The notes below the pieces were generated by a model. That model was not told the origin of the DNA. It ran no database searches and saw only the letters and a program-made list of their open reading frames with translations. Of a stretch of 64,000 bases of DNA, positions 1 through 64,000 are shown piece after piece (position 1 is the first letter of the stretch; each line of letters begins with the position of its first letter). This DNA comes from Longimicrobiales bacterium (GTDB lineage Bacteria; Gemmatimonadota; Gemmatimonadetes; Longimicrobiales; Gaopeijiaceae). A program made the position numbers and the translations under genes. The DNA lies in NCBI GenBank assembly GCA_965202805.1, contig OZ241869.1:2176001-2240000 (forward strand). Direction: 5' to 3'.

Positions 1-1400
1 TCAGGGGTGGCGAATCCGCTCTCGCCCCCGCCCACGGTCACCCATTCGGACCGCGAAATGGGCCCGCCGATGCCCCCGAAACCCCCGGTGCGGCTGTTGC
101 TGGGTCCACGGAAGGACGGCCCGTCCTGCCGGTTGCCGAGCACGTTGTACGGAATCGCGTTGTCCACCGTCACGTGGTACATCTGCCCGATGGGCAACTC
201 GGTGGCGTGCCACGACATGCCCCGGTTCATGGAGACCGAGACGTTCTGGTCGTTCGCGACGATCATGCGGTTCCCGTCCAGAGGATCGATCCACATGTCG
301 TGGAAGTCGCCGCCGGGCCGCTGCAGACCCTGGTGGTTGACGTAGGTGGCGCCCCCGTCCAGCGAGCGGGACAGCCCCGAGGTCTGGAAGTAGACCTCGT
401 CGGGGTCGTCCGGGCTGACGAAACAGTTGTTGTAATACGCGGTGCGTCCGCCCAGGTCGCGGGAGTGGTTCATCAGCTCCCACGTCGACCCTCCGTCGCG
501 CGAACGCCAGAACTCCCCGCTCTCGGTCTCGCGCCCGTGCCAGGGCACACCGTCGCCGGTCTCGATCAGCGCGTAGACCCGGTTGGGATCGGCGGGCGTC
601 AGGCAGAGGTCGGTCTTGCCCACCGGCAGCACCGGCAGGCCGTTGCCCTCGAGCTTCGTCCAGGTGTTGCCGCCGTCGTCCGAAAGGTAGATGCCGCTGC
701 CTTCTCCCCCGCTCTCACGTCCCCAGGTGTGCACCTCAACGGTCCACATCCCGGCGAAGAGTCGGCGCGGGTTGGAGGGGTCCATCTCGATGCTCGAAGC
801 CCCCGTGTTCTCGTCCACGAAGAGAACATGCTCCCAGCTCTCGCCCCCGTCCGTGGTGCGAAATACGCCGCGCGCCTGCTGCGGTCCGTGGGCGTGGCCC
901 AGCGCTCCGACGTATACGATGTCCGGATCGTGCGGATGGACGACGATGCGCGACATGCGCGTCGGCCCTCCCTCGCCCAGCCCCATGTGGCGCCAGGTCC
1001 TGCCCGCGTCGGTGGACTTGTAGACGCCGGTACCGAGCGAGACGTTCGAGCGAATGTGTGGTTCGCCGGTGCCCGCCCACACGATCGACGGATCCGACGG
1101 GGCCACGGCGAGCGCCCCGACCGAGTGATCCGTCTGGTCATCGAAGACGGGCTCCCAGTGCTCTCCGGCGTCGTTGGTCTTCCAGATGCCACCCGAGGCG
1201 GCGCCCGCGTAGTAGGTCAGGGGATCCCCGGCAACCCCGGCCACCGCCGCGAGTCGGTTGCCCACCGGCCCGATGTGCCGGTACCGGAGCTGCTGGTAGG
1301 CTTCGGGGGCGATCTCCTGCGCTCCGCCTGCGCTCGCGAGGCCGAGCATGGCCGCCACCAGGAAGAGTGAGCTCCGCGTCATGCCGGGGAACGTGTTCAT
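1..1400 (-). CDS. Secreted VPS10/sortilin-like (BNR/Asp-box) beta-propeller glycosyl hydrolase-like protein, runs off window start
   Basis: Not in the ORF track because it has no stop in the window. Manual translation gives MNTFPGMTRSSLFLVAAMLGLASAGGAQEIAPEAYQQLRYRHIGPVGNRLAAVAGVAGDPLTYYAGAASGGIWKTNDAGEHWEPVFD: a signal peptide followed by repeated S/TxDxGxTW Asp-boxes. GAGGAG SD lies upstream. Confidence 0.85.
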   Translation of the reverse strand, partial: MNTFPGMTRSSLFLVAAMLGLASAGGAQEIAPEAYQQLRYRHIGPVGNRLAAVAGVAGDPLTYYAGAASGGIWKTNDAGEHWEPVFDDQTDHSVGALAVAPSDPSIVWAGTGEPHIRSNVSLGTGVYKSTDAGRTWRHMGLGEGGPTRMSRIVVHPHDPDIVYVGALGHAHGPQQARGVFRTTDGGESWEHVLFVDENTGASSIEMDPSNPRRLFAGMWTVEVHTWGRESGGEGSGIYLSDDGGNTWTKLEGNGLPVLPVGKTDLCLTPADPNRVYALIETGDGVPWHGRETESGEFWRSRDGGSTWELMNHSRDLGGRTAYYNNCFVSPDDPDEVYFQTSGLSRSLDGGATYVNHQGLQRPGGDFHDMWIDPLDGNRMIVANDQNVSVSMNRGMSWHATELPIGQMYHVTVDNAIPYNVLGNRQDGPSFRGPSNSRTGGFGGIGGPISRSEWVTVGGGESGFATP

Positions 1401-1824
1401 CGTCATCTCCTCGATTCCGGAGGGAGCCGATTCCCGCGGACCGGGGAACCACTGCGGGAGGCCCACCTCGCCAGTGCCGGGAAGCCTCGTCAGGTTGTCC
1501 CTCAACGAGGCTCCGATCCGCACCATAGAGCCCGCGCCTTTCGCCTCGCAAGCGAGCCTGACCGAAGCTCGCCACGCACCGCGAACCGCGCTTGCGACGA
1601 CCACCCGTCCGGGTTAGTCTGAAGGACTGGTGGAAGTGTCTCCGGGGCTCACGGAAACCGAGGCTGAGGTCAACGTTTTCCGGGGGCTGGGGGTCATGTA
1701 ATGATGCGGGAGGGGTCCGGTGCGTCACGCTGAGGTGCTCGGCGCCGCCCCGGATGCCTGACTCGCGAAGGCTGTCTCGGGCGTTCACAGTTTCGTTCGC
1801 AGGACAAGGACGGGAGCAAGGGAT

Positions 1825-4266
1825 ATGAAGATCCTCAACCCTGGCGCTGTACTGGTCGGTGGCCTCCTTCTGACGGGAGCCGGAATCGGCACGAGTTCCG
1901 GCCCCACGGCACCCACCGGGGAAGCGGTTCCACTGCCGGACGCTGTGCACGCTTCCTCCGTACCCACGGAGGAACTGACCACCGTCGTGCGCACGTACTG
2001 CCAGGTTTGCCACAACGACGCGCTGCTGACCGGCAACGTCTCGTTTGCCGAATTCACCGTCGAGGGCGCTTCCGACAACGCCCAACTCGCGGAACGCATG
2101 ATCCGCAAGCTGCGGGCAGGCATGATGCCGCCTCCGGGCATGCCGAGGCCGGAACCCGAGGTCCTGCTTTCACTTGTCGAGACGCTGGAAGAGAACGTCG
2201 ATGAGGCATACCGGCGGCATCCCAATCCCGGTGTCCGGACCTTCCAGAGGCTGAACCGGGCCGAGTATTCGGCGGCCATCCGCGAACTGCTCGGCATCGA
2301 GGTCGACGCGGGCGTGTGGCTTCCGCTGGACCAGATGAGCGAGAACTTCGACAACATCGCCGACGTCCAGGCGCTCACCCCGACCCATCTCGACGCCTAC
2401 CTGAACGCCGCGAGCGAAGTGAGTCGCCTGGCGGTCGGAAGCCCGAACGTCGATCCCACCGACGCCACCTACAACACCTCCCCGTACGGCTCCCAGCACG
2501 CCTGGGAGTACGTCGAGGGCGCGCCCTACGGCACCCGCGGCGGGATCGTGGTGACCCACGACTTCCCGGCGGACGGCGAGTACATCCTCACCCCGGTGGT
2601 CGAGGGCGGACGCAGCGCCCGCTACGAGGACGTGGACATTTCCATCGACGGCGAGCCCATCGCCCTGCTGGCGGCCGGTCCCTTCCCGCGCGGAGGCGCC
2701 GACTTCCGCGGCGGTTCGCCCATCAAGACCAACCCGACCTTCATCCGCGCCGGACAGCGCACGGTGTCGGCCGCGTTCGTGCGGCGAATCGACGGGCCCT
2801 ACGACGACCTCATCAAGCCGCCGGAGTGGTCCCTGGCGGGCGGAGCCGGCGGGAGCCCGGGACAGACCACCCTGCCGCACCTGAAGAGCCTCATCATCAG
2901 CGGCCCGTACAACGTCACCAGCGTTTCCGAGACGGAGGCGCGCCGGCGCATCTTCACCTGCCGGCCCACCACCCCCGAGGGAGAGCGGCCCTGCGCCGAG
3001 CAGATCCTCGACCAGATCGGAAGCGCCGCCTACAGGCGTCCGCTGGACGAGCGCGACATGGCCGGGCTGATGGCGTTCTACGACGATGGCGCCGGTGACT
3101 CGGGCTTCGAGACGGGGGTGCGTCGGGCGCTCCAGGCCATCCTCGCGAGCCCCCACTTCATCTTCCGCATCGAGAGGCAGCCGGAAGACATCAAGGCGGG
3201 CGAGCGCTACGAAATCAGCGACCTGGCGCTGGCGACCCGCATGGCCGCGTTCCTCTGGGGCACCCAGCCCGACGCCGAGCTGATCGACCTCGCCGAGCGC
3301 GGAAGGCTCCAGAACGACAGGGAACTGGAGAGACAGACCCGGCGGATGCTGGCCGATCCCAAGGCCGAGGCGCTCGGACCGCGCTTTGCGGCCCAGTGGT
3401 TCCGGCTGCAGGACCTCGACAAGGTGCACCCGGACTCCTACTGGTTCCCGAACTACAGCCAGCAGCTGGCCGACGCCATGCGCACCGAGACGGAGATGTT
3501 CTTCAACAGCCTCGTGCGCGACGACCGCAGCGTTCTGGACCTCTATACCGCCGATTACACCTACGTGAACGAACGGCTGGCCAGGCACTACGGCATTCCG
3601 GGCGTGCTGGGCGACGAGTTCCGACGTGTGGAGTACCCCGACAGCCGTCGCGGCGGCGTCATGGGACAGGGATCCATCCTGGTCCTCACCTCGATGGGCA
3701 CGCGTACCTCTCCGGTACTGCGCGGCAAGTGGGTGATGGAGGTGCTGCTGGGCACGCCTCCGCCACCGCCTCCGCCCGATGTCCCGGCGCTCGAGGAGAC
3801 CGAGGGTGCCACGGACGGACGCTTCCTGACCACGCGGGAGCGCATGGAGATCCACCGGGCCAACCCCACCTGCCACGCCTGCCATCAGTTCATGGACCCG
3901 ATCGGGCTCGCGCTCGACAACTTCGACGTGACCGGAAAGTGGCGCATCCGTGAGAACAACATGGCGCTCGACACCCGCGGCAACCTTTACGACGGCACGC
4001 CGTTGACGGCGCCCGAAGACCTCAGGGACGCGCTCATGCAGCGGCCCATCCCGCTGGTGCGGACATTCACCACCAACCTTCTGGCGTATGCCCTCGGTCG
4101 GCGCGTAGAATACCACGATCAACCCACTGTGCGGATGATCGCGCGGGAGGGTGAAGAGGATGACTACCGCATTTCGTCCTTCATCATCAACGTGGTCAAG
4201 AGCGACCCGTTCCGGATGAGGATGGCGGACGTGGTGGCCGAAGAAGAGATGGAGACCGAACGATAA
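1825..4266 (+). CDS. DUF1592/1588/1587/1595/1585 (PSD/PSCyt-type) di-haem c protein, copy 1
   Basis: Signal peptide, CQVCH, RAGMMPP, RLNRAEY, RTSPVLRGKWV, poly-Pro, CHACHQFMDPIG, YALGR. Confidence 0.9.
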   Translation: MKILNPGAVLVGGLLLTGAGIGTSSGPTAPTGEAVPLPDAVHASSVPTEELTTVVRTYCQVCHNDALLTGNVSFAEFTVEGASDNAQLAERMIRKLRAGMMPPPGMPRPEPEVLLSLVETLEENVDEAYRRHPNPGVRTFQRLNRAEYSAAIRELLGIEVDAGVWLPLDQMSENFDNIADVQALTPTHLDAYLNAASEVSRLAVGSPNVDPTDATYNTSPYGSQHAWEYVEGAPYGTRGGIVVTHDFPADGEYILTPVVEGGRSARYEDVDISIDGEPIALLAAGPFPRGGADFRGGSPIKTNPTFIRAGQRTVSAAFVRRIDGPYDDLIKPPEWSLAGGAGGSPGQTTLPHLKSLIISGPYNVTSVSETEARRRIFTCRPTTPEGERPCAEQILDQIGSAAYRRPLDERDMAGLMAFYDDGAGDSGFETGVRRALQAILASPHFIFRIERQPEDIKAGERYEISDLALATRMAAFLWGTQPDAELIDLAERGRLQNDRELERQTRRMLADPKAEALGPRFAAQWFRLQDLDKVHPDSYWFPNYSQQLADAMRTETEMFFNSLVRDDRSVLDLYTADYTYVNERLARHYGIPGVLGDEFRRVEYPDSRRGGVMGQGSILVLTSMGTRTSPVLRGKWVMEVLLGTPPPPPPPDVPALEETEGATDGRFLTTRERMEIHRANPTCHACHQFMDPIGLALDNFDVTGKWRIRENNMALDTRGNLYDGTPLTAPEDLRDALMQRPIPLVRTFTTNLLAYALGRRVEYHDQPTVRMIAREGEEDDYRISSFIINVVKSDPFRMRMADVVAEEEMETER

Positions 4267-4335
4267 CAGGCGCTTTCCCCTGGGTCAGCGCATGATGGAA
4301 ACCGGGTTGTAACTCCCTGCTTCAGGAGATCTGAA

Positions 4336-5766
4336 ATGCAATTCATCACCGGCAAGCACATCGCCCGTCGCACCTTCCTGCGGGGGATGGGCGCAACAGT
4401 AGCGCTTCCACTGCTCGATTCGATGCTGCCCGCGGCGAGTCCGTGGGCGAGCCGGAAGCTCGCGGAAGGGAAGACGCGTCTTCTCGCGATCGAGGTCGTG
4501 CATGGCGCTGCCGGAAGCGTCGACTGGGGCGCGAAGCAGTTCCTGTGGGCTCCCGAGAAGATCGGACGCGACTTCGAGTTCGTGGCCCAGAGCGCGCTTA
4601 CGCCGCTCGAGGACTGGCGGAAGTACCTCACGATCGTGAGCAACACCGACGTTCGCATGGCGGAGGCCTTTACCGGGCCCGAGATCGGCGGTGACCACTT
4701 CCGCTCCAGCGCCACCTTCCTCACCCAGCAGCACCCGAAGCAGACCCAGAGTTCCGATCTCTACGTCGGCACCTCGCTCGACCAGATGTTCGCGGGCCGC
4801 TTCGGGCAGGACACTCCGCTGCCGTCCATGCAGCTGTGCATCGAGGATCTCGATCAGGCCGGCGGGTGCACGTACAACTACTCGTGCGCCTACACCGACT
4901 CGATCAGCTGGGCCGCGCCCAACGAGCCGCTGCCGATGATCCGCGATCCGCGCACCGCCTTCGACCTGCTCTTCGGTGCCGGCGGCACCCCGGAAGAGCG
5001 CCAGGCGCGCCGGCGTGAGAACGCGAGCATCCTCGACTGGATCGTGGGTGAGGTGGCTCACCTGAGGCGCGAGCTGGGCGCCACCGACCGCCGCCGCATG
5101 GACCAGTACCTGGACAACGTGCGCGAGATCGAGCGCCGCATTCAGATGGTCGAGGCGCAGAACTCGAGCGGCGAGCAGCGCGAGCTGCCCGAGGCGCCTG
5201 CGGGCGTGCCGGATTCCTTCACCGAGCACATGCAGATGATGTTCGACCTGCAGGTGCTGGCGCTGCAGTCCGACATGACACGCGTCTTCTCCTTCAAGAC
5301 CGGGCGCGACGCGTCGAACCGGATCTATCCGGAGAGCGGCACCGACAAGCCGTTCCACCCGACTTCGCACCACGGCAACAACGAGGAGACCATCCTCGAC
5401 TTCAACACCATCAACAAGTTCTACGTGGGCCTGCTGCCGTACCTGCTCGAGAAGCTGCACAACAGCCAGGACGGCGAATCGAGCCTGCTCGACCAGACCA
5501 TGATCATCTACGGGTCGCCCATGGGAGACCCGAACATCCACAACCACCGCCGGTGCCCGCTGTTGCTGCTGGGTGGCGCCAATGGCCAGCTCGCAGGCGA
5601 CATGCACCTGAAGGCGCCGGACGGTACCCCGATGGCCAACGTCTTCCTGAACGTGATGCACAAGCTCGGTTTCGACGGCATGTCCAGCTTCGGCGACAGC
5701 ACGGGCGAGTTCAACGTGCCGAGTTCGGTGTTGACCGCGGTCGAAGAGGCAAGTCAGTCACGCTAA
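4336..5766 (+). CDS. DUF1552 (HXXSHH) family Tat-exported protein, copy 1
   Basis: RRTFLRG twin-arginine motif, LPLLDSM, HPTSHH; AGGAG SD. Confidence 0.9.
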   Translation: MQFITGKHIARRTFLRGMGATVALPLLDSMLPAASPWASRKLAEGKTRLLAIEVVHGAAGSVDWGAKQFLWAPEKIGRDFEFVAQSALTPLEDWRKYLTIVSNTDVRMAEAFTGPEIGGDHFRSSATFLTQQHPKQTQSSDLYVGTSLDQMFAGRFGQDTPLPSMQLCIEDLDQAGGCTYNYSCAYTDSISWAAPNEPLPMIRDPRTAFDLLFGAGGTPEERQARRRENASILDWIVGEVAHLRRELGATDRRRMDQYLDNVREIERRIQMVEAQNSSGEQRELPEAPAGVPDSFTEHMQMMFDLQVLALQSDMTRVFSFKTGRDASNRIYPESGTDKPFHPTSHHGNNEETILDFNTINKFYVGLLPYLLEKLHNSQDGESSLLDQTMIIYGSPMGDPNIHNHRRCPLLLLGGANGQLAGDMHLKAPDGTPMANVFLNVMHKLGFDGMSSFGDSTGEFNVPSSVLTAVEEASQSR

Positions 5767-5782
5767 GCCGGGGACGGTCAGC

Positions 5783-7573
5783 ATGAAGAAGAGATTGCAC
5801 GTACACGCGCTGGCGGCGCTCGCCGTCAGCATGCTGCTCACGTCGGCCGCCGCGCCCGACTCGCCCCTGGCGGACGCCGCCATGAAGGGCGACGCCGCGT
5901 CGGTGCGGACCCTGCTGGCGACCGGGGCGGATGTGAATGCCGCGCGCGGGGACGGCATGACCGCCCTGCACTGGGCAGCCGAAACCGGCAACGCCGAGAT
6001 CGCCGAGATCCTGGTCAACGCGGGGGCGATCCTCGAGGTAACCACCCGTCTGGGTGCCTACACGCCGCTCCACGTGGCAGGCAGGAAGGGCGCCGCGGAG
6101 GTCATTCGCGTGCTGTTGGATGCCGGTGCTGACCCGGGCACGGTGGCAGCCACCGGCTCCACGCCTCTGCACCTCGTGGCGGGTGCGGGTAGTGCTGCCG
6201 GCGCGAAACATCTGCTCGACGCCGGCGCCGACATCGACGCGCGCGCGGGCGATGCCCGGCAGACGCCCCTCATGTTTGCGGCAGCCGCTGACCGCGCGGA
6301 CGTCGTGACGCTCCTCATGGAGGCAGGCGCGGACCCGAACATCACGACCACGCTTATGGAGGCGGCGACGAGGTCGGCGGTGGACAACTACGCGGGCGAG
6401 CGCATGCAGGAGGTGCTCGACGCCTTCAAGGGGGACGGAAACGAACTGCCGACTCCCGCCCAGATCCAGGCCGCCCTGGAGGTTGCGCGGGCCGTGCAGC
6501 GCGCCGGCGTGGTGCCGGAGAAGGACGAAGATGAGGAGGATGACCCCAGGGCCTTCTTCCGCCAGCCACCCGACGAGAAGTGGGGGAGCCTGACCGCGCT
6601 GCACCACGCAGCCCGTGAGGGTGCCATCGACGCGGCGACTGCGTTGCTGGACGGTGGCGCCGACATCGACTTCGTTACCGAGTCCGACAACACCAGCCCG
6701 CTCACGATGGCTGTCATCAACGGTCGCTTCGACCTGGCCATGAAGCTGCTGGAACGGGGGGCCGATCCCAATCTGGCCACGGTCGACGGCGTAGCGCCGC
6801 TCTACGCCACCTTCAACGTCCAGTGGTCGCCGCGGTCACGCTACCCGCAGCCGCGCGCCCACGAGCAGCAGGAAACGGTCTATCTCGACTTGGCAATGGC
6901 GCTGCTCGATGCCGGTGCGGAAGTGAACTTCCAGGTCACGAAGAACTTCTGGTACTTCACCTACAGCGGTTGCGGCAACGGCAACTGCGGGCTTGAGAAC
7001 CAGGACGGCGTGACACCCTTCTGGCGTGCCTCCCGGGCTCTCGACATCGATGGCATGAAGCTGCTGCGCTCATGGGGCGCGGACTGGAACATCGCCACCG
7101 CCAAGCAGCCCGAGCGCCGCCGGGGCCGCAACCCGCGCACGGGCGACACCGAAGATGAGGAACAGGTCGATCCTTCAGGACTGCCGCCGGTTCCGGTCGG
7201 CGGACCCGCGGTGTTCCCCATCCACGCAGCGTCGGGCGTCGGCTACGGCGAAGGCTTCGCCGGCAACGCCCACACCCACATCCCGGGCAACTGGATCGCG
7301 GCGGTCGAGTACCTGCTCGAGCTGGGGGCCGACATCAACCAGCGTGACGCCAACGGATACACCCCGCTGCACCACGCGGCCGCGCGCGGGGACACCGAGA
7401 TGATCCAGTGGCTGGTGGACCATGGCGCCGACGTCATGGTGGTGAGCCGCAAGGGGCAGACCACGGTCGACATGGCCAACGGTCCGGTCTCCCGCGTAAC
7501 TCCGTATCCGGAGGCGATCGCCCTGCTGGAGAGCATGGGCGCGATCAACAACCACAACTGCATCTCCTGCTAG
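5783..7573 (+). CDS. Secreted ankyrin-repeat protein with C-terminal CxxC, copy 1
   Basis: Signal peptide, many (G)xTPLHxAA...GADxN repeats, ends NNHNCISC. Confidence 0.9.
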   Translation: MKKRLHVHALAALAVSMLLTSAAAPDSPLADAAMKGDAASVRTLLATGADVNAARGDGMTALHWAAETGNAEIAEILVNAGAILEVTTRLGAYTPLHVAGRKGAAEVIRVLLDAGADPGTVAATGSTPLHLVAGAGSAAGAKHLLDAGADIDARAGDARQTPLMFAAAADRADVVTLLMEAGADPNITTTLMEAATRSAVDNYAGERMQEVLDAFKGDGNELPTPAQIQAALEVARAVQRAGVVPEKDEDEEDDPRAFFRQPPDEKWGSLTALHHAAREGAIDAATALLDGGADIDFVTESDNTSPLTMAVINGRFDLAMKLLERGADPNLATVDGVAPLYATFNVQWSPRSRYPQPRAHEQQETVYLDLAMALLDAGAEVNFQVTKNFWYFTYSGCGNGNCGLENQDGVTPFWRASRALDIDGMKLLRSWGADWNIATAKQPERRRGRNPRTGDTEDEEQVDPSGLPPVPVGGPAVFPIHAASGVGYGEGFAGNAHTHIPGNWIAAVEYLLELGADINQRDANGYTPLHHAAARGDTEMIQWLVDHGADVMVVSRKGQTTVDMANGPVSRVTPYPEAIALLESMGAINNHNCISC

Positions 7574-7617
7574 GAGACGCGTAGAAGCGATCTGCGCGTC
7601 CCTGGGGGCGGCGCAGC

Positions 7618-7654
7618 GAAAACGCCCGCGGCCATTTCGGTCGCGGGCGTTTTC
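7618..7654. terminator. Bidirectional intrinsic terminator
   Basis: GAAAACGCCCGCGGCC-loop-GGTCGCGGGCGTTTTC between convergent genes. Confidence 0.8.
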
Positions 7655-7725
7655 ACGTCCGTGATGTGTGCGCCTGCTGAAAGGGTGGGTCCGCCTGCGG
7701 AAGATCGTCTGCGGGCAACCCGCCC

Positions 7726-8277
7726 CTAGCCTCCCCCGCCCCTCATGGTCGTAACTTCGATCAGCCCGTTAGGGAAGCCCGTTCCCCAGCGCATGGTGGC
7801 GTCGGCGGCGCTGTGGAAGCGAACCGACTGGACCTGGTCGGGGCGCAGGGAGTCCAGGATCCCCCAGTCCTGCGGAGCTCCGCCATCCACGACGACGGGC
7901 ACCCGCCGGTCACCCCCGAACTCGATGCTGGGCGCGCCGCGCACGTTCATCCAGCGGGGCCGCAACTGACGGATGGCGTCGGCGAGCATCATGGTGGAGT
8001 AGTTTGCGAACTCCTCGGCCACGATCACGCTCGGGTCGCGCCGGACGTTGCGGTCGCACAAGTGGTCGAGTTCCTCCGCCGACAGCACGCCGGCCTCCTC
8101 CGCGCCCGGTGCGTCGGCCGCCGGGCCGCCTTCCGCGCACACCTGGGCCAACTGATCGCCGGTGAGGGTTGCCCGCAGCTCCCGCACGGCGGGAGTGTCG
8201 CCCGGGCTGCTGACACACGCTGAAGCGAGGAGGATGAGGGGGAGCCCCGCTACGGGTTTCGGGGAGGTGAGTCGCAT
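7726..8277 (-). CDS. Small lipoprotein with TonB-receptor plug-like C-terminal domain
   Basis: GGAGG SD, lipobox LASAC, VVVDG...LDSLRPDQVQSVRF...ATMRWG...GLIEVTT. Confidence 0.65.
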   Translation of the reverse strand: MRLTSPKPVAGLPLILLASACVSSPGDTPAVRELRATLTGDQLAQVCAEGGPAADAPGAEEAGVLSAEELDHLCDRNVRRDPSVIVAEEFANYSTMMLADAIRQLRPRWMNVRGAPSIEFGGDRRVPVVVDGGAPQDWGILDSLRPDQVQSVRFHSAADATMRWGTGFPNGLIEVTTMRGGGG

Positions 8278-8447
8278 GGTCCTGCCTCCATCAAGGGTTC
8301 GGGTACACGGGTCCATCATCCGCGAGATGCGCTGGGGAGACCAAGCCCCGTGGCCGCCAGGGCGGGCGTGCCGGTCTCCCGTACTACTGTTGCGTCGCGG
8401 TCAGAGGTCCGCGCGCACCCGACCCTCGAGCCGACGGCCAGAGGCCG

Positions 8448-8918
8448 CTACCCCGTGGCGCGCGCTCTGAATGGCCGATGGCATCCGCCGCAGGTACGCC
8501 CGAAGCCCCTGGCTGCTTCCCCCACGGCCGCCACGTCGCCCCCCCGGGCCGCTTCAGCCAGCGCGTCGGCAGCGCTCTGGAAAGCCGAGAGAGCCTCTCC
8601 GAAGCCGGTGGCGTCCTCCCAGATGTCGGGAAGCGCGCGTGAGCCGTCGCCATGGGATCCCTCGGGGAAGATGTCGGAGGCCATCACCGACAACTGCTGC
8701 AGCGAGAGCGCGTGCCCGAGCACATGGCCCTCGTGGGGCACGTCCTCGTTCAGGATGGCGGTGAGAGCGCCCCGGTGCGCGTTGAGGCTGTTCATGATGG
8801 TCTGGCGGTACTCCATGACCGGGGTTGGGTCCTGGGCAGCCGCTTCGGCGGGGGCGAGTCCGGCGATGATGCAAGCGGCGAGAGCGGTGCGGGTTACGAC
8901 TGCGTACGAGCGGGCCAC
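8448..8918 (-). CDS. Cytochrome c' (class II cytochrome c)
   Basis: GGAGGA SD with GTG start, signal peptide, YRQTIM, FPEGS, SRALPDIWED, C-terminal TCGGCHRPFR. Confidence 0.9.
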   Translation of the reverse strand: MARSYAVVTRTALAACIIAGLAPAEAAAQDPTPVMEYRQTIMNSLNAHRGALTAILNEDVPHEGHVLGHALSLQQLSVMASDIFPEGSHGDGSRALPDIWEDATGFGEALSAFQSAADALAEAARGGDVAAVGEAARGFGRTCGGCHRPFRARATG

Positions 8919-9199
8919 GGCGTTTCCTCCTCCCCGAAGAATGAGACCCGGAGGCACCCGTGAAGCGACCATCCGGGCGGGTTCGAGCGCGTTGTCACGA
9001 AACCCTAGATAGATCGCCGGGGGGCGTCGGCGCAAGGGAGGATGGCGCGCCGACCCGGGCACAGAAGCGTACGTCGCCGCAGCGAAGCGGATGCTCGCAG
9101 GATGGGTGGTAGGCGACCAAGGGCAAACCGGTCAGCCGGCGACGTCGCCGGCGCTGCTCCAACGGTCCTGTGGTGCTGGTCGGGTTCGGGCCGCCCGAA

Positions 9200-9901
9200 C
9201 TACCGGTCCATGCCCGATGTCTCATCCGCTGCAACGCTGCCGTCCAGATACCCGCCGAAGGTCTCGTCGAACGCTCCCGGGAAGAACTCGCCGGTCACGA
9301 TCGACGCCTGCGTGGGGTCACCGTCCACCACCACGATGTTCAGGGGCGTGCCCCACTTTCGCGGATCGAGGAGCGCCTTGCGCATGCGGAAGTGCGATGT
9401 CGTGACGCGCACCAGGTCCTCGTCGTCGGGATCCGGATTGGGGCTGCCAAGGATGACCGGATACTCGATGCCGAACTCGTCGACGTAGTCGTCAACCACG
9501 TCGGGATGCGAGTATTCGCTGCGGCCGACGATCATCAGACCATCATCCCGGTGCGCACCGTACTTCGCCACCAGGTCGGGGGCCTCGTACCGGCAGTTGG
9601 CGCACCACTCGGCGAAATAGGTCAGGAGGGTGACGCGATTGTCGCGCACCAAGTCATCGAGGGCGATCTCCTCTCCGTCCCTGGAGGTGCCGGAGAAATC
9701 ACGGCGCAGGACTTCCCAGGGCACCAGGTAGTCGCCGCCCGCCCCGGCCACCTCCGCGGTCAGGTCGATCGCGACCACAGGCGAGTATTCGTGCGGGTGG
9801 GGTGCCGCCGCCTCTTCCGCGGGAGCCGCCGGGTTCATCACCAGCCACCCGCCGCCGGCCACCACCAGCAGCGCTACTGCCGAAACGATCCATCTGGTCA
9901 T
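9200..9901 (-). CDS. TlpA/ResA-like thioredoxin-fold redoxin, membrane-anchored or exported
   Basis: N-terminal hydrophobic segment, FAEWCANCRYEAP, GTP cis-Pro loop; GGAGG SD. Confidence 0.85.
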   Translation of the reverse strand: MTRWIVSAVALLVVAGGGWLVMNPAAPAEEAAAPHPHEYSPVVAIDLTAEVAGAGGDYLVPWEVLRRDFSGTSRDGEEIALDDLVRDNRVTLLTYFAEWCANCRYEAPDLVAKYGAHRDDGLMIVGRSEYSHPDVVDDYVDEFGIEYPVILGSPNPDPDDEDLVRVTTSHFRMRKALLDPRKWGTPLNIVVVDGDPTQASIVTGEFFPGAFDETFGGYLDGSVAADETSGMDR

Positions 9902-9949
9902 CGGATTCTGCCTCCATCAGGGATTGCCTGAGTTGTTCTCGGCGAGGGG

Positions 9950-9986
9950 AAACAAAAACGCCCGCCAGCCGGGTCGCTGGTCGGGC
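9950..9986 (-). terminator. Intrinsic terminator (putative attenuator) in the leader of the redoxin gene
   Basis: Minus strand reads GCCCGACCAGC-GACCCG-GCTGGCGGGC-GTTTTTGTTT, ending about 50 nt before the redoxin ATG. Confidence 0.75.
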
Positions 9987-10019
9987 CTCCGAGCATCCTC
10001 TGCTGAATCAGAGAGGGAG

Positions 10020-10142
10020 CTACATGGGTCGGCCCGCCCGACCCCGCATCGGGGCGCAACATGGACACGAGCAGACCTCGACGACGGACTGCCGCCCGCC
10101 GTGGCGTCGGGTATCTTCGTTGTGGCTCCGGATTGCGTACAT
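10020..10142 (-). CDS. Putative Cys-rich leader peptide, 40 aa (MYAIRSHNEDTRRHGGRQSVVEVCSCPCCAPMRGRAGRPM)
   Basis: Four Cys codons within six codons, stop about 33 nt before the terminator hairpin; no obvious SD. Confidence 0.5.
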   Translation of the reverse strand: MYAIRSHNEDTRRHGGRQSVVEVCSCPCCAPMRGRAGRPM

Positions 10143-10329
10143 TGCGAACCGGGGTTCGTCAGCAGGAATACTCGGCCAGCCTCGCAAAACCCAAAATGGA
10201 CCTGAACCGGGGATCGCGCAACGGCGGTCCCGGGAGCGCCGGGCGCCCGAACACGGGAATACCTTGTTGAAGCGACAGATTCCGACAGGCACCCGGGGCT
10301 CGGCAGCGAATGCCCGCTTCAGAACCGTG

Positions 10330-12705
10330 ATGGCACGTGCAGCCCGCGGACCGGCTCCCCCCGGCATTCGAGCGCGCGGATTCACGCACGGACTGCTGGC
10401 GGCATTCGTCCTGCTGCCCGGCGCACTCGCGGCGCAGACCGGCGGTGTGGAAGGGAGGATCCTCGACGCGGACGGGCCGCCCGTCTTCGCCGCCAACCTC
10501 ATGCTCGCACACCCGGCGACACCGGACCAGATCGAGCGCATCGCCGAATCGGATCGCTTCGGCTACTTCCGGATCGAGAGTCTGCTTCCAGGGCAGTACC
10601 TGCTGCGTGTCGAGCGAATCGGATACGGAGAAGTCGTCCAGCCCATCGACATCGTCGCCGACCGGCGCATCGAGGTCGATGTCACGCTGACCGCCTCTCC
10701 GGTTGAGCTCGAAGGCATCTCCGTCAGCACGGCGGAAACCCGCGAGCGCAGCCGCTTCCTGGAGACCGCGGGCGTGACGGTGCGCGAGATTTCGCAGGCG
10801 GAACTGCGTCTCGTGCCCGGACTCGCCGAAGCGGATCCCATCCGGGCGGTCGAGGTTCTGCCCGGGGTGGTGTCCACCTCGGACTTCACGGCGTCGTTCA
10901 ACGTGCGCGGCGGCTCCGCGGATCAGAACCTGATCCTGCTGGACGGCGTGCCCATCTTCAACCCGTTTCACCTGGGCGGCATCTTCTCGGTCTTCAACGC
11001 CGACATGGTGGGCCGGGTCGAGCTGAGCTCGGGCGGCTTCCCCGCCGAGCACGGCGGGCGGGTGTCGTCGCTGCTGCTCGTCGAGAGCGACCCCGGTACC
11101 GACGACTTCAGCGTCCGCGGCGGCGTGTCGCTGCTCGCAGCGCGGGCGGCTCTCGGAGGAAGGGCGCCCGCGGTCCTGGAGCGCACGCTCGGGCTCCAGC
11201 GTCTCAAGTGGCGGGCCTCCGGCCGGCGCTCCTGGTTCGACCAGCTGCCGGGATCGGTTCCCTATCATCTCACGGATTTCCAGGGCGTGGTGGAGGGATG
11301 GACGGCGGGCGGAAGCCGTCTCCTGATCACGGCCTACACGGGCGACGACATCTTCAACCTGACCGACGTCGACGAGGCCGACGAGGACGGTTTCCCCCTG
11401 CGCGCGGCCTGGGAATGGGGCAACGACCTGATCGGGATGCGCTGGACCATGCCTCGCCGCGACGGCGGAGCCTTCGACGTTCGGGCGGGCTACACCCGCT
11501 TCAACTCCCTCCTGGCCTTCCCCGATTTCTCGGATACGGAGTTCAGCAGCGGGATCTCGCAGCTGTCGGTGGGAGCTGAACTCGAACACGCCATGGGTCG
11601 GCAGTGGACGTTCAAGAGCGGGGTTTCCGCGGACCGGATGACGCACCTCAACCTGGTCCGGGCGGGCGGCACCCAATTCACCGACAACTCGGGCATGGGA
11701 TGGCTGGGAGGCGCCTTCGCGCATGCCGAGTGGAGGGGTGGGCTCGCCTGGCTGGTCGAAGCCGGAGTGCGCGCGGACCGCTGGGCGCCCACCCTGGGCG
11801 ATCCCATCAACCAGCTGGCCCCGAGGCTCGCGGTGAAGCGGTTCCTCCGCGGCGGCGACATCGCGGTGAAGGCCGCGGCGGGCCGCTTCACCCAGTTTCT
11901 GCACTCGGCACGGGACGACGAGGTGCCCATCGGCATCGACGTATGGGTGCTCACCGGGCACCTGGCGCCCCACATCGCTTCCGACCAGGCCCAGGTGGGG
12001 GTCGACGCATACTTCCCGGGAGGGTGGTTTGCGTCGCTGGAGGTCTACGAGCGGTTCTTCGATGGCGTCACCACCTTCAACCCGGTCGACGACCCGAACC
12101 GGGGCGACGACGACCTGTTGCCCGGCAGCGGCCGGTCGCGCGGGATCGACCTGTTCCTGCGCAGGACGGGGCAGGGCCTGACCGGCTGGGTGTCGGCCTC
12201 GTGGCTGCGCGCCACGCGCACCTTCCCGAACTACCTGAGCGGCCGCCAGCCCCCGCCCGACCACACCTATCCGCCGATCTTCGACCGCCGGCTGGACCTG
12301 GACGTGGTTCTGCGGGTTCCCCTGCCCGCGGGCATGCGCGGCGGGGTGCGCTGGAACCTGGGGACCGGCCTGCCCTACACCCGGCCCCTGGCCTCCTTCG
12401 TGTACTTCTCTCCGCAGAACGTCTCGGGCGGGCGCCTCACATCGCAGGACGACGAAGCCAACGCCATGTTGCTCGGCCCGCGCAACGGCAACCGCTACCC
12501 GGCGTATCACCGCCTCGACCTCAGCATGCGCCGCACCTTCACCTTCGGCTGGGGCACGCTCACGCCCCACCTCGACGTGCTCAACGTCTACAACCGCAAG
12601 AACGTCCTCTTCTACTTCTTCGACTATTCCGCGGACACGGCGACCCGTTCCGGCCTGTCCATGTTCCCGATTCTGCCCACGGTGGGGGTGGAGGTGACGT
12701 TCTGA
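10330..12705 (+). CDS. TonB-dependent receptor with N-terminal carboxypeptidase-regulatory-like domain
   Basis: Signal peptide, VEGRILD, LPGV..., NVRGGSADQNLILLDG plug, C-terminal Phe. Start is uncertain; the ORF-track extension to 9802 is unlikely. Confidence 0.9.
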   Translation: MARAARGPAPPGIRARGFTHGLLAAFVLLPGALAAQTGGVEGRILDADGPPVFAANLMLAHPATPDQIERIAESDRFGYFRIESLLPGQYLLRVERIGYGEVVQPIDIVADRRIEVDVTLTASPVELEGISVSTAETRERSRFLETAGVTVREISQAELRLVPGLAEADPIRAVEVLPGVVSTSDFTASFNVRGGSADQNLILLDGVPIFNPFHLGGIFSVFNADMVGRVELSSGGFPAEHGGRVSSLLLVESDPGTDDFSVRGGVSLLAARAALGGRAPAVLERTLGLQRLKWRASGRRSWFDQLPGSVPYHLTDFQGVVEGWTAGGSRLLITAYTGDDIFNLTDVDEADEDGFPLRAAWEWGNDLIGMRWTMPRRDGGAFDVRAGYTRFNSLLAFPDFSDTEFSSGISQLSVGAELEHAMGRQWTFKSGVSADRMTHLNLVRAGGTQFTDNSGMGWLGGAFAHAEWRGGLAWLVEAGVRADRWAPTLGDPINQLAPRLAVKRFLRGGDIAVKAAAGRFTQFLHSARDDEVPIGIDVWVLTGHLAPHIASDQAQVGVDAYFPGGWFASLEVYERFFDGVTTFNPVDDPNRGDDDLLPGSGRSRGIDLFLRRTGQGLTGWVSASWLRATRTFPNYLSGRQPPPDHTYPPIFDRRLDLDVVLRVPLPAGMRGGVRWNLGTGLPYTRPLASFVYFSPQNVSGGRLTSQDDEANAMLLGPRNGNRYPAYHRLDLSMRRTFTFGWGTLTPHLDVLNVYNRKNVLFYFFDYSADTATRSGLSMFPILPTVGVEVTF

Positions 12706-13658
12706 TGAGTCCCCGCGGCTTTGGCACCCTGTGCGCGCTGGCGGCCCTTCCGGTGTCGGCGGTGGGGTGCGAACTCCAGGACATCACTGTGGCGCGGTCC
12801 GAGAATGTGGTCGTAGCCGAGATCTACCTCTCATCCGACGTCGACGGAGTCTACGCCACCGCGTGGATCCACAGGACGCTGGGGGGTGCAGCCTCGACGC
12901 AGGAGACTTCTCTTGCGGATGTCTTCGTGCGCGCGGAGTCCCGCGTCTCCACGGTTCGTCTCCTCTCGGCCGAGCCTTCGGTTTGCGCCGGCGACGAGCT
13001 TCCCGAGGACTTCCCGGGGTCGTGCTATTTCTCGGGACCGCTCGATCCCCGCCACTTCGGGCCGGGTTCGTTCGTGGAAGCGATCGTTCGTCTGCCCGAC
13101 GGAGGTCGCATCACGGGACAGACGCGCGTGCCGGGCCCCTACGAACTCCGGAGTCCGCGCACCAATCGCCGCCGGACATGCTGGCTGGAACCGGCCCGAC
13201 GCCTCAACGTGGAATGGACCCGCGCCGAAGGCGCGTGGGCCTACATTTCCGAGACGCAGATCATCAACCTCACTGCAGCGCTCGAGGACGCGAACGTCGA
13301 AGTAGAGGAAGATCCGCTGCTCCTGGTCGGTCTGTCCGTATCGGAAGCGGACACCACCATCGTATTCCCCTCGGAATTCGGCCTGTTCGACCGTCCCAAC
13401 CTGGGGCGCGATCTGGCATTGGTTCTGCAAGAGGGACTACCTTTCGGAACGCAGGCGGAAGTAGTGATCGCGGCCGCCGACCGAAACTACGTCAACTGGG
13501 TACGGCGCGGCGCCTTCAACCCGTCGGGCATCGTTCGCGTTCCCAGCCTCCACGGGGACGGCACGGGCGTATTCGGGTCGGTCGTGCGCCAGCGCTTCAC
13601 GGTCGATGCGGGTCTGGACCTCCCAAGACCGGGACCCTGTGAGCCGGTGGAGCCGTAG
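12705..13658 (+). CDS. Outer-membrane lipoprotein partner of the TonB receptor (DUF4249-like)
   Basis: TGATG overlap with receptor stop, lipobox-like AVGC, C-terminal SLHGDGTGVFGS. Confidence 0.65.
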   Translation: MSPRGFGTLCALAALPVSAVGCELQDITVARSENVVVAEIYLSSDVDGVYATAWIHRTLGGAASTQETSLADVFVRAESRVSTVRLLSAEPSVCAGDELPEDFPGSCYFSGPLDPRHFGPGSFVEAIVRLPDGGRITGQTRVPGPYELRSPRTNRRRTCWLEPARRLNVEWTRAEGAWAYISETQIINLTAALEDANVEVEEDPLLLVGLSVSEADTTIVFPSEFGLFDRPNLGRDLALVLQEGLPFGTQAEVVIAAADRNYVNWVRRGAFNPSGIVRVPSLHGDGTGVFGSVVRQRFTVDAGLDLPRPGPCEPVEP

Positions 13659-13729
13659 AACGATGACCAGGCCGGGACATCCCTTTACATCCCCTGCCGT
13701 GTCCGCAACAAGAGCTACGAGAGGAGAAG

Positions 13730-14833
13730 ATGGCGAACATAATCATCCCGCCCGGCTGGCGAATCCCGGAATCTGAAGCGACACCCCACGGGGTATATCT
13801 GCGGCGTCGGGAATTCGTGCGCACGCTGGGTCTCGGGGTGGCCGCGCTGGGGTCGGCGGCGTGCGGGTCGAAGTTCATCGCGAACGAAGAAGATCCCGTG
13901 GAGCCGGAACCGCCGCCGGATCCGTCGGATCCGACGGACCCCACCCAGCCCGTCGATCCGCCGGACACCGGGGCCTGGACCTGCGACGACGATCCACCGC
14001 GGGACCCGCTTCACACCATCTGCCCCTCTCCCAACGCCGACCTCTATCCGCCGGAGCGCAACACCACCTACACCCTCGGCTCGCGGGCGATCACGGACCG
14101 CGGCGTCGTTTCGACGTACAACAACTACTACGAATTCAGGGTCGGGGCCGGGAACATCTGGCGCCTGACCGGTCCCTTCCGGGTTCGTCCCTGGACGGTG
14201 ACCTTCTCCGGACTGTGCAACGCCCCGGCCACCTGGGATGTCGACGAGCTCGAGCGCATGTTCGGCATCGAGGAGCGGCTCTACCGCCTGCGCTGCGTCG
14301 AGACCTGGGCGATAGCCGTCCCCTGGGCCGGCTATCCCCTGCGCAAGCTGATCGAACTGGCCGAGCCCAACTCATCGGCCACCCATGTCGCCTTTCGCAG
14401 TTACCTGCGGCCCGAGCAGGCGATCGGGCAGGAGAGCGGGCAGTACCCGTGGCCCTATTACGAAGCGCTGCGCCTCGACGAGGCCATGAACGAGCTCGCC
14501 TTCGTGGTGACCGGCGCCTACGGCGAGCCCCTGCCCAAGCAGAACGGGGCCCCGCTACGGCTCGCACTGCCATGGAAGTACGGTTACAAGAGCGCCAAGG
14601 GCTTTCTGGAGGTGGAGTTCACCGACACCCAGCCGGGGACCTTCTGGTCGGATATTTCGCCGACCCAGTACGGGTTCTACTCCAACGTCAATCCCGACGT
14701 GGGAACCCCCTGGTCACAAGCCAACGAGCGCCACCTGCCCGGCAACACGTCCCAGCCGACGGAGCTCTTCAACGGCTACGGGGAGTTCGTGGCCGACCTG
14801 TACGATGCCGAGCTGCTGACCCGCGTAAGCTAG
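13730..14833 (+). CDS. msrP: Protein-methionine-sulfoxide reductase catalytic subunit MsrP (YedY-like molybdoenzyme)
   Basis: SEATP..YLRRREF Tat motif, YNNYYEF, YRLRCVETW, LRLDEAMNEL, QNGAPLRLALPWKYGYKS, YGFYSNVNP, FNGY. Confidence 0.9.
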   Translation: MANIIIPPGWRIPESEATPHGVYLRRREFVRTLGLGVAALGSAACGSKFIANEEDPVEPEPPPDPSDPTDPTQPVDPPDTGAWTCDDDPPRDPLHTICPSPNADLYPPERNTTYTLGSRAITDRGVVSTYNNYYEFRVGAGNIWRLTGPFRVRPWTVTFSGLCNAPATWDVDELERMFGIEERLYRLRCVETWAIAVPWAGYPLRKLIELAEPNSSATHVAFRSYLRPEQAIGQESGQYPWPYYEALRLDEAMNELAFVVTGAYGEPLPKQNGAPLRLALPWKYGYKSAKGFLEVEFTDTQPGTFWSDISPTQYGFYSNVNPDVGTPWSQANERHLPGNTSQPTELFNGYGEFVADLYDAELLTRVS

Positions 14834-14932
14834 TGCCAGCCCGGACCGGACTCCGGCCAGAGTGCCCGGACCGGGGCGAACAGGCTTGCTACAGGAAGGT
14901 GGCTTGAGCCGCCGCGCGCGTCGCAGGGCGCC

Positions 14933-15790
14933 CTAGAGCGAGAGACGGGTGAAGTAGCCCACCACGATCTCGGGACCGGTGGCAAGGTTCTGGCCGGACA
15001 GGGGCAGCCGGGAACCCAGCTCCACCTGCCCGGGACCCGCGGTTACCAGCAGCGCCGGGTAGAGCCGCACCATCTCGCGCTTCTGTCCCGCCCCCCCGAG
15101 TCCCACGGCTGTGAACGCTCCGCCGTACCACCCCTCAAACTGGATCTTGAAGCCCAGCACGTCGCCACCACCCCCGAAGCTCACGTTAAAGAAACGCTCG
15201 TCGCCGAAGTCGCTTCCGTCCTCCTTCGCCTCACGCCAGCGGTAGCCGGCCCAGCCCTGCGCATAGAAGGGCCGCGGCCAGAAGGAGTGTCCCACCTCCG
15301 CCAGCACTTCCCAGTCGCGCTGACCGTCCCCCAGCGGGATGAGGTTGGTTCCGGATTCGAAATTGGTGGGAAGCTTGGTGCCTGCACGGATGGCGAAGGG
15401 GAAGTCGCTGCCCAGAAGCCGCAGCGGAGCCGTGCGCACGTACACGCGGGTATCGCCGAATCCCCACGAAATACGGGTGCCTTCAAGGTTGGCGAACTCG
15501 AGGCGGTGGTAGGACGGCTGAACCCAGATGTCCACGCCGGGAGCGATGCCCATCGCGATCGTCAGGAAGGAGGACGCCGTCTGCGCGTGACCGTCCAGAA
15601 CGATATCGCGGACGTCGCCGGTGGGGCTGAATTCTTCGCGGGTGTCGAGATAGTACATCGCGAAGGAGGCCCACCCCTGGCGCTCGGGCTCAATCCACTG
15701 ACCGCGTACCGGCGAGGCCAGGAGCGAGAGCGTGAGAGCCGCCAGGGCGAGGCCGCGATGGATGACCGGGGCGTGTATCGATTGAGTCAT
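14933..15790 (-). CDS. Putative small outer-membrane beta-barrel protein, paralogue B
   Basis: Signal peptide, GFGDTR, PLGDGQRDWE, amphipathic strands. Confidence 0.6.
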   Translation of the reverse strand: MTQSIHAPVIHRGLALAALTLSLLASPVRGQWIEPERQGWASFAMYYLDTREEFSPTGDVRDIVLDGHAQTASSFLTIAMGIAPGVDIWVQPSYHRLEFANLEGTRISWGFGDTRVYVRTAPLRLLGSDFPFAIRAGTKLPTNFESGTNLIPLGDGQRDWEVLAEVGHSFWPRPFYAQGWAGYRWREAKEDGSDFGDERFFNVSFGGGGDVLGFKIQFEGWYGGAFTAVGLGGAGQKREMVRLYPALLVTAGPGQVELGSRLPLSGQNLATGPEIVVGYFTRLSL

Positions 15791-15938
15791 GGCGTATCGT
15801 GCGACGCTGTATGGGGAGTGGAAGGCTCGGCCGGTTTGCGCCCGACCGGGTGAACGGGCCGCTGGCCGGGTGAAAGGGCCGTCGTCGGCCGCTCTGCCGC
15901 AAAACAGGGGCACAATCCGTGCCACGGTGGATGGCGGG

Positions 15939-16844
15939 TCACGTCTCCGCCCGTAACCTTACAAAATAGCCGATCACCAGCGTGTTGCCAGCCGGCAGGT
16001 TGGTGCCGCGCACCGGAATCTGCACTCCGGCCTTCGCCGAACCCGCCCCCAGCCGGTAGCTGACTGAAGGCGTAAGGCGCAGCATCGAACGGGACGCCGT
16101 GGCGATCGAGAGTCCCTCGATGACCGGAACGCCGCCGTCCCAGCCTTCGGCGATGAGGCTCGCCCCAAGGCGCCCGAATTCGGTTCCGCCGGAGAGCAGG
16201 AAGAACACCTCATCGCCGAAGTCCCTCCGCGACTCCAGGTTCTCCTCCCGCCAGCGATGGCCGATCCAGGCGCTCACATACGCGGGTACGGGATAGAAGG
16301 AATGGCCCAGCTCGAGAACCAGCTCCCAGTCTCTTTGTCCGTCTCCGAGCGGAATGACTTCGGCATCCACGGCGAAATCGCCGACGGGGACCTTCGCCCC
16401 GCCCCTGATCGCCAACGGGAACCCGCTGCCGAGATAGCGGCCGGGCTGTACGCGCAGGTAGAAGCGCGTGTCGCCGATGCCCGAGCGCAGCCGGTCGCCG
16501 CCCAGGTCGTCGAAGCGGAGGCGCTGGAACGGCACCTGCACCCAGGCGTCGACTCCGGGAACCAGCCCCATCGCGACCGTGGCGAACGCGGATGTGCTGA
16601 CCGCGTGCCCCTGCGTGAAGGGGTCGAAGGCCCTGATGTCACCGTCCGAGTGGAAGGCCTCTCGCGTGTCCAGGTGAAAGACCGAGACGTCCATCCAGCC
16701 CCGGCCGGGCGGCTCGACCCACTGGGCGCCCGCCTCTGTGACGCGGCCCGCCAGGATCATGGCCGTCATGAAAGCCGCAACGAGCAAGTCCCCCCCGGTC
16801 CGGGAGCGAGAGCCGGGGGATGCGGCAGGCCGGCTCCGCATCAC
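15939..16844 (-). CDS. Putative small outer-membrane beta-barrel protein, paralogue A
   Basis: Signal peptide, GIGDTR, PLGDGQRDWE; clearly homologous to the adjacent gene. Confidence 0.6.
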   Translation of the reverse strand: MMRSRPAASPGSRSRTGGDLLVAAFMTAMILAGRVTEAGAQWVEPPGRGWMDVSVFHLDTREAFHSDGDIRAFDPFTQGHAVSTSAFATVAMGLVPGVDAWVQVPFQRLRFDDLGGDRLRSGIGDTRFYLRVQPGRYLGSGFPLAIRGGAKVPVGDFAVDAEVIPLGDGQRDWELVLELGHSFYPVPAYVSAWIGHRWREENLESRRDFGDEVFFLLSGGTEFGRLGASLIAEGWDGGVPVIEGLSIATASRSMLRLTPSVSYRLGAGSAKAGVQIPVRGTNLPAGNTLVIGYFVRLRAET

Positions 16845-17359
16845 GGACCGCTGATCTGGACCGTCACCGTGGCGGACTGCGAATCTCCGGCCACCGTGGA
16901 TACGGTCGCGCGCGCCACGTAGGTGCCGGGTTCCTCGTAGGCGTAGTCGAAGTGGCCAGCCTGTGTGTTGATGTTGACCGGCGCCCCGCCGGTGTAGATG
17001 AACGGGACTGTCTCCATTTCTCCCGTACCGTATTCCACCACGGTCTGGGACAGGTTGGTGCCCCGCGACTCGTAGCGGAACCGGATCTCCTGGCCCACGG
17101 CCGCGCTCTCCTGGCTCACGGTCAGGTTGACGGTCAGCGGCTGGGGCTCAAGGGGCGGGTTCAGGCACGAGACGAGGAAGAGCGTGCACGCTCCCGGCGC
17201 CAGGAGCCGATACCGGGGGAGCCTCCGGGCGGGCCATCCGCGAGATGCCCGGGGAACTGTGGAGCCGCGAGTCCCGCCCCTGCGACCGGCGGCCTCGGCG
17301 TGCGTGCTTCTCGCCGGAGCGGCGCCCTCGGCGGAACCGGGCATGGATTGGCTGAACAT
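16841..17359 (-). CDS. Hypothetical lipoprotein with PKD/Ig-like domain
   Basis: Lipobox LVSC, EYGTG, YAYEEPGTYVARATV; 4-nt overlap with the next gene; start uncertain. Confidence 0.6.
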   Translation of the reverse strand: MFSQSMPGSAEGAAPARSTHAEAAGRRGGTRGSTVPRASRGWPARRLPRYRLLAPGACTLFLVSCLNPPLEPQPLTVNLTVSQESAAVGQEIRFRYESRGTNLSQTVVEYGTGEMETVPFIYTGGAPVNINTQAGHFDYAYEEPGTYVARATVSTVAGDSQSATVTVQISGP

Positions 17360-17545
17360 CGTAGACCTGCCTCTCTGTATTCCTTGGTCCGCGCGTGGTG
17401 GCGAACACATCTGTCGAAACCTATGTTAGTCGTAGGAAATTGTCTGCATCTCAGACCTGCGAGATCAGGCCGGTCCGACCGGGTGGTTTGTGTCCTCCCG
17501 GCGGGCCGGGCCGGTGGCGCATGTCCGCGATCCGGAGGCCACGGA

Positions 17546-19972
17546 ATGAATGTACTCTATGGCGCCACGGCCGCCCTGGGCGTCGCCCTGCTGGTCGGAG
17601 CGAGCGGAAACGGCTTCTTGACGGACGCGCCGCCCGCTCCGGCACCTCCCGCGGCCCACACGGCCGCCGCCGCCGACCTCCCCGCCGCCACGCTCACCGA
17701 GGTGGTGGCCCGGTACTGCCAGGTCTGCCACAACGACGCCCTCCTGACCGGCAACATGACCCTGTCGGGCTTCCAGGTGGAGGCGGCCGCCCAGAACGCC
17801 GAAACCGCAGAGCGCATGATCCGCAAGCTGCGTGCCGGCATGATGCCCCCGCCCGGCATGCCCCGCCCCGCCGGCGACACCCTGCTGGCCCTGGTCGAGA
17901 CGCTCGAGAACACCATCGACGACGCCGCGCGCCGCAACCCCAACCCCGGAGGGCGCACCTTCCAGCGGCTCAACCGGGCGGAATACGCGCAGTCGGTAAA
18001 GGACCTGCTCGGCCTCGAGATCGACGCCGGCGAATACCTCCCCCTGGACACCAAGAGCGCCAACTTCGACAACATCGCCGACGTGCAGATGCTCTCGCCG
18101 ACGCTGCTCGAGGCGTACCTCAACGCGGCCAGCGAGATCAGCCGGCTGGCGATCGGAGACCGCGAAGCATCGCCGCGGGAGGTGGCCTACAAGGTCGAGA
18201 AGCGCGCTTCACAGCTCGTCCATGTGGAGGGCACCCCCTACGGCTCGCGTGGCGGCATCGCCATCAACCACACCTTCCCGGCGGACGGGGAGTACGTGTT
18301 CTGGATGCAGTTCCACGGCGTGGGCGGAAGGGCAGCCGGCGAGAAGATCGAGATCTCCTTCGACGGCGAGCGGGTCGCCCTTCTGGACGTGAACCTGCGC
18401 GGCGGGACGGAGAACGAGCAGCAGGGCCGGGAGATGGTCACCGACCCCATCTTCGTGCGCGCCGGTCCGCGCAGCGTGTCCGCGGCGTTCGTCAGGACCT
18501 TCGAGGGACCGGTAGAGGAAGTGCGCGCGCCGCTCGGCCGCGCCGTCAACAGCGGCTGGCCCGACCTGGCGCTCACCACCGTGCCGCACCTGCGCGAGTT
18601 CGCGGTGCGCGGACCCTTCAGCGTCACCGGCGTATCGGAGACGCCGAGCCGGCAGAAGATCTTCAGTTGCCGCCCGACCGCTCCGGACGAAGCGCCCACA
18701 TGCGCGCGCAGCATCTTCTCGCGTCTGGCCACGGAAGCCTACAGGCGTCCCGCCAGCGGGAGCGACGTCGCCGACCTGATGGCCTTCTACGAGATCGGCG
18801 CCGACGAGGGCGGCTTCGAGCGCGGCGTCCGCTTCGCGCTGCAGGCCTTGCTGGCGAGCCCGCATTTCGTCTTCCGCTTCGAGGAACCGCCCTCGGGCAC
18901 GCGGGCCGGCGAGGAATACGAACTCGACGGCGCCGCCGTCGCCTCGCGGCTGTCCTTCTTCCTCTGGGGCTCTCCCCCGGATGAAGAGCTCATGGAGGCT
19001 GCCCGCCGCGGGAGGCTGGACGACGACGACGTACTCGAACGGCAGGTGCGCCGAATGCTGGCGGATCCGCGCGCCGAAGCCCTTTCGACCCGCTTCGCGT
19101 CGCAGTGGCTGCGTCTGCAGGATCTGGAGAAGGTGTCGCCCGACATCTACACCTTCCCGTACTTCGACATGACGCTGTCGGACGCGATGCGGCGGGAGAC
19201 CGAGCTCTTCTTCCAGCATCTCGTGCAGGAGGACCGCAGCCTGCTGGACATTCTCACGGCGGACTACACCTTCGTGAACGAGCGGCTGGCCGCGCACTAC
19301 GGGATGCCCGGCGTGGCCGGCAATGACTTCCGGCGCGTCGCCTATCCGGACGGCAGCCGCAGCGGGCTCCTCGGACAGGGCAGCATCCTCATGCTCACCT
19401 CGATGGCCAACCGCACCTCGCCCGTGCTGCGGGGCAAGTGGGTCATGGAAGTGCTTCTGGACGCTCCGCCTCCGCCTCCGCCGCCCGATGTTCCCGCCCT
19501 GGAGGCCATCGAAGGAACCGAGGAAGGCAAGGTCCTGACCACGCGCGAGCGCATGGAGAAGCACCGGGCCAGCCCGGTCTGCCAGGCCTGCCACCAGTTC
19601 ATGGACCCCATCGGTCTGGCGCTCGACAACTTCGACGTCACCGGGGAGTGGCGCGTGCGCGAGTACGGGATGCCGCTCGACACCCGGGGAACCTTCTACG
19701 ACGGAACCACCGTGGCGAGCCCGGGCGATCTGCGCGACGTGCTTCTCAAGCGCCCCATCCCCATCGTGCGCGCCTTTGCCAAGAACCTGATGGCGTACGC
19801 GCTCGGGCGCCGCGTGATGCACTACGACCAGCCTGCGATCCGCGAAATCACGCGCGAGGCGGAGGCCAATGACTACCGGATGTCGTCGTTCATACTGGGC
19901 GTGGTCCAGAGCGACGCGTTCTCCATGAAGCGTACGGATGCGCTCCTGACGGAGGAGACGTCATCCAACTGA
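17546..19972 (+). CDS. DUF1592-type di-haem c protein, copy 2
   Basis: GGAGG SD, MNVLYGAT signal peptide, CQVCH, CQACH, same motifs as copy 1. Confidence 0.9.
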   Translation: MNVLYGATAALGVALLVGASGNGFLTDAPPAPAPPAAHTAAAADLPAATLTEVVARYCQVCHNDALLTGNMTLSGFQVEAAAQNAETAERMIRKLRAGMMPPPGMPRPAGDTLLALVETLENTIDDAARRNPNPGGRTFQRLNRAEYAQSVKDLLGLEIDAGEYLPLDTKSANFDNIADVQMLSPTLLEAYLNAASEISRLAIGDREASPREVAYKVEKRASQLVHVEGTPYGSRGGIAINHTFPADGEYVFWMQFHGVGGRAAGEKIEISFDGERVALLDVNLRGGTENEQQGREMVTDPIFVRAGPRSVSAAFVRTFEGPVEEVRAPLGRAVNSGWPDLALTTVPHLREFAVRGPFSVTGVSETPSRQKIFSCRPTAPDEAPTCARSIFSRLATEAYRRPASGSDVADLMAFYEIGADEGGFERGVRFALQALLASPHFVFRFEEPPSGTRAGEEYELDGAAVASRLSFFLWGSPPDEELMEAARRGRLDDDDVLERQVRRMLADPRAEALSTRFASQWLRLQDLEKVSPDIYTFPYFDMTLSDAMRRETELFFQHLVQEDRSLLDILTADYTFVNERLAAHYGMPGVAGNDFRRVAYPDGSRSGLLGQGSILMLTSMANRTSPVLRGKWVMEVLLDAPPPPPPPDVPALEAIEGTEEGKVLTTRERMEKHRASPVCQACHQFMDPIGLALDNFDVTGEWRVREYGMPLDTRGTFYDGTTVASPGDLRDVLLKRPIPIVRAFAKNLMAYALGRRVMHYDQPAIREITREAEANDYRMSSFILGVVQSDAFSMKRTDALLTEETSSN

Positions 19973-20002
19973 AGCGGGGCTAACGTCCCGGGAGGCAAAT
20001 CG

Positions 20003-21430
20003 ATGAACTTCCTCACCGGCAAACATATCCACCGGCGCACCTTCCTGCGCGGGATGGGCGGATCCCTGGCGCTTCCGCTTCTGGACGCAATGGTGCCCGC
20101 GGGCGCGGGATGGGCCCGGGCTTCGGCCAATCTGGAGAAGACCCGCTTCATCGCCGTCGAGATCGTGCACGGCGCCTCCGGATGCACGGAATGGGGCGCG
20201 ACCCAGAACCTGTGGTCGCCGGCGAAGACCGGGCGCGACTTCGATCTGAGCCCAACGGCCATGAAGTCGCTCGCGCCGTTCCAGGACTACCTCACCATCG
20301 TCAGCAACACGGACGTGCGCATGGCGGACGCCTACACGTCGCCCGAGATCGGTGGTGACCACTTCCGTTCGAGCGCGACGTTCCTGACGCAGGCGCACGC
20401 GAAGCAGACCGAGGGTTCGGACGTCTTCGTGGGAACCTCGATGGATCAGCTGTACGCGCATCGCTTCGGCCAGGAGACGCCGATTCCGTCGATGCAGCTG
20501 TGCATCGAGAACGTGGACCAGGCGGGCGGATGCGCCTACGGCTACGCCTGCGTGTACACCGACACCCTGAGCTGGGCCTCCCCCACCGAGCCGCTGCCGA
20601 TGATCCGCGATCCGCGGGTCGCCTTCGACATGCTCTTCGGAGCGGGCGGAACCCCCGAGGCGCGCGCCGAGCGCCGGCGGGCCAACCGCAGCATCCTGGA
20701 CTGGATCGCGGGCGAGGTGGCCGAGTTGAAGATGGTGCTGGGCGGCGAGGACCAGGTCCGGCTGGAGCAGTACCTGGAGAACGTGCGTGAGCTGGAGCGC
20801 CGGATTCAGATGATCGAGGAGCAGAACGCGAGCGGCGAGGAGCGGGCCCTTCCGGAAGCCCCGGCGGGCGTTCCCGACTCCTTCACCGAGCACCTGCAGC
20901 TCATGTTCGACCTCCAGGTGCTGGCCTTCCAGACCGACATGACGCGGGTCTTCACGCTCAAGCTGTCGCGCGACGCCACCAACCGGGTCTACCCGGAGAG
21001 CGGCCTCGACCTGCCCTTCCATCCCACGTCGCACCACGGCAACAACCATGAGGAAATCCTCAAATTCCAGCAGTTCAACGAGTTCTTCACGGGACAGATG
21101 CTTTACCTGCTGGAGAAGCTGAACGGGTCGATGGACGGGGACGCGAGCCTGCTCGACCGCAGCATGGTGCTGTACGGATCGCCCATGGGCGACCCCAACG
21201 TCCACAACCACCGGCGGGTGCCCATGTTCCTCGCCGGCAAGGCCAACGGCCAACTCGAGGGCAACGTGCACCTGCACGCTCCCGACGGCACGCCCATGGC
21301 CAACGTGATGCTCACCATGTTGCACAAGCTGGGTCTGGACGACCTGGAGGACTTCGGCGACAGCACCGGCGAATTCGGGCTGTCGCTGCCCGTGATGGCG
21401 GCCGAAGACGCCAGCAGCTCGAGCAGATAG
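20003..21430 (+). CDS. DUF1552 (HXXSHH) Tat protein, copy 2
   Basis: RRTFLRG, HPTSHH; GGAGG SD. Confidence 0.9.
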   Translation: MNFLTGKHIHRRTFLRGMGGSLALPLLDAMVPAGAGWARASANLEKTRFIAVEIVHGASGCTEWGATQNLWSPAKTGRDFDLSPTAMKSLAPFQDYLTIVSNTDVRMADAYTSPEIGGDHFRSSATFLTQAHAKQTEGSDVFVGTSMDQLYAHRFGQETPIPSMQLCIENVDQAGGCAYGYACVYTDTLSWASPTEPLPMIRDPRVAFDMLFGAGGTPEARAERRRANRSILDWIAGEVAELKMVLGGEDQVRLEQYLENVRELERRIQMIEEQNASGEERALPEAPAGVPDSFTEHLQLMFDLQVLAFQTDMTRVFTLKLSRDATNRVYPESGLDLPFHPTSHHGNNHEEILKFQQFNEFFTGQMLYLLEKLNGSMDGDASLLDRSMVLYGSPMGDPNVHNHRRVPMFLAGKANGQLEGNVHLHAPDGTPMANVMLTMLHKLGLDDLEDFGDSTGEFGLSLPVMAAEDASSSSR

Positions 21431-21497
21431 GGCGGGCCCGCGGGACGATCGCCGGAGGTCACGCATTCAAGGACATCACGCGCACACCGGAGAGCCG

Positions 21498-23255
21498 ATG
21501 AGAGAGATGATGCGCGAGAAGCGAAGGAAGACGGGAGCCGGGAGAAGGGAGAGGCCGGGCGCGCTGGTGGCCGCCCTGATCCTGACCCTCCTGGTCTCGG
21601 CTGCGACGCCGCCGGACTCGCCGGTGGCGGACGCCGCCATGCGCGGCGACCACGGGTCGGTGCGCGGGCTGCTTCAACAGGGGGCCGACGTAAACGCCGC
21701 CCAGGGCGACGGCATGACCGCGCTCCACTGGGCGGCCGACCGCGGTGACCTGGGGATGGCCCGGATGCTCGTCTACGCGGGGGCCGGCCTGGACGCGGTC
21801 ACGCGGATGGCGGAGTACACGCCCCTGCACCTGGCCAGCCGGGCGGGCCACGGGGCGGTGGTGCGCGCGCTGCTCGAGGCGGGCAGCGACCCGGCGGCGC
21901 TCACCGCCAGCGGCGGCGCCACCCCGCTGCACCTGGCGGCCGCGGCGGGTGATCCGGAATCGGTCGCCGCGCTCATCGAGTACGGCGCCGAGGCGGACGC
22001 CCGCGAGGAGAGGGCCGGGCAGACCCCGCTGATCTTCGCCGCGGCACAGAACCGGGTGGAGGCGATCCAGGCGCTGCTCGCGGGCGGGGCCGACCCGTCG
22101 CTTACCACTGCCGTGGTGGACATGGTCGAGCTGGAGGAGTCCCTCCGCGGTGGCGAGCAGGACCGGGTGCGCCAGCAGATCGCCGCCCAACTCGCCGCCA
22201 GGGCCACGCAGGAACAGAAGGAAGAGGGCGAAGAGGAAGAGAAGCCGGCCGAGGCCCCCAAGCCCCTCTCCATGGGGCAGCAGGTGGGGCACATGGGTGG
22301 CATGACCGCGCTGCTGCACGCGGCGCGCCAGGGTCACGCCGGAGCCGTAGAGGCGCTCCTCGACGCCGGCGCCGGGATCGATCAGGTCAGCGCGGACGGG
22401 ACCACGCCGATCTTCATCGCCGCGCTTAACGGCCATTTCGACCTGGTCCTGGCGCTGCTGGAACGCGGCGCCGATCCGAACCTCGCCAACCACGCGAACG
22501 GCACGCCTCTCTTCGCCACCATCAACCAGCAGTGGATCCCCAAGACCGGGTACGCCCAGCCCAACGTCCATCTCCAGCAGAACGCCACCCACCTGGAGGT
22601 CATGGAGGCACTCCTGCGGGCGGGGGCCGACCCGAACGCGCGACTGTCCAAGCGGCTCTGGTTCACCCAGTACGGCGGCAGCATCCTGAGCGTCAACATG
22701 ATCGGCGCGACGCCCTTCTGGCGCGCCTCCTACGCGGCCGACGTCGTCGCGATGAGGCTGCTGGTCGCGTACGGCGCCGACCACCGCGTCCCGACGCAGC
22801 GGCCGCCTCCGCGCCGCCGCATCGCCTGGGACGAGGATCCGGGCGCGGACAAGTCGGGGATTCCCGCAGTGCCGGTCGGTGGCCCGGGCATCTACCCGAT
22901 TCACGCGGCATCCGGTGTGGGATACGGGCAGGGCTTCGCGGCCAACGCCCATCGGCACGCGCCCGACGGCTGGATGCCGGCCATGCGCTACCTGGTGGAC
23001 GAACTGGGCGTGGACGTCAACGTGCGCGACCACGACGCGTACAACGCGCTGCATCACGCCGCCTCCCGCGGGGACACGGAGATGATCCGGTTCCTGGTGG
23101 AGCGCGGCGCGGACGTAATGGCGATCAGCCGCATCGGCCAGACGACCGCCGACATGGCCAACGGGCCCTATCAGCGCACCACGCCCTACCCGGATGCGAT
23201 CGCGCTGCTGGAGTCGCTCGGTTCCCTGAACAACAACAACTGCCAGTCCTGCTGA
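21498..23255 (+). CDS. Secreted ankyrin-repeat protein, copy 2
   Basis: ANK repeats, PIHAASGVGYG, ends NNNNCQSC. Confidence 0.9.
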   Translation: MREMMREKRRKTGAGRRERPGALVAALILTLLVSAATPPDSPVADAAMRGDHGSVRGLLQQGADVNAAQGDGMTALHWAADRGDLGMARMLVYAGAGLDAVTRMAEYTPLHLASRAGHGAVVRALLEAGSDPAALTASGGATPLHLAAAAGDPESVAALIEYGAEADAREERAGQTPLIFAAAQNRVEAIQALLAGGADPSLTTAVVDMVELEESLRGGEQDRVRQQIAAQLAARATQEQKEEGEEEEKPAEAPKPLSMGQQVGHMGGMTALLHAARQGHAGAVEALLDAGAGIDQVSADGTTPIFIAALNGHFDLVLALLERGADPNLANHANGTPLFATINQQWIPKTGYAQPNVHLQQNATHLEVMEALLRAGADPNARLSKRLWFTQYGGSILSVNMIGATPFWRASYAADVVAMRLLVAYGADHRVPTQRPPPRRRIAWDEDPGADKSGIPAVPVGGPGIYPIHAASGVGYGQGFAANAHRHAPDGWMPAMRYLVDELGVDVNVRDHDAYNALHHAASRGDTEMIRFLVERGADVMAISRIGQTTADMANGPYQRTTPYPDAIALLESLGSLNNNNCQSC

Positions 23256-23286
23256 AGACGCGGCGGCATCCAACGGGCGGAGCACG

Positions 23287-25842
23287 GTGAAGAACGTCAC
23301 GACTGTCGGACTGCTGGGCCTTCTCTGGGTCAACCTGGGCGTCCTTGCGAGCCCCGAACCCTCCGTGGACAGGAGAGGTGGCGCACCTCCCGGTATGGTT
23401 TCCCATACCGCCGATATGGATACCCATACCAACGGGTGGTCCGGACGCTTCTCGACCTCGGGCGCCGCCGTGGCCGGGAGGGCGGTCGGACCGGGTTCCG
23501 CCCGCGTTCGGGTAGCGCCTTCCACGCTCACCGATGTGGTGCAGCGCTACTGCCAGGTGTGCCACAACGACGCGCTTCTGACCGGCAACCTCTCGCTCGC
23601 CGGGTTCGACGTGGAGCAGGCGCCGTCGCGGCCCGAGACCGCGGAGAAGATGATCCTCAAGCTGCGTGCCGGGATGATGCCGCCCCCTGGGATGCCCCGG
23701 CCCGCCGGCGACACCCTGGTCGCGCTGGTGGAGGAACTGGAGGGCAGGATGGACGCGGCCGCGCGCGCGGCCCCCAACCCCGGCGGGCGCACCTTCCAGC
23801 GGCTCAACCAGGCCGAGTACGCGAGGTCGATCGAGGACCTCCTGAACCTGCGCATCGACGCCGGCGACTACCTGCCGCCCGACACCAAGAGCGCGAACTT
23901 CGACAACATCTCCGAGGCGCAGCTGCTCTCGCCCACGCTCCTCGACGCATACATGAACGCGGCCAACCAGATCAGCCGCCTGGCCATCGGCAACCCAGGC
24001 GCCCAGCCCGCCGAGCGGACCTACACGGTGTCCGGCTATGTCTCCCAGAGGGAGCGGGTCGAGGGGGCGCCCTACGGCACCCGCGGCGGCGTGAGCGTGG
24101 TGCACCACTTCCCCGCGGACGGCACCTACCAGTTCCGCATCGTCTTCGAGCACACCACCACGGGCGAGGGCTTCTTCGGCCAGATCGCGCGCTTCGAGCA
24201 GCTCGAAGTCTCGATCAACGGCGAGCGGGTGGCGCTGCTGGACGTGGACCAGTGGATGCACATTTCCGATCCGGAAGGCATCTCCATGCGCACGGATCCG
24301 GTCTTCGTGCGCGCGGGGCCGCAACGGGTGACCGCGGCCTTCGTCAAGCGCACCGAGGGGCCGGTGGAAGACCTCATGTCGCCCCACGAATGGTCGCTGG
24401 CGGACCGGCACACCGGCATCAGCGGCTACGGTCTGACCCTGCTTCCGCACCTTCGGGACCTGGTGATCGGCGGGCCGTACGAAGCGGCCGGAATCTCGGA
24501 GACGCCCAGCCGGCAGCGCATCTTCAGCTGTCGTCCCGAGTCGGCCGGGGAAGGCGAGAGCTGCGCCCGCGACATCCTCACCCGGCTGGCGGGCAAGGCG
24601 TACCGCAGGCCGCTGCTCGAGCGCGACATGGCCCCGCTCATGGCCTTCTACCGCACCGGCGAGGATGAGGGCGGCTTCGAGGCGGGCATCGCCACCGCCC
24701 TGACGGCCATCCTGGCGAGCCCGCACTTCGTGTTCCGCATGGAGGAGGCGCCGGCCGGCATCCAGCCGGGCGAGACGTTCCGGATCGACGATATCGACCT
24801 GGCCTCGCGGCTGTCCTTCTTCCTCTGGGGGACGCCGCCGGACGACGAGCTCATGGCGCTGGCGGGAGAAGGTGCGCTGAGCCGCGACGAAGCCCTGGAA
24901 GCGCAGGTGCGGCGCATGCTGGCCGATCCGCGCGCGGCCTCCCTGGGACCCCGGTTCGCGGCCCAGTGGCTGCGCCTGCAGGATCTGGAACTGGTTCATC
25001 CGGACCAGTTCTGGTTCCCCGACTACGACCAGCAGCTCGCCGACGCCATGCTGCGCGAGACCGAGCTGTTCTTCAACCACCTGGTCGAGGAGGATCGAAA
25101 CGTCCTCGATCTGTACGACGCCGACTACACCTTCGTGAACGAACGCCTTGCGCGTCACTACGGCATTCCCGGGGTGCTGGGCACCCAGTTCCGGCGGGTG
25201 AACTACCCGGGTCCCGAGCGGCGCGGCGTGCTGGGTCACGGCAGCATCCTCACCCTGACCTCGGTGGCGAACCGGACATCGCCGGTGCTGCGCGGCAAGT
25301 GGGTGATGGAGGTGCTGTTGGGGACGCCCCCTCCCCCTCCCCCTCCGGGGATTCCGGACCTGGAGGAGACCGAGGACTCGGAGGGCGGACGCATGCTCAC
25401 CACCCGTGAGCGCATGGAGAAGCATCGCGCCAACCCGGTGTGCAACGCCTGTCACCAGTTCATGGATCCCATCGGGCTGGCGCTGGACAACTTCGACGTC
25501 ACCGGGAAGTGGCGCATCCGCGAGCACGGCATGCCGCTCGACACGAGAGGCACCTTCTACGACGGCAGCACGGTCGCGAGCCCGGACGACTTGCGCGAGG
25601 CGCTCCTTCGGCGGCCGGAGCCGCTCATCCGGACGTTTACCGCGAACCTGATGACGTACGCGCTGGGGCGCAGGACCGAGTACTACGATCAGCCGGCCAT
25701 CCGCGCCATCGTGGCGGAGGCGGCCGAGGAAGACTACAGGATGTCGTCCTTCATCACCGGCGTGGTGAAGAGCGACGCCTTCAGAGCCAAGAGGGTACCC
25801 GAGGCGCTGGCGGAGAGCGCCCCGCAGCCGCCGGACCGGTAG
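23287..25842 (+). CDS. DUF1592-type di-haem c protein, copy 3
   Basis: GGAG SD with GTG start, signal peptide, CQVCH, CNACH. Confidence 0.9.
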   Translation: MKNVTTVGLLGLLWVNLGVLASPEPSVDRRGGAPPGMVSHTADMDTHTNGWSGRFSTSGAAVAGRAVGPGSARVRVAPSTLTDVVQRYCQVCHNDALLTGNLSLAGFDVEQAPSRPETAEKMILKLRAGMMPPPGMPRPAGDTLVALVEELEGRMDAAARAAPNPGGRTFQRLNQAEYARSIEDLLNLRIDAGDYLPPDTKSANFDNISEAQLLSPTLLDAYMNAANQISRLAIGNPGAQPAERTYTVSGYVSQRERVEGAPYGTRGGVSVVHHFPADGTYQFRIVFEHTTTGEGFFGQIARFEQLEVSINGERVALLDVDQWMHISDPEGISMRTDPVFVRAGPQRVTAAFVKRTEGPVEDLMSPHEWSLADRHTGISGYGLTLLPHLRDLVIGGPYEAAGISETPSRQRIFSCRPESAGEGESCARDILTRLAGKAYRRPLLERDMAPLMAFYRTGEDEGGFEAGIATALTAILASPHFVFRMEEAPAGIQPGETFRIDDIDLASRLSFFLWGTPPDDELMALAGEGALSRDEALEAQVRRMLADPRAASLGPRFAAQWLRLQDLELVHPDQFWFPDYDQQLADAMLRETELFFNHLVEEDRNVLDLYDADYTFVNERLARHYGIPGVLGTQFRRVNYPGPERRGVLGHGSILTLTSVANRTSPVLRGKWVMEVLLGTPPPPPPPGIPDLEETEDSEGGRMLTTRERMEKHRANPVCNACHQFMDPIGLALDNFDVTGKWRIREHGMPLDTRGTFYDGSTVASPDDLREALLRRPEPLIRTFTANLMTYALGRRTEYYDQPAIRAIVAEAAEEDYRMSSFITGVVKSDAFRAKRVPEALAESAPQPPDR
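23390..23431. repeat. 21-bp tandem duplication whose units are palindromic (TATGG-N4-CCATA)
   Basis: GGTATGGTTTCCCATACC at 23392-23409 and GATATGGATACCCATACC at 23413-23430. Confidence 0.75.
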
Positions 25843-25926
25843 GCGCGCCGGCAGCCGGAGACGAAGAAACGCGTCCGGCCGCCCCGCCCATCGCCAGCGG
25901 CGACGAACCATCCGAGGAGAGTGGAG

Positions 25927-27360
25927 ATGCACTTCATCACCGGGACACACATCCCCCGCCGTACCTTCCTGCGCGGCGCCGGCGCGACCGTCGCCCTGCC
26001 CTTCCTGGATGCCATGATCCCCGCGGGCGGCGTCTGGTCACGCAGGGCGGCCGCCGATCCCGCCACCCGGCTGGTGGCCATCGAGATGGTGCACGGGGCC
26101 GCGGGGTGCAACGAATGGGGCGCCACCCAGTACCTGTGGTCCCCCGAGGCAACCGGGCGCAACTTCGACCTCTCCCCGAGCTCGCTGCTTCCGCTCGAAC
26201 CCTACCGCGACCGCCTCACCATCATCAGCAACACCGACGTGCGGATGGCCGAGGCCAGAATGCCCCACGAGATCGGCGGCGACCACTTCCGTTCGAGTGC
26301 CGTCTTCCTCACCCAGGCCCATCCCAGGCAGACCCGGGGTTCGGACGTGTTCGCCGGCACCTCCATGGATCAGGTGCACGCGCAGCGCTTCGGGCAGGAC
26401 ACGCCGATCCCTTCGATGCAGCTCTGCATTGAGAACGTGGACCAGTCGGGGGGCTGCGCCTACGGCTACTCGTGCGTCTATACCGACACCATCAGCTGGG
26501 CTTCGTCCACCGAGCCGCTGCCCATGATCCGCGACCCGCGGGTGGCCTTCGAGATGCTCTTCGGGGCCGGAGGCACGCCCGAGGAACGAGCCGCGCGCAG
26601 GCGCACCGACGGGAGCATTCTGGACTGGATCGCCGGCGAAGTCGCGTATCTCAGGCGCGCGCTTGCGCAGGACGACCAGCAGCGCCTCGACCGCTACCTG
26701 GAGAACGTCCGCGAGCTGGAGCGGCGGATCGAGGGCATCGAGACCCGCAACACCAGCGGGGAGCCGCGCGAGCTGCCCGAAGCACCGGCCGGGGTCCCGG
26801 ACTCCTTCACCGAGCACATGCAGCTCATGTTCGACATCCAGGTGCTCGCCTTCGCCTCCGACGTCACGCGCGTGTTCTCCTTCAAGACGGGGCGGGACGC
26901 GTCGTCGCGGGTCTATACCGAGAGCGGCATCGACAAGGCCTTCCACCCGGCGTCGCATCACGGAGGCAACGAGGAGGCCATTCTGGACTTCGCCCGCATC
27001 AACACCTTCCAGGCGGGGCAGCTCCCGTATCTCCTGCAGAAGCTGGAGGAGACGACGGAGGGCGACGGCACCCTGCTCGACAAGACGATGATCGTCTACG
27101 GCTCGCCGATGGCCGACGGCAACCTGCACAACCACCGCCGCTGCCCGCTCATCGTGCTGGGCGGCGCGAACGGGCGCCACGAAGGCGGGCTGCACCTGAA
27201 GGCTCCCGACGGCACCCCCATGGCCAACGTGATGTTGAGCATGCTGCACGCCCTGGGGCACGACGACAGGGACAGCTTCGGCGACAGCACGGGCGAGTTC
27301 CGGTTGAGCCCGCCGGCGGTGGTCGTCGAGGCTTCCAACCGGTCCGACCAGAGCGGCTGA
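25927..27360 (+). CDS. DUF1552 (HXXSHH) Tat protein, copy 3
   Basis: MHFITG..RRTFLRG, HPASHH; GAGGAG SD (GTG at 25921 is an alternative start). Confidence 0.9.
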   Translation: MHFITGTHIPRRTFLRGAGATVALPFLDAMIPAGGVWSRRAAADPATRLVAIEMVHGAAGCNEWGATQYLWSPEATGRNFDLSPSSLLPLEPYRDRLTIISNTDVRMAEARMPHEIGGDHFRSSAVFLTQAHPRQTRGSDVFAGTSMDQVHAQRFGQDTPIPSMQLCIENVDQSGGCAYGYSCVYTDTISWASSTEPLPMIRDPRVAFEMLFGAGGTPEERAARRRTDGSILDWIAGEVAYLRRALAQDDQQRLDRYLENVRELERRIEGIETRNTSGEPRELPEAPAGVPDSFTEHMQLMFDIQVLAFASDVTRVFSFKTGRDASSRVYTESGIDKAFHPASHHGGNEEAILDFARINTFQAGQLPYLLQKLEETTEGDGTLLDKTMIVYGSPMADGNLHNHRRCPLIVLGGANGRHEGGLHLKAPDGTPMANVMLSMLHALGHDDRDSFGDSTGEFRLSPPAVVVEASNRSDQSG

Positions 27361-29228
27361 TGCGGTCGGGACGGAGGGTGTCCCGGCGGCGACGCGGGTT
27401 CCGGCTGGGTGCCGGGTCTGCCAGGAACGCGCTCCGGGCCATCGTGCCAGGGGAGTCCTCGCGGAGAGGCGGGTTCCGGCTGGGCGCGGGGGTTGTCGCG
27501 CTCCTGCTGTGGGCCGCCGCCCCCGCCGACTCGCCGGTGGCGGACGCGGCGATGCGGGGCGACGCGGAGGCCGTGGAGGCCCTGATCGCCCGGGGCGCGG
27601 ACGTGAACGTCGCCCAGGGCGATGGCATGACGGCGCTGCATTGGGCCGCGGAGCGGGCGGAAGCCGCGCTGGTCCGCATCCTGCTCGACGCCGGGGCGGA
27701 CGTCACCCCGGTCACGCGCATCGGCGACTACACTCCCCTGCACCTGGCCGCCAGGTCCGGAAGCGCGCCCGCGGTCGAGGCGCTGCTGGAGGCGGGCGGC
27801 AACCCTCGGGCGGTGACCGCCACCGGAGCCGTCACTCCCATGCACTTCGCGGCCGGCGCCGGGAACCCGGACGCGGTCGTCGCGCTTGCCCGCCACGGTG
27901 CCGACGTCGACGCCCGCGAGGCGGACCGGGGACAGACGCCGCTCATGTTCGCCGCGGCCAACGACCGGGTGGAGGCCGTGCGGGCTCTCCTGGAGCTGGG
28001 TGCCGACCTGACGCTCCGCACCCGGGTCGTGGACATCGTGGATCTCGCCGCCGTCGACCGCGAGGCGGGAGAGGCGCGGGACGCCGTACTGGAGGAGTTC
28101 CGGGCACAGGCGGCGGATCCGCGCACCTGGCGGCCGACCCCCGAACAGGTAAGGGTTGCGGTGCGCGCCGGGCACGAAGTGCAGCGTTCCCGCATGCAGG
28201 CCGCATCCGACCAGGAAGAGCCGGAAGCGGCCCCGGACGCCTTCCCCGGATACACCGGCCTGGTCGGCGCCCAGGGCGGGATGACGGCGCTCCTGCACGC
28301 GGTGCGCGAGGGGCACACCGAGACGGTCCTGGCCCTGCTCGACGCCGGCGCGGACATCAACGGCGTGAGCGGCGGCGACCACACCGGCCCGCTGCTGATG
28401 GCGACCATCAACGGCCACTTCGACCTGGCCATGACCCTGCTCGGCCGCGGGGCCGACCCGCGCATCGCCAGCGACGCGGGCGCCACCCCGCTGTACGGCG
28501 CGATCAACGCCTACTGGGTCCCGAAGTCCCGCTATCCGCAGCAGCAGGCGTACCAGCAGCAGCAGACGACATACCTGGAGCTGATGGAGGCACTGCTGGA
28601 AGCGGGCGCCGATCCCAACGCGCGCCTGACCCGGCACCTCTGGTACATGTCCTACACCTTCGACCTGCTGCGGGTGGACACCCAGGGAGCCACGCCCTTC
28701 TGGCGAGCCGCCTACGGGACCGACGTGGAGGCGATGAAGCTGCTGGTGGCGTACGGCGCCGATCCGTCGATTCCGACCATGAAGCCGCCCGCGCGGCGAA
28801 GGGGCGACGCGGACGCGGAGGATCCGTCAGGGCTGCCGCCCGTTCCGGTAGGTGGGCCCGGAGTATACCCGATTCACGCCGCTTCGGGCGTGGGGTACGG
28901 AGAGGGCTTCGCGGGGAACTCGCACCGGCATGCGCCCGACGGCTGGCTGCCGTCCGTGCGCTACCTGGTGGAGGAACTGGGGGTCGACGTCAACGCCCGC
29001 GATCACAACGGATACAACGCCGTTCATCATGCCGCCTCACGCGGCGATGTCGAGCTCATCCACTACCTGACCGGGCACGGCGCGGACGTCATGGCGGTCA
29101 GCCGGAGGGGACAGACGACGGCCGACATGGCGAACGGCCCGTATCAGCGGACCCAGCCCTTCCCGGAGGCGCTGTCGCTGCTGGAGAGCCTCGGGGCGCA
29201 CAACAACGACAACTGCGTGTCCTGCTGA
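27360..29228 (+). CDS. Secreted ankyrin-repeat protein, copy 3
   Basis: TGATG coupling with the DUF1552 gene, ANK repeats, ends NNDNCVSC. Confidence 0.88.
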   Translation: MRSGRRVSRRRRGFRLGAGSARNALRAIVPGESSRRGGFRLGAGVVALLLWAAAPADSPVADAAMRGDAEAVEALIARGADVNVAQGDGMTALHWAAERAEAALVRILLDAGADVTPVTRIGDYTPLHLAARSGSAPAVEALLEAGGNPRAVTATGAVTPMHFAAGAGNPDAVVALARHGADVDAREADRGQTPLMFAAANDRVEAVRALLELGADLTLRTRVVDIVDLAAVDREAGEARDAVLEEFRAQAADPRTWRPTPEQVRVAVRAGHEVQRSRMQAASDQEEPEAAPDAFPGYTGLVGAQGGMTALLHAVREGHTETVLALLDAGADINGVSGGDHTGPLLMATINGHFDLAMTLLGRGADPRIASDAGATPLYGAINAYWVPKSRYPQQQAYQQQQTTYLELMEALLEAGADPNARLTRHLWYMSYTFDLLRVDTQGATPFWRAAYGTDVEAMKLLVAYGADPSIPTMKPPARRRGDADAEDPSGLPPVPVGGPGVYPIHAASGVGYGEGFAGNSHRHAPDGWLPSVRYLVEELGVDVNARDHNGYNAVHHAASRGDVELIHYLTGHGADVMAVSRRGQTTADMANGPYQRTQPFPEALSLLESLGAHNNDNCVSC

Positions 29229-29253
29229 CCGGGTCATCCGGCCGTCCCGCCGA

Positions 29254-29634
29254 TCAGGCCCCGCCCCTCTCCTCCAGCAGGCGCTCGAACTCTTCGCGGC
29301 GCTCCTGGTCCAGGCTGACCTCGAGGGTGAAGAGCTGGTACTCCTCCTGGGACATCCCGTGGGTCTCGTAGATCTCGGTGAGCCTCTGGTCCATCTCGGA
29401 ACGCAGTTCCTCCTTGCCGGGATCGTCGTGGACCACGGCGATCGCCTGGTTGAACTCCTCGCGGGCCTCAACCACCTCGATGTGCACCTGAACGAAGAGC
29501 ATGAAGCGCTCGTCGCTTGTGCCTGCCGCCGGTGCTTCCTCCTGCTGGCCGTGGAGGGCCGTGGGTCCGATGGTGAACAGAGAGGCAAGCGCCAGCAGAC
29601 CGCCCAAAACCGTGAGTCTCGGGGCCTTTCTCAT
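29254..29634 (-). CDS. Small secreted acidic helical protein (DUF4168-like)
   Basis: AAGGAG SD, signal peptide, HGMSQEEY motif. Confidence 0.55.
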   Translation of the reverse strand: MRKAPRLTVLGGLLALASLFTIGPTALHGQQEEAPAAGTSDERFMLFVQVHIEVVEAREEFNQAIAVVHDDPGKEELRSEMDQRLTEIYETHGMSQEEYQLFTLEVSLDQERREEFERLLEERGGA

Positions 29635-29871
29635 CGCAGATACTCTCCTTCCGGCTACGCCTTGTCCAGGCACGGATACATGTCGACCGGGGTACGACGG
29701 GCCAGGGCTCAGGACGCCCTGCCGACGCGACCAACGTTCTATATTATCTCCTCCGGACTCGTCCGGAAACAAGCCCCGGTTGCGTGGACTGCCGCGGATG
29801 ATGATCTTGGGCCGGACCGTTCCTTGCAGGAAGGGCGGTATTGGCGATGGCGCCGTTACGGGAGCGAGGCG

Positions 29872-30123
29872 ATGCCCGTCTACGAGTATGTATGCAACGA
29901 TTGCGGGAAGGAGTTCGAGGTACTGCTGCTGAGGAAGGAGACGGCGGCCTGCCCCTCATGCGGAAGTGGCGACCTGAAGCGCCTCCTGTCCGTACCCGGG
30001 GTCAAGTCCTCGTCGACCCATGAGTTGGCGATGCGCGCGGCGAAGAAGCGTGACCAGGCCCAGGCCTGGGAGCGGGTGAACGAACAGCGCAAATACGAAG
30101 AGAGCCACGACCGGCACGGCTGA
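29872..30123 (+). CDS. FmdB-family zinc-ribbon protein
   Basis: MPVYEYVCNDCGKEFE...CPSCGS..LKRLLS. Confidence 0.9.
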   Translation: MPVYEYVCNDCGKEFEVLLLRKETAACPSCGSGDLKRLLSVPGVKSSSTHELAMRAAKKRDQAQAWERVNEQRKYEESHDRHG

Positions 30124-30189
30124 GCCCGCCCGGTCCGGGGCTCGGCCGAGGGCCCCGCGAACGTTACCGTGAACCGAAGAGGAGTAGAG

Positions 30190-30591
30190 ATGAGCGCGAA
30201 TGGAAAATGGGGCCTGATGGCCTTGGGCATCCTGGCGATGGCCGCTGCCGTCCCGGCCACCGAGTCCGGCATCAAGCAGGCTCTGCCGGAGGGAGTGACC
30301 GAAGAGATGGTGGAGGAGGGCAGGGCGCTTTTCGCGAGCGACGCCCTGTGCTTCACCTGCCACGCTACCGGGGAGGGTGTCCCCAACCTGGGACCCAACC
30401 TGACCGACGACACGTGGCTGAACATCGAGGATCCCACTTCATATGATCAATTCGTGGAACTGATCAACACGGGGGTCCCCATGCCCAAGGAGCACATGAT
30501 CCCCATGGTGCCGCGGGCGGGCAGCCCCATCAACGACGAGCAGGTCCGGGCCGTCGCGGCCTTCGTCTGGACGCTGGCGAACGGCAGTTAG
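30190..30591 (+). CDS. Mono-haem class I cytochrome c
   Basis: GAGGAG SD, signal peptide, CFTCH, GPNLTDDTW, PM axial Met region. Confidence 0.88.
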   Translation: MSANGKWGLMALGILAMAAAVPATESGIKQALPEGVTEEMVEEGRALFASDALCFTCHATGEGVPNLGPNLTDDTWLNIEDPTSYDQFVELINTGVPMPKEHMIPMVPRAGSPINDEQVRAVAAFVWTLANGS

Positions 30592-30627
30592 CCGGGTCTC
30601 AAGCCCTGCGGGCGGATCAGCCGCAGG

Positions 30628-30672
30628 AAAAGAACCGCCGCCCCCTCGCTGAACGGGGGCGGCGGTTTTGTT
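30628..30672. terminator. Bidirectional intrinsic terminator
   Basis: AAAAGAACCGCCGCCCCC-loop-GGGGGCGGCGGTTTTGTT between convergent genes. Confidence 0.85.
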
Positions 30673-30731
30673 GTGGGCCGAGCCGGTTCCTGGCGTGTGG
30701 CCAGGCCGGCACCAGGCGGTCGACCGGGGGT

Positions 30732-31385
30732 TCAGCCCCCCATGCCCTCGCCGCGCTTCATGAAGCCCATGTGGGCGCTGGCCTGCTCGAGGCCGCCCTC
30801 ACCTTCCTGCCAGCCCACGCGTCCGTCGCCGTTGGCGTCGAGCCCGGAGACGAGCTGACCGGCCACTTCCGCCATCTCCTCGACCAGGGACGCAGCGGCG
30901 TCAGCGGACTCGGCTTCCTGGATCTGGGCCGCCAGTTCCAGAATGCGGTCGGCCCGCGCGACCGTGTTGTTGGCCGAGGTGGAAACGTGGTTCGAGTGGT
31001 TCCGGATGTTGTCCGTGGCGCCCTCGGAATCGGCCGCCATGGAGATGTGGCGTGCGGCTCCGGACGCGGCTTGCTTCACGCCGTAGCCGGCGCCTGGGCC
31101 GTTCTCCACGACGCTGGGATCGACGGCGTGCTGAACGTGGCCGGTGTGACGCTGCATGGCGCCGAGGTCGGTCAGGTCACGTGCCGCCAGGCCGGCGTGC
31201 ATGGCCGCAACCTCGGCCTCGGCCACCGCGGTGGGAAGCAGTCCCATCCCGTCGGGGGTGCCGCGGAACCCGTCCGCGACGTGTCCCATGTGAGCGTGTG
31301 CAGGGCTGTCCTGGGCGGCCGCGTCGGTGGCGAAACCAACGAGAGCGAGCGCCATCAGGGCGATGGTGAATGGGTGTGCGCGCAT
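30732..31385 (-). CDS. Secreted His-rich helical hypothetical protein
   Basis: GGAGG SD, signal peptide, HAHMGH, HTGHVQH, HSNH, DANGDG. Confidence 0.75.
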   Translation of the reverse strand: MRAHPFTIALMALALVGFATDAAAQDSPAHAHMGHVADGFRGTPDGMGLLPTAVAEAEVAAMHAGLAARDLTDLGAMQRHTGHVQHAVDPSVVENGPGAGYGVKQAASGAARHISMAADSEGATDNIRNHSNHVSTSANNTVARADRILELAAQIQEAESADAAASLVEEMAEVAGQLVSGLDANGDGRVGWQEGEGGLEQASAHMGFMKRGEGMGG

Positions 31386-31562
31386 GGAGTACCTCCGTGA
31401 AGAATGAAGGGTGAATCTTCTGTCGAATCTGTTGTGAGACTTCCTGAAACCGGCGGTTTTCCCCGACGATTCCCATCGCCGGAGACACCTGCAGGAAAAT
31501 TGCATGTCCGGGGGATGACAGGCAAGCAACGGGGTGTCACTGGCGGACCGGTGAAAACTGCA

Positions 31563-33053
31563 TCAGGGCGTCCTTGGGAGGACCTCTGGCCTGGTCTCGC
31601 GCAGGATGGAAAGGATGGCTTCGCGGTCGTCCGCGGAGAGATGCGCGAAATCACTCCCGCCCTCCTCGCCCCGGAGGATGCTCAGGATGCGTGCGTTGAC
31701 GTACGCTCGGGCCTGCACCGGGAGGGCATCGTACTCCGGCGAGTGGATGAGGTAGCTCAGCGGGTGGCGGAAGAGCCGGGTGCGGAGATCCAGGTCGCGG
31801 AGGGAGCGGCCCTCGGCGTCCTTGCGGCCGTCAGCCGTGAAGTCGGCGGTGAAGGAGGAGGTGCCTTCGATGGGGTCCTCGAAACCGGGGGTGCCCACGA
31901 AGAACAGGGCGCGCACGAGCACCTCGCCGAGGCCCTCGACCAGGCGCGCGGTGCGCGGGGACATCTCGCCGGGAGGGAGGCCCGCCTGCTGGTCGGCGTG
32001 AAGGCGGGTGCGGACGCGGTATCCCAGCAGGGTGATGAGGTTCTGCACCGTGGTCTGGTGCTCGATGACCATCAACGCCACGATGTCGCTGTGGGCGCCA
32101 AGGTAGGGGGTCACGTCGATGAGCTCGCTGAGGTCGGTGAGGTTGCCGCCCGCGGTCGGCGAGTCGCCCCCGCGGCCGAGGGCGACGTTCCCCATGTGGA
32201 GTTGCTCCCCGTGCGTGCCGGTGACGTACCAGCCGCCCCAGCGCTCGCGGATGGGGGTGGTGTCGGCCGTGATCTGCCACAGCTCGTGGGAGGCCAGCTG
32301 GCCGTTCTCGTCCGTCGGCCCGGAGCCCATGATGTGCCGGGGCACCCCGCCTCCGGTGAGCGAGAAGGAGTCGTGGCACTGTAGGCAGAGGCCGGTCTGA
32401 CGGCGGATGCGGGGCCCTTCCTCCCCGTCCGGGTCCAGGTTGTAGAAGACCGGTCCCAGCTCCGGGTCCTGGGCGGAAATCTCGAGGCCGTCCGCCCCCG
32501 GCGTCCAGGCGACGTACACGCGGTCGTTGAAGTAGATGGCGCGCGGGGTCTCGGGCCAGATGAGGCGCGCCAGCAGGCTGGTCTTGGAGAAGACCAGCAT
32601 CTGTGAGGAGACAGGGATGCGGAGCTCGCGCAGGATGGCCGCCAGGTAGGCGCTCGGGCCTTCGCGAGCGAGGGTGACGTCCCCGCTCTCCAGGCGGCGG
32701 GCGAGGTCGGCCACCGGGTCGGTGGTCTCGCCGGTCATGTAGGGGATGGTCGGGTATTCGGTGTCGTAGGGAAGCTGGGGGACGGGGGCGATCGGTGCGG
32801 GGGCGGCGGCGCTGTCCGCGGGGGTCAGGGCTGCGAGCAGGGCGACCGCCAGGATGGTGACGTCGAAACCGCCGCAGGTGAGCGCGCGCTTGCGCCCCAG
32901 GCCGACGGGCCGGCCAACTCTTCGCCCGCCACTCGCAGGCCGAGCGGGGTGTGGGCCGGAAAACCGTTTCCCCTGCCGACATCTGTTTCTGCGCCTCCGC
33001 GCGCGGCCCCCGAGCCATCCGGTCGGCGACGGCCAGTCGTACAGCGCGCTCAT
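31563..33053 (-). CDS. Secreted hypothetical protein with one CxxCH (probable c-type haem)
   Basis: SQMLVFSKTS, PRAIYFND, CLQCH, RWGGWYVTG, SDIVALMVIEHQ, RSLRDLDL. ATG overlaps the amidohydrolase stop, but the start is uncertain. Confidence 0.7.
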   Translation of the reverse strand: MSALYDWPSPTGWLGGRARRRRNRCRQGKRFSGPHPARPASGGRRVGRPVGLGRKRALTCGGFDVTILAVALLAALTPADSAAAPAPIAPVPQLPYDTEYPTIPYMTGETTDPVADLARRLESGDVTLAREGPSAYLAAILRELRIPVSSQMLVFSKTSLLARLIWPETPRAIYFNDRVYVAWTPGADGLEISAQDPELGPVFYNLDPDGEEGPRIRRQTGLCLQCHDSFSLTGGGVPRHIMGSGPTDENGQLASHELWQITADTTPIRERWGGWYVTGTHGEQLHMGNVALGRGGDSPTAGGNLTDLSELIDVTPYLGAHSDIVALMVIEHQTTVQNLITLLGYRVRTRLHADQQAGLPPGEMSPRTARLVEGLGEVLVRALFFVGTPGFEDPIEGTSSFTADFTADGRKDAEGRSLRDLDLRTRLFRHPLSYLIHSPEYDALPVQARAYVNARILSILRGEEGGSDFAHLSADDREAILSILRETRPEVLPRTP

Positions 33054-34420
33054 CGCGTGATCGCCCCGTAGGGCCGTCCGGCCCGCATGGCGGCATAGGG
33101 TACCAGCCGCCGTGCAGCCGTCCGGCGCTTGCCCCCGGAGTCCACCAGCTCGTAGTCGCCCTCCACCATCTGGAAGACGGACAGGTCGGCCACCGCGCCC
33201 TCGCGCAGGGTGCCCAGTTCCTCCCCGAAGTCGAAGATGCCCGCGGGGGTGGAGGTGGCGCAGCGGATCACCTCCTCGAGCGACATGCCCATGTGCAGGA
33301 ACTTGGTGAGGGTGGTGGGGAGGCCGAAGACCGGGCCGAGCGCGTTGCCGCGATGCACGTCGCTCGAGATGGCCGCGAGCCGGATCCCCTGGCCGAGGGC
33401 GCGCTCGGCGACATCGAAGTCCAGGTTGCCGCGGCCGTGGCCGATGTCGAGGTGGATGCCCCGCTCCACCGCCTCGCGCACCTGCGGGTAGACGGTGCCG
33501 GCATCGTCGAGGATGCTCCGGTTGCGGCGCAGGGCGTGGGTCACCACGTCGCCGGGGCGGAGCATCTCCAGGATGCGCGGGAGGGGGGAGGTCTGGCCGC
33601 CGATGTGCACCATGATGGGCACGCCGGCGCCCTCCGCGGCGAGCCGGGTGAGGCGCATGACCTCGATGTCGTTGCCGCCCGGGATGCCGGCCAGCATGCG
33701 CACCTTGAGGCCCACGATCACGTCCCGGTTGGCCTCGACGGTCGCGACGATGGCGTCCGGGTCGATGTACGCCAGGTCGGCCAGTTCATTCGAGATGGTC
33801 ATGCCCGGACTGGACACGTTGAGGAGGGCGTACACGCGCGTTCGCGCGGGCGCCGCCACGTACGTCCTGAAACCCGGGAAGGTGGTGGCGCCCGACGAGC
33901 CGGCGTCGACGACGGTAGTCACCCCCTTGGCGATCCCCACCACGTCCGGCTCGATGGAAACGCCCGAGACCCCGTCGTAGACGTGCGTGTGGATGTCGAT
34001 CAGGCCCGGCGTGACGATCATGCCGTGGGCGCGCACGACCTGGCGACCCTCGCTGTCGGCGATGTGCTCGGCCACACGCGCCACCCGCCCGCCGGTAATG
34101 CCGATGTCGCGGGGCGCGTCGATCCGCTCGGCGGGGTCGATCAGGCGGCCGCCGACCACCACCGTGTCGAACTGGCGTTGCTGCCCCGGCATCCGATCGC
34201 GGCCCCATGCGGCTTGAACTCCGGCCACCGCCGTATCGATCCGGCCTTCCCGCCACGCCCGCAACGGAAACGGCAGCGCCAGCGCGACGCCGGCGCTCGC
34301 AGCGCCGGCCACGAACTGGCGGCGGGTTGTGTTGGAGTCGGGCAGAGACCGCGGCTGCGCGTGGGACATCCCCTCCGCTGCCGCGCTATCTCGACCCCTG
34401 GTCGGGTCGCGCACGTTCAC
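33050..34420 (-). CDS. Amidohydrolase/deacetylase-family metallohydrolase (dihydroorotase-like) with Tat signal
   Basis: TRRQFVAG, PGLIDIHTH, VDAGSSG, MVH, THA, DIGHG, SSDVH; start at 34420 or 34369. Confidence 0.85.
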   Translation of the reverse strand: MNVRDPTRGRDSAAAEGMSHAQPRSLPDSNTTRRQFVAGAASAGVALALPFPLRAWREGRIDTAVAGVQAAWGRDRMPGQQRQFDTVVVGGRLIDPAERIDAPRDIGITGGRVARVAEHIADSEGRQVVRAHGMIVTPGLIDIHTHVYDGVSGVSIEPDVVGIAKGVTTVVDAGSSGATTFPGFRTYVAAPARTRVYALLNVSSPGMTISNELADLAYIDPDAIVATVEANRDVIVGLKVRMLAGIPGGNDIEVMRLTRLAAEGAGVPIMVHIGGQTSPLPRILEMLRPGDVVTHALRRNRSILDDAGTVYPQVREAVERGIHLDIGHGRGNLDFDVAERALGQGIRLAAISSDVHRGNALGPVFGLPTTLTKFLHMGMSLEEVIRCATSTPAGIFDFGEELGTLREGAVADLSVFQMVEGDYELVDSGGKRRTAARRLVPYAAMRAGRPYGAITR

Positions 34421-34568
34421 CCCCCGGTCCCTGCCACAGCCACAATGACCATTGCGGGGCCCCTCTGCTTTCGTCGTCAGGACACGCGGGCAATATACGT
34501 GAAACGGCTGCCGGAGGCCCGCAGGCCCCCGGCAGCCGCCGGTCCAACTGTTCGGAGGCTGGAGGCGA

Positions 34569-35942
34569 TCAGCCGCCGCCGCCGATCTGCGGAACGTTGG
34601 GGTTGCGCTCGCGCTCCGAGTCTGGAACGTCGAAGCAGAGGCGCGCCTGACCGCCGATTTCGGTGCCGCGCGGGTTGTCGCTGAAGATCTCCGAGATGCG
34701 CTCGAAGTCCGGCAGCTCGATGTCGCCCGGCGTGCCGTTTTCCAGCCAGCGCCTCTGGTCGCCCAGCGTGCGTGCCTCGAGGAAGAGTTCGATCGCCCGC
34801 TCCCGCTTGAGGTACGTCCAGGCCCCTTCCAGGCTCATCGCGTCCCGCGGCCCCAGCGGCATGCCGCCCGGATGCAGCATGGTCTCGTTGGTGGTGTAGG
34901 TGGCGCGCAGGTTGTTGATTGTGGTCATCGCCGCCTGCCAGTTACCGTTCGTCAACTGGGCTTCGGCCTCGATAAGCCGCATCTCCGCGCCACTTGCGAC
35001 ATTGTACGAGTCGTTGGGATCGTCGTACTTGGTCTGGTTGAACCAGGGGGTCTGGCCGTAGCCCAGAAGGGATGCGTTCGACCACGGGAAACTGGGGTCC
35101 TCGAACCACTCCGTGCGCGGATCCCCGGTCTCCTGATAGTAGCCGGACGCGCGTACGGGCGCGCCGCCGGCCATCATGTCCGGCTGCGGCCCGTAGTAGG
35201 TGTTCCACATGGTAAAGGCCAGGTAGGGAGTCCTGGCGTTGGCCCACTGCGGGACGTTGCGGGTTGTGGCGACGTTCGCGTCCGCCGCTACAGAGTATTC
35301 GAACGTGTTGGGCACGCCGCCGGCGTCCGCCGCAGCACCACCCCAGTCACCCAGGAAGGCGCGCACCGAAGCGCGGCCGGCGGTCGCCGCCATCCTCAGC
35401 GTCTCGCCGGGATTCAGGGAGAGCGCGGCGGTGAACTGCTCCTCCGCGCGCCGCAGATAGTCCGAACCGGGAAGCAGCCCCGACCCGTCGATGACGGCCT
35501 CGCACCAGTTCTCGCCCAACAGCCGGTTCGAGAACCCGGCCCAGACGTTGGCCTGCGCCACGACCTCCGAGTCAACGGGGTCTTCCGATTCCGCGAACAG
35601 CTTGAGGGCCGTCTCGGCGATGAAGCGCGCCTGCTGGCCGTCGTTGAAGTAGCCGCCGTAGCCGCCGGGCGCGATGTAGCCTCCCTGGGCCAGAACGTTG
35701 TGCCCGTACGACCCGGTCTGGCCACCCGGCATGATCTGCCGGGTCACGAGCGCCCCGGTGTACCCGATCCAGCCGATGCCTTCACTGAGCCTGCGCTGCG
35801 ACCCGTTGACCAGCCCCTCGCGGGACTCCTCGCGGACCAGGAACTCGTCCTGGATCGGACCGGGATTGATGACTTCGCACGCCGAGGTTGCGACGAAGGC
35901 GACCAGGAGGGTGGCACTCTGGAATGCTTGCTTGATGTTCAT
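34569..35942 (-). CDS. RagB/SusD-family outer-membrane lipoprotein
   Basis: Lipobox TSAC, EMRLIEAEA, INNLR, ERAIELFLEA..LGD.RRW. Confidence 0.85.
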   Translation of the reverse strand: MNIKQAFQSATLLVAFVATSACEVINPGPIQDEFLVREESREGLVNGSQRRLSEGIGWIGYTGALVTRQIMPGGQTGSYGHNVLAQGGYIAPGGYGGYFNDGQQARFIAETALKLFAESEDPVDSEVVAQANVWAGFSNRLLGENWCEAVIDGSGLLPGSDYLRRAEEQFTAALSLNPGETLRMAATAGRASVRAFLGDWGGAAADAGGVPNTFEYSVAADANVATTRNVPQWANARTPYLAFTMWNTYYGPQPDMMAGGAPVRASGYYQETGDPRTEWFEDPSFPWSNASLLGYGQTPWFNQTKYDDPNDSYNVASGAEMRLIEAEAQLTNGNWQAAMTTINNLRATYTTNETMLHPGGMPLGPRDAMSLEGAWTYLKRERAIELFLEARTLGDQRRWLENGTPGDIELPDFERISEIFSDNPRGTEIGGQARLCFDVPDSERERNPNVPQIGGGG

Positions 35943-35954
35943 ATTGCCCTCCCC

Positions 35955-38924
35955 CTAGAACGTGATCCGGAGGGATGCGTGCAGCGTGATCGGCGCCGGC
36001 ACGGACTCCTCGAAGTTATAACCCTGCCTCTGACCGCTGTTGGGATCGCCGGTCAGCTCGGGATCCATGAACGGCATCTCCTTCCGCCAGAGGTACGAGT
36101 TGCGCAGAGCCAGCGTGAAGGTCGCGTTGCTCACTCTCTCCGGGAAGACGGCGTCCACCGGGATGGTCGCGCTCACACTGCGCAGCTTGAAGAAGTCGGC
36201 CTTCCACATGTAGCCCTCGCCTTCACGCGGGTTGCAGCGGGCGCGGAAGAGGGCCGGTGTGTCCGGCTTCATCTCGATGGAGTTCTGCGGGTCCACGTAC
36301 CAGGGGAAGCAGAGATGCGAGCGGACGCTTCGGCTGATGGACCAGACGGCCTCGTTCATGTAGAAGCCACCCTTGAACTCGCCGTTGGCGGAGAGCGTGA
36401 TGTTGCCCGGCGCCCGGACCGTCATGTTTCCGCCGATAAACGTGGTCGGCAGATTGGGCCCGTAGTTGTGGAGGTCGCTATCAACGGCCTGTCGCTCGGT
36501 GCAGACCCGGTCGAGGCAGTAGTTGGGCGCCGCGATTTCGTCCGGGTTCCTGACGATCAGGTCGCGCATGTTGCGCAGCGGGCATCCCTCGTCCCCGTTC
36601 GGCCCGCAGTCCATGCGCAGCGAATTGGTCGGAATAATGCCCTCGCCGAGTTCCAGCACCTTGGAATGGTTGGTGGTCAGCGACCCGCCGAGGTCCACGC
36701 CCCAGTTGGCCGATTCCAGCACCGTCAAGCCCATCTCCAGCTCGATGCCCTGGTTCTGGAGCCGGCCGATGTTGGTGAGCTGGCTGGCGGTGAAGCCGGT
36801 GGAGGGAATCTGCGGGACGAACAGCAGCGCATCGTTGGTGGTCTGCCGGTAGGCCGTGAAGGTGGTGGTGAGCCGGTCACCCAGCCACGATGCGTCGAAT
36901 CCGGCCTCGATCTCTTCCGTGACCTCCGGACCGACCTGGTCGTTGCCCACGTTGGCCGGAACGAATGCCGGTACGCCGGCCAGACCGGCGGGGCTCCAGG
37001 TCCGCACTGCGTCGAAGGCGCCTGGCGCGCGGCCGGACTGGCCGTAGGCGGCGCGCAGCTTGAACTCGCCCAGATCCGGCCAGAACGCTTCGTCGGAAAG
37101 GATCCATGAACCACTCACCTTCGGGTACACCTGGAGGCCGAAGCCCTTGCCGAAGGCGCTGTTACCGTCAACGCGCGTGCCCAGGGTAATGAAATAGCGG
37201 TCCGAGATGTCGAAGACGTTCTGGAAGAAGAAGCCGGCGTTCCAGATCTTGGAGCGCGTCTCGAAGCCCTGGGTGAGGGCGGCAGAATTGATGGTGGGGT
37301 CCGCGGCGCCGGGGAAGTTCTCGCCGAAGGCTTCGACCGTGCGGTCATCGTCACCGGTGGCCTGACCGCCCCAGGAGAAGTTGGAGCCGATCGAAGACGT
37401 CAGTTCGAAGTTGTAGGTCCCAACGTAGTCGAAGGAGAGCACCCGGTTCTGGAAAGTGTTGTTGAGCAGGGACCCCTCCGGCACCTGCCTCCACGCGTAG
37501 GGGCGCAGGTTGCGGTGCTCCTGGCTCGAGAAGTCGTAGCCCATCGTGAAGCGGTTGGTGAGCCTTTCCATGGGCGAATAGGTGATCGTGGCGCCGGTGG
37601 TCAGCCGCTCGACATCCTGGTTGAGCTGCTGGTCCATCAGCTCGTTGAGGACCGCGGGATCGCCCGTGCCGAAGTAGTTCCTCTCCGACCGGAAGGCGTT
37701 GAGAGTGATGCCCTGGGCGTTGTTCTGCCCGTTGGTCATCGTCAGGGCGTTGGCCGAGTACGCCGTGTTCCACTGGATGGTCAGATCCGTGGCGGGCGTA
37801 ATCGTGAAGTTCGCGCGCGTGTGGTACTTCTTCTGCGAGTCGTTGGTCATGTAGCCCTGTTCATCCAGGAAGCCGCCCGAGATGAAGTACTGGAGGTCCT
37901 GCCTTCCGCCCCGTACGGAGAGAGAGTAGTCCAGCGTGAAGGGCGAGCCCGGATGATACTCGCCGCAGCTGAACGGTCCCGTGCAGAGCCAGGGTCCCAT
38001 GTTGATGTAGGGGTCTCCGCCTGAATCCTTTACGCCGAACTTGCGACTCCAGGCGCTTCCGCCCTTTACCTCGGCCGTCCACACGGGAGCTCCGGCGGCC
38101 CCTCGCTTGGTGAATACCTGGATGACGCCCGCGGAGGCCTCGGTACCGTACAGCGTGGTCGCCGCGGACCCCTTGATGACCTCGATGCGCTCGATGTCGT
38201 TGGGGTTGATGTTGTCGAGCGGGCTGACCGCGATGTTGCCGCTCCGGCCACCGCGGCGATCCGGCGGGTTGGCGTCCGGCAACGGGTCGCTGCGCATGCG
38301 CACGCCGTCGATGTAGATGAGCGGATGGTTGGAGAGCGACACGCTGCTCTGGCCACGCAGGCGGATGATCTTCGCCTGGCCGACGCCGCCGCCGCCGTAC
38401 ACCTCGAGTCCCGGTGCCTGCGACTGCAGGATGTCGGAAACGAGAACTGGGCGGTCGGGAATCTCTGCCGCGTTGATCTGCGCGATGGTGTTGCCGATCT
38501 CGCGCTGACGGGCCGCGCCGGCCGTGCCGGTCACGACGATCTCGTCGAGCCCGAGCGCTTCTTCGGTGAGCGTGAAGTCCTGCACCACGGTCTCGCCGGC
38601 GGCCACGGTGATCTGCGCGGTGGACGAACCCAAGCCGATGCGCTCGGCCCGCATCTCGTAGCTGCCCGGCGGCACGTTGAGCAGCACGTAGCGCCCGTTC
38701 TGCCGGGTGAGGCTTCCTACGCCGGTATCGGTCAGGAAAATCTGGACCTCGCCGAGCGGCGCTCCGGAGCCCTCCATCGTCACCTGGCCGGTAATCCGAC
38801 CGGGCTCCTGTGCCGCCGCGGGCAGTGCCGACGCGAGGAACCCGACCCCGAGGAGCAGGGCCGGAAGCGCGGCGCGACCCCTGGTTCGCGCGGTGGTTGT
38901 GGGTACGAACCTTCGATTGGTCAT
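35955..38924 (-). CDS. SusC/RagA-family TonB-dependent receptor
   Basis: LDEIVVTG, IRLRG..S, PLIYIDGV, INPNDIERIEVIKGSAATTLYG..A..GVIQVFTKRG, terminal Phe. Confidence 0.92.
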   Translation of the reverse strand: MTNRRFVPTTTARTRGRAALPALLLGVGFLASALPAAAQEPGRITGQVTMEGSGAPLGEVQIFLTDTGVGSLTRQNGRYVLLNVPPGSYEMRAERIGLGSSTAQITVAAGETVVQDFTLTEEALGLDEIVVTGTAGAARQREIGNTIAQINAAEIPDRPVLVSDILQSQAPGLEVYGGGGVGQAKIIRLRGQSSVSLSNHPLIYIDGVRMRSDPLPDANPPDRRGGRSGNIAVSPLDNINPNDIERIEVIKGSAATTLYGTEASAGVIQVFTKRGAAGAPVWTAEVKGGSAWSRKFGVKDSGGDPYINMGPWLCTGPFSCGEYHPGSPFTLDYSLSVRGGRQDLQYFISGGFLDEQGYMTNDSQKKYHTRANFTITPATDLTIQWNTAYSANALTMTNGQNNAQGITLNAFRSERNYFGTGDPAVLNELMDQQLNQDVERLTTGATITYSPMERLTNRFTMGYDFSSQEHRNLRPYAWRQVPEGSLLNNTFQNRVLSFDYVGTYNFELTSSIGSNFSWGGQATGDDDRTVEAFGENFPGAADPTINSAALTQGFETRSKIWNAGFFFQNVFDISDRYFITLGTRVDGNSAFGKGFGLQVYPKVSGSWILSDEAFWPDLGEFKLRAAYGQSGRAPGAFDAVRTWSPAGLAGVPAFVPANVGNDQVGPEVTEEIEAGFDASWLGDRLTTTFTAYRQTTNDALLFVPQIPSTGFTASQLTNIGRLQNQGIELEMGLTVLESANWGVDLGGSLTTNHSKVLELGEGIIPTNSLRMDCGPNGDEGCPLRNMRDLIVRNPDEIAAPNYCLDRVCTERQAVDSDLHNYGPNLPTTFIGGNMTVRAPGNITLSANGEFKGGFYMNEAVWSISRSVRSHLCFPWYVDPQNSIEMKPDTPALFRARCNPREGEGYMWKADFFKLRSVSATIPVDAVFPERVSNATFTLALRNSYLWRKEMPFMDPELTGDPNSGQRQGYNFEESVPAPITLHASLRITF

Positions 38925-39036
38925 GACATCCTCCCTTGAGGGAAACACGTAAGCGTCGTCGTGTCCTGGCATGCCTCCGAAGCCCGCTGCCGACCTACAG
39001 CGCGCCTCGCGAGAACGCAATCAGCTACAACCTAGC

Positions 39037-39066
39037 AGAGTAGGCGACAACAGCCCTGACCGTCAA
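39037..39066 (-). promoter_or_regulatory. Candidate sigma70 promoter for susC-susD
   Basis: TTGACG-N18-TACTCT on the minus strand. Confidence 0.4.
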
Positions 39067-39129
39067 GCCGCAGGGGGAGCGTTGGGGCGCGCATGGACCG
39101 GGACGGCCGGGACATGGGACCGGGACTCA

Positions 39130-39171
39130 GTCAGGTGCCCGAAGCGCAGTCCGTCAGTGCCCGAAGCGCAG
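39130..39171. repeat. Imperfect direct repeat duplicating the 3' end of the adjacent gene
   Basis: GTCAGGTGCCCGAAGCGCAG (39130-39149) and GTCAGTGCCCGAAGCGCAG (39153-39171). Confidence 0.8.
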
Positions 39172-39669
39172 GGTGAAGACGCGGCGGCGGCGGTCCTCCA
39201 CCGGGTCAAAGGGCGGGGTGACCGCGTCGGGTTGGCGGGCGTCGTTGAGGATGAAGACGATGAGCCCGGTGATGGCGGCCGTGGTGGCGCCCACCAGCAG
39301 TCCGGTCTTGCTCCGGCTCAGTTCCTGACGTTCGATCTGCACGATCTCGCTGGCCGGGATCCGGAGGTCCTGCCCCAGCTGGGCGGTATGGAAGCCGACC
39401 TGTCGCCGGACCGTGGGCACACGCACGAAAAGGTCGCCGCCGGTGCGCCGCACGAATTCGCCGGAGAGCACGGGCTCGGAAACCATGCTCAGCGCCTCCT
39501 CGGCACCGCCTTCGTTGACGGCGTCCACGCCCGCGCGGGTCAGATACAGCCGCACCGATTCGCCCGGTGGCACCGCGCCGATCTCGGTGGGCACGTAGTT
39601 GAAGCAGCCTGTGGTCGTGGAGAGCACCACGGCGGCGGCGAGCGTCGGAAGTAGTCGTTTCGGCTTCAT
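39154..39669 (-). CDS. Hypothetical lipoprotein with C-terminal transmembrane helix
   Basis: Lipobox TTGC, CFNYVP, hydrophobic C-terminal segment. Confidence 0.7.
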   Translation of the reverse strand: MKPKRLLPTLAAAVVLSTTTGCFNYVPTEIGAVPPGESVRLYLTRAGVDAVNEGGAEEALSMVSEPVLSGEFVRRTGGDLFVRVPTVRRQVGFHTAQLGQDLRIPASEIVQIERQELSRSKTGLLVGATTAAITGLIVFILNDARQPDAVTPPFDPVEDRRRRVFTLRFGH

Positions 39670-39857
39670 GGGCAGACAATGATGGAGTTTTCGAATGTTA
39701 ATCCTCTCACCATCGGATCGGCAACGATGACCGCTGGAGTCGACCTTGTGCCGTCCGGCGTCACGGGCTGCGCGGTGCGACCGCTGACTGCGTGGTGGCG
39801 AGCCGCGCGGGCTGACGGCGACGTTGACGACGAATGCCGGGGCGCCGACAATCCACC

Positions 39858-40904
39858 ATGCCCTCGCTCCAGGAACTTCTCGTCGCCTCCAGCCGCACCT
39901 TCGCGGTGGGGATCCGGATCCTTCCCGAGCCCCTGAGGCGTGAAGTCACCGTCGCCTACCTCCTGCTGCGGGTTTCCGACTACCTGGAAGACAACCGGGA
40001 GCTCGGCGCGGAGGAGAAGATCGCCTTGCTCCGGAGCTGGCGCCGCGTGCTCGAAGGGGCCGGCGAGCGACAGCCGCTGATCGAACGCCTGCGGGAAGCC
40101 CGGGAGGACATTCCGGATGCGCTCGTAGCCCGCCATTCCGCGACCGTCCTCGCCGGACTCGACGGGCTGGCGGCGCCCGCGAAGGAGATCCTCATCCGCC
40201 GCGTGGGCGAGTCGAGCGCCGGGATGGCGCGCTGGACGGAGCGCGGATCGCGCTTCGAGACCGAGGCCGATCTCGACGACTACATGCACGAGGTGGCCGG
40301 GCGCGTGGGTCATCTCCTCACCGAGCTGTTCACGCTGCGGCTTCCGGGAACGAGAAGCGCTCGCGAGCGGATGATGTCGCTCGGGCGCGAGTTCGGGCTG
40401 GCGCTGCAGACGGTAAACGTCATCCGTGGCCTGCACGAGGACCGGGATCGCGGATGGGTGTATGTGCCCGCGGCTTTCGTGCCCGACCCGCGCATCCACC
40501 CGAGCGAGCTCTTCGACCCTGACAACCAGGACGCGGCCATGGCGGTGCTCGCCCGGCTGGTCGGGAAGGCCGACCGTCACCTGGCGGCGGCCCGGGCCTA
40601 TATCCGGCTGATCCCGAGGCGCTACCACCGAGTGCGCCTGTTTTGCCTGCTGCCGCTGTTCTTCGCGGTGCGCACGCTGGCCATCAGCCGGGCCAATCCG
40701 GACGTGCTCAGACGGGAGACCAAGATGACGCGCGGCGAGGTCAAGGCGATCACGCGCTGGGCGATGGTACGGGGTTTCTCGAATGGCTGGATCGAGCGCT
40801 ACTGCGGGCGGCTGGCATCTTCCCCGCCCGCACAGGACGGCGGATCCGCCCCCCCGGCTGCGCAGCGGACTCCAGCGGCCCGGCAGCGGATCTCGAGCCC
40901 ATGA
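39858..40904 (+). CDS. Squalene/phytoene synthase-family prenyltransferase (SQS-like)
   Basis: SRTF, LLRVSDYLED, YMHEVAGRVG, FGLALQTVNVIR, RLFCLLP. Confidence 0.85.
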   Translation: MPSLQELLVASSRTFAVGIRILPEPLRREVTVAYLLLRVSDYLEDNRELGAEEKIALLRSWRRVLEGAGERQPLIERLREAREDIPDALVARHSATVLAGLDGLAAPAKEILIRRVGESSAGMARWTERGSRFETEADLDDYMHEVAGRVGHLLTELFTLRLPGTRSARERMMSLGREFGLALQTVNVIRGLHEDRDRGWVYVPAAFVPDPRIHPSELFDPDNQDAAMAVLARLVGKADRHLAAARAYIRLIPRRYHRVRLFCLLPLFFAVRTLAISRANPDVLRRETKMTRGEVKAITRWAMVRGFSNGWIERYCGRLASSPPAQDGGSAPPAAQRTPAARQRISSP

Positions 40905-42052
40905 CATCTCTTGCGTCCTTCCGTGAGGAGTTCCCCGTCTCCCGCACCCATATCTTCCTGAATCACGCGGGCGTGGCTCCCACCTCGATCCGCGTGGTGC
41001 GGGCGGTTCACGGCTTCATGGATTCGATCGCGCGCGAGGGCCGGCCCGACTTCGACGCCTGGGAATCGGTGGCGCAGGACTGCCGGGAACGGTTTGCGCG
41101 CCTGATCGGGTGCGATGCGGACGAGGTCGCCTTCGTGCGCAACACCTCGCACGGGTTGTCGCTGCTCGCGTCCGGGCTCGACTGGCGGCCCGGGGACCGG
41201 GTCGCGGCGGCGGCATCGGTCGAGTACCCCTCCAACGTCTACCCGTGGATGGACCTCGACCGGCGGGGGATTGCGGCGCTCGACGTGGTCCCCGTGGAGG
41301 CGGACGGGACAGTGACGGTGGAGGCTGCGGACCGGGTGCTCCGTGACGACACCCGCGTGCTGGCGGTCAGTTCGGCCCAATACGCCACGGGAGCGGTCAC
41401 GGACCTCGCCGGTCTGGGGCGGCTGTGCCGGGAGCGCGGAGTGCTCCTGTGCGTCGACGGCATCCAGACGGTGGGCGCCCTGCCCATCGACGTGAAGGAG
41501 GCGGGGGTCCACTTCCTGTCCGCAGACAGCCACAAGTGGATGCTCGGCATGATGGGCATCGGTGCGGTGTTCGTCGACCGCTCGGTGGTCGGGCGCATTC
41601 ATCCGCCGCTGCTCGGCTGGCGCAGCACGACCGACGCCTTCAACTTCGACAGGGTCCACTTCGAGCTTCTGGACCACGCGGGGCGCTACGAGGAGGGGAG
41701 CCTCGCGTATCCGCTCATCGCCGGCTTCGGCGCCGCCCTCGAGCTACTCGAGGAAGCCGGGATCCCCGCCATCGGCGAGCACGTTTGCGCGCTGGTGGCC
41801 GACCTGGCGGAGCGCCTGGAGCGGCTCGGCTGCGTCACTACGCCGGATGCCGGGAGCCGGCGCCACATTCTGACCTTCCGCCATCCCGGACTCGACAACG
41901 AAACGTTGCTCGCGGGACTCGAACGAGCCGGCGTGGTCGCGTCGCTCCGGCGGGATCGCATCCGGGTGGCCCCGCACCTCTACAACACCCATGAAGAGAT
42001 GAGACGCGTGGCGGAGGCGGTGGGCGCGCTGCTCACCGCGAACGTCGGTTAG
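40901..42052 (+). CDS. Class V PLP-dependent aminotransferase / cysteine desulfurase-lyase-like enzyme
   Basis: FLNHAG, NTSHG, VDGIQ, ADSHKW, IRVAPHLYNT; ATGA overlap with the upstream gene. Confidence 0.88.
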   Translation: MTSLASFREEFPVSRTHIFLNHAGVAPTSIRVVRAVHGFMDSIAREGRPDFDAWESVAQDCRERFARLIGCDADEVAFVRNTSHGLSLLASGLDWRPGDRVAAAASVEYPSNVYPWMDLDRRGIAALDVVPVEADGTVTVEAADRVLRDDTRVLAVSSAQYATGAVTDLAGLGRLCRERGVLLCVDGIQTVGALPIDVKEAGVHFLSADSHKWMLGMMGIGAVFVDRSVVGRIHPPLLGWRSTTDAFNFDRVHFELLDHAGRYEEGSLAYPLIAGFGAALELLEEAGIPAIGEHVCALVADLAERLERLGCVTTPDAGSRRHILTFRHPGLDNETLLAGLERAGVVASLRRDRIRVAPHLYNTHEEMRRVAEAVGALLTANVG

Positions 42053-42166
42053 CACTTTGGACAATCGGTTGGCACTTGGACAGGAAGACGCACATCGAAG
42101 CCGGGGTGGGCATCGAAGCAAGACGAGTATCGCAGGGAGAGAACGAGCCCTGGGGAGGACCGAACC

Positions 42167-44800
42167 ATGAGGAGATTGGGGATGAGACACGCGACGACCA
42201 CGCCGGTGGCGGTGATGACGAGGAAGGCCGCGCTCGCGCTGACCCTGCTCACGACCGTGCTGTCCGCGGGCACGGCGGCGGCGCAGAACCGGCAGGGCGA
42301 CGACGCCCTGCCCACCATCGAGGATAGAACCGCATCGATGGAGTTGATGGACGGCTTCCTGCCCATCTACTGGGATGATGCCGGCGGTCGGATCTGGCTG
42401 GAGATCGCGCAGTGGGACACCGACGTGCTGCACGCCTCGGGCATCGGCGCCGGACTCGGGTCCAACGACATCGGCATCGACCGGGGCCAGCTGGCCGGCT
42501 CTCGCGTGGTGCGCTTTCACCGCGTGGGCCCGAAGGTCCTGATGATCCAGCCCAACTATCGCTTCCGCGCGTCCAGCGACAACCCGGCGGAGCGGAAGGC
42601 GGTGGAGGACGCCTTCGCGCCCTCGACCCTGTGGGGATTCGACGCGGCGGCCGAGACCGGGGAGCGCGTGCTCATCGACTTCACGCCCTTCCTGATGCAG
42701 GACATCGCCGGCTTCGCGGGCCGCCTGCGCCCGGGCACCTACCGGCTCGACCAGAGCCGCAGCTCCGTGTACCTGCCCATGGTCATGAACTTCCCCGAGA
42801 ACACCGAGATGGAGGCGTCGCTGACCTTCGTGCGCCAGGACGGGGGAATGGCCGGCGGCCGCTTCGGCGGGGGTGGCGGCGGCGCCTTCGAGGGCGTCGG
42901 CAATGTCGCGGCCAACGCGGGCGCGGCCACGGTGCGCATGCACCACTCCTTCATCCAGTTGCCCGAGCTGGGCGAGTACACGCCGCGCGCGCACGACTCC
43001 CGCTCCGGCTACGGCGGCATGTCCTTCCAGGACTACTCGGTCGCGCTGGACGAGCCCATGACGCAGCGCTTCATCCGACGGCACCGCTTGGAGAAGCGGG
43101 ATCCGAACGCGGCCATGAGCGAGCCGGTCGAGCCCCTCGTCTACTACCTCGATCCCGGGGCCCCGGAGCCGGTCCGCTCCGCGCTGCTCGATGGAGCACG
43201 GTGGTGGAACCAGGCCTTCGAGGCGGCAGGGTTCATCAACGCCTTCCGGGTCGAGATCCGGCCCGAGGACGTGAGCAGCCATGACGTGCGCTATAACGTG
43301 ATCAACTGGGTGCACCGCTCGACGCGGGGCTGGAGCACGGGCGGCTCGATCACCGATCCGCGCACCGGAGAGATCCTCAAGGGCAACGTGACGCTGGGGT
43401 CGTTGCGGGTGCGCCAGGATTACATGATCGCCGAGGGGCTGCTGGCGCCCTACGAGAACGGCGACGAGGAGGCGAGCGACCTCTCGGAGTGGGCGCTGGC
43501 GCGCATCCGCCAGCTCTCGGCGCACGAGGTGGGACACACGCTGGGGCTGGCGCACAACTACTACGACAGCGACGTCGGGCGCATCTCGGTGATGGACTAC
43601 CCCCACCCGCTGATTACCTGGGACGGCAGCGAGTTCGACTACTCCGAGGTGTACGACACGGACATCGGCGAGTGGGACAAGGTCACGATCCGGTACGGGT
43701 ACTCCGTCTTCCCGCCGGGAGCCGACGAGACGGTGGAGCTGGACCGCATTCTGGACGAGGCGTGGGAGGAGGACGTCCGCTACTTCACCAACCAGGACGT
43801 CTCGGCGCACGCCCGGGTCGACCAGTGGTCCAACGGGACGGACGCCGGGGCCGAGCTTGACCGCATGCTGGACGTGCGCCGCGCGGCCCTGGAGCGCTTC
43901 GGCGAGCGAACGATTCGGAAGGGCACGCCGATGGCGCAGATGGAGGAGGTGCTGGTGCCCCTCTACATGCACCACCGCTACCAGGTAGCCGCCGCCGCGT
44001 CGGTGCTGGGCGGGCTGCACTACACCTACGCGACAAGGGGCGACGGGCTGGAGCCGGTGCGGCCGGCCTCGGCGGGCGAGCAGAAGCGGGCGCTGGACGC
44101 GCTGGTGCGGTCGGTGCAGCCGGCGGAGCTGACCATTCCGGCCAAGGTCCTGGATCAGTTGCCGCCGCGCCCCGCCGGCTACGGACGCACCCGCGAGCTC
44201 TTCCCGCGCTACACGGGATTGATGTTCGACGCGGTCTCGCCGGCGGTGGTGGCGACCGCCCACGTGGTCGGCGAAGTGCTGGAGCCGAGCCGGGCGGCGC
44301 GCCTGCTGGAGCAGAACGCGCTCGACGGGTCGCTCCCGGGACTTGGCGACGTGATCGCCACCCTCACCGCGGTGGGCGACCCCGACGCAGCCGACTCGCC
44401 CTACGAGGCCGAGGTGCGGCGCGCGATCGGCCGGGTGGTCGCGGACGGGCTGATGAGCCTGGCCGGCGGGGCCGCCATGCCGCAGGTGAGAGCGGTGGCG
44501 GCCCAGCACCTGGGATGGATCAGGGCCATGGCCGAGGACCGGTCGAAGGGTGACGACCACAACGCCGCCCACTTCGCGCTGCTCGCCCGGGACATCCAGC
44601 GCTTCGAGGAGCGGCCCCACGAGCCATGGGCGCCGGCGGTGACGCCGAACGCCCCCCCCGGAGCACCCATCGGCACCGCGCCCATGGACTGGATGGGCTT
44701 CGGGACCGGACTGGGCGGCCAGCTCACGGCTCAAGCGGGCCTTGCCGACCTCACCTGGCTGGACAGGCTGGTGCCGTTCTGCGCCTACGAACAGTGGTGA
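42167..44800 (+). CDS. Secreted zinc-dependent metalloprotease (DUF5117/DUF4953, EcxA-like)
   Basis: Signal peptide, WNQAFEAAG, DPRTGEI, HEVGHTLGLAHN, SVMDY Met-turn. Confidence 0.88.
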   Translation: MRRLGMRHATTTPVAVMTRKAALALTLLTTVLSAGTAAAQNRQGDDALPTIEDRTASMELMDGFLPIYWDDAGGRIWLEIAQWDTDVLHASGIGAGLGSNDIGIDRGQLAGSRVVRFHRVGPKVLMIQPNYRFRASSDNPAERKAVEDAFAPSTLWGFDAAAETGERVLIDFTPFLMQDIAGFAGRLRPGTYRLDQSRSSVYLPMVMNFPENTEMEASLTFVRQDGGMAGGRFGGGGGGAFEGVGNVAANAGAATVRMHHSFIQLPELGEYTPRAHDSRSGYGGMSFQDYSVALDEPMTQRFIRRHRLEKRDPNAAMSEPVEPLVYYLDPGAPEPVRSALLDGARWWNQAFEAAGFINAFRVEIRPEDVSSHDVRYNVINWVHRSTRGWSTGGSITDPRTGEILKGNVTLGSLRVRQDYMIAEGLLAPYENGDEEASDLSEWALARIRQLSAHEVGHTLGLAHNYYDSDVGRISVMDYPHPLITWDGSEFDYSEVYDTDIGEWDKVTIRYGYSVFPPGADETVELDRILDEAWEEDVRYFTNQDVSAHARVDQWSNGTDAGAELDRMLDVRRAALERFGERTIRKGTPMAQMEEVLVPLYMHHRYQVAAAASVLGGLHYTYATRGDGLEPVRPASAGEQKRALDALVRSVQPAELTIPAKVLDQLPPRPAGYGRTRELFPRYTGLMFDAVSPAVVATAHVVGEVLEPSRAARLLEQNALDGSLPGLGDVIATLTAVGDPDAADSPYEAEVRRAIGRVVADGLMSLAGGAAMPQVRAVAAQHLGWIRAMAEDRSKGDDHNAAHFALLARDIQRFEERPHEPWAPAVTPNAPPGAPIGTAPMDWMGFGTGLGGQLTAQAGLADLTWLDRLVPFCAYEQW

Positions 44801-44895
44801 GGGTCAGCGCGAGCGGGAGCCGCCGGAGAGCCTGGAGAGGCTTGGCGTGCCGATGGTGCGGACCGCCATGAAGACGCTGACCCGGGGTCCGGGCC

Positions 44896-46149
44896 TCAGC
44901 GCAGAACGCGGAAGATCCGGTCGGCGACCGTCGTCATGAGCGGCGTGCCCACCGTAAGCAGGACGATCCCCGCCGTCTGCGCGGGGCGAGACTCATTGCT
45001 CTTGCCCTCGATCAGAAGGAGGTAGCCGGCCGTCGCCGCCATCGCGCTGCCGAGCGCGGCGGGCAGGAACCGACCCCTTGAGCGGCTGGTCTGCCCGGCC
45101 CACCCCGCGGAATAACCGCCGGCGGCGCTGGGCAGGGCCAGCGCCAGAATTCCCGTGCCCGTCGTCAGGACGCTTGGACAGCGCGGGCGGAGGCCTCCGA
45201 GACCGGTATCGATTTCGAGGCAGCGGCTGGCCAGACCGAGCCCGACCGCCAGGCCGACCGCGTTCCCCACCACGGAGCTGGCGAAGACCCGCTCCCATCC
45301 GTAGCGCTGCTCCTCCAGAGACCAGTCGAAGCCGGTCACCAGATCCTCGCTCGCCGCCTCGCGCCTGCGCTGCGGCCCGGTCTTGGTCTCCACCAGCAGC
45401 GCGCCCCCGCCCGCTGCCATGCCGAACCTGGTCGATGCCTGCAGGGGCGACAGCAACTCCACGCGCTCGATGTCGTCGAGCGGCATGGAAAAGTAGAGCA
45501 GAGAAGGCACGGCCGAGCGCACTCCGTCAACGTAGATCGACACGTCGTTGCACCCGCCTTGCGCCGACGTGGAGCGGTATTCGACGCACGAGCCGGTTCT
45601 CCCGGAGCGTACCCGGAGGCCCGGCAGGTGCTGCGCGAGCACATCGGACAGAGCGAGTCCGCGGCGGGCGGCCTCACTGAGCTGCGCCGGCCCGACTTCG
45701 TTGATGGAGTGGCCGGTGGAAATCCTCCTCCGCTCCAACTCCGTGACCGCCTCCACGACGAGGGGCTCGAGTTCGATGGTTCGCGGCGACAGGCGCACGT
45801 CGAGGCGAAGATCCTCGCCCGGATTCACCGCGATTTCACGCGACTGGTCGCCATAGGCGAGATGCTCCACCACCAGGATGTGCGCCCCCCCGGGCACATC
45901 CGTGAAACGGAACATTCCGTCGGCATCGGTCACGGTGGAGATGCCCAGGTCGTGAAGGCGCACGACGACATCGGCGATGGGTTGGGAATTGTCCTGCTCG
46001 AGCACCCGTCCGGTCAGAGCTCCGCTCTCCTGGGCGGCGGCAGCGGTCGCGGACACCAGGGTCAGGACGCATAACAGGGCGACGAGCGAGGTCGCCGGAG
46101 CACATCTCGCGAGCGCGCGCCGCGCCGCAACCGGGAGTCCCGGACGCAT
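44896..46149 (-). CDS. Carboxypeptidase-regulatory-like plus TonB plug-like domain protein with C-terminal membrane helices
   Basis: LTGRVLE..TDADGMFRF, IYVDG, DDIERVELL..ASTRFG..GGALLVETK, then three to four hydrophobic segments; start uncertain. Confidence 0.7.
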   Translation of the reverse strand: MRPGLPVAARRALARCAPATSLVALLCVLTLVSATAAAAQESGALTGRVLEQDNSQPIADVVVRLHDLGISTVTDADGMFRFTDVPGGAHILVVEHLAYGDQSREIAVNPGEDLRLDVRLSPRTIELEPLVVEAVTELERRRISTGHSINEVGPAQLSEAARRGLALSDVLAQHLPGLRVRSGRTGSCVEYRSTSAQGGCNDVSIYVDGVRSAVPSLLYFSMPLDDIERVELLSPLQASTRFGMAAGGGALLVETKTGPQRRREAASEDLVTGFDWSLEEQRYGWERVFASSVVGNAVGLAVGLGLASRCLEIDTGLGGLRPRCPSVLTTGTGILALALPSAAGGYSAGWAGQTSRSRGRFLPAALGSAMAATAGYLLLIEGKSNESRPAQTAGIVLLTVGTPLMTTVADRIFRVLR

Positions 46150-46366
46150 GGTGGCCGATAGCGAATCCGGTGTGGCTGATGCCGGTCGGACCGGCCGGAG
46201 GGAGGTCATGCGCGAGCCTGTCGGGGGAAAGCGTTCCAATTGGCTGATACCCTGCGGCGATTCGGCACGTTCCGAACCGGACCGGCTCCCGGTGATCCAT
46301 CCGAAGCCAGCCCCGGTACTCCTCTGAAGTTAACGCCCAGGCCCCGGGGAGGCCCCGATGTCCAGG

Positions 46367-47788
46367 CTAACGCCGGCCCGCCGGCGAGGGTCCGATGTCG
46401 ACCCGGATGTCACGCCACTTGCCCTGGCGATAGCGCGCCACGCTCAGGATGCAGCGGGCTGCGTGTCCCAGCAGAATCGCGATCCAGACGTCGGTGGGCT
46501 CGAGCCCGCGCATCTGCTGCAGGATCGCCAGCAGGCCGAGGGGAATCACCACCTGCGAGACGATGGAGATGAAGAGCGGGCTGCGCGTATCGCCGCTCCC
46601 CTGCAGTCCCCCGGTGTACGTGAGCGCGACGGTGACGAAGAGCCCCGAGACGCTCAGGAAGGCGAGCAACTGAACGCCCAGGCCGGCCACCCTGGGGTCG
46701 TCCATGCCGAAGATGGAGAGCAGGGCTTCGGGAACGAGCAGGAACATGGCTCCGACGGCGATGGCGACCCCCAGGCCGATGCGCGAAGCGACCCGCACCC
46801 CCATGACGGCCCGTTCCGGATGTCCCGCACCCAGATTCTGTCCCACGACAGCCCCCGTGGCGCCCATCAGACCCAGCGAGGTCCAGGTGATGAGCGAGAA
46901 CAGCTGAACGTAGCCGACCGCGTACGCGGCCTGCGCCTCCGCGCTCAGGGCGAGCGAGCCGATGAAGCGCAGCAGCAGCACGCCGCCGAGATTCATGACC
47001 ACGCCCTGGATGCCGGCGGGGAGCCCGAACCGGAACAGCTGGCGGATGATCCCCCAGTCCGGGGCGAGCGACATGCCGCGTTCGAAGGCGACGACGGTTC
47101 TGCGCGACAGCAGCAGCCAGAGCACGTACCCGCTCACGATCACTCCGGAGATCACGCTGCCCATCGCCGCGCCCGCGGTGCCGAAGGAGGGGATTGGTCC
47201 CAGGCCGCGGATCAGGATCACGCTGAAGGTGATGTTGAGAAGGGTGAGGGCCACGCCGAGACGGAGCGGCGTTCGCGCGTCCCCGGCCGCGCGGAATGCG
47301 CCTCCGGCCATGAAGAACATCATGGTGCCGAAGCTGAAGACGAAGAGGATGCGCAGGTAGGGGAGCGCCTCCTGCTGGACCTCGGCGGTCGCGCGCACCA
47401 GCCCCAGCAGAGAGGGAGCGAGGAAGTACCCGAGGGGCGCGACGACGCCGATGGACAGGGCCGCGGCCGTGAGGAAGGCCTGATAGACGGTCCGATTGAC
47501 CTTGTCCCTGTCTCCCGCGCCGGCGAAACGGGCCACGAGAATGCCCATCCCCGTGAACAGCGAGGAGACGAAGGTGATCACGACGAGGTAGATCTGCGAG
47601 GACACGCCGATGGCGGCGTTGCCCGCGAAGCCCACGTAGTTGCCGACCATGGCATGGCCGACCACGCCCTGCATGCCGGCGATCACGTTCTGCAGCATGG
47701 TCGGCCACGCGAGCATCCAGACCGCGAGCGGGACCGGCCCCTCTACGATGCTGCGGTCGAAGGGGCGTCCGCCGGCCCGCCGGGACAT
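46367..47788 (-). CDS. MATE-family efflux transporter
   Basis: LAWP, ARFAGAGD, RAAGDARTP, GTAGAA, VGQNLGAG, GDTRSP. Confidence 0.92.
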   Translation of the reverse strand: MSRRAGGRPFDRSIVEGPVPLAVWMLAWPTMLQNVIAGMQGVVGHAMVGNYVGFAGNAAIGVSSQIYLVVITFVSSLFTGMGILVARFAGAGDRDKVNRTVYQAFLTAAALSIGVVAPLGYFLAPSLLGLVRATAEVQQEALPYLRILFVFSFGTMMFFMAGGAFRAAGDARTPLRLGVALTLLNITFSVILIRGLGPIPSFGTAGAAMGSVISGVIVSGYVLWLLLSRRTVVAFERGMSLAPDWGIIRQLFRFGLPAGIQGVVMNLGGVLLLRFIGSLALSAEAQAAYAVGYVQLFSLITWTSLGLMGATGAVVGQNLGAGHPERAVMGVRVASRIGLGVAIAVGAMFLLVPEALLSIFGMDDPRVAGLGVQLLAFLSVSGLFVTVALTYTGGLQGSGDTRSPLFISIVSQVVIPLGLLAILQQMRGLEPTDVWIAILLGHAARCILSVARYRQGKWRDIRVDIGPSPAGRR

Positions 47789-47809
47789 GTCGCGAACGAC
47801 CCGCGCGGG

Positions 47810-48565
47810 TCAGGCCGGCGTGCCTTTTCTCCGGACGACCCGAAGGAGCTTCGCCAGGGGGTCGTACGCCCTGTCCACGACGCGCTCCTTGAGGGGGATG
47901 ATGGCGTTGTCGGTGATGGTGATGCTCTCGGGACACACCTTGGTACAGCACTTCGTGATGTTGCAGTAGCCCACGCCCTGATCCTTGCGCAGGGCCTCGA
48001 GCCGGTCCCCGGTGTCGAGCGGATGCATCTCCAGAGCCGCCACATGCACCATGTAGCGCGGCCCGATGAACTCCTCGTGCAGGTGGTGGTCCCTGAGCAC
48101 GTGACATACGTCCTGGCACAGGAAGCACTCGATGCACTTGCGGAACTCCATCACCCGGTCGACGTCTTCCTGGAAGATCTCCCAGGTGCCGTCCTCATGA
48201 TCGGGCTCGCGGGGCTGGAAGGCGTCGATGTTCTCCTTTACGCGGTAGTTCCAGGAGACGTCGGTGACCAGGTCGCGCACCAGCGGGAAGGCCTTCATGG
48301 GCTCGATGGTGACCGGCTCGTCCATGGGAAGGTCGCTCAGGCGGGTCATGCACATGAGCTTGGGCATGCCGTTCACCTCGGCGGAGCACGATCCGCAGCG
48401 GCCCGCCTTGCAGTTCCAGCGCACCGCCAGGTCGTTCGCCTGCTCGGCCTGGATCCTGTGCACGGCGTCGAGCACCACCATCCCCGTGGTGGTCTCGATG
48501 GTGTAGTCCTGGAACTCTCCGGTGTCCCGGTCCCCTCTCCAGACCCTGAACGTGCTCTCGGCCAT
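47810..48565 (-). CDS. sdhB: Succinate dehydrogenase/fumarate reductase iron-sulfur subunit
   Basis: CKAGRCGSC, CIECFLCQDVC, CNITKCCTKVCP. Confidence 0.92.
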   Translation of the reverse strand: MAESTFRVWRGDRDTGEFQDYTIETTTGMVVLDAVHRIQAEQANDLAVRWNCKAGRCGSCSAEVNGMPKLMCMTRLSDLPMDEPVTIEPMKAFPLVRDLVTDVSWNYRVKENIDAFQPREPDHEDGTWEIFQEDVDRVMEFRKCIECFLCQDVCHVLRDHHLHEEFIGPRYMVHVAALEMHPLDTGDRLEALRKDQGVGYCNITKCCTKVCPESITITDNAIIPLKERVVDRAYDPLAKLLRVVRRKGTPA

Positions 48566-50376
48566 TATCCCTGTTCCTCGATGATTCGGCGCAGCCGCCC
48601 GGGCAGCTCGCGGACCGGTTCCCTGCGACTCTTCATGCTCCCGTCCGCATCCTTCCACAACACGAGGTTGTAGCGGCCCCAGTCGGGATCCTTCGCCGGG
48701 TAGTCGACGCGCGAGTGGGCTCCCCGGCTCTCCCTGCGTCCGATCGCGGCACGGGCGGCGGCTTCGGAGACGGCGAGCAGGTTGTCGAGATCGAGGGCCG
48801 TGTGCCAGCCGGGGTTGTACTCCCGGTTGCCCGTCACGGCGACCTGCGCGGCCCGTTCCCTGAGCGCCCCGATCTCCTCGAGCGCCGACGCCAGGTCGTC
48901 TTCGGTGCGCACGATCCCGACCTTGTCCTGCATGAGCTTCTGAAGGTCTTCCTGCACCTGGTAGGGGCCTTCCCCGCCGTCGTTGGCGAACGGGGCCAGG
49001 GAATGGCGTTCGGCCGTCTCGACCTGCCCGTCGTCGAGCGACGGGGCGGGGTTCTCGCCGGCGAAACGGGCCGCGTACTCGCCGGCCCGCTTGCCGAAGA
49101 CCAGCAGGTCGGAGAGGGAGTTGCCGCCCAGGCGGTTCGCGCCGTGCAGCCCGGCCGCGCACTCCCCGGCGGCGAACAGGCCGGGCACGTTGGACATCTG
49201 CGTGTCCGCGTCCACGCGCACGCCGCCCATCACGTAGTGCGTGGTGGGGCCGACCTCCATGGGCTCCTTCGTGATATCGATGTCCGCCAGCGCCTTGAAC
49301 TGGTGGTACATCCCCGGGAGCTTCCTGCGGATGTGGGCCGGGGCGTCGGAGATCTTCTCGGCGATCCAGGCGATGTCGAGGAACGCTCCGCCGTGCGGGC
49401 TCCCCCGCCCCTCCTTGACCTCGCGCACGATGCAGCGGGCGACGTGGTCGCGGGTGAGCAGCTCGGGAGGCCGGCGCGCGTCGCGGTCGCCCACCACGTA
49501 GCGCCACCCCTCCTCGGGGGAGTCGGCGGTCTGGTCCTTGTAGAGGTCCGGGATGTCGTCGAACATGAACCGGCGCCCCTCGGAGTTGCGCAGCACGCCC
49601 CCTTCCCCGCGCACTCCCTCGGTGACCAGGATGCCGCGCACGCTGGGGGGCCACACCATGCCCGTGGGGTGGAACTGGATGAACTCCATGTCCATCAGCT
49701 CAGCTCCCGCGTGGTAGGCGAGGGCGTGCCCGTCCCCGGTGTATTCCCAGCTGTTGGAGGTGATCTGGTAGGCCTTGCCGATCCCTCCGGTGGCCAGCAC
49801 CACGGCCTTCGCCCCGAAGACCTGGAAGCGCCCCCGCTCGCGGTCGTAGGCGAAGGCCCCCGCCACCCGCTCGCCGTCCAGGAGCAGCCGCGTCACGGTG
49901 CACTCCATGAAGACGTCCATGCCCTGGTGGACGCCGTGGTCCTGAAGGGTGCGGATCATCTCCAGGCCGGTTCGGTCGCCCACGTGCGCCAGGCGCGGGT
50001 ACGCGTGGCCGCCGAAGTTGCGCTGCAGGATGCGCCCGTCGGGGGTGCGGTCCATGAGGGCGCCCCACGCCTCGAGCTCCCTGACGCGATCGGGAGACTC
50101 CTGCGCGTGCAGCTCCGCCATGCGCCAGTCGTTCAGGTACTGGCCGCCGCGCATGGTGTCGGCGAAGTGCACCTCCCAGCTGTCGCGCTCGTCGACGTTG
50201 GAGAGCGCCGCCGCCACCCCGCCCTCGGCCATGACGGTGTGCGCCTTGCCCAGCAGCGACTTGCACACCAGTCCCACCGAGGCGCCCGCCGCGGCGGCCT
50301 CGATGGCGGCGCGCAGCCCCGCCCCGCCGGCGCCGACGACCAGCACGTCGTGTTCGTGCCGCTCGAACTCCGCCAT
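48565..50376 (-). CDS. sdhA: Succinate dehydrogenase/fumarate reductase flavoprotein subunit
   Basis: VVGAGGAG, KAHTVMAEGG (FAD-His), QFHPTG, EGVRGEGG, HYVMGG, HGANRLGGNSL, ESRGAH. Confidence 0.95.
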   Translation of the reverse strand: MAEFERHEHDVLVVGAGGAGLRAAIEAAAAGASVGLVCKSLLGKAHTVMAEGGVAAALSNVDERDSWEVHFADTMRGGQYLNDWRMAELHAQESPDRVRELEAWGALMDRTPDGRILQRNFGGHAYPRLAHVGDRTGLEMIRTLQDHGVHQGMDVFMECTVTRLLLDGERVAGAFAYDRERGRFQVFGAKAVVLATGGIGKAYQITSNSWEYTGDGHALAYHAGAELMDMEFIQFHPTGMVWPPSVRGILVTEGVRGEGGVLRNSEGRRFMFDDIPDLYKDQTADSPEEGWRYVVGDRDARRPPELLTRDHVARCIVREVKEGRGSPHGGAFLDIAWIAEKISDAPAHIRRKLPGMYHQFKALADIDITKEPMEVGPTTHYVMGGVRVDADTQMSNVPGLFAAGECAAGLHGANRLGGNSLSDLLVFGKRAGEYAARFAGENPAPSLDDGQVETAERHSLAPFANDGGEGPYQVQEDLQKLMQDKVGIVRTEDDLASALEEIGALRERAAQVAVTGNREYNPGWHTALDLDNLLAVSEAAARAAIGRRESRGAHSRVDYPAKDPDWGRYNLVLWKDADGSMKSRREPVRELPGRLRRIIEEQG

Positions 50377-51215
50377 CAGAGGATCCTCCAGTCGGTCCAG
50401 ATGCCCATGGAGCAGAGGCGCACGTAGACGTCGCTGAACCCGACCCACACGAGGCTCATCCAGGCCCAGAGCATGTGGCGCCGGTTGAGGCAGCTCACGC
50501 CCCTGTGGGCCTCGCGGCGCAGCGGACGCCCGGAGAGCCTGTTCAGCCCGCCGCCCACCAGATGGCGCAGGGAGTGGCATCCGAAGGTGTAGCCGCCGAG
50601 GAGCACGACGTTGGTCAGCAGCACCAGCGAGCCAAGGCCGATGCCGAAGGCCTCGCCCCCGCCCGGGGCCTCGAACCAGAACCCCTTCCAGGCGTCATAG
50701 GAGAGGATGCCGATGAAGATGACGGCGACGTACAGGAAGTAGCGGTGGATGTTCTGCATGATGAGGGGAAATGAGTGCTCGCCCCGATAGCCCTTGCGCG
50801 GCTCGCCGACCGTGCACGAGGGCGGATCGGCCCAGAAGGCCTTGTAGTACGCGCCGCGGTAGTAGTAGCAGGTGAAGCGGAAGCCCAGCGGCGCCCACAG
50901 GATCATGAACGCGGGCGACCAGCGCAGCCATCCCAGCCATGAGTCCGCCCACCAGGCAGGCGACGGTCCCAGCCAGGCATGGTGGGAGTCGCCCAGCAGC
51001 TCGGGCGAATAGAAGGGGGAGAGGTAGTTGCCGAAGGTGTAGAACTCGCCCTGGAACGCGGCCCAGGTCGAGTAGATGCCGAAGGCGGAGAGCCCCGTGA
51101 AGACCGCCAGCGGCTGTACCCACCATCGGTCCCGGCGCATGGTGCCGCCGAACGGATTGCGGGCGGCCAGGGAAGTCGGGTTTCGGACCGGAAGCGAGGT
51201 CGTGCCTGACGCCAT
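50376..51215 (-). CDS. sdhC: Succinate dehydrogenase membrane anchor, actinobacterial Sdh1 (Rv0249c-like) type
   Basis: YLSPFYSP, FRFTCYYYRGAYYKAF, QNIHRYF, GCHSLRH, HMLWAW; translationally coupled to sdhA. Confidence 0.8.
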   Translation of the reverse strand: MASGTTSLPVRNPTSLAARNPFGGTMRRDRWWVQPLAVFTGLSAFGIYSTWAAFQGEFYTFGNYLSPFYSPELLGDSHHAWLGPSPAWWADSWLGWLRWSPAFMILWAPLGFRFTCYYYRGAYYKAFWADPPSCTVGEPRKGYRGEHSFPLIMQNIHRYFLYVAVIFIGILSYDAWKGFWFEAPGGGEAFGIGLGSLVLLTNVVLLGGYTFGCHSLRHLVGGGLNRLSGRPLRREAHRGVSCLNRRHMLWAWMSLVWVGFSDVYVRLCSMGIWTDWRIL

Positions 51216-51347
51216 TCCTATCCTCCTGCGAGCGCCCGTGCGGCGCTTCTGTGAGATGGTGGGCGAACCTGCCGGTCGTGGTCGCCGGGGGCGCCCTTCC
51301 GCCGCGCCGTCGCGGCCCTGCCCGGGCCGGAGCACGCGGCGTGCAGA

Positions 51348-51376
51348 AGAATATCCCCGGGACGGTCACACGCCAA
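51348..51376 (-). promoter_or_regulatory. Candidate sigma70 promoter of the sdhCAB-MATE unit
   Basis: TTGGCG-N17-TATTCT on the minus strand. Confidence 0.45.
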
Positions 51377-51493
51377 TACGCGACGGGGGGACCGGGGTCG
51401 GATCCGGGGACGAGGGCGCGCCCGGGCAAGGGGTGCCGGCCGGGGCGCGGCGACCGGGAGTCAGGGCCCCGGATGCGGAGGCGGGAGTCGCGA

Positions 51494-52207
51494 TTACCGC
51501 GCCGGATGCGGGTCGTCCCGGCGCCCGATCGCGCAGGCCCGGTTCCAGACGGCGTCGAACATCTCCTCGGTGAGCTTGCCGGTGAAGGTGTTCTGCTGGG
51601 AGGGATGGTAGGAGGCCAGCACGGTCAGGTCAGGGCGGATGCGCACCTCCACCGCGTGGCCGAAGCGGGGGAGGGGACGTGGAAGCGCCTCCCCGCGGTC
51701 GCGGAGGAGGCGGAGCACCACCGAGAACGCGAAGGCGCCGAGCGCGACCACCACGCGCAGGTCGGGCAGCAGATCCCACTCGCGCTCGAGGAACGGGCGG
51801 CAGGCGTCGCGCTCGGCGGGGGTGGGGCGGTTCGCCGGGGGTGCACAGCGGACCGCCGCGGTGATCCAGGTCCCCCGCAGGGCCAGGCCGTCGTCGCGCG
51901 ACACAGACTCCGGCCGGGTGGCGAGCCCCGCGCGGTGGAGCGCTCCGTAGAGCAGGTCGCCCGAGCGGTCGCCGGTGAACATGCGGCCGGTGCGGTTGGA
52001 GCCGTGCGCGCCCGGCGCCAGCCCGACCACCACCAGCCAGGCGGCGGGGTCCCCGAATCCGGGCACCGGCCGACCCCAGTACTCCTCGGTGGCGTAGGCC
52101 GCGCGCTTCGTCCGCGCCACCTCCTCCCGCCACTCGACCAGCCGCGGGCAGCGGCGGCAGGCGCTCACCTCGGTGGCGAGAGCGGTGAGGGGATGGGTGG
52201 GGATCAC
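51494..52207 (-). CDS. udgB: Uracil-DNA glycosylase, family 5 (4Fe-4S)
   Basis: CRRCPRL, GLAPGAHGSNRTGRMFTGD, RCAPPANRP, HPSQQNT. Confidence 0.88.
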   Translation of the reverse strand: MIPTHPLTALATEVSACRRCPRLVEWREEVARTKRAAYATEEYWGRPVPGFGDPAAWLVVVGLAPGAHGSNRTGRMFTGDRSGDLLYGALHRAGLATRPESVSRDDGLALRGTWITAAVRCAPPANRPTPAERDACRPFLEREWDLLPDLRVVVALGAFAFSVVLRLLRDRGEALPRPLPRFGHAVEVRIRPDLTVLASYHPSQQNTFTGKLTEEMFDAVWNRACAIGRRDDPHPAR

Positions 52208-52217
52208 GATCGGCGGC

Positions 52218-54548
52218 TCATCGCGCGCGTCCGTCGTGGAGGTGCAGCGCGCCCGGCGTCCCCGAAGCCGTGTCCCTCGACAGGACCGTCCCGATCACGA
52301 CCGCCCGCGGGCAGCCGGCCGCGCGCAGGGCCTTCACACAGGCCTCTGCCCGGTCGGCCGGGACGCCGGCGAGCAGCCCGCCCGCCGTCTGCGGGTCGAA
52401 GAGGAGCTGGGTGGCGGGATCGCCGATCACTCCGGGGGCGGCGCGTACCGACTGCAGCGCGCGCAGGTTCTGGTCGTGGAGCGAGGAGAAGATGCCGAGC
52501 CGGGCCACGTCGAGTGCGCCGTCCAGGAAGGGCACGTCGGCGAGGCCGACCGAAACCTGCACCCCCGACGCGCGCGCCATCTCGAGCAGGTGGCCGGCGA
52601 GACCGAAGCCGGTCACGTCGGTGGCGGCGGTGGCTCCGTGTTCGCCGAGGATCCGCGCCGCGGGCCGGTGGGATTCCTGCATGACGGCGAGCGCGGCGTC
52701 GAGCCAGAGGCTCTGCGCCCTGCCCCGCATCTCCGCGGCGAAGATCACGCCGGTGCCGATCGGCCGGGTAAGCACCAGGCGATCACCCGGACGCATGCCC
52801 GACTTGCGCAGCAGATCTTCGGGGGGCGCCGTCCCGGTTACGGAGAACCCCATGGCGAGTTCTCCCCCCTCGCTGGTGTGTCCGCCCACCAACGCCACGC
52901 CGTCGCGCTCCAGAACCTCGAGCGCTCCCGCCATGAGCTGCGTGAGATCCTCCTCCATCTTCTCTTCCGCGGCGAGTGGCAGCGTCACCATCGCCATCGC
53001 CGCCACCGGCTCCGCGCCCATCGCAAAGACGTCGCCGAGCGCATGGTTGGCGGTGATGCGGCCGAAGAGGAAGGGATCCTCGATGAAGGAGCGGAAGAAG
53101 TCGACGCTCTGCACGGCCACCTGCCCCGCGGGAACCTGCACCACGGCCGCGTCGTCGGGGGCGTCCAGGCCGACCATCACGCTCGGATGACCGGCGGCGC
53201 CCAGCCGGGCCAGCGAACGGAAGAGCAGCTCGCTGCCCACCTTGGAGCCGCATCCTCCGCAGCGCATCGCGGGACCGGGCTCTGCAGGGGCCACGCGCCG
53301 ACCTTCCACCGCGGCCCCGGCCTTCGACGCGCCCGCCGACGACGGCCCGTCGTCAACTCCCGCCCCATCCATCGATGGCAGCTCGGTGTAGTCCCGGATG
53401 AAGCGCCGATCGATGCGGTCCTTCCAGGTCCAGACCCAGCGACCCGCGACCGTCAGCCCGTTGCGGGCAGCGACGGCATGGCGCCGGCCGGTGGAGATCA
53501 GGCTCAGGTATTCGCGCTGGGGACGGAAGCCGGCAAGGGGCGCTCCGCGCAGGCGCCGCTCGAGGTTGCGGGCGAGCGGCGGCCCCTGGCGAACCGCAAA
53601 GACGCCGGCCTTGGGACGCGGATGCCCTTCGACCGCGGCGATATCCCCGGCGGCGAAGACATCGGGATGGGACAGGGTCTGCAGGGTGTCGCGCACCCGG
53701 ATGAAGCCGCGCTCGTCCACCTGCAGACCGGATTCCCGGGGCCAGTCCGGCGCTCCCGCGGTCGTGACCCAGAGCAGCTCGTCGAAGGTGGCGCCGGATC
53801 CGTTTGCGAAATGCAGGCGATGGCCGTCCACGCGCACCACGCGGTGATCGGTGTGAACCACGATGCCGTCGTCCTCGAGGATCCGCGCGAACAGCGTGCG
53901 CATGCGCCCGGGGTATGCGGGAAGGATCTCGCTGGAATCGGTGAAGAGTTCGATGCCCACGTTGTCCTGGGGCCGCCCGGCGGCTTCGGCGGCGCGCGCG
54001 AGGCCATAGCGGATCGAGAGCGCGATCTCCACGCCTCCGGCGCCGCCGCCCACAATCCCGATCGAGACCGGGCCCGAGGTAGCGGCGACACGCTCGCGGA
54101 GCTGTGTCCAGCGCGCGAAGAAGCCGTCGATGGGCTTGACCGGGACGACCGAGTCCTCGGCACCGGCAACTCTCCGAACGCCGGGTGCCGAACCCGTATT
54201 CAGCGAGAGCACGTCGAAGGCCACCGGCGGACGCCCGGCGCACAGCACCCGCTTGTTTTCGAGATCGACCCCCACCACCTGATCGCGCAGAAAGCGGGCT
54301 CGAGCGAAGCGCGCCAGCGGGGCCAGATCGATGTGGGCGTCCGAGAAGGTGTAGTGGCCGGCGATCAACCCCGGCAGCATCCCGGAGTAGGGAGCGTTCG
54401 ATTCCCGCGAGATGAGGGTGAGACGGACCCCGGGAAGCGGCTTCATGCCGAAGTGCTTGAGTACGGCGACATGGGTGTGCCCGCCGCCGACCAGCACGAG
54501 ATCCTCGGTCACCGGTCGAGGCGGCGACCCCATGGCACCCATGCGCAT
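52218..54548 (-). CDS. selD: Selenide, water dikinase fused to an N-terminal FAD/NAD(P)-dependent oxidoreductase domain
   Basis: VLVGGGH, YSGMLPG, IVGGGAGG, FAAGD, then RCGGCGSK, DDAA, DFF, GGHT, TDVTGFGLAGH, DPQTAGGLL; start uncertain. Confidence 0.9.
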   Translation of the reverse strand: MRMGAMGSPPRPVTEDLVLVGGGHTHVAVLKHFGMKPLPGVRLTLISRESNAPYSGMLPGLIAGHYTFSDAHIDLAPLARFARARFLRDQVVGVDLENKRVLCAGRPPVAFDVLSLNTGSAPGVRRVAGAEDSVVPVKPIDGFFARWTQLRERVAATSGPVSIGIVGGGAGGVEIALSIRYGLARAAEAAGRPQDNVGIELFTDSSEILPAYPGRMRTLFARILEDDGIVVHTDHRVVRVDGHRLHFANGSGATFDELLWVTTAGAPDWPRESGLQVDERGFIRVRDTLQTLSHPDVFAAGDIAAVEGHPRPKAGVFAVRQGPPLARNLERRLRGAPLAGFRPQREYLSLISTGRRHAVAARNGLTVAGRWVWTWKDRIDRRFIRDYTELPSMDGAGVDDGPSSAGASKAGAAVEGRRVAPAEPGPAMRCGGCGSKVGSELLFRSLARLGAAGHPSVMVGLDAPDDAAVVQVPAGQVAVQSVDFFRSFIEDPFLFGRITANHALGDVFAMGAEPVAAMAMVTLPLAAEEKMEEDLTQLMAGALEVLERDGVALVGGHTSEGGELAMGFSVTGTAPPEDLLRKSGMRPGDRLVLTRPIGTGVIFAAEMRGRAQSLWLDAALAVMQESHRPAARILGEHGATAATDVTGFGLAGHLLEMARASGVQVSVGLADVPFLDGALDVARLGIFSSLHDQNLRALQSVRAAPGVIGDPATQLLFDPQTAGGLLAGVPADRAEACVKALRAAGCPRAVVIGTVLSRDTASGTPGALHLHDGRAR

Positions 54549-54650
54549 GGCCTGAAGATGCCGCTTCGGCGAGGAGTCGTTCAAGGTTGAGGTTGCCGGG
54601 GACATGACGCGGGCCGAAGGCGCGGGTGCGCATTCCGCCCCCGGGGGAGC

Positions 54651-55592
54651 CTACGGTCCGGGCTCTTCCCCGCGCGCGGCCAGTTCCGACGGAAGCAGGG
54701 CCGCGTGCATGAACTGGTTGAGCGGTGTGGCCACCCCGCACGCGCGACCCAGGCGGACCACCGCGCCGCTCAATTGCTCCAGCTCCGAGGGCCGGCCCGC
54801 TGCGATGTCGCGGTGCATGGAGGGGATCGAGCCGTGGGGGAGGCCGTCCAGGAAGGCCAGCGCAGCCGCGATCACGCCCTCGGGCAGCCGCACCCCGCGG
54901 GCCTCGGCCACCGCGGCAGTCTCCTCCATCGAGCGCCGCAGCAGGCCGCGTGCGGCCGGGGTGGCGCGCACTCGGCCAAGCGGCACCCGCGCCACCGAAC
55001 ACACCCCGCTCACGGGGGCCATGAGGAGGAGCTTGTGCCAGAGCTCCGCCTCGATGTCGTCGGAGACCACCACGGAAACGCCCGGGGCCCGCTCCAGCGC
55101 TTCCGCCAGCCGGTCGCAGCGGCCGGTGCGCCGCCCGTCCCGCTCCCCCATCACGATCACCGGGTCGATGCCGGTGTGCCGGATGCGGCCGGGCTCGACC
55201 AGTTCGCACAGGATGCGGGTCAGGCCGCCGGCCACCGCCTCGGCGGGCAGCGACCGTTCCAGCTGGGCCGGCGCCTCCACTCCGTTCTGGAGCGGCACCA
55301 CCACGGTGTGCCCGCCCACCAGCGGCCGGAGTGCCCGGCCGGCCGCCTCGACCTGCCAGGTCTTGGTCGTGACCAGCACCGCGTCCGTCTTCCCGAGCAA
55401 CGCGGGGGCGTCGGTGGCGGCGACGCGCTCCAGGCGCACGTCCCCGGCGATGCTCTCAATCCGCAGGCCGTCCGACCGCAGCGCCGCCAGCTGGCGCCCG
55501 CGCGCGACGAAGACGACTTCCTCTCCCGCCTCGACCAGGCGAGCTCCGAAGTAGCCGCCGACGGCGCCGGCTCCGTAGATCACGATTCGCAT
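54651..55592 (-). CDS. panE: 2-dehydropantoate 2-reductase
   Basis: GAGAVG, LQNG, LWHKL, SMHRD..GRPSE. Confidence 0.9.
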   Translation of the reverse strand: MRIVIYGAGAVGGYFGARLVEAGEEVVFVARGRQLAALRSDGLRIESIAGDVRLERVAATDAPALLGKTDAVLVTTKTWQVEAAGRALRPLVGGHTVVVPLQNGVEAPAQLERSLPAEAVAGGLTRILCELVEPGRIRHTGIDPVIVMGERDGRRTGRCDRLAEALERAPGVSVVVSDDIEAELWHKLLLMAPVSGVCSVARVPLGRVRATPAARGLLRRSMEETAAVAEARGVRLPEGVIAAALAFLDGLPHGSIPSMHRDIAAGRPSELEQLSGAVVRLGRACGVATPLNQFMHAALLPSELAARGEEPGP

Positions 55593-55699
55593 GACCCGCT
55601 CCATGACTTGAGACCCGCAGGCTTTCGCGCGCCCGCACAATTATCTTGGAAGCGCGAAAAGGAAAGTTCTGCATCCCCCAACGTCCGGAGGTTCCCGGC

Positions 55700-57103
55700 A
55701 TGTCCAACCGGTTTCGCGTCGAGCGTGATTCGCTGGGCGAAGTCCATGTTCCCGCCGACGCCCTCTACGGGGCCCAGACGCAGCGCGCCTTCGAGAACTT
55801 CCCCATAAGCGGCCAGCGCTTCGGGCGCCGCTTCATCCAGGCGCTGGGGCTGATCAAGAAATCCGCCGCGCGCGTCAACCGCGAACTGGGATACCTGGAC
55901 GGCCACACCGCGCGGGCGATCGCCGGGGCCGCCGACGAGGTGGCCCGCGGCGACCGCGACGGCGAGTTCGTGCTCGACGTCTACCAGACCGGATCCGGGA
56001 CGTCCTCGAACATGAACGCGAACGAGGTGATCGCGGCGCTGGCCAACCGCATCCTGGAGGGCTCGGGGGCCGCGCCCGTGCATCCCAACGACCACGTCAA
56101 CTTCGGCCAGTCCTCCAACGACGTGATCCCGACCGCCATCCACGTCTCGGCGCGCACCGGCATCGAGGAGGAGCTGATTCCCGCGCTCGAGCACCTGCGC
56201 GGGCTGCTCGCGGCGAAGGGGGAGGCCTTCGACGACGTGCTCAAGTCGGGCCGCACCCACCTGATGGATGCGACCCCGGTGCGGCTGGGCCAGGAGTTCG
56301 GCGGCTACGCGATGCAGGTCACGCGCGCCATCGAGCGCCTGCGGCACGCCTCGGCGGAGCTGGGCGAACTCGCGCTGGGCGGCACCGCGACCGGAACCGG
56401 CATCAACACGCACCCCGATTTCGCTCGTCTCACCATCCGGCATCTCTCCCGCGAGACCGGTCTCGCGTTTCGGGAAGCGGAGGACCATTTCGCGGCGCAG
56501 GGCGGGCAGGACGCCTGCGTGAGCGCCTCCGGAGCCCTGAACGCGGCCGCGGCCGGCCTGATGAAGATCGCCGACGACATTCGCTGGCTCTCATCGGGAC
56601 CGACGTCCGGCATTCACGAGATCCGGCTCCCCTCCGTGCAACCGGGGAGTTCCATCATGCCCGGCAAGGTGAACCCGGTCATGTCCGAGGCACTGATGAT
56701 GGTCGCGGCCCGCGTGGCCGGGAACCACACCACCGTCACCATCGCGGGCAGCCGCGGCAACTTCGAGCTGAACGTCATGCTGCCGGTGATCGCTCATTCG
56801 CTGCTGGAGTCGATCACGCTGCTCGCGGGGGCGAGCCGCGCCTTCGCGGACCGGTGCGTGGCCGGCATCGAGGCCAACCGGGAGCGGGCGCGCGAACTGC
56901 TCGACAGGAACCCCGCGATCGCGACCGCTCTCAACCCCTACATCGGCTACGACGCGGCCGCCAGGGTGGCCAAGGAGGCCGCGCGCGAGGGCAGGGCCGT
57001 GCGCGAAGTGGTGCGGGAGAGACGTCTGCTTGACGAAGAGACGCTGGAGGAGGCGCTGGACGTGCGCGGAATGACGAAGCCGGGGTTGCCGGAGAAGGGG
57101 TAG
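55700..57103 (+). CDS. fumC: Class II fumarate hydratase
   Basis: [42 protein letters not shown]. Confidence 0.93.
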
Positions 57104-57161
57104 GCGAGCGCGAGCCGCCTGCGATGGAGTCGCAGCGATTAGCTAAACTAACCGGACTAAG

Positions 57162-57905
57162 CTAATCTCCCGGCCCGGACAGCCGGTTGACCGCCTCCTC
57201 GAAGGAGGAGATGCCTTCCTCGCCGTTGAGCCTGACCTCCCCGGTCAGCTCCCCGCCCCGGTTGACCACGAAGGTGGGCGTCCCCTCAACCTCCAGCAAC
57301 TGGGCCAGGTTCATATCGCTCAGGATGAGGGGCGCGACCGTGTCGCGGATGAGGCAGGCCTGGAACTCCTCCAGAGGCAGATTGATGTCGGCCGCGAACT
57401 GGAGGAAGACGGGTATCGGGTCCTGCAGCGGCTGCCACACGCTCTGGTTCATGTAGAGGCGGTGCTGCATCGCTTCGAAGCCCTGCCTGTCGTTCAGTCC
57501 ACCGGCGCAAAGGGCGGCTTCGGCCGCGTGATACCCGCGCATGAGGCGGGCCAGCGGAAACATGCGCACCACGAAGTTGGCCCGGGCGGTGTCCACGAAG
57601 GTCGCCTTCAGGGAGTCGGTGCGCAGGATGTAGAAGGACCGGCAGGTGGGGCAGCCGAAGTCGACGAACTCGTCGATGCGCGCCAGGGTGGAGTCCACCA
57701 TGTAGATGCGCGAGTTGTCGGCACGCTCCAGGAATTCCACGTCCATCATGCTGAGCGCGATCCCGGCGGCGGCTTCCTGCTGCAGCGCGCTGGCCGGCGT
57801 GGGGATCGTCCCGGCCAGGATGAGCGCGGGAATCATCGCCCGCCCGGCACGCTGAATCGTCTTTCGCATGGCTTCAAACGCCGCTCGGCGGCCCGCCCTC
57901 GACAT
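57162..57905 (-). CDS. DsbA-family thioredoxin-fold protein
   Basis: AAGGAG SD, signal peptide, EFVDFGCPTC, GTPTF. Confidence 0.85.
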   Translation of the reverse strand: MSRAGRRAAFEAMRKTIQRAGRAMIPALILAGTIPTPASALQQEAAAGIALSMMDVEFLERADNSRIYMVDSTLARIDEFVDFGCPTCRSFYILRTDSLKATFVDTARANFVVRMFPLARLMRGYHAAEAALCAGGLNDRQGFEAMQHRLYMNQSVWQPLQDPIPVFLQFAADINLPLEEFQACLIRDTVAPLILSDMNLAQLLEVEGTPTFVVNRGGELTGEVRLNGEEGISSFEEAVNRLSGPGD

Positions 57906-58001
57906 GGAAGATGCTCCTTTCTGGATGGTGCAGCGGACCGTGGGTCCGGTTTTCGCGCAGGATGCGGCTACCGCCGTGTACCGGTGTGGGAGGCCGAGGG
58001 T

Positions 58002-58376
58002 TCAGCGACCTCTGGGAATCAGACGAACGAAGCCGGCCTGGATCAGGAGATCGAAGACTTCACCGGCGGCGACCGCCAGTTCCTGTGTCCGGTAAACGCC
58101 ACCGCCCAGCAGATCGACCTCGAAGCCGATGGTGGGCAGCCTCCACTCGCGCGTAAACCGCTCCCGCGTCTTTCCCGACACGTTTCCGAGGCGCGTGCGG
58201 CCGCCGCCGGTGGAGATGTAGATGCGCGCGTCGTTGAAGTCGAGGTTGTCCACATAGATCGTGACGTCCCGGTTCGGTTCGGCGCCGATGCCGGTGGGCG
58301 CGCGTCGCTGTCCCGTGCAGCCGGCAACCAGCAGGGTCGCCAGCACGCAGAGCGCAAACAGGGGTCGAGTTGTCAT
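58002..58376 (-). CDS. Small hypothetical lipoprotein
   Basis: GGAGG SD, lipobox VAGC, beta-rich domain. Confidence 0.75.
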   Translation of the reverse strand: MTTRPLFALCVLATLLVAGCTGQRRAPTGIGAEPNRDVTIYVDNLDFNDARIYISTGGGRTRLGNVSGKTRERFTREWRLPTIGFEVDLLGGGVYRTQELAVAAGEVFDLLIQAGFVRLIPRGR

Positions 58377-58653
58377 GATACCTCCTCCCGCGGGGACCGG
58401 AGCCGGCTGGTCGCCGGCGGTCCGTGGTTTCCTGCCTGTGTACATTGTATCGCGCGTGGCGCGGGCCTGCTACCGAAACAGGTCCCCGCGGGCGGGCTCG
58501 ACCGAGGGGCCTGGGCGGCGGGGTTGCCCGCGCGACATTCGCTGATGAAGCTGATGCACGGTTCGGACCGGCTCGCTGGCGTTCGTGGCGGGCGGCAGGC
58601 AACCATCGATCCATGAGGCACAGGATGCCGACAGCGGTCGGGAGGCGGGCGGC

Positions 58654-59871
58654 ATGGCGAGGGTGACGCGGTTCCCGGACGACCTGGTGGCGCGCATGCC
58701 GGGGGCGGATGCGATCACCCTGATCGTGCTCGACGGCGTGGGCGGACTCCCGCACCCCGCCACCGGCCTGACCGAACTGGAGTCCGCGACCACGCCCAAC
58801 CTGGACGCGATGGCCGCGGAGAGTTCGCTGGGGATGCACGTGCCGGTCGCGCCCGGGGTCACGCCCGGGAGCGGCCCCGCCCACCTAGCCCTGTTCGGGT
58901 ACGACCCCGTCCGCTACCTGATCGGGCGCGGTGTGCTGGCCGCGCTGGGGGTCGGGTTTCGGCTGCGCGAAGGGGATGTGGCCGCCCGGCTCAACCTCGC
59001 CACCCTGGACGGGCGGGGCCGCGTGACCGACCGCCGCGCGGGTCGGCCCGACAACGGGGAGGGGCGGCGCCTGGTGCGCCGGTTGCGGGAGGGCGTGTTC
59101 GCGCCCCCCGGGGTGGACCTCCACTTCCAGCACGTCATGGAGCACCGCGCGGTGATGGTGCTGCGCGGCGACGGCCTGGGCGCGGAGGTCTCGGACACCG
59201 ACCCGCAGCGCACCCGCCTCCCGCCCCATCCCCCCCGGGCCCCCGACGGCGACTTGCCCTCCGCCCGCACGGCGGAGGCTGCCGGCCGCATCCTGGAGCA
59301 GGCGGCGGCGGTGCTGGCCGACGAGCCCGTCGCCAACGGGGTGCTCGCCCGCGGGTTCGCCGAATACCGCGCGCCGCCCGGCTTTTCCCGGCGGTACGGG
59401 CTGAAGGCGGTGGCGGTGGCGCGCTATCCCATGTACCGCGGGGTGGCCGGTCTCGTCGGGATGGAGCTCGCTGGAACCCCGGCCTCCGATGAGGAAGCGG
59501 TGGAGCTGATGCAGGCCGCCGCCGGACACGCCGACTTCCGCTTTTTCCACTACAAGGCCACGGATTCCCGAGGGGAGGACGGGGATTTCGAGGGCAAGGT
59601 GGCCGCCATCGAGGCGATCGACCATCTCCTCCCGGGGCTGGACGACGGGGGCGTGATGATCGTCACCGGTGACCACAGCACCCCCGCGACCCTTGCCGGT
59701 CATTCCTGGCACGCGGTGCCGCTCCTGATCCGGTCGCGCCGGGCCCGTCCCAGCGGGCGCCGCCTGACCGAGAACACGTGCCGGCGGGGCGATCTGGGCA
59801 CCATCGCCGCGCGCCACATCATGTCGCTGGCCTTGGCGCACGCGGGGCGGCTGGCGAAATTCGGCAGTTGA
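58654..59871 (+). CDS. apgM: 2,3-bisphosphoglycerate-independent phosphoglycerate mutase (ApgM type)
   Basis: LDGVG, TPNLD, PGSGPAHLALFGYDP, GRG, KATD..GED, TGDHSTP, HSWHAVP. Confidence 0.88.
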   Translation: MARVTRFPDDLVARMPGADAITLIVLDGVGGLPHPATGLTELESATTPNLDAMAAESSLGMHVPVAPGVTPGSGPAHLALFGYDPVRYLIGRGVLAALGVGFRLREGDVAARLNLATLDGRGRVTDRRAGRPDNGEGRRLVRRLREGVFAPPGVDLHFQHVMEHRAVMVLRGDGLGAEVSDTDPQRTRLPPHPPRAPDGDLPSARTAEAAGRILEQAAAVLADEPVANGVLARGFAEYRAPPGFSRRYGLKAVAVARYPMYRGVAGLVGMELAGTPASDEEAVELMQAAAGHADFRFFHYKATDSRGEDGDFEGKVAAIEAIDHLLPGLDDGGVMIVTGDHSTPATLAGHSWHAVPLLIRSRRARPSGRRLTENTCRRGDLGTIAARHIMSLALAHAGRLAKFGS

Positions 59872-59902
59872 AGTTCGCGTCTTCCGCTGCCGGCAGGCAC
59901 CC

Positions 59903-61174
59903 GTGACCTCCATCCCCTGCGAAGAGCACAGCCTCGAGAACGGACTCCGGATCGTCCTCTCTCCCGATCCCTCCGTGCCCATCGTCGCCGTGAACCTCTG
60001 GTACGACGTGGGTTCCCGGAACGAAGGTCCGGGACAGACCGGCCTGGCCCATCTCTTCGAGCACATGATGTTCCAGGGCTCACGCCATGTCGCCGGCAAT
60101 CAGCACTTCGAGCTGTTGGAGCGTGTCGGCGGTTCGGCCAACGCATCCACCTGGTTCGATCGCACCAACTACTACGAGACCCTGCCCTCGCATCATCTGG
60201 AGCTGGCGCTCTGGCTCGAGGCGGATCGCATGGGATGGATGCTGCCCGCGCTCACCGGCGGGAAGCTGGAGAACCAGCGGGATGTGGTGAAGAACGAACG
60301 CCGGCAGCGCTATGACAACCAGCCCTACGGCGACTGGGACGAGCGCATGCTGGCCATGGTCTATCCGCCGGGGCACCCCTATCGCCATCCGGTCATCGGG
60401 TCGCTGGAGGACATCGACGGGTTCACGCTCGGCGATCTCGAGTCGTTCTTTCGCGCCTACTACGCCCCGGACAACGCTGTGCTGACGCTCTGCGGCGGCT
60501 TCGATGCCACCCGCGCGCTCGAGTGGATCGAGCGCTACTTCGGTGAGATTCCGCCCGGGCCCGGAACCCGGATGATCGCCGGAGATGCGGACGCGGAGCG
60601 CGACAACCCCACCGCTGCCAGACAGACGGTCGAGGCCGATGTGCCGCTTGCGCGGGTCTACGCGGCGATGCGCGTGCCCACCTTCGACGATCCCGCATTC
60701 CATGCCGCCGACGTCGCGGGCGACATTCTGGGAAGGGGGCGGGCATCGCGACTCCATCGGTCGCTGGTGCTGGAGCGCCGGGTCGCCAAGGATGTCGCGG
60801 CGCACGTTTTTCCGCTGATGACCGGGGCCGCGATGATGCTGGTTCGGGCCACCGGCAACGTGGGACTCGACCCCCGGGAGCTGGAGGCAGCCGTGGCCGA
60901 GGAGATCGACGGGCTGCGTGCGGTCTCGGAGGAGGAAGTCGCCAGGGCCGTGGTCATGGCCGAGACCGCCATTCTCGGGCAGCTCGAGGTCGTGGCCCAG
61001 CGGGCCGACCTGCTCTCCATGTTCGCGACCCACTTCGGGGATCCGGAGCGGATCTCCACGGAGATCGATCGCCTGCGCGCGGTTACGCCGGAGGCGGTGG
61101 AGGCCCTGGTGGAGGCGCGCCTTGGACCGCGGAACCGGGCGATCCTGACCTACGTGCCCCGGGCATCCGCGTGA
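59903..61174 (+). CDS. M16 zinc peptidase, catalytic subunit
   Basis: LENGL, GLAHLFEHMMFQGS (HXXEH), NAST..DRTNY, EADRM. Confidence 0.92.
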   Translation: MTSIPCEEHSLENGLRIVLSPDPSVPIVAVNLWYDVGSRNEGPGQTGLAHLFEHMMFQGSRHVAGNQHFELLERVGGSANASTWFDRTNYYETLPSHHLELALWLEADRMGWMLPALTGGKLENQRDVVKNERRQRYDNQPYGDWDERMLAMVYPPGHPYRHPVIGSLEDIDGFTLGDLESFFRAYYAPDNAVLTLCGGFDATRALEWIERYFGEIPPGPGTRMIAGDADAERDNPTAARQTVEADVPLARVYAAMRVPTFDDPAFHAADVAGDILGRGRASRLHRSLVLERRVAKDVAAHVFPLMTGAAMMLVRATGNVGLDPRELEAAVAEEIDGLRAVSEEEVARAVVMAETAILGQLEVVAQRADLLSMFATHFGDPERISTEIDRLRAVTPEAVEALVEARLGPRNRAILTYVPRASA

Positions 61175-62526
61175 GCCCCGCGGGCTTTCCCGACGCACCG
61201 CCGGGACCGGGACCGGTTGCGCCCTTCGCGATTCCGACGGTGCATGCCGCCGGCCTCGATTCCGGGCTCGAGCTGCGAATCGTGCGCCGGGACGGGGTGC
61301 CGCTGGTGACCGCCCTCCTGGTCATGGATGCGGGCGAGTCGACGGTAGCGGCCGAGCAGGCCGGGCTTGCGGTGCTGAGCGGCAAGGCACTCCACGGCGG
61401 AACCGCGCGCCGGTCGGCGCTGGAGCTGGCGTGCGCCCTCGAGGACATGGGCACGCACCTGGCGAGCTCGGTCGGGTGGGATTCCACGGTGGTCTCCCTC
61501 ACGTGCGCCACCGATCGGTTTCCGCGCGCGCTCCGGCTGCTGTCCGAAGTGGTCCTGACTCCCGGATTTCCGGGTGCCGAGGTGGAGCGCACCCGTGAGC
61601 AGCAACTGGGAGGAATCCGGCAACGCAGGATGTATCCCGGGCAGCTCGCCACTGCCGCCGCGGCGCACTTCTTCTTCCGGGAGGGCGCCACCTACGGGCG
61701 GCCGATGGCGGGAACGGAGGGGACGGTCACGGGCCTGGAGCGCACGCATGCGGCAGGCTTCGCGGCCAGCCGCTACCGGCCGCGCGGAGCGGCACTGGTG
61801 GTGGCCGGAGATGTCCCGGAAGCGGAAGTGGAGGGTCTGTCGGCCGAGTGTTTCGGCGGCTGGCGAGGGCAGGCAGAGCCCGTCGAAGCGACGGCCGGAG
61901 CCCGCTTCGGCGAGCGCCGCATCGTAATCGTCCATCGCCCGGGGGCGGTTCAGTCGGAGTTGCGCATCGGGCATGCCAGCGTGGCGCGCACGACGCCCGA
62001 CTACTTCCCGCTGATCGTGCTCAACGCCGTGCTCGGGGGCGCGTTCACCAGTCGCCTCAACCTGAACCTCAGGGAAGACAAGGGCTTCACCTACGGGGTG
62101 AGTTCGAGCTTCCTCCTCCGGCGCGCGGGCGGGATGTTCCGCATCGCCACGGCGGTGGCGACCGAAGACACCGAGGCGGCCGTCCGGGAGGTGCTGGCGG
62201 AGACGGAGGCGCTGGTTGCCGACGGGCCCACGCCGGCCGAAGTGCGCGGCGCGCGCGACTACCTGGCGGGGATCTTTCCGCTGCGCATGGAAACCACCGC
62301 GCAGGTCGCGTCCGGTATCGCGCGGGTGTTCGTGCACGGCCTTCCCGCCGACTACCACGGCCGCTACCGCGAGCGGGTGCAGGCGGTGAAGGTCGAGGAC
62401 GTGGCGCGCGCGGCCCGCCGCCGACTTCGACCGGATGCCCTCACCGTGGTGATAGCGGGCGACGCCGACCGGGTGGCGCCGGAACTCGAGCCCCTCGGTC
62501 CGGTCGAAGTCCACCACGAGTTCTGA
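61171..62526 (+). CDS. M16 peptidase, non-catalytic partner subunit
   Basis: Lacks HXXEH; LGG.FTSRL..NLREDKGFTYG; 4-nt overlap with the upstream gene. Confidence 0.88.
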   Translation: MSPAGFPDAPPGPGPVAPFAIPTVHAAGLDSGLELRIVRRDGVPLVTALLVMDAGESTVAAEQAGLAVLSGKALHGGTARRSALELACALEDMGTHLASSVGWDSTVVSLTCATDRFPRALRLLSEVVLTPGFPGAEVERTREQQLGGIRQRRMYPGQLATAAAAHFFFREGATYGRPMAGTEGTVTGLERTHAAGFAASRYRPRGAALVVAGDVPEAEVEGLSAECFGGWRGQAEPVEATAGARFGERRIVIVHRPGAVQSELRIGHASVARTTPDYFPLIVLNAVLGGAFTSRLNLNLREDKGFTYGVSSSFLLRRAGGMFRIATAVATEDTEAAVREVLAETEALVADGPTPAEVRGARDYLAGIFPLRMETTAQVASGIARVFVHGLPADYHGRYRERVQAVKVEDVARAARRRLRPDALTVVIAGDADRVAPELEPLGPVEVHHEF

Positions 62527-62758
62527 CACGCGCGGGCACGCCACCGGCAACGCGGCGATGGCGACCCGTGGAGAGGCCGCCGGCACGGGTGGAGCACGAC
62601 CGGGGGCGCGCGCCGGGAGACCGCTTCGGGCAACCCCTCGCCGTCCGGGCGCACCCAAGTGTCTGCAAGGCGGCCGCCTCGTGCGGTCCCTCGCGTGATG
62701 GGGGCGGATTTGCTCGCGCCCCCGGCACGCGGGGCATGGTGACCTGACGGGAGAAGTC

Positions 62759-63499
62759 GTGTCGCGCGAACAGGATTTACACCCATACGAATCCGTCGGC
62801 CGGGCGGTGTATCCGGAAGGAGACGCTGTTCGCCATCCGGGACCGGACGCGGTGCCGGGACCGGACGGGACGGGTCGCCTGTCGAGCCGGGTAGTGCACG
62901 ACGGACGCGTGGTCCACCTGTCCGTCGACCGGGTGCGCTTTCCGGACGGATCCGAGGGCGACCTGGAGCTGATCCGGCACCCCGGGGCCGCCGCGGTGGT
63001 GCCCTTCGTGGATCCGCCGGAGTCACCCGATCCCGCGATTCTGCTGCTCCGGCAGTACCGCTACGCCTCGGGGGGATACCTGTACGAAGTGCCGGCGGGA
63101 TTGCCGCACGGGGCGAACGAGGCCTGGGCGGAGTGCGCGCGGCGGGAACTGGCGGAGGAAACCGGATTCACGGCAGCGCGGATCGACTATCTGACCCGAA
63201 TCTTCACGACACCCGGCTTCACCAACGAGGTAATCCACTTGTTCGTGGCGACCGGCCTCTCGGCTGGAGACGCCGACCGCGACCCGGACGAGTTCATCAC
63301 CGTGCAGGTGGTGCCGTTCTCCGGCGCCCTGGACATGGTGCGCACCGGCCGGATCGTGGACTGCAAGACGGTCGCCGCCCTGCTGTACACCGCCGCCTTC
63401 CGGCGAACTTCGACCGAGGACGGGACCGGCCACCGCGGGGACGATCGCCGTCCTCCCCCGGGGACGTGTCCGAGGCGGGAGGCCGAGGAGGGCGCGTGA
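62759..63499 (+). CDS. NUDIX hydrolase (ADP-ribose pyrophosphatase-like)
   Basis: HPGAAAVV, RQYRY, EVPAG...E...ARRELAEETG, TPGFTNE, IVDCKT. Confidence 0.88.
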   Translation: MSREQDLHPYESVGRAVYPEGDAVRHPGPDAVPGPDGTGRLSSRVVHDGRVVHLSVDRVRFPDGSEGDLELIRHPGAAAVVPFVDPPESPDPAILLLRQYRYASGGYLYEVPAGLPHGANEAWAECARRELAEETGFTAARIDYLTRIFTTPGFTNEVIHLFVATGLSAGDADRDPDEFITVQVVPFSGALDMVRTGRIVDCKTVAALLYTAAFRRTSTEDGTGHRGDDRRPPPGTCPRREAEEGA

Positions 63500-63575
63500 G
63501 TCGACTGGTACGAAACCTGCATGTAATTACGCCCCGTTCGGGGGCACGAAGAACAAAGTCTGGCAGCGGAGCCAC

Positions 63576-64000
63576 ATGAATACCGAAAAGAGTCTGGCAA
63601 GGAAGCCGGCGAGGCCGGCCCACGAGACCCGGGACGCCCTCAGGAAGCTGGATGACAGCGCCGTCGTGAAGCGGTTCCTGGACGGCGAGCAAAGAGCCTT
63701 CGGGATTCTGGTGGACCGCTACGACAATCGGCTGGTCAACTTCGTCTACCGGACCATCGGCGACCGGGAGCGGGCGCAGGACCTGGTGCAGGAGACCTTC
63801 ATCCGGGTTTACCGCCACCTGCACCGCTTCGATCCCACCAAGAAGTTCTCCACCTGGATCTACACCATCGCCAGCAACCTGGCGAAGAACGAGTTGCGCA
63901 ACCGCTCGCGAAACCCACTCGTCTTCTTCCAGACCATCAAGAAGAACTGGGAGGCGGATCATCGGCCGCTGGAGTGGGAGGACCACTCCTACCGGCCCGA
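63576..64000 (+). CDS. ECF sigma-70 factor, runs off window end
   Basis: Manual translation: ...DDSAVVKRFLDGEQRAFGILVDRY...AQDLVQETFIRVYRHLHRFDPTKKFSTWIYTIASNLAKNELR. Confidence 0.9.
   Translation, partial: MNTEKSLARKPARPAHETRDALRKLDDSAVVKRFLDGEQRAFGILVDRYDNRLVNFVYRTIGDRERAQDLVQETFIRVYRHLHRFDPTKKFSTWIYTIASNLAKNELRNRSRNPLVFFQTIKKNWEADHRPLEWEDHSYRP

Follow-up and report, generated by a model that had tools for sequence, protein, structure and literature searches.

Why would a marine bacterium keep the same three exported proteins, encoded side by side, in many divergent copies? The question is raised by 64,000 nucleotides of a Longimicrobiales genome (Gemmatimonadota; this stretch is termed the window). 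The initial annotation had described three copies of a gene trio in it, encoding a di-haem protein (A), a twin-arginine HXXSHH protein (B) and an ankyrin protein (C). We recovered all nine ORFs, intact, on the forward strand and in the order A-B-C (Table 1). Pfam confirmed PSD3, PSD5, PSD4, PSCyt3 and PSD2 in each A (all five above the cut-off), HXXSHH, that is DUF1552 (PF07586), in each B (E about 1e-84) and ankyrin repeats in each C. The export, haem and metal motifs said to be kept were also found, namely two CxxCH motifs per A, RRTFLRG and HP[TA]SHH per B and CxxC-stop per C, with export signals judged by eye. Three copies is too low a count for the genome, which contains 12 sets, together about 70 kb of 4.0 Mb.

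Table 1. Three A-B-C gene sets in the window (positions counted from its first nucleotide)
Feature	Position	Strand	Description
A1	1825..4266	+	813 aa; Pfam and motifs
A1, N-terminal parts			hydrophobic leader; class I-type cytochrome c (C59-x2-C62-H63, M101); PSD3
A1, middle	residues about 206-366		CBM6/35/36-like jelly roll (model)
A1, C-terminal core			PSD5-PSD4-PSCyt3-PSD2 with H677-x5-C683-x2-C686-H687
B1	4336..5766	+	476 aa; DUF1552; twin-arginine motif
B1, features			predicted alkaline-phosphatase-superfamily fold (model); H121/H341/H345/H402 candidate site; C178-x5-C184-x-Y186 loop
C1	5783..7573	+	596 aa; ankyrin-repeat protein; hydrophobic leader, conserved inserted loops, NNxNCxxC end
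A2	17546..19972	+	808 aa; paralogue
B2	20003..21430	+	475 aa; paralogue
C2	21498..23255	+	585 aa; paralogue
A3	23287..25842	+	851 aa; paralogue; GTG start 31 nt past C2 stop
B3	25927..27360	+	477 aa; paralogue; ATG start
C3	27360..29228	+	622 aa, ATG overlapping B3 stop; or 594 aa from GTG 27444

The genes are tightly packed (A-B 30-84 nt, B-C -1 to 67 nt) and, as first described, C2 and A3 are 31 nt apart, copies 2 and 3 spanning 11.7 kb together. For B3 the ATG was preferred because a longer GTG start at 25921 lies too near a purine-rich site, and longer ORFs at 16820-19972 and 26472-29228 were rejected as start-codon over-extensions. Paralogue identity within the window was 58-64% for A, 67-68% for B and 49-58% for C. 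Fourfold-degenerate sites were 43-52% identical (41% is expected at saturation), bearing out the synonymous divergence reported earlier, and second codon positions 70-84%. Since the former are near saturation and the latter are kept, the window copies are old and conserved.

The A-B pair is already in print. He et al. (2017) defined as 'Group III' a PSCyt3/PSD gene (DUF1592, DUF1588, DUF1585, DUF1587, DUF1595) adjoining a DUF1552 (HXXSHH) gene (PMC5615132); A1-A3 carry PSCyt3 with PSD4, PSD2, PSD3 and PSD5 next to DUF1552 and are thus such pairs. The likeness covers Pfam domains, adjacency, many copies per genome and, in the parts of that source available to us, an unassigned function. In contrast to 'Group III', an ankyrin gene follows B here ('ankyrin' is absent from the text and searchable supplements of PMC5615132), the hosts are Gemmatimonadota and Acidobacteriota, and A has an internal CBM-like domain to which Pfam gives no match. 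Neither an ankyrin partner of the pair nor an assigned DUF1552 function was found in the literature covered, which leaves out most subscription journals.

That ankyrin is a conserved third gene of the module. For the 90 close B genes in 79 GTDB loci, A preceded B in 85 cases and C followed B in 83; among more distant cases an ankyrin followed in 59 of 80. The linkage recurs throughout Gemmatimonadota and Acidobacteriota records, which include Roseisolibacter, a named isolate, and one bin from groundwater; a second clade, drawn from JGI metagenomes, shows it too. A also preceded B in all five distant plasmid loci opened (Novosphingobium, Planctomyces, Chondrinema, Sphingobium and Pseudoalteromonas). 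Copy number reaches 12 in the source genus and 44-46 in two Vicinamibacterales genomes, and B matches 13,374 clusters at 50% identity. In three congeners, each of the 33 complete sets paired with one single set of the 12, all three genes agreeing. The sets are passed on as units. In the paralogue trees of A, B and C, deeper branches are only partly congruent (distance correlations 0.50-0.79). No order of events was drawn from a quick B-family tree with very long branches. Sixteen long proteins resembling A-B or B-C fusions were discarded as Rosetta-stone evidence and attributed to frameshift or read-through, because in the 6 of 16 inspected the junction contains an out-of-frame segment or an internal leader. 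Covariation between the proteins gave no signal at the depth of the paired alignments, which had 82 rows for A-B and 67 for B-C (top z 8.3 and 7.4 versus 8.0-9.5 for shuffled pairings).

Protein A has the features of a c-type cytochrome. Both CxxCH motifs were invariant in 80 of 80 aligned sequences, the candidate haem-2 histidine six residues ahead of CxxCH was present in 56 of 56 further ones, and the genome encodes two cytochrome c assembly genes (PF01578). An export leader is present as well, and both haems are predicted. The middle domain of the model resembles CBM36, CBM35 and CBM6 (Z 9-10.3, rmsd 2.6-3.1, 107-109 residues aligned), a range in which non-CBM jelly rolls reach 9.5. Across the 12 paralogues this binding-type domain varies more than any other part of A (identity 47% versus 60-75% for the other domains), as would be expected if, as had been suggested, the sets were expanded into isoforms. 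The fold does not fix the substrate class, because the neighbours of the 12 sets are mostly peptidases, amidohydrolases and amidases rather than enzymes acting on sugars. Foldseek with the whole model returned nothing at E 0.001, an Atlas search with the core gave no usable match, and a sequence search of solved structures with A found nothing significant, the cytochrome not recovering solved X183 structures. We claim no new fold for the helical core since the jelly roll filled the match list and the core was barely tested.

A relative with published experiments is Cbp2D of Cellvibrio japonicus (CBM2-X158-FN3-X183-DUF1587-X132), which has the Teredinibacter relatives TERTU_2913 and TERTU_3803 (PMC8981238, PMC12542752, PMC10916295). 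The link runs through a protein of Pseudoalteromonas sp. Bsw20308, assigned to the CBM26-X183-X132 type by organism and architecture in a published supplement. It aligns with the A core (30% identity, E 6e-32; also E 4.5e-58), carries PSD3/5/4/PSCyt3/PSD2 and has a DUF1552 gene 16 nt downstream. Through it we infer that X132, which has no public profile, corresponds to PSD5/4/PSCyt3/PSD2. By way of this protein, A is a homologue of the Cbp2D-type core (cytochrome-DUF1587-X132), with which it shares the order cytochrome c, DUF1587, C-terminal CxxCH domain. The A family therefore has published experiments, and the statement that no function is assigned is not supported for it as worded: knock-out and cytochrome work exists, and Cellvibrio needs Cbp2D for growth on cellulose (PMC8981238, PMC12542752, PMC10916295). 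The Cbp2D cytochrome is an electron-transfer haem (+193 mV) that reduces copper LPMOs in vitro, and the X158 domain binds ubiquinone (PMC8981238); a different study proposes that Cbp2D/E cut cellulose via a new mechanism (PMC12542752). The Teredinibacter cytochromes failed to drive LPMOs (PMC10916295). According to the accessible parts of these reports, the tested parts of the family are all electron-transfer cytochromes, and neighbouring domains showed no activity (PMC8981238, PMC10916295). Unlike Cbp2D, A has no CBM2, X158 (YceI), FN3 or dehydrogenase domain, its 808-851 aa leaving no room for CBM2 or X158, and it is probably periplasmic rather than secreted onto polysaccharide. In the portions available of all three papers (PMC8981238, PMC12542752, PMC10916295), DUF1552 and ankyrin go unmentioned.

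Turning to B, its model (pLDDT 89) has the predicted core alpha/beta fold of the alkaline phosphatase superfamily. It matched 69 chains at Z 8 or more, and all 50 of the 50 listed belong to this superfamily. The best was ENPP7 (Z 16.5, rmsd 3.5, 248 residues aligned); NPPs, sulfatases and phosphoethanolamine transferases gave Z 14-16.5 over 240-285 residues at 6-14% identity. Enzymes of the NPP, alkaline phosphatase and sulfatase types have Ser, Thr or Cys (FGly) as the nucleophile and bind their metals through ligands that include Asp; the NPPs aligned here show these motifs. B appears to be rebuilt at these places. H121, H341 and H345 were each present in 132 of 132 full-length sequences and H402 in 129, and all four are recognisable even in the very distant Pseudoalteromonas B. 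By a register based on how the motifs are spaced and how the secondary-structure elements follow one another, they would occupy the nucleophile and Zn1 positions: H121 would replace the Ser/Thr/Cys nucleophile, a His the Zn1 Asp, and GSPM would stand for SDHG. By the same register the acidic ligands appear gone (no Asp at strand 1, no Asp-His pair), as do the Zn2 ligands. A constant cytochrome partner further sets B apart from the superfamily. Profile-profile alignment of B against NPPs from 15 loci was not significant (probability 0.4%), and a sequence search of solved structures with B found nothing significant. The twin-arginine pair R11-R12 was invariant in 68 of 68 sequences, the hydrophobic stretch contains a conserved Pro and Asp, and the genome encodes TatC. 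By language-model features the nearest other family is DUF1501 (clusters at score 0.82, a lead only). The DUF1501 and PSCyt1/PSCyt2/PSD1 module of PVC bacteria (Kamneva et al. 2012, PMC3542564) is a parallel design, in which a cytochrome with binding domains accompanies a twin-arginine protein proposed as a cofactor enzyme; it uses other Pfam families, and ankyrin is not mentioned in the text available (PMC3542564).

For C, the CxxC tail had been read as a likely metal ligand. It is clade-specific: it was absent from 44 of 44 complete ankyrins of the second clade, and in 2 of the 12 paralogues the tail cysteines are spaced C-x11-C, which rules out a universal ligand.

Which setting do the sets occupy? 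Of 11 clusters, 7 had SusC-like genes no more than 5 kb away (1.0 expected); with the distance cut to 1 kb the link was weak (3 of 11, p 0.02), that of SusD was not significant at 1-3 kb, and shared uptake islands may account for the association. Sponge and coral RNA libraries contain contigs from relatives, most of them less than 95% identical, which between them cover the six genes of copies 2 and 3 and bridge A2-B2, B2-C2, A3-B3 and, narrowly, C2-A3; they cover the flanks too, had no silent control, and cannot show transcripts. A promoter and terminator scan of 16800-30000 stayed at chance level.

We tentatively favour, as a possible reading that falls somewhat short of probable, that each set is a substrate-specific isoform of a periplasmic haem-coupled oxidoreductase beside SusC/D importers. 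B would be exported folded via Tat, hold one transition metal on His121, His341, His345 and His402 in the rebuilt site, and oxidise a small organic substrate imported by TonB-dependent (SusC/SusD-like) transporters. A would dock onto B by its PSD5-PSD4-PSCyt3-PSD2 (X132) core, and B would hand electrons to the C-terminal haem, from where they would reach first the N-terminal His/Met cytochrome and then periplasmic carriers. Substrate choice would partly be set by the CBM-like domain of A and variable loops of C, which may be a dedicated accessory (clamp or assembly factor) with its terminal cysteines in a structural disulfide. Here we infer subunit binding, the metal, the histidine register, electron direction, substrates and the role of C. 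The earlier idea of a haem electron-transfer subunit with a metal-bearing catalytic subunit fits these models and motifs, and relatives of the module have redox links of their own. In Sphingobium, genes for cytochrome c and cytochrome b lie downstream of B; in Pseudoalteromonas, A is fused to CBM26 and to a domain of the glucose/sorbosone dehydrogenase type; and Cbp2D has its electron-transfer haem. Against this reading, residues near the four histidines vary less among the 12 B paralogues than distinct substrates might need, and where A carries a fused dehydrogenase domain, as in Pseudoalteromonas, B need not be the oxidising subunit.

Electrons could also run the opposite way, a rather unlikely alternative: A would draw them from the quinone pool or an input module and pass them via the C-terminal haem to the metal of B, which would activate O2 or reduce a substrate as an oxygenase or terminal reductase, at the extreme as a haem-metal binuclear centre. 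A set of three to four histidines is typical of Cu or Fe(II) sites. Members of the A family do carry fused input modules, the dehydrogenase domain and the ubiquinone-binding X158, and both the in vitro reduction of LPMOs (PMC8981238) and the proposed cellulose-cutting mechanism (PMC12542752) suit this direction; yet no input domain is present in the A proteins described here, no conserved donor gene was seen beside the 12 sets, and Teredinibacter cytochromes did not drive LPMOs (PMC10916295).

Less likely again, B may have remained a hydrolase or group transferase with His121 as nucleophile (phospho- or sulfo-histidine) and one Zn, A being a redox partner that activates, regulates or handles the product. 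All characterised fold matches of B, among the matches listed, are hydrolases or transferases, which speaks against an oxidoreductase; by the motif register His121 sits at the nucleophile place with Zn1 ligands apparently kept, and hydrolases are frequent neighbours. The apparently missing strand 1 Asp and Asp-His pair argue otherwise, and the di-haem partner would have no obvious use, although A precedes B in nearly all close cases and in every distant locus opened.

Slightly more improbable still is a non-catalytic trio that relays electrons in the periplasm, acts as a sensor or stores metal, its binding domains being variable; B would then bind metal or cap the C-terminal haem by giving a histidine ligand. 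The published activity of the family, confined to electron transfer (PMC8981238, PMC10916295), and up to 46 copies per genome would suit such a repertoire, but neither a regulator nor a membrane transducer accompanies the 12 sets constantly, and catalysis is a better match for four invariant histidines placed where an enzyme fold has its catalytic site.

Sponge-symbiont lineages rich in ankyrins, among which C would count, include Gemmatimonadota (0.25% of genes) and Luteitaleia (0.55%), and some such proteins modulate phagocytosis (Robbins et al. 2021, PMC8163846). That C is a host-modulating protein merely sharing the operon is nevertheless very improbable, despite close relatives of the locus in sponge and coral RNA libraries, as C belongs to a fixed operon extending beyond sponge-linked records to Roseisolibacter, groundwater and the JGI clade, and as C keeps its own A and B in every congeneric set. 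NCBIfam effector models met C only in its repeats, at scores far below the cut-off, and C matches none of these curated families above it.

The haem-coupled oxidoreductase reading can be carried further, to a proposal that we regard as speculative and rather doubtful as a whole: DUF1552 would be an alkaline-phosphatase scaffold turned redox metalloenzyme, its four-histidine Cu/Fe site set against the X132/PSCyt3 haem. The DUF1552-X132 pair would then form the catalytic core of a family of oxidoreductases, periplasmic and extracellular, that is very large and has gone unrecognised, and would be the missing partner of Cellvibrio Cbp2D, and in sponge-type Gemmatimonadota and Vicinamibacteria most 'eukaryote-like' ankyrins would be its third subunit, not host-mimicry factors. 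If true, a redox enzyme on an alkaline-phosphatase scaffold would, to our knowledge, be new chemistry for the superfamily. The module family is large and has no known reaction; the tie to Cbp2D offers a test system that can be cultured and manipulated genetically, and reading the site as four histidines names specific residues for mutation. Since the module supplies 12 of at least 15 ankyrin genes in the source genome and most of the best-scoring ones in the two Vicinamibacterales genomes, the host-mimicry reading is questioned, and ankyrin counts taken as signs of host interaction need re-reading in these sponge-associated lineages.

The initial annotation had described nine genes in the window, and ORF reading and Pfam found them all at the expected positions, intact, on a single strand and with the expected domains and motifs. 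They form three copies of a set comprising a di-haem cytochrome gene (A), a gene for a DUF1552 (HXXSHH) Tat-type protein (B) and an ankyrin-repeat gene (C), and copies 2 and 3 are indeed separated by 31 nt. B3 and C3 overlap by one base, given a C3 start at 27360. Fourfold-degenerate sites are 43-52% identical among the copies (versus 41% expected), that is, near saturation, while second codon positions are 70-84% identical; judged by these sites, the copies are ancient duplicates kept under selection. The closest named relatives of B (96-98% identical) are found in Longimicrobiales and Gemmatimonadetes MAGs. Farther along the window (34569-39020, 48565-57103) lie a SusC/SusD pair, a succinate dehydrogenase/fumarate reductase flavoprotein and fumarase C.

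Genes between copies 1 and 2 (7726-17410) and downstream of copy 3 (coordinates of the window)
Feature	Position	Strand	Location and remarks
Cytochrome c'	8448-9062	-	between copies 1 and 2
Thioredoxin-like protein	9200-9901	-	between copies 1 and 2
TonB-type receptor	9802-12705	+	between copies 1 and 2; 2.2 kb downstream of copy 1
MsrP	13730-14833	+	between copies 1 and 2
Two mutually similar exported proteins	14933-15925, 15939-16844	-	without Pfam match
FmdB-type zinc ribbon protein	within 29254-33053		downstream of copy 3
Mono-haem cytochrome c	30169-30591	+	downstream of copy 3
His-rich exported protein	30732-31529	-	downstream of copy 3
496-aa ORF, one CxxCH	31563-33053	-	without Pfam match

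A whole-genome search of the 4.02 Mb single contig returned 12 genes of each type, A, B and C. B was present in 18/18 other searched genomes of the genus (9-13 matches in 17 genomes at least 87% complete, 3 in one 67% complete) and phylum-wide in 48 of 201 genomes; in this sample, genomes from other genera had 1-6 copies. Both tallies take in one unpublished genome without a match. Three complete congeners contributed 36 sets; 3 of them had split or cut genes in the retrieved DNA and were dropped, which left 33 complete sets. In 33/33 of these, A, B and C all had their best match in one and the same of the 12 paralogues (82-98%). Tree distances among the paralogues were correlated (A-B 0.68, B-C 0.79, A-C 0.50; permutation p <=0.004). 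Deep branching orders agreed only in part, so early shuffling of A, B and C may have taken place. Shared history does not prove contact between the three proteins, and covariation in paired alignments (82 A-B rows, 67 B-C rows) gave no signal.

Two unusual layouts were kept in all four genomes. In the first (L080:6263-16441), A and B are separated by a gap of ~4.5 kb, which is filled in this genome by a SusC/SusD-like pair and kept in the congener orthologues L133, L144 and L155; this set and its sister set L083 form one clade in the A, B and C trees, with a C tail that differs from the others. In the second (L088:6480-17125), SusC/SusD-like genes are followed by B-C and then, several kb downstream, by A; the B-C-then-A order is kept in L129, L136 and L150. 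Single genes of a set are split in some assemblies (L002, L030, L032, L042, L066, L133, L155), through either sequencing error or decay.

Our own iterated search detected 20 SusC-like genes in the genome. Of 11 clusters, 7 have a SusC-like gene no more than 5 kb away (1.0 expected, p 0.0002) and 5 have a SusD-like gene at that distance; within 1 kb, the counts are 3/11 and 2/11. The two clusters of the window itself scored negative in the 5-kb scan. The remaining neighbours of the 12 sets are peptidases, amidohydrolases, amidases and transporters. The likeliest reading, which we hold tentatively, is that an imported substrate would be oxidised by B at a histidine-bound metal, that electrons would be carried out by A over two haems, and that specificity would be tuned by a sandwich domain of A and the variable loops of C.

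The model of A (80 sequences, pLDDT 88) comprises an N-terminal cytochrome with CxxCH and an invariant Met, followed by a beta-sandwich and a helical core bearing the second haem motif; a His six residues upstream of this motif was present in 80/80 and 56/56 sequences. In fold, this sandwich resembles CBM36, CBM35 and CBM6 (Z 9-10.3, with scores up to 9.5 for other jelly rolls), and no other A domain is as poorly conserved among the 12 paralogues (47% versus 60-75%). Sequence searching with the A core found a starch-binding protein of Pseudoalteromonas sp. Bsw20308 (L243:3775-11599, 2157 aa). Its domains are CBM26, glucose/sorbosone dehydrogenase, cytochrome c and PSD3/5/4/PSCyt3/PSD2, it has four CxxCH motifs, and the next gene downstream is a DUF1552 gene with the four histidines described below for B. 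The protein is a candidate starch-linked redox enzyme from a cultured strain. A supplementary sheet of PMC8981238 lists a CBM26-X183-X132 protein of this strain, and the accessible text of that paper gives the architecture of Cbp2D of Cellvibrio japonicus as CBM2-X158-FN3-X183-DUF1587-X132; the proteomics table of PMC6004670 names a Cellvibrio CBM2 protein 'DUF1592 domain-containing'. Since a CBM26 protein of this strain is listed with X132, and the CBM26 protein found here carries the PSD core and is followed by DUF1552, X132 is very probably the core of A. This relation is drawn through the Pseudoalteromonas protein, and Cbp2D itself was compared by annotated architecture. According to the accessible parts of the Cbp2D literature, X132 has no characterised homologue (PMC8981238, PMC12542752, PMC10916295), growth on cellulose is slower after cbp2D loss (PMC12542752), the isolated Cbp2D cytochrome reduces LPMOs (PMC8981238) and Teredinibacter cytochromes do not drive them (PMC10916295). 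Table S2 of PMC12542752 shows two hypothetical C. japonicus genes, CJA_2614 and CJA_2617, rising together with cbp2D (log2 2.5 and 2.2; cbp2D 2.3), and these are candidates for a DUF1552 partner. At a Sphingobium locus (L092:1256-10498), a TonB receptor and an AraC regulator gene are followed by A, here without the N-terminal cytochrome, DUF1552, cytochrome c and cytochrome b/b6, with flavin monooxygenase and Rieske genes near the set. The input domains fused in distant members speak for reverse electron flow, in which B would be the O2-activating or reducing end; this is the main rival, and a rather unlikely one.

As to substrate oxidation by B, its model (146 sequences, pLDDT 89) adopts an alkaline-phosphatase fold (ENPP7: Z 16.5, rmsd 3.5, 248 aligned; sulfatases tied). 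The NPP motifs SFDG, T-x8-TG, D-x3-H, SDHG and a late His, all seen in related genomes, constitute two Zn sites and the nucleophile. The corresponding order of elements in B is strand 1 without Asp, H121-x8-T130, H341-x3-H345, GSPM and H402. Among full-length sequences (77/132 of them <55% identical; 14 partial rows excluded), H121, H341 and H345 occur in 132/132 and H402 in 129/132. We infer a putative one-metal site with histidine-only ligands; profile alignment of B with NPPs did not confirm the histidine register. Most members share C178, C184 and Y186, which the most distant ones lack. In one paralogue (L084:8361-9740), Ala replaces the last His of HxxSHH and the four core histidines are intact. 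That B is a hydrolase of this fold with a His nucleophile seems less probable than reversed flow, and slightly less probable again is a set acting as a non-catalytic relay or sensor.

In close relatives (79 GTDB loci, best 80 of 599 matches, from Gemmatimonadota and Acidobacteriota), B was preceded by A in 85/90 cases; on its other side it was followed by C 83 times, by A three times, by another B once and by a contig end three times. Within a second clade (~42% identical to B1; 80 metagenome loci), 59 loci had an ankyrin gene next after B; at 10 the contig ended there, and at 11 something else followed. These counts bear out the ankyrin gene as a true third member. Its CxxC tail is limited by clade: it ends 0/44 complete ankyrins of the second clade, and 2/12 C paralogues of the genome carry C-x11-C instead, so that a disulfide appears to fit better than a metal site. 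Five distant plasmid loci were opened among 17 records with a match. A plain ankyrin gene follows B in Novosphingobium, and none was found downstream of B in the Planctomyces, Chondrinema, Sphingobium and Pseudoalteromonas loci (4/5); by this distribution, A-B is the ancestral core and C an attribute of one large branch. A-B-A-B-C and A-B-B-C arrays occur at L020, L021, L029 and L034. A single C may be shared there by two B genes, and if so an assembly factor would suit better than a stoichiometric subunit.

C accounts for 12/14 ankyrin ORFs of the genome by our own profile, and for 12 of at least 15 ankyrin genes by Pfam among the matches listed (75 weaker ones lie outside). Two Vicinamibacterales genomes (G227 and G228, those of L051 and L064) hold 46 and 44 DUF1552 genes, many clustered and most with an ankyrin gene nearby, often on the opposite strand. 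Of their separable ankyrin ORFs among 150 matches listed (180 more lie outside), 33/40 and 29/39 are <=5.5 kb from DUF1552, versus ~2.7 at random. The ankyrin-rich sponge lineages named by Robbins et al. (PMC8163846) include Gemmatimonadota and Luteitaleia, and that paper discusses ankyrin proteins as host modulators. A host-directed C is very improbable.

As far as the accessible text of each source goes, the A-B pair is in print with its function given as unknown (PMC5615132), the idea of a redox protein plus Tat enzyme exists for a parallel DUF1501 module (PMC3542564), and a stress table includes a DUF1552 gene (PMC2754498). The literature searched, which took in few subscription papers and no supplements consisting of figures alone, yielded no DUF1552 function and no mention of the ankyrin partner. 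The A-B-C module is real, and of a kind already known but uncharacterised. This locus adds the stable 12-member repertoire and the hidden CBM-like domain in A, together with the link to Cbp2D by way of a protein that has DUF1552 next to it, the limitation of CxxC by clade and the tally of ankyrin genes that belong to the module.
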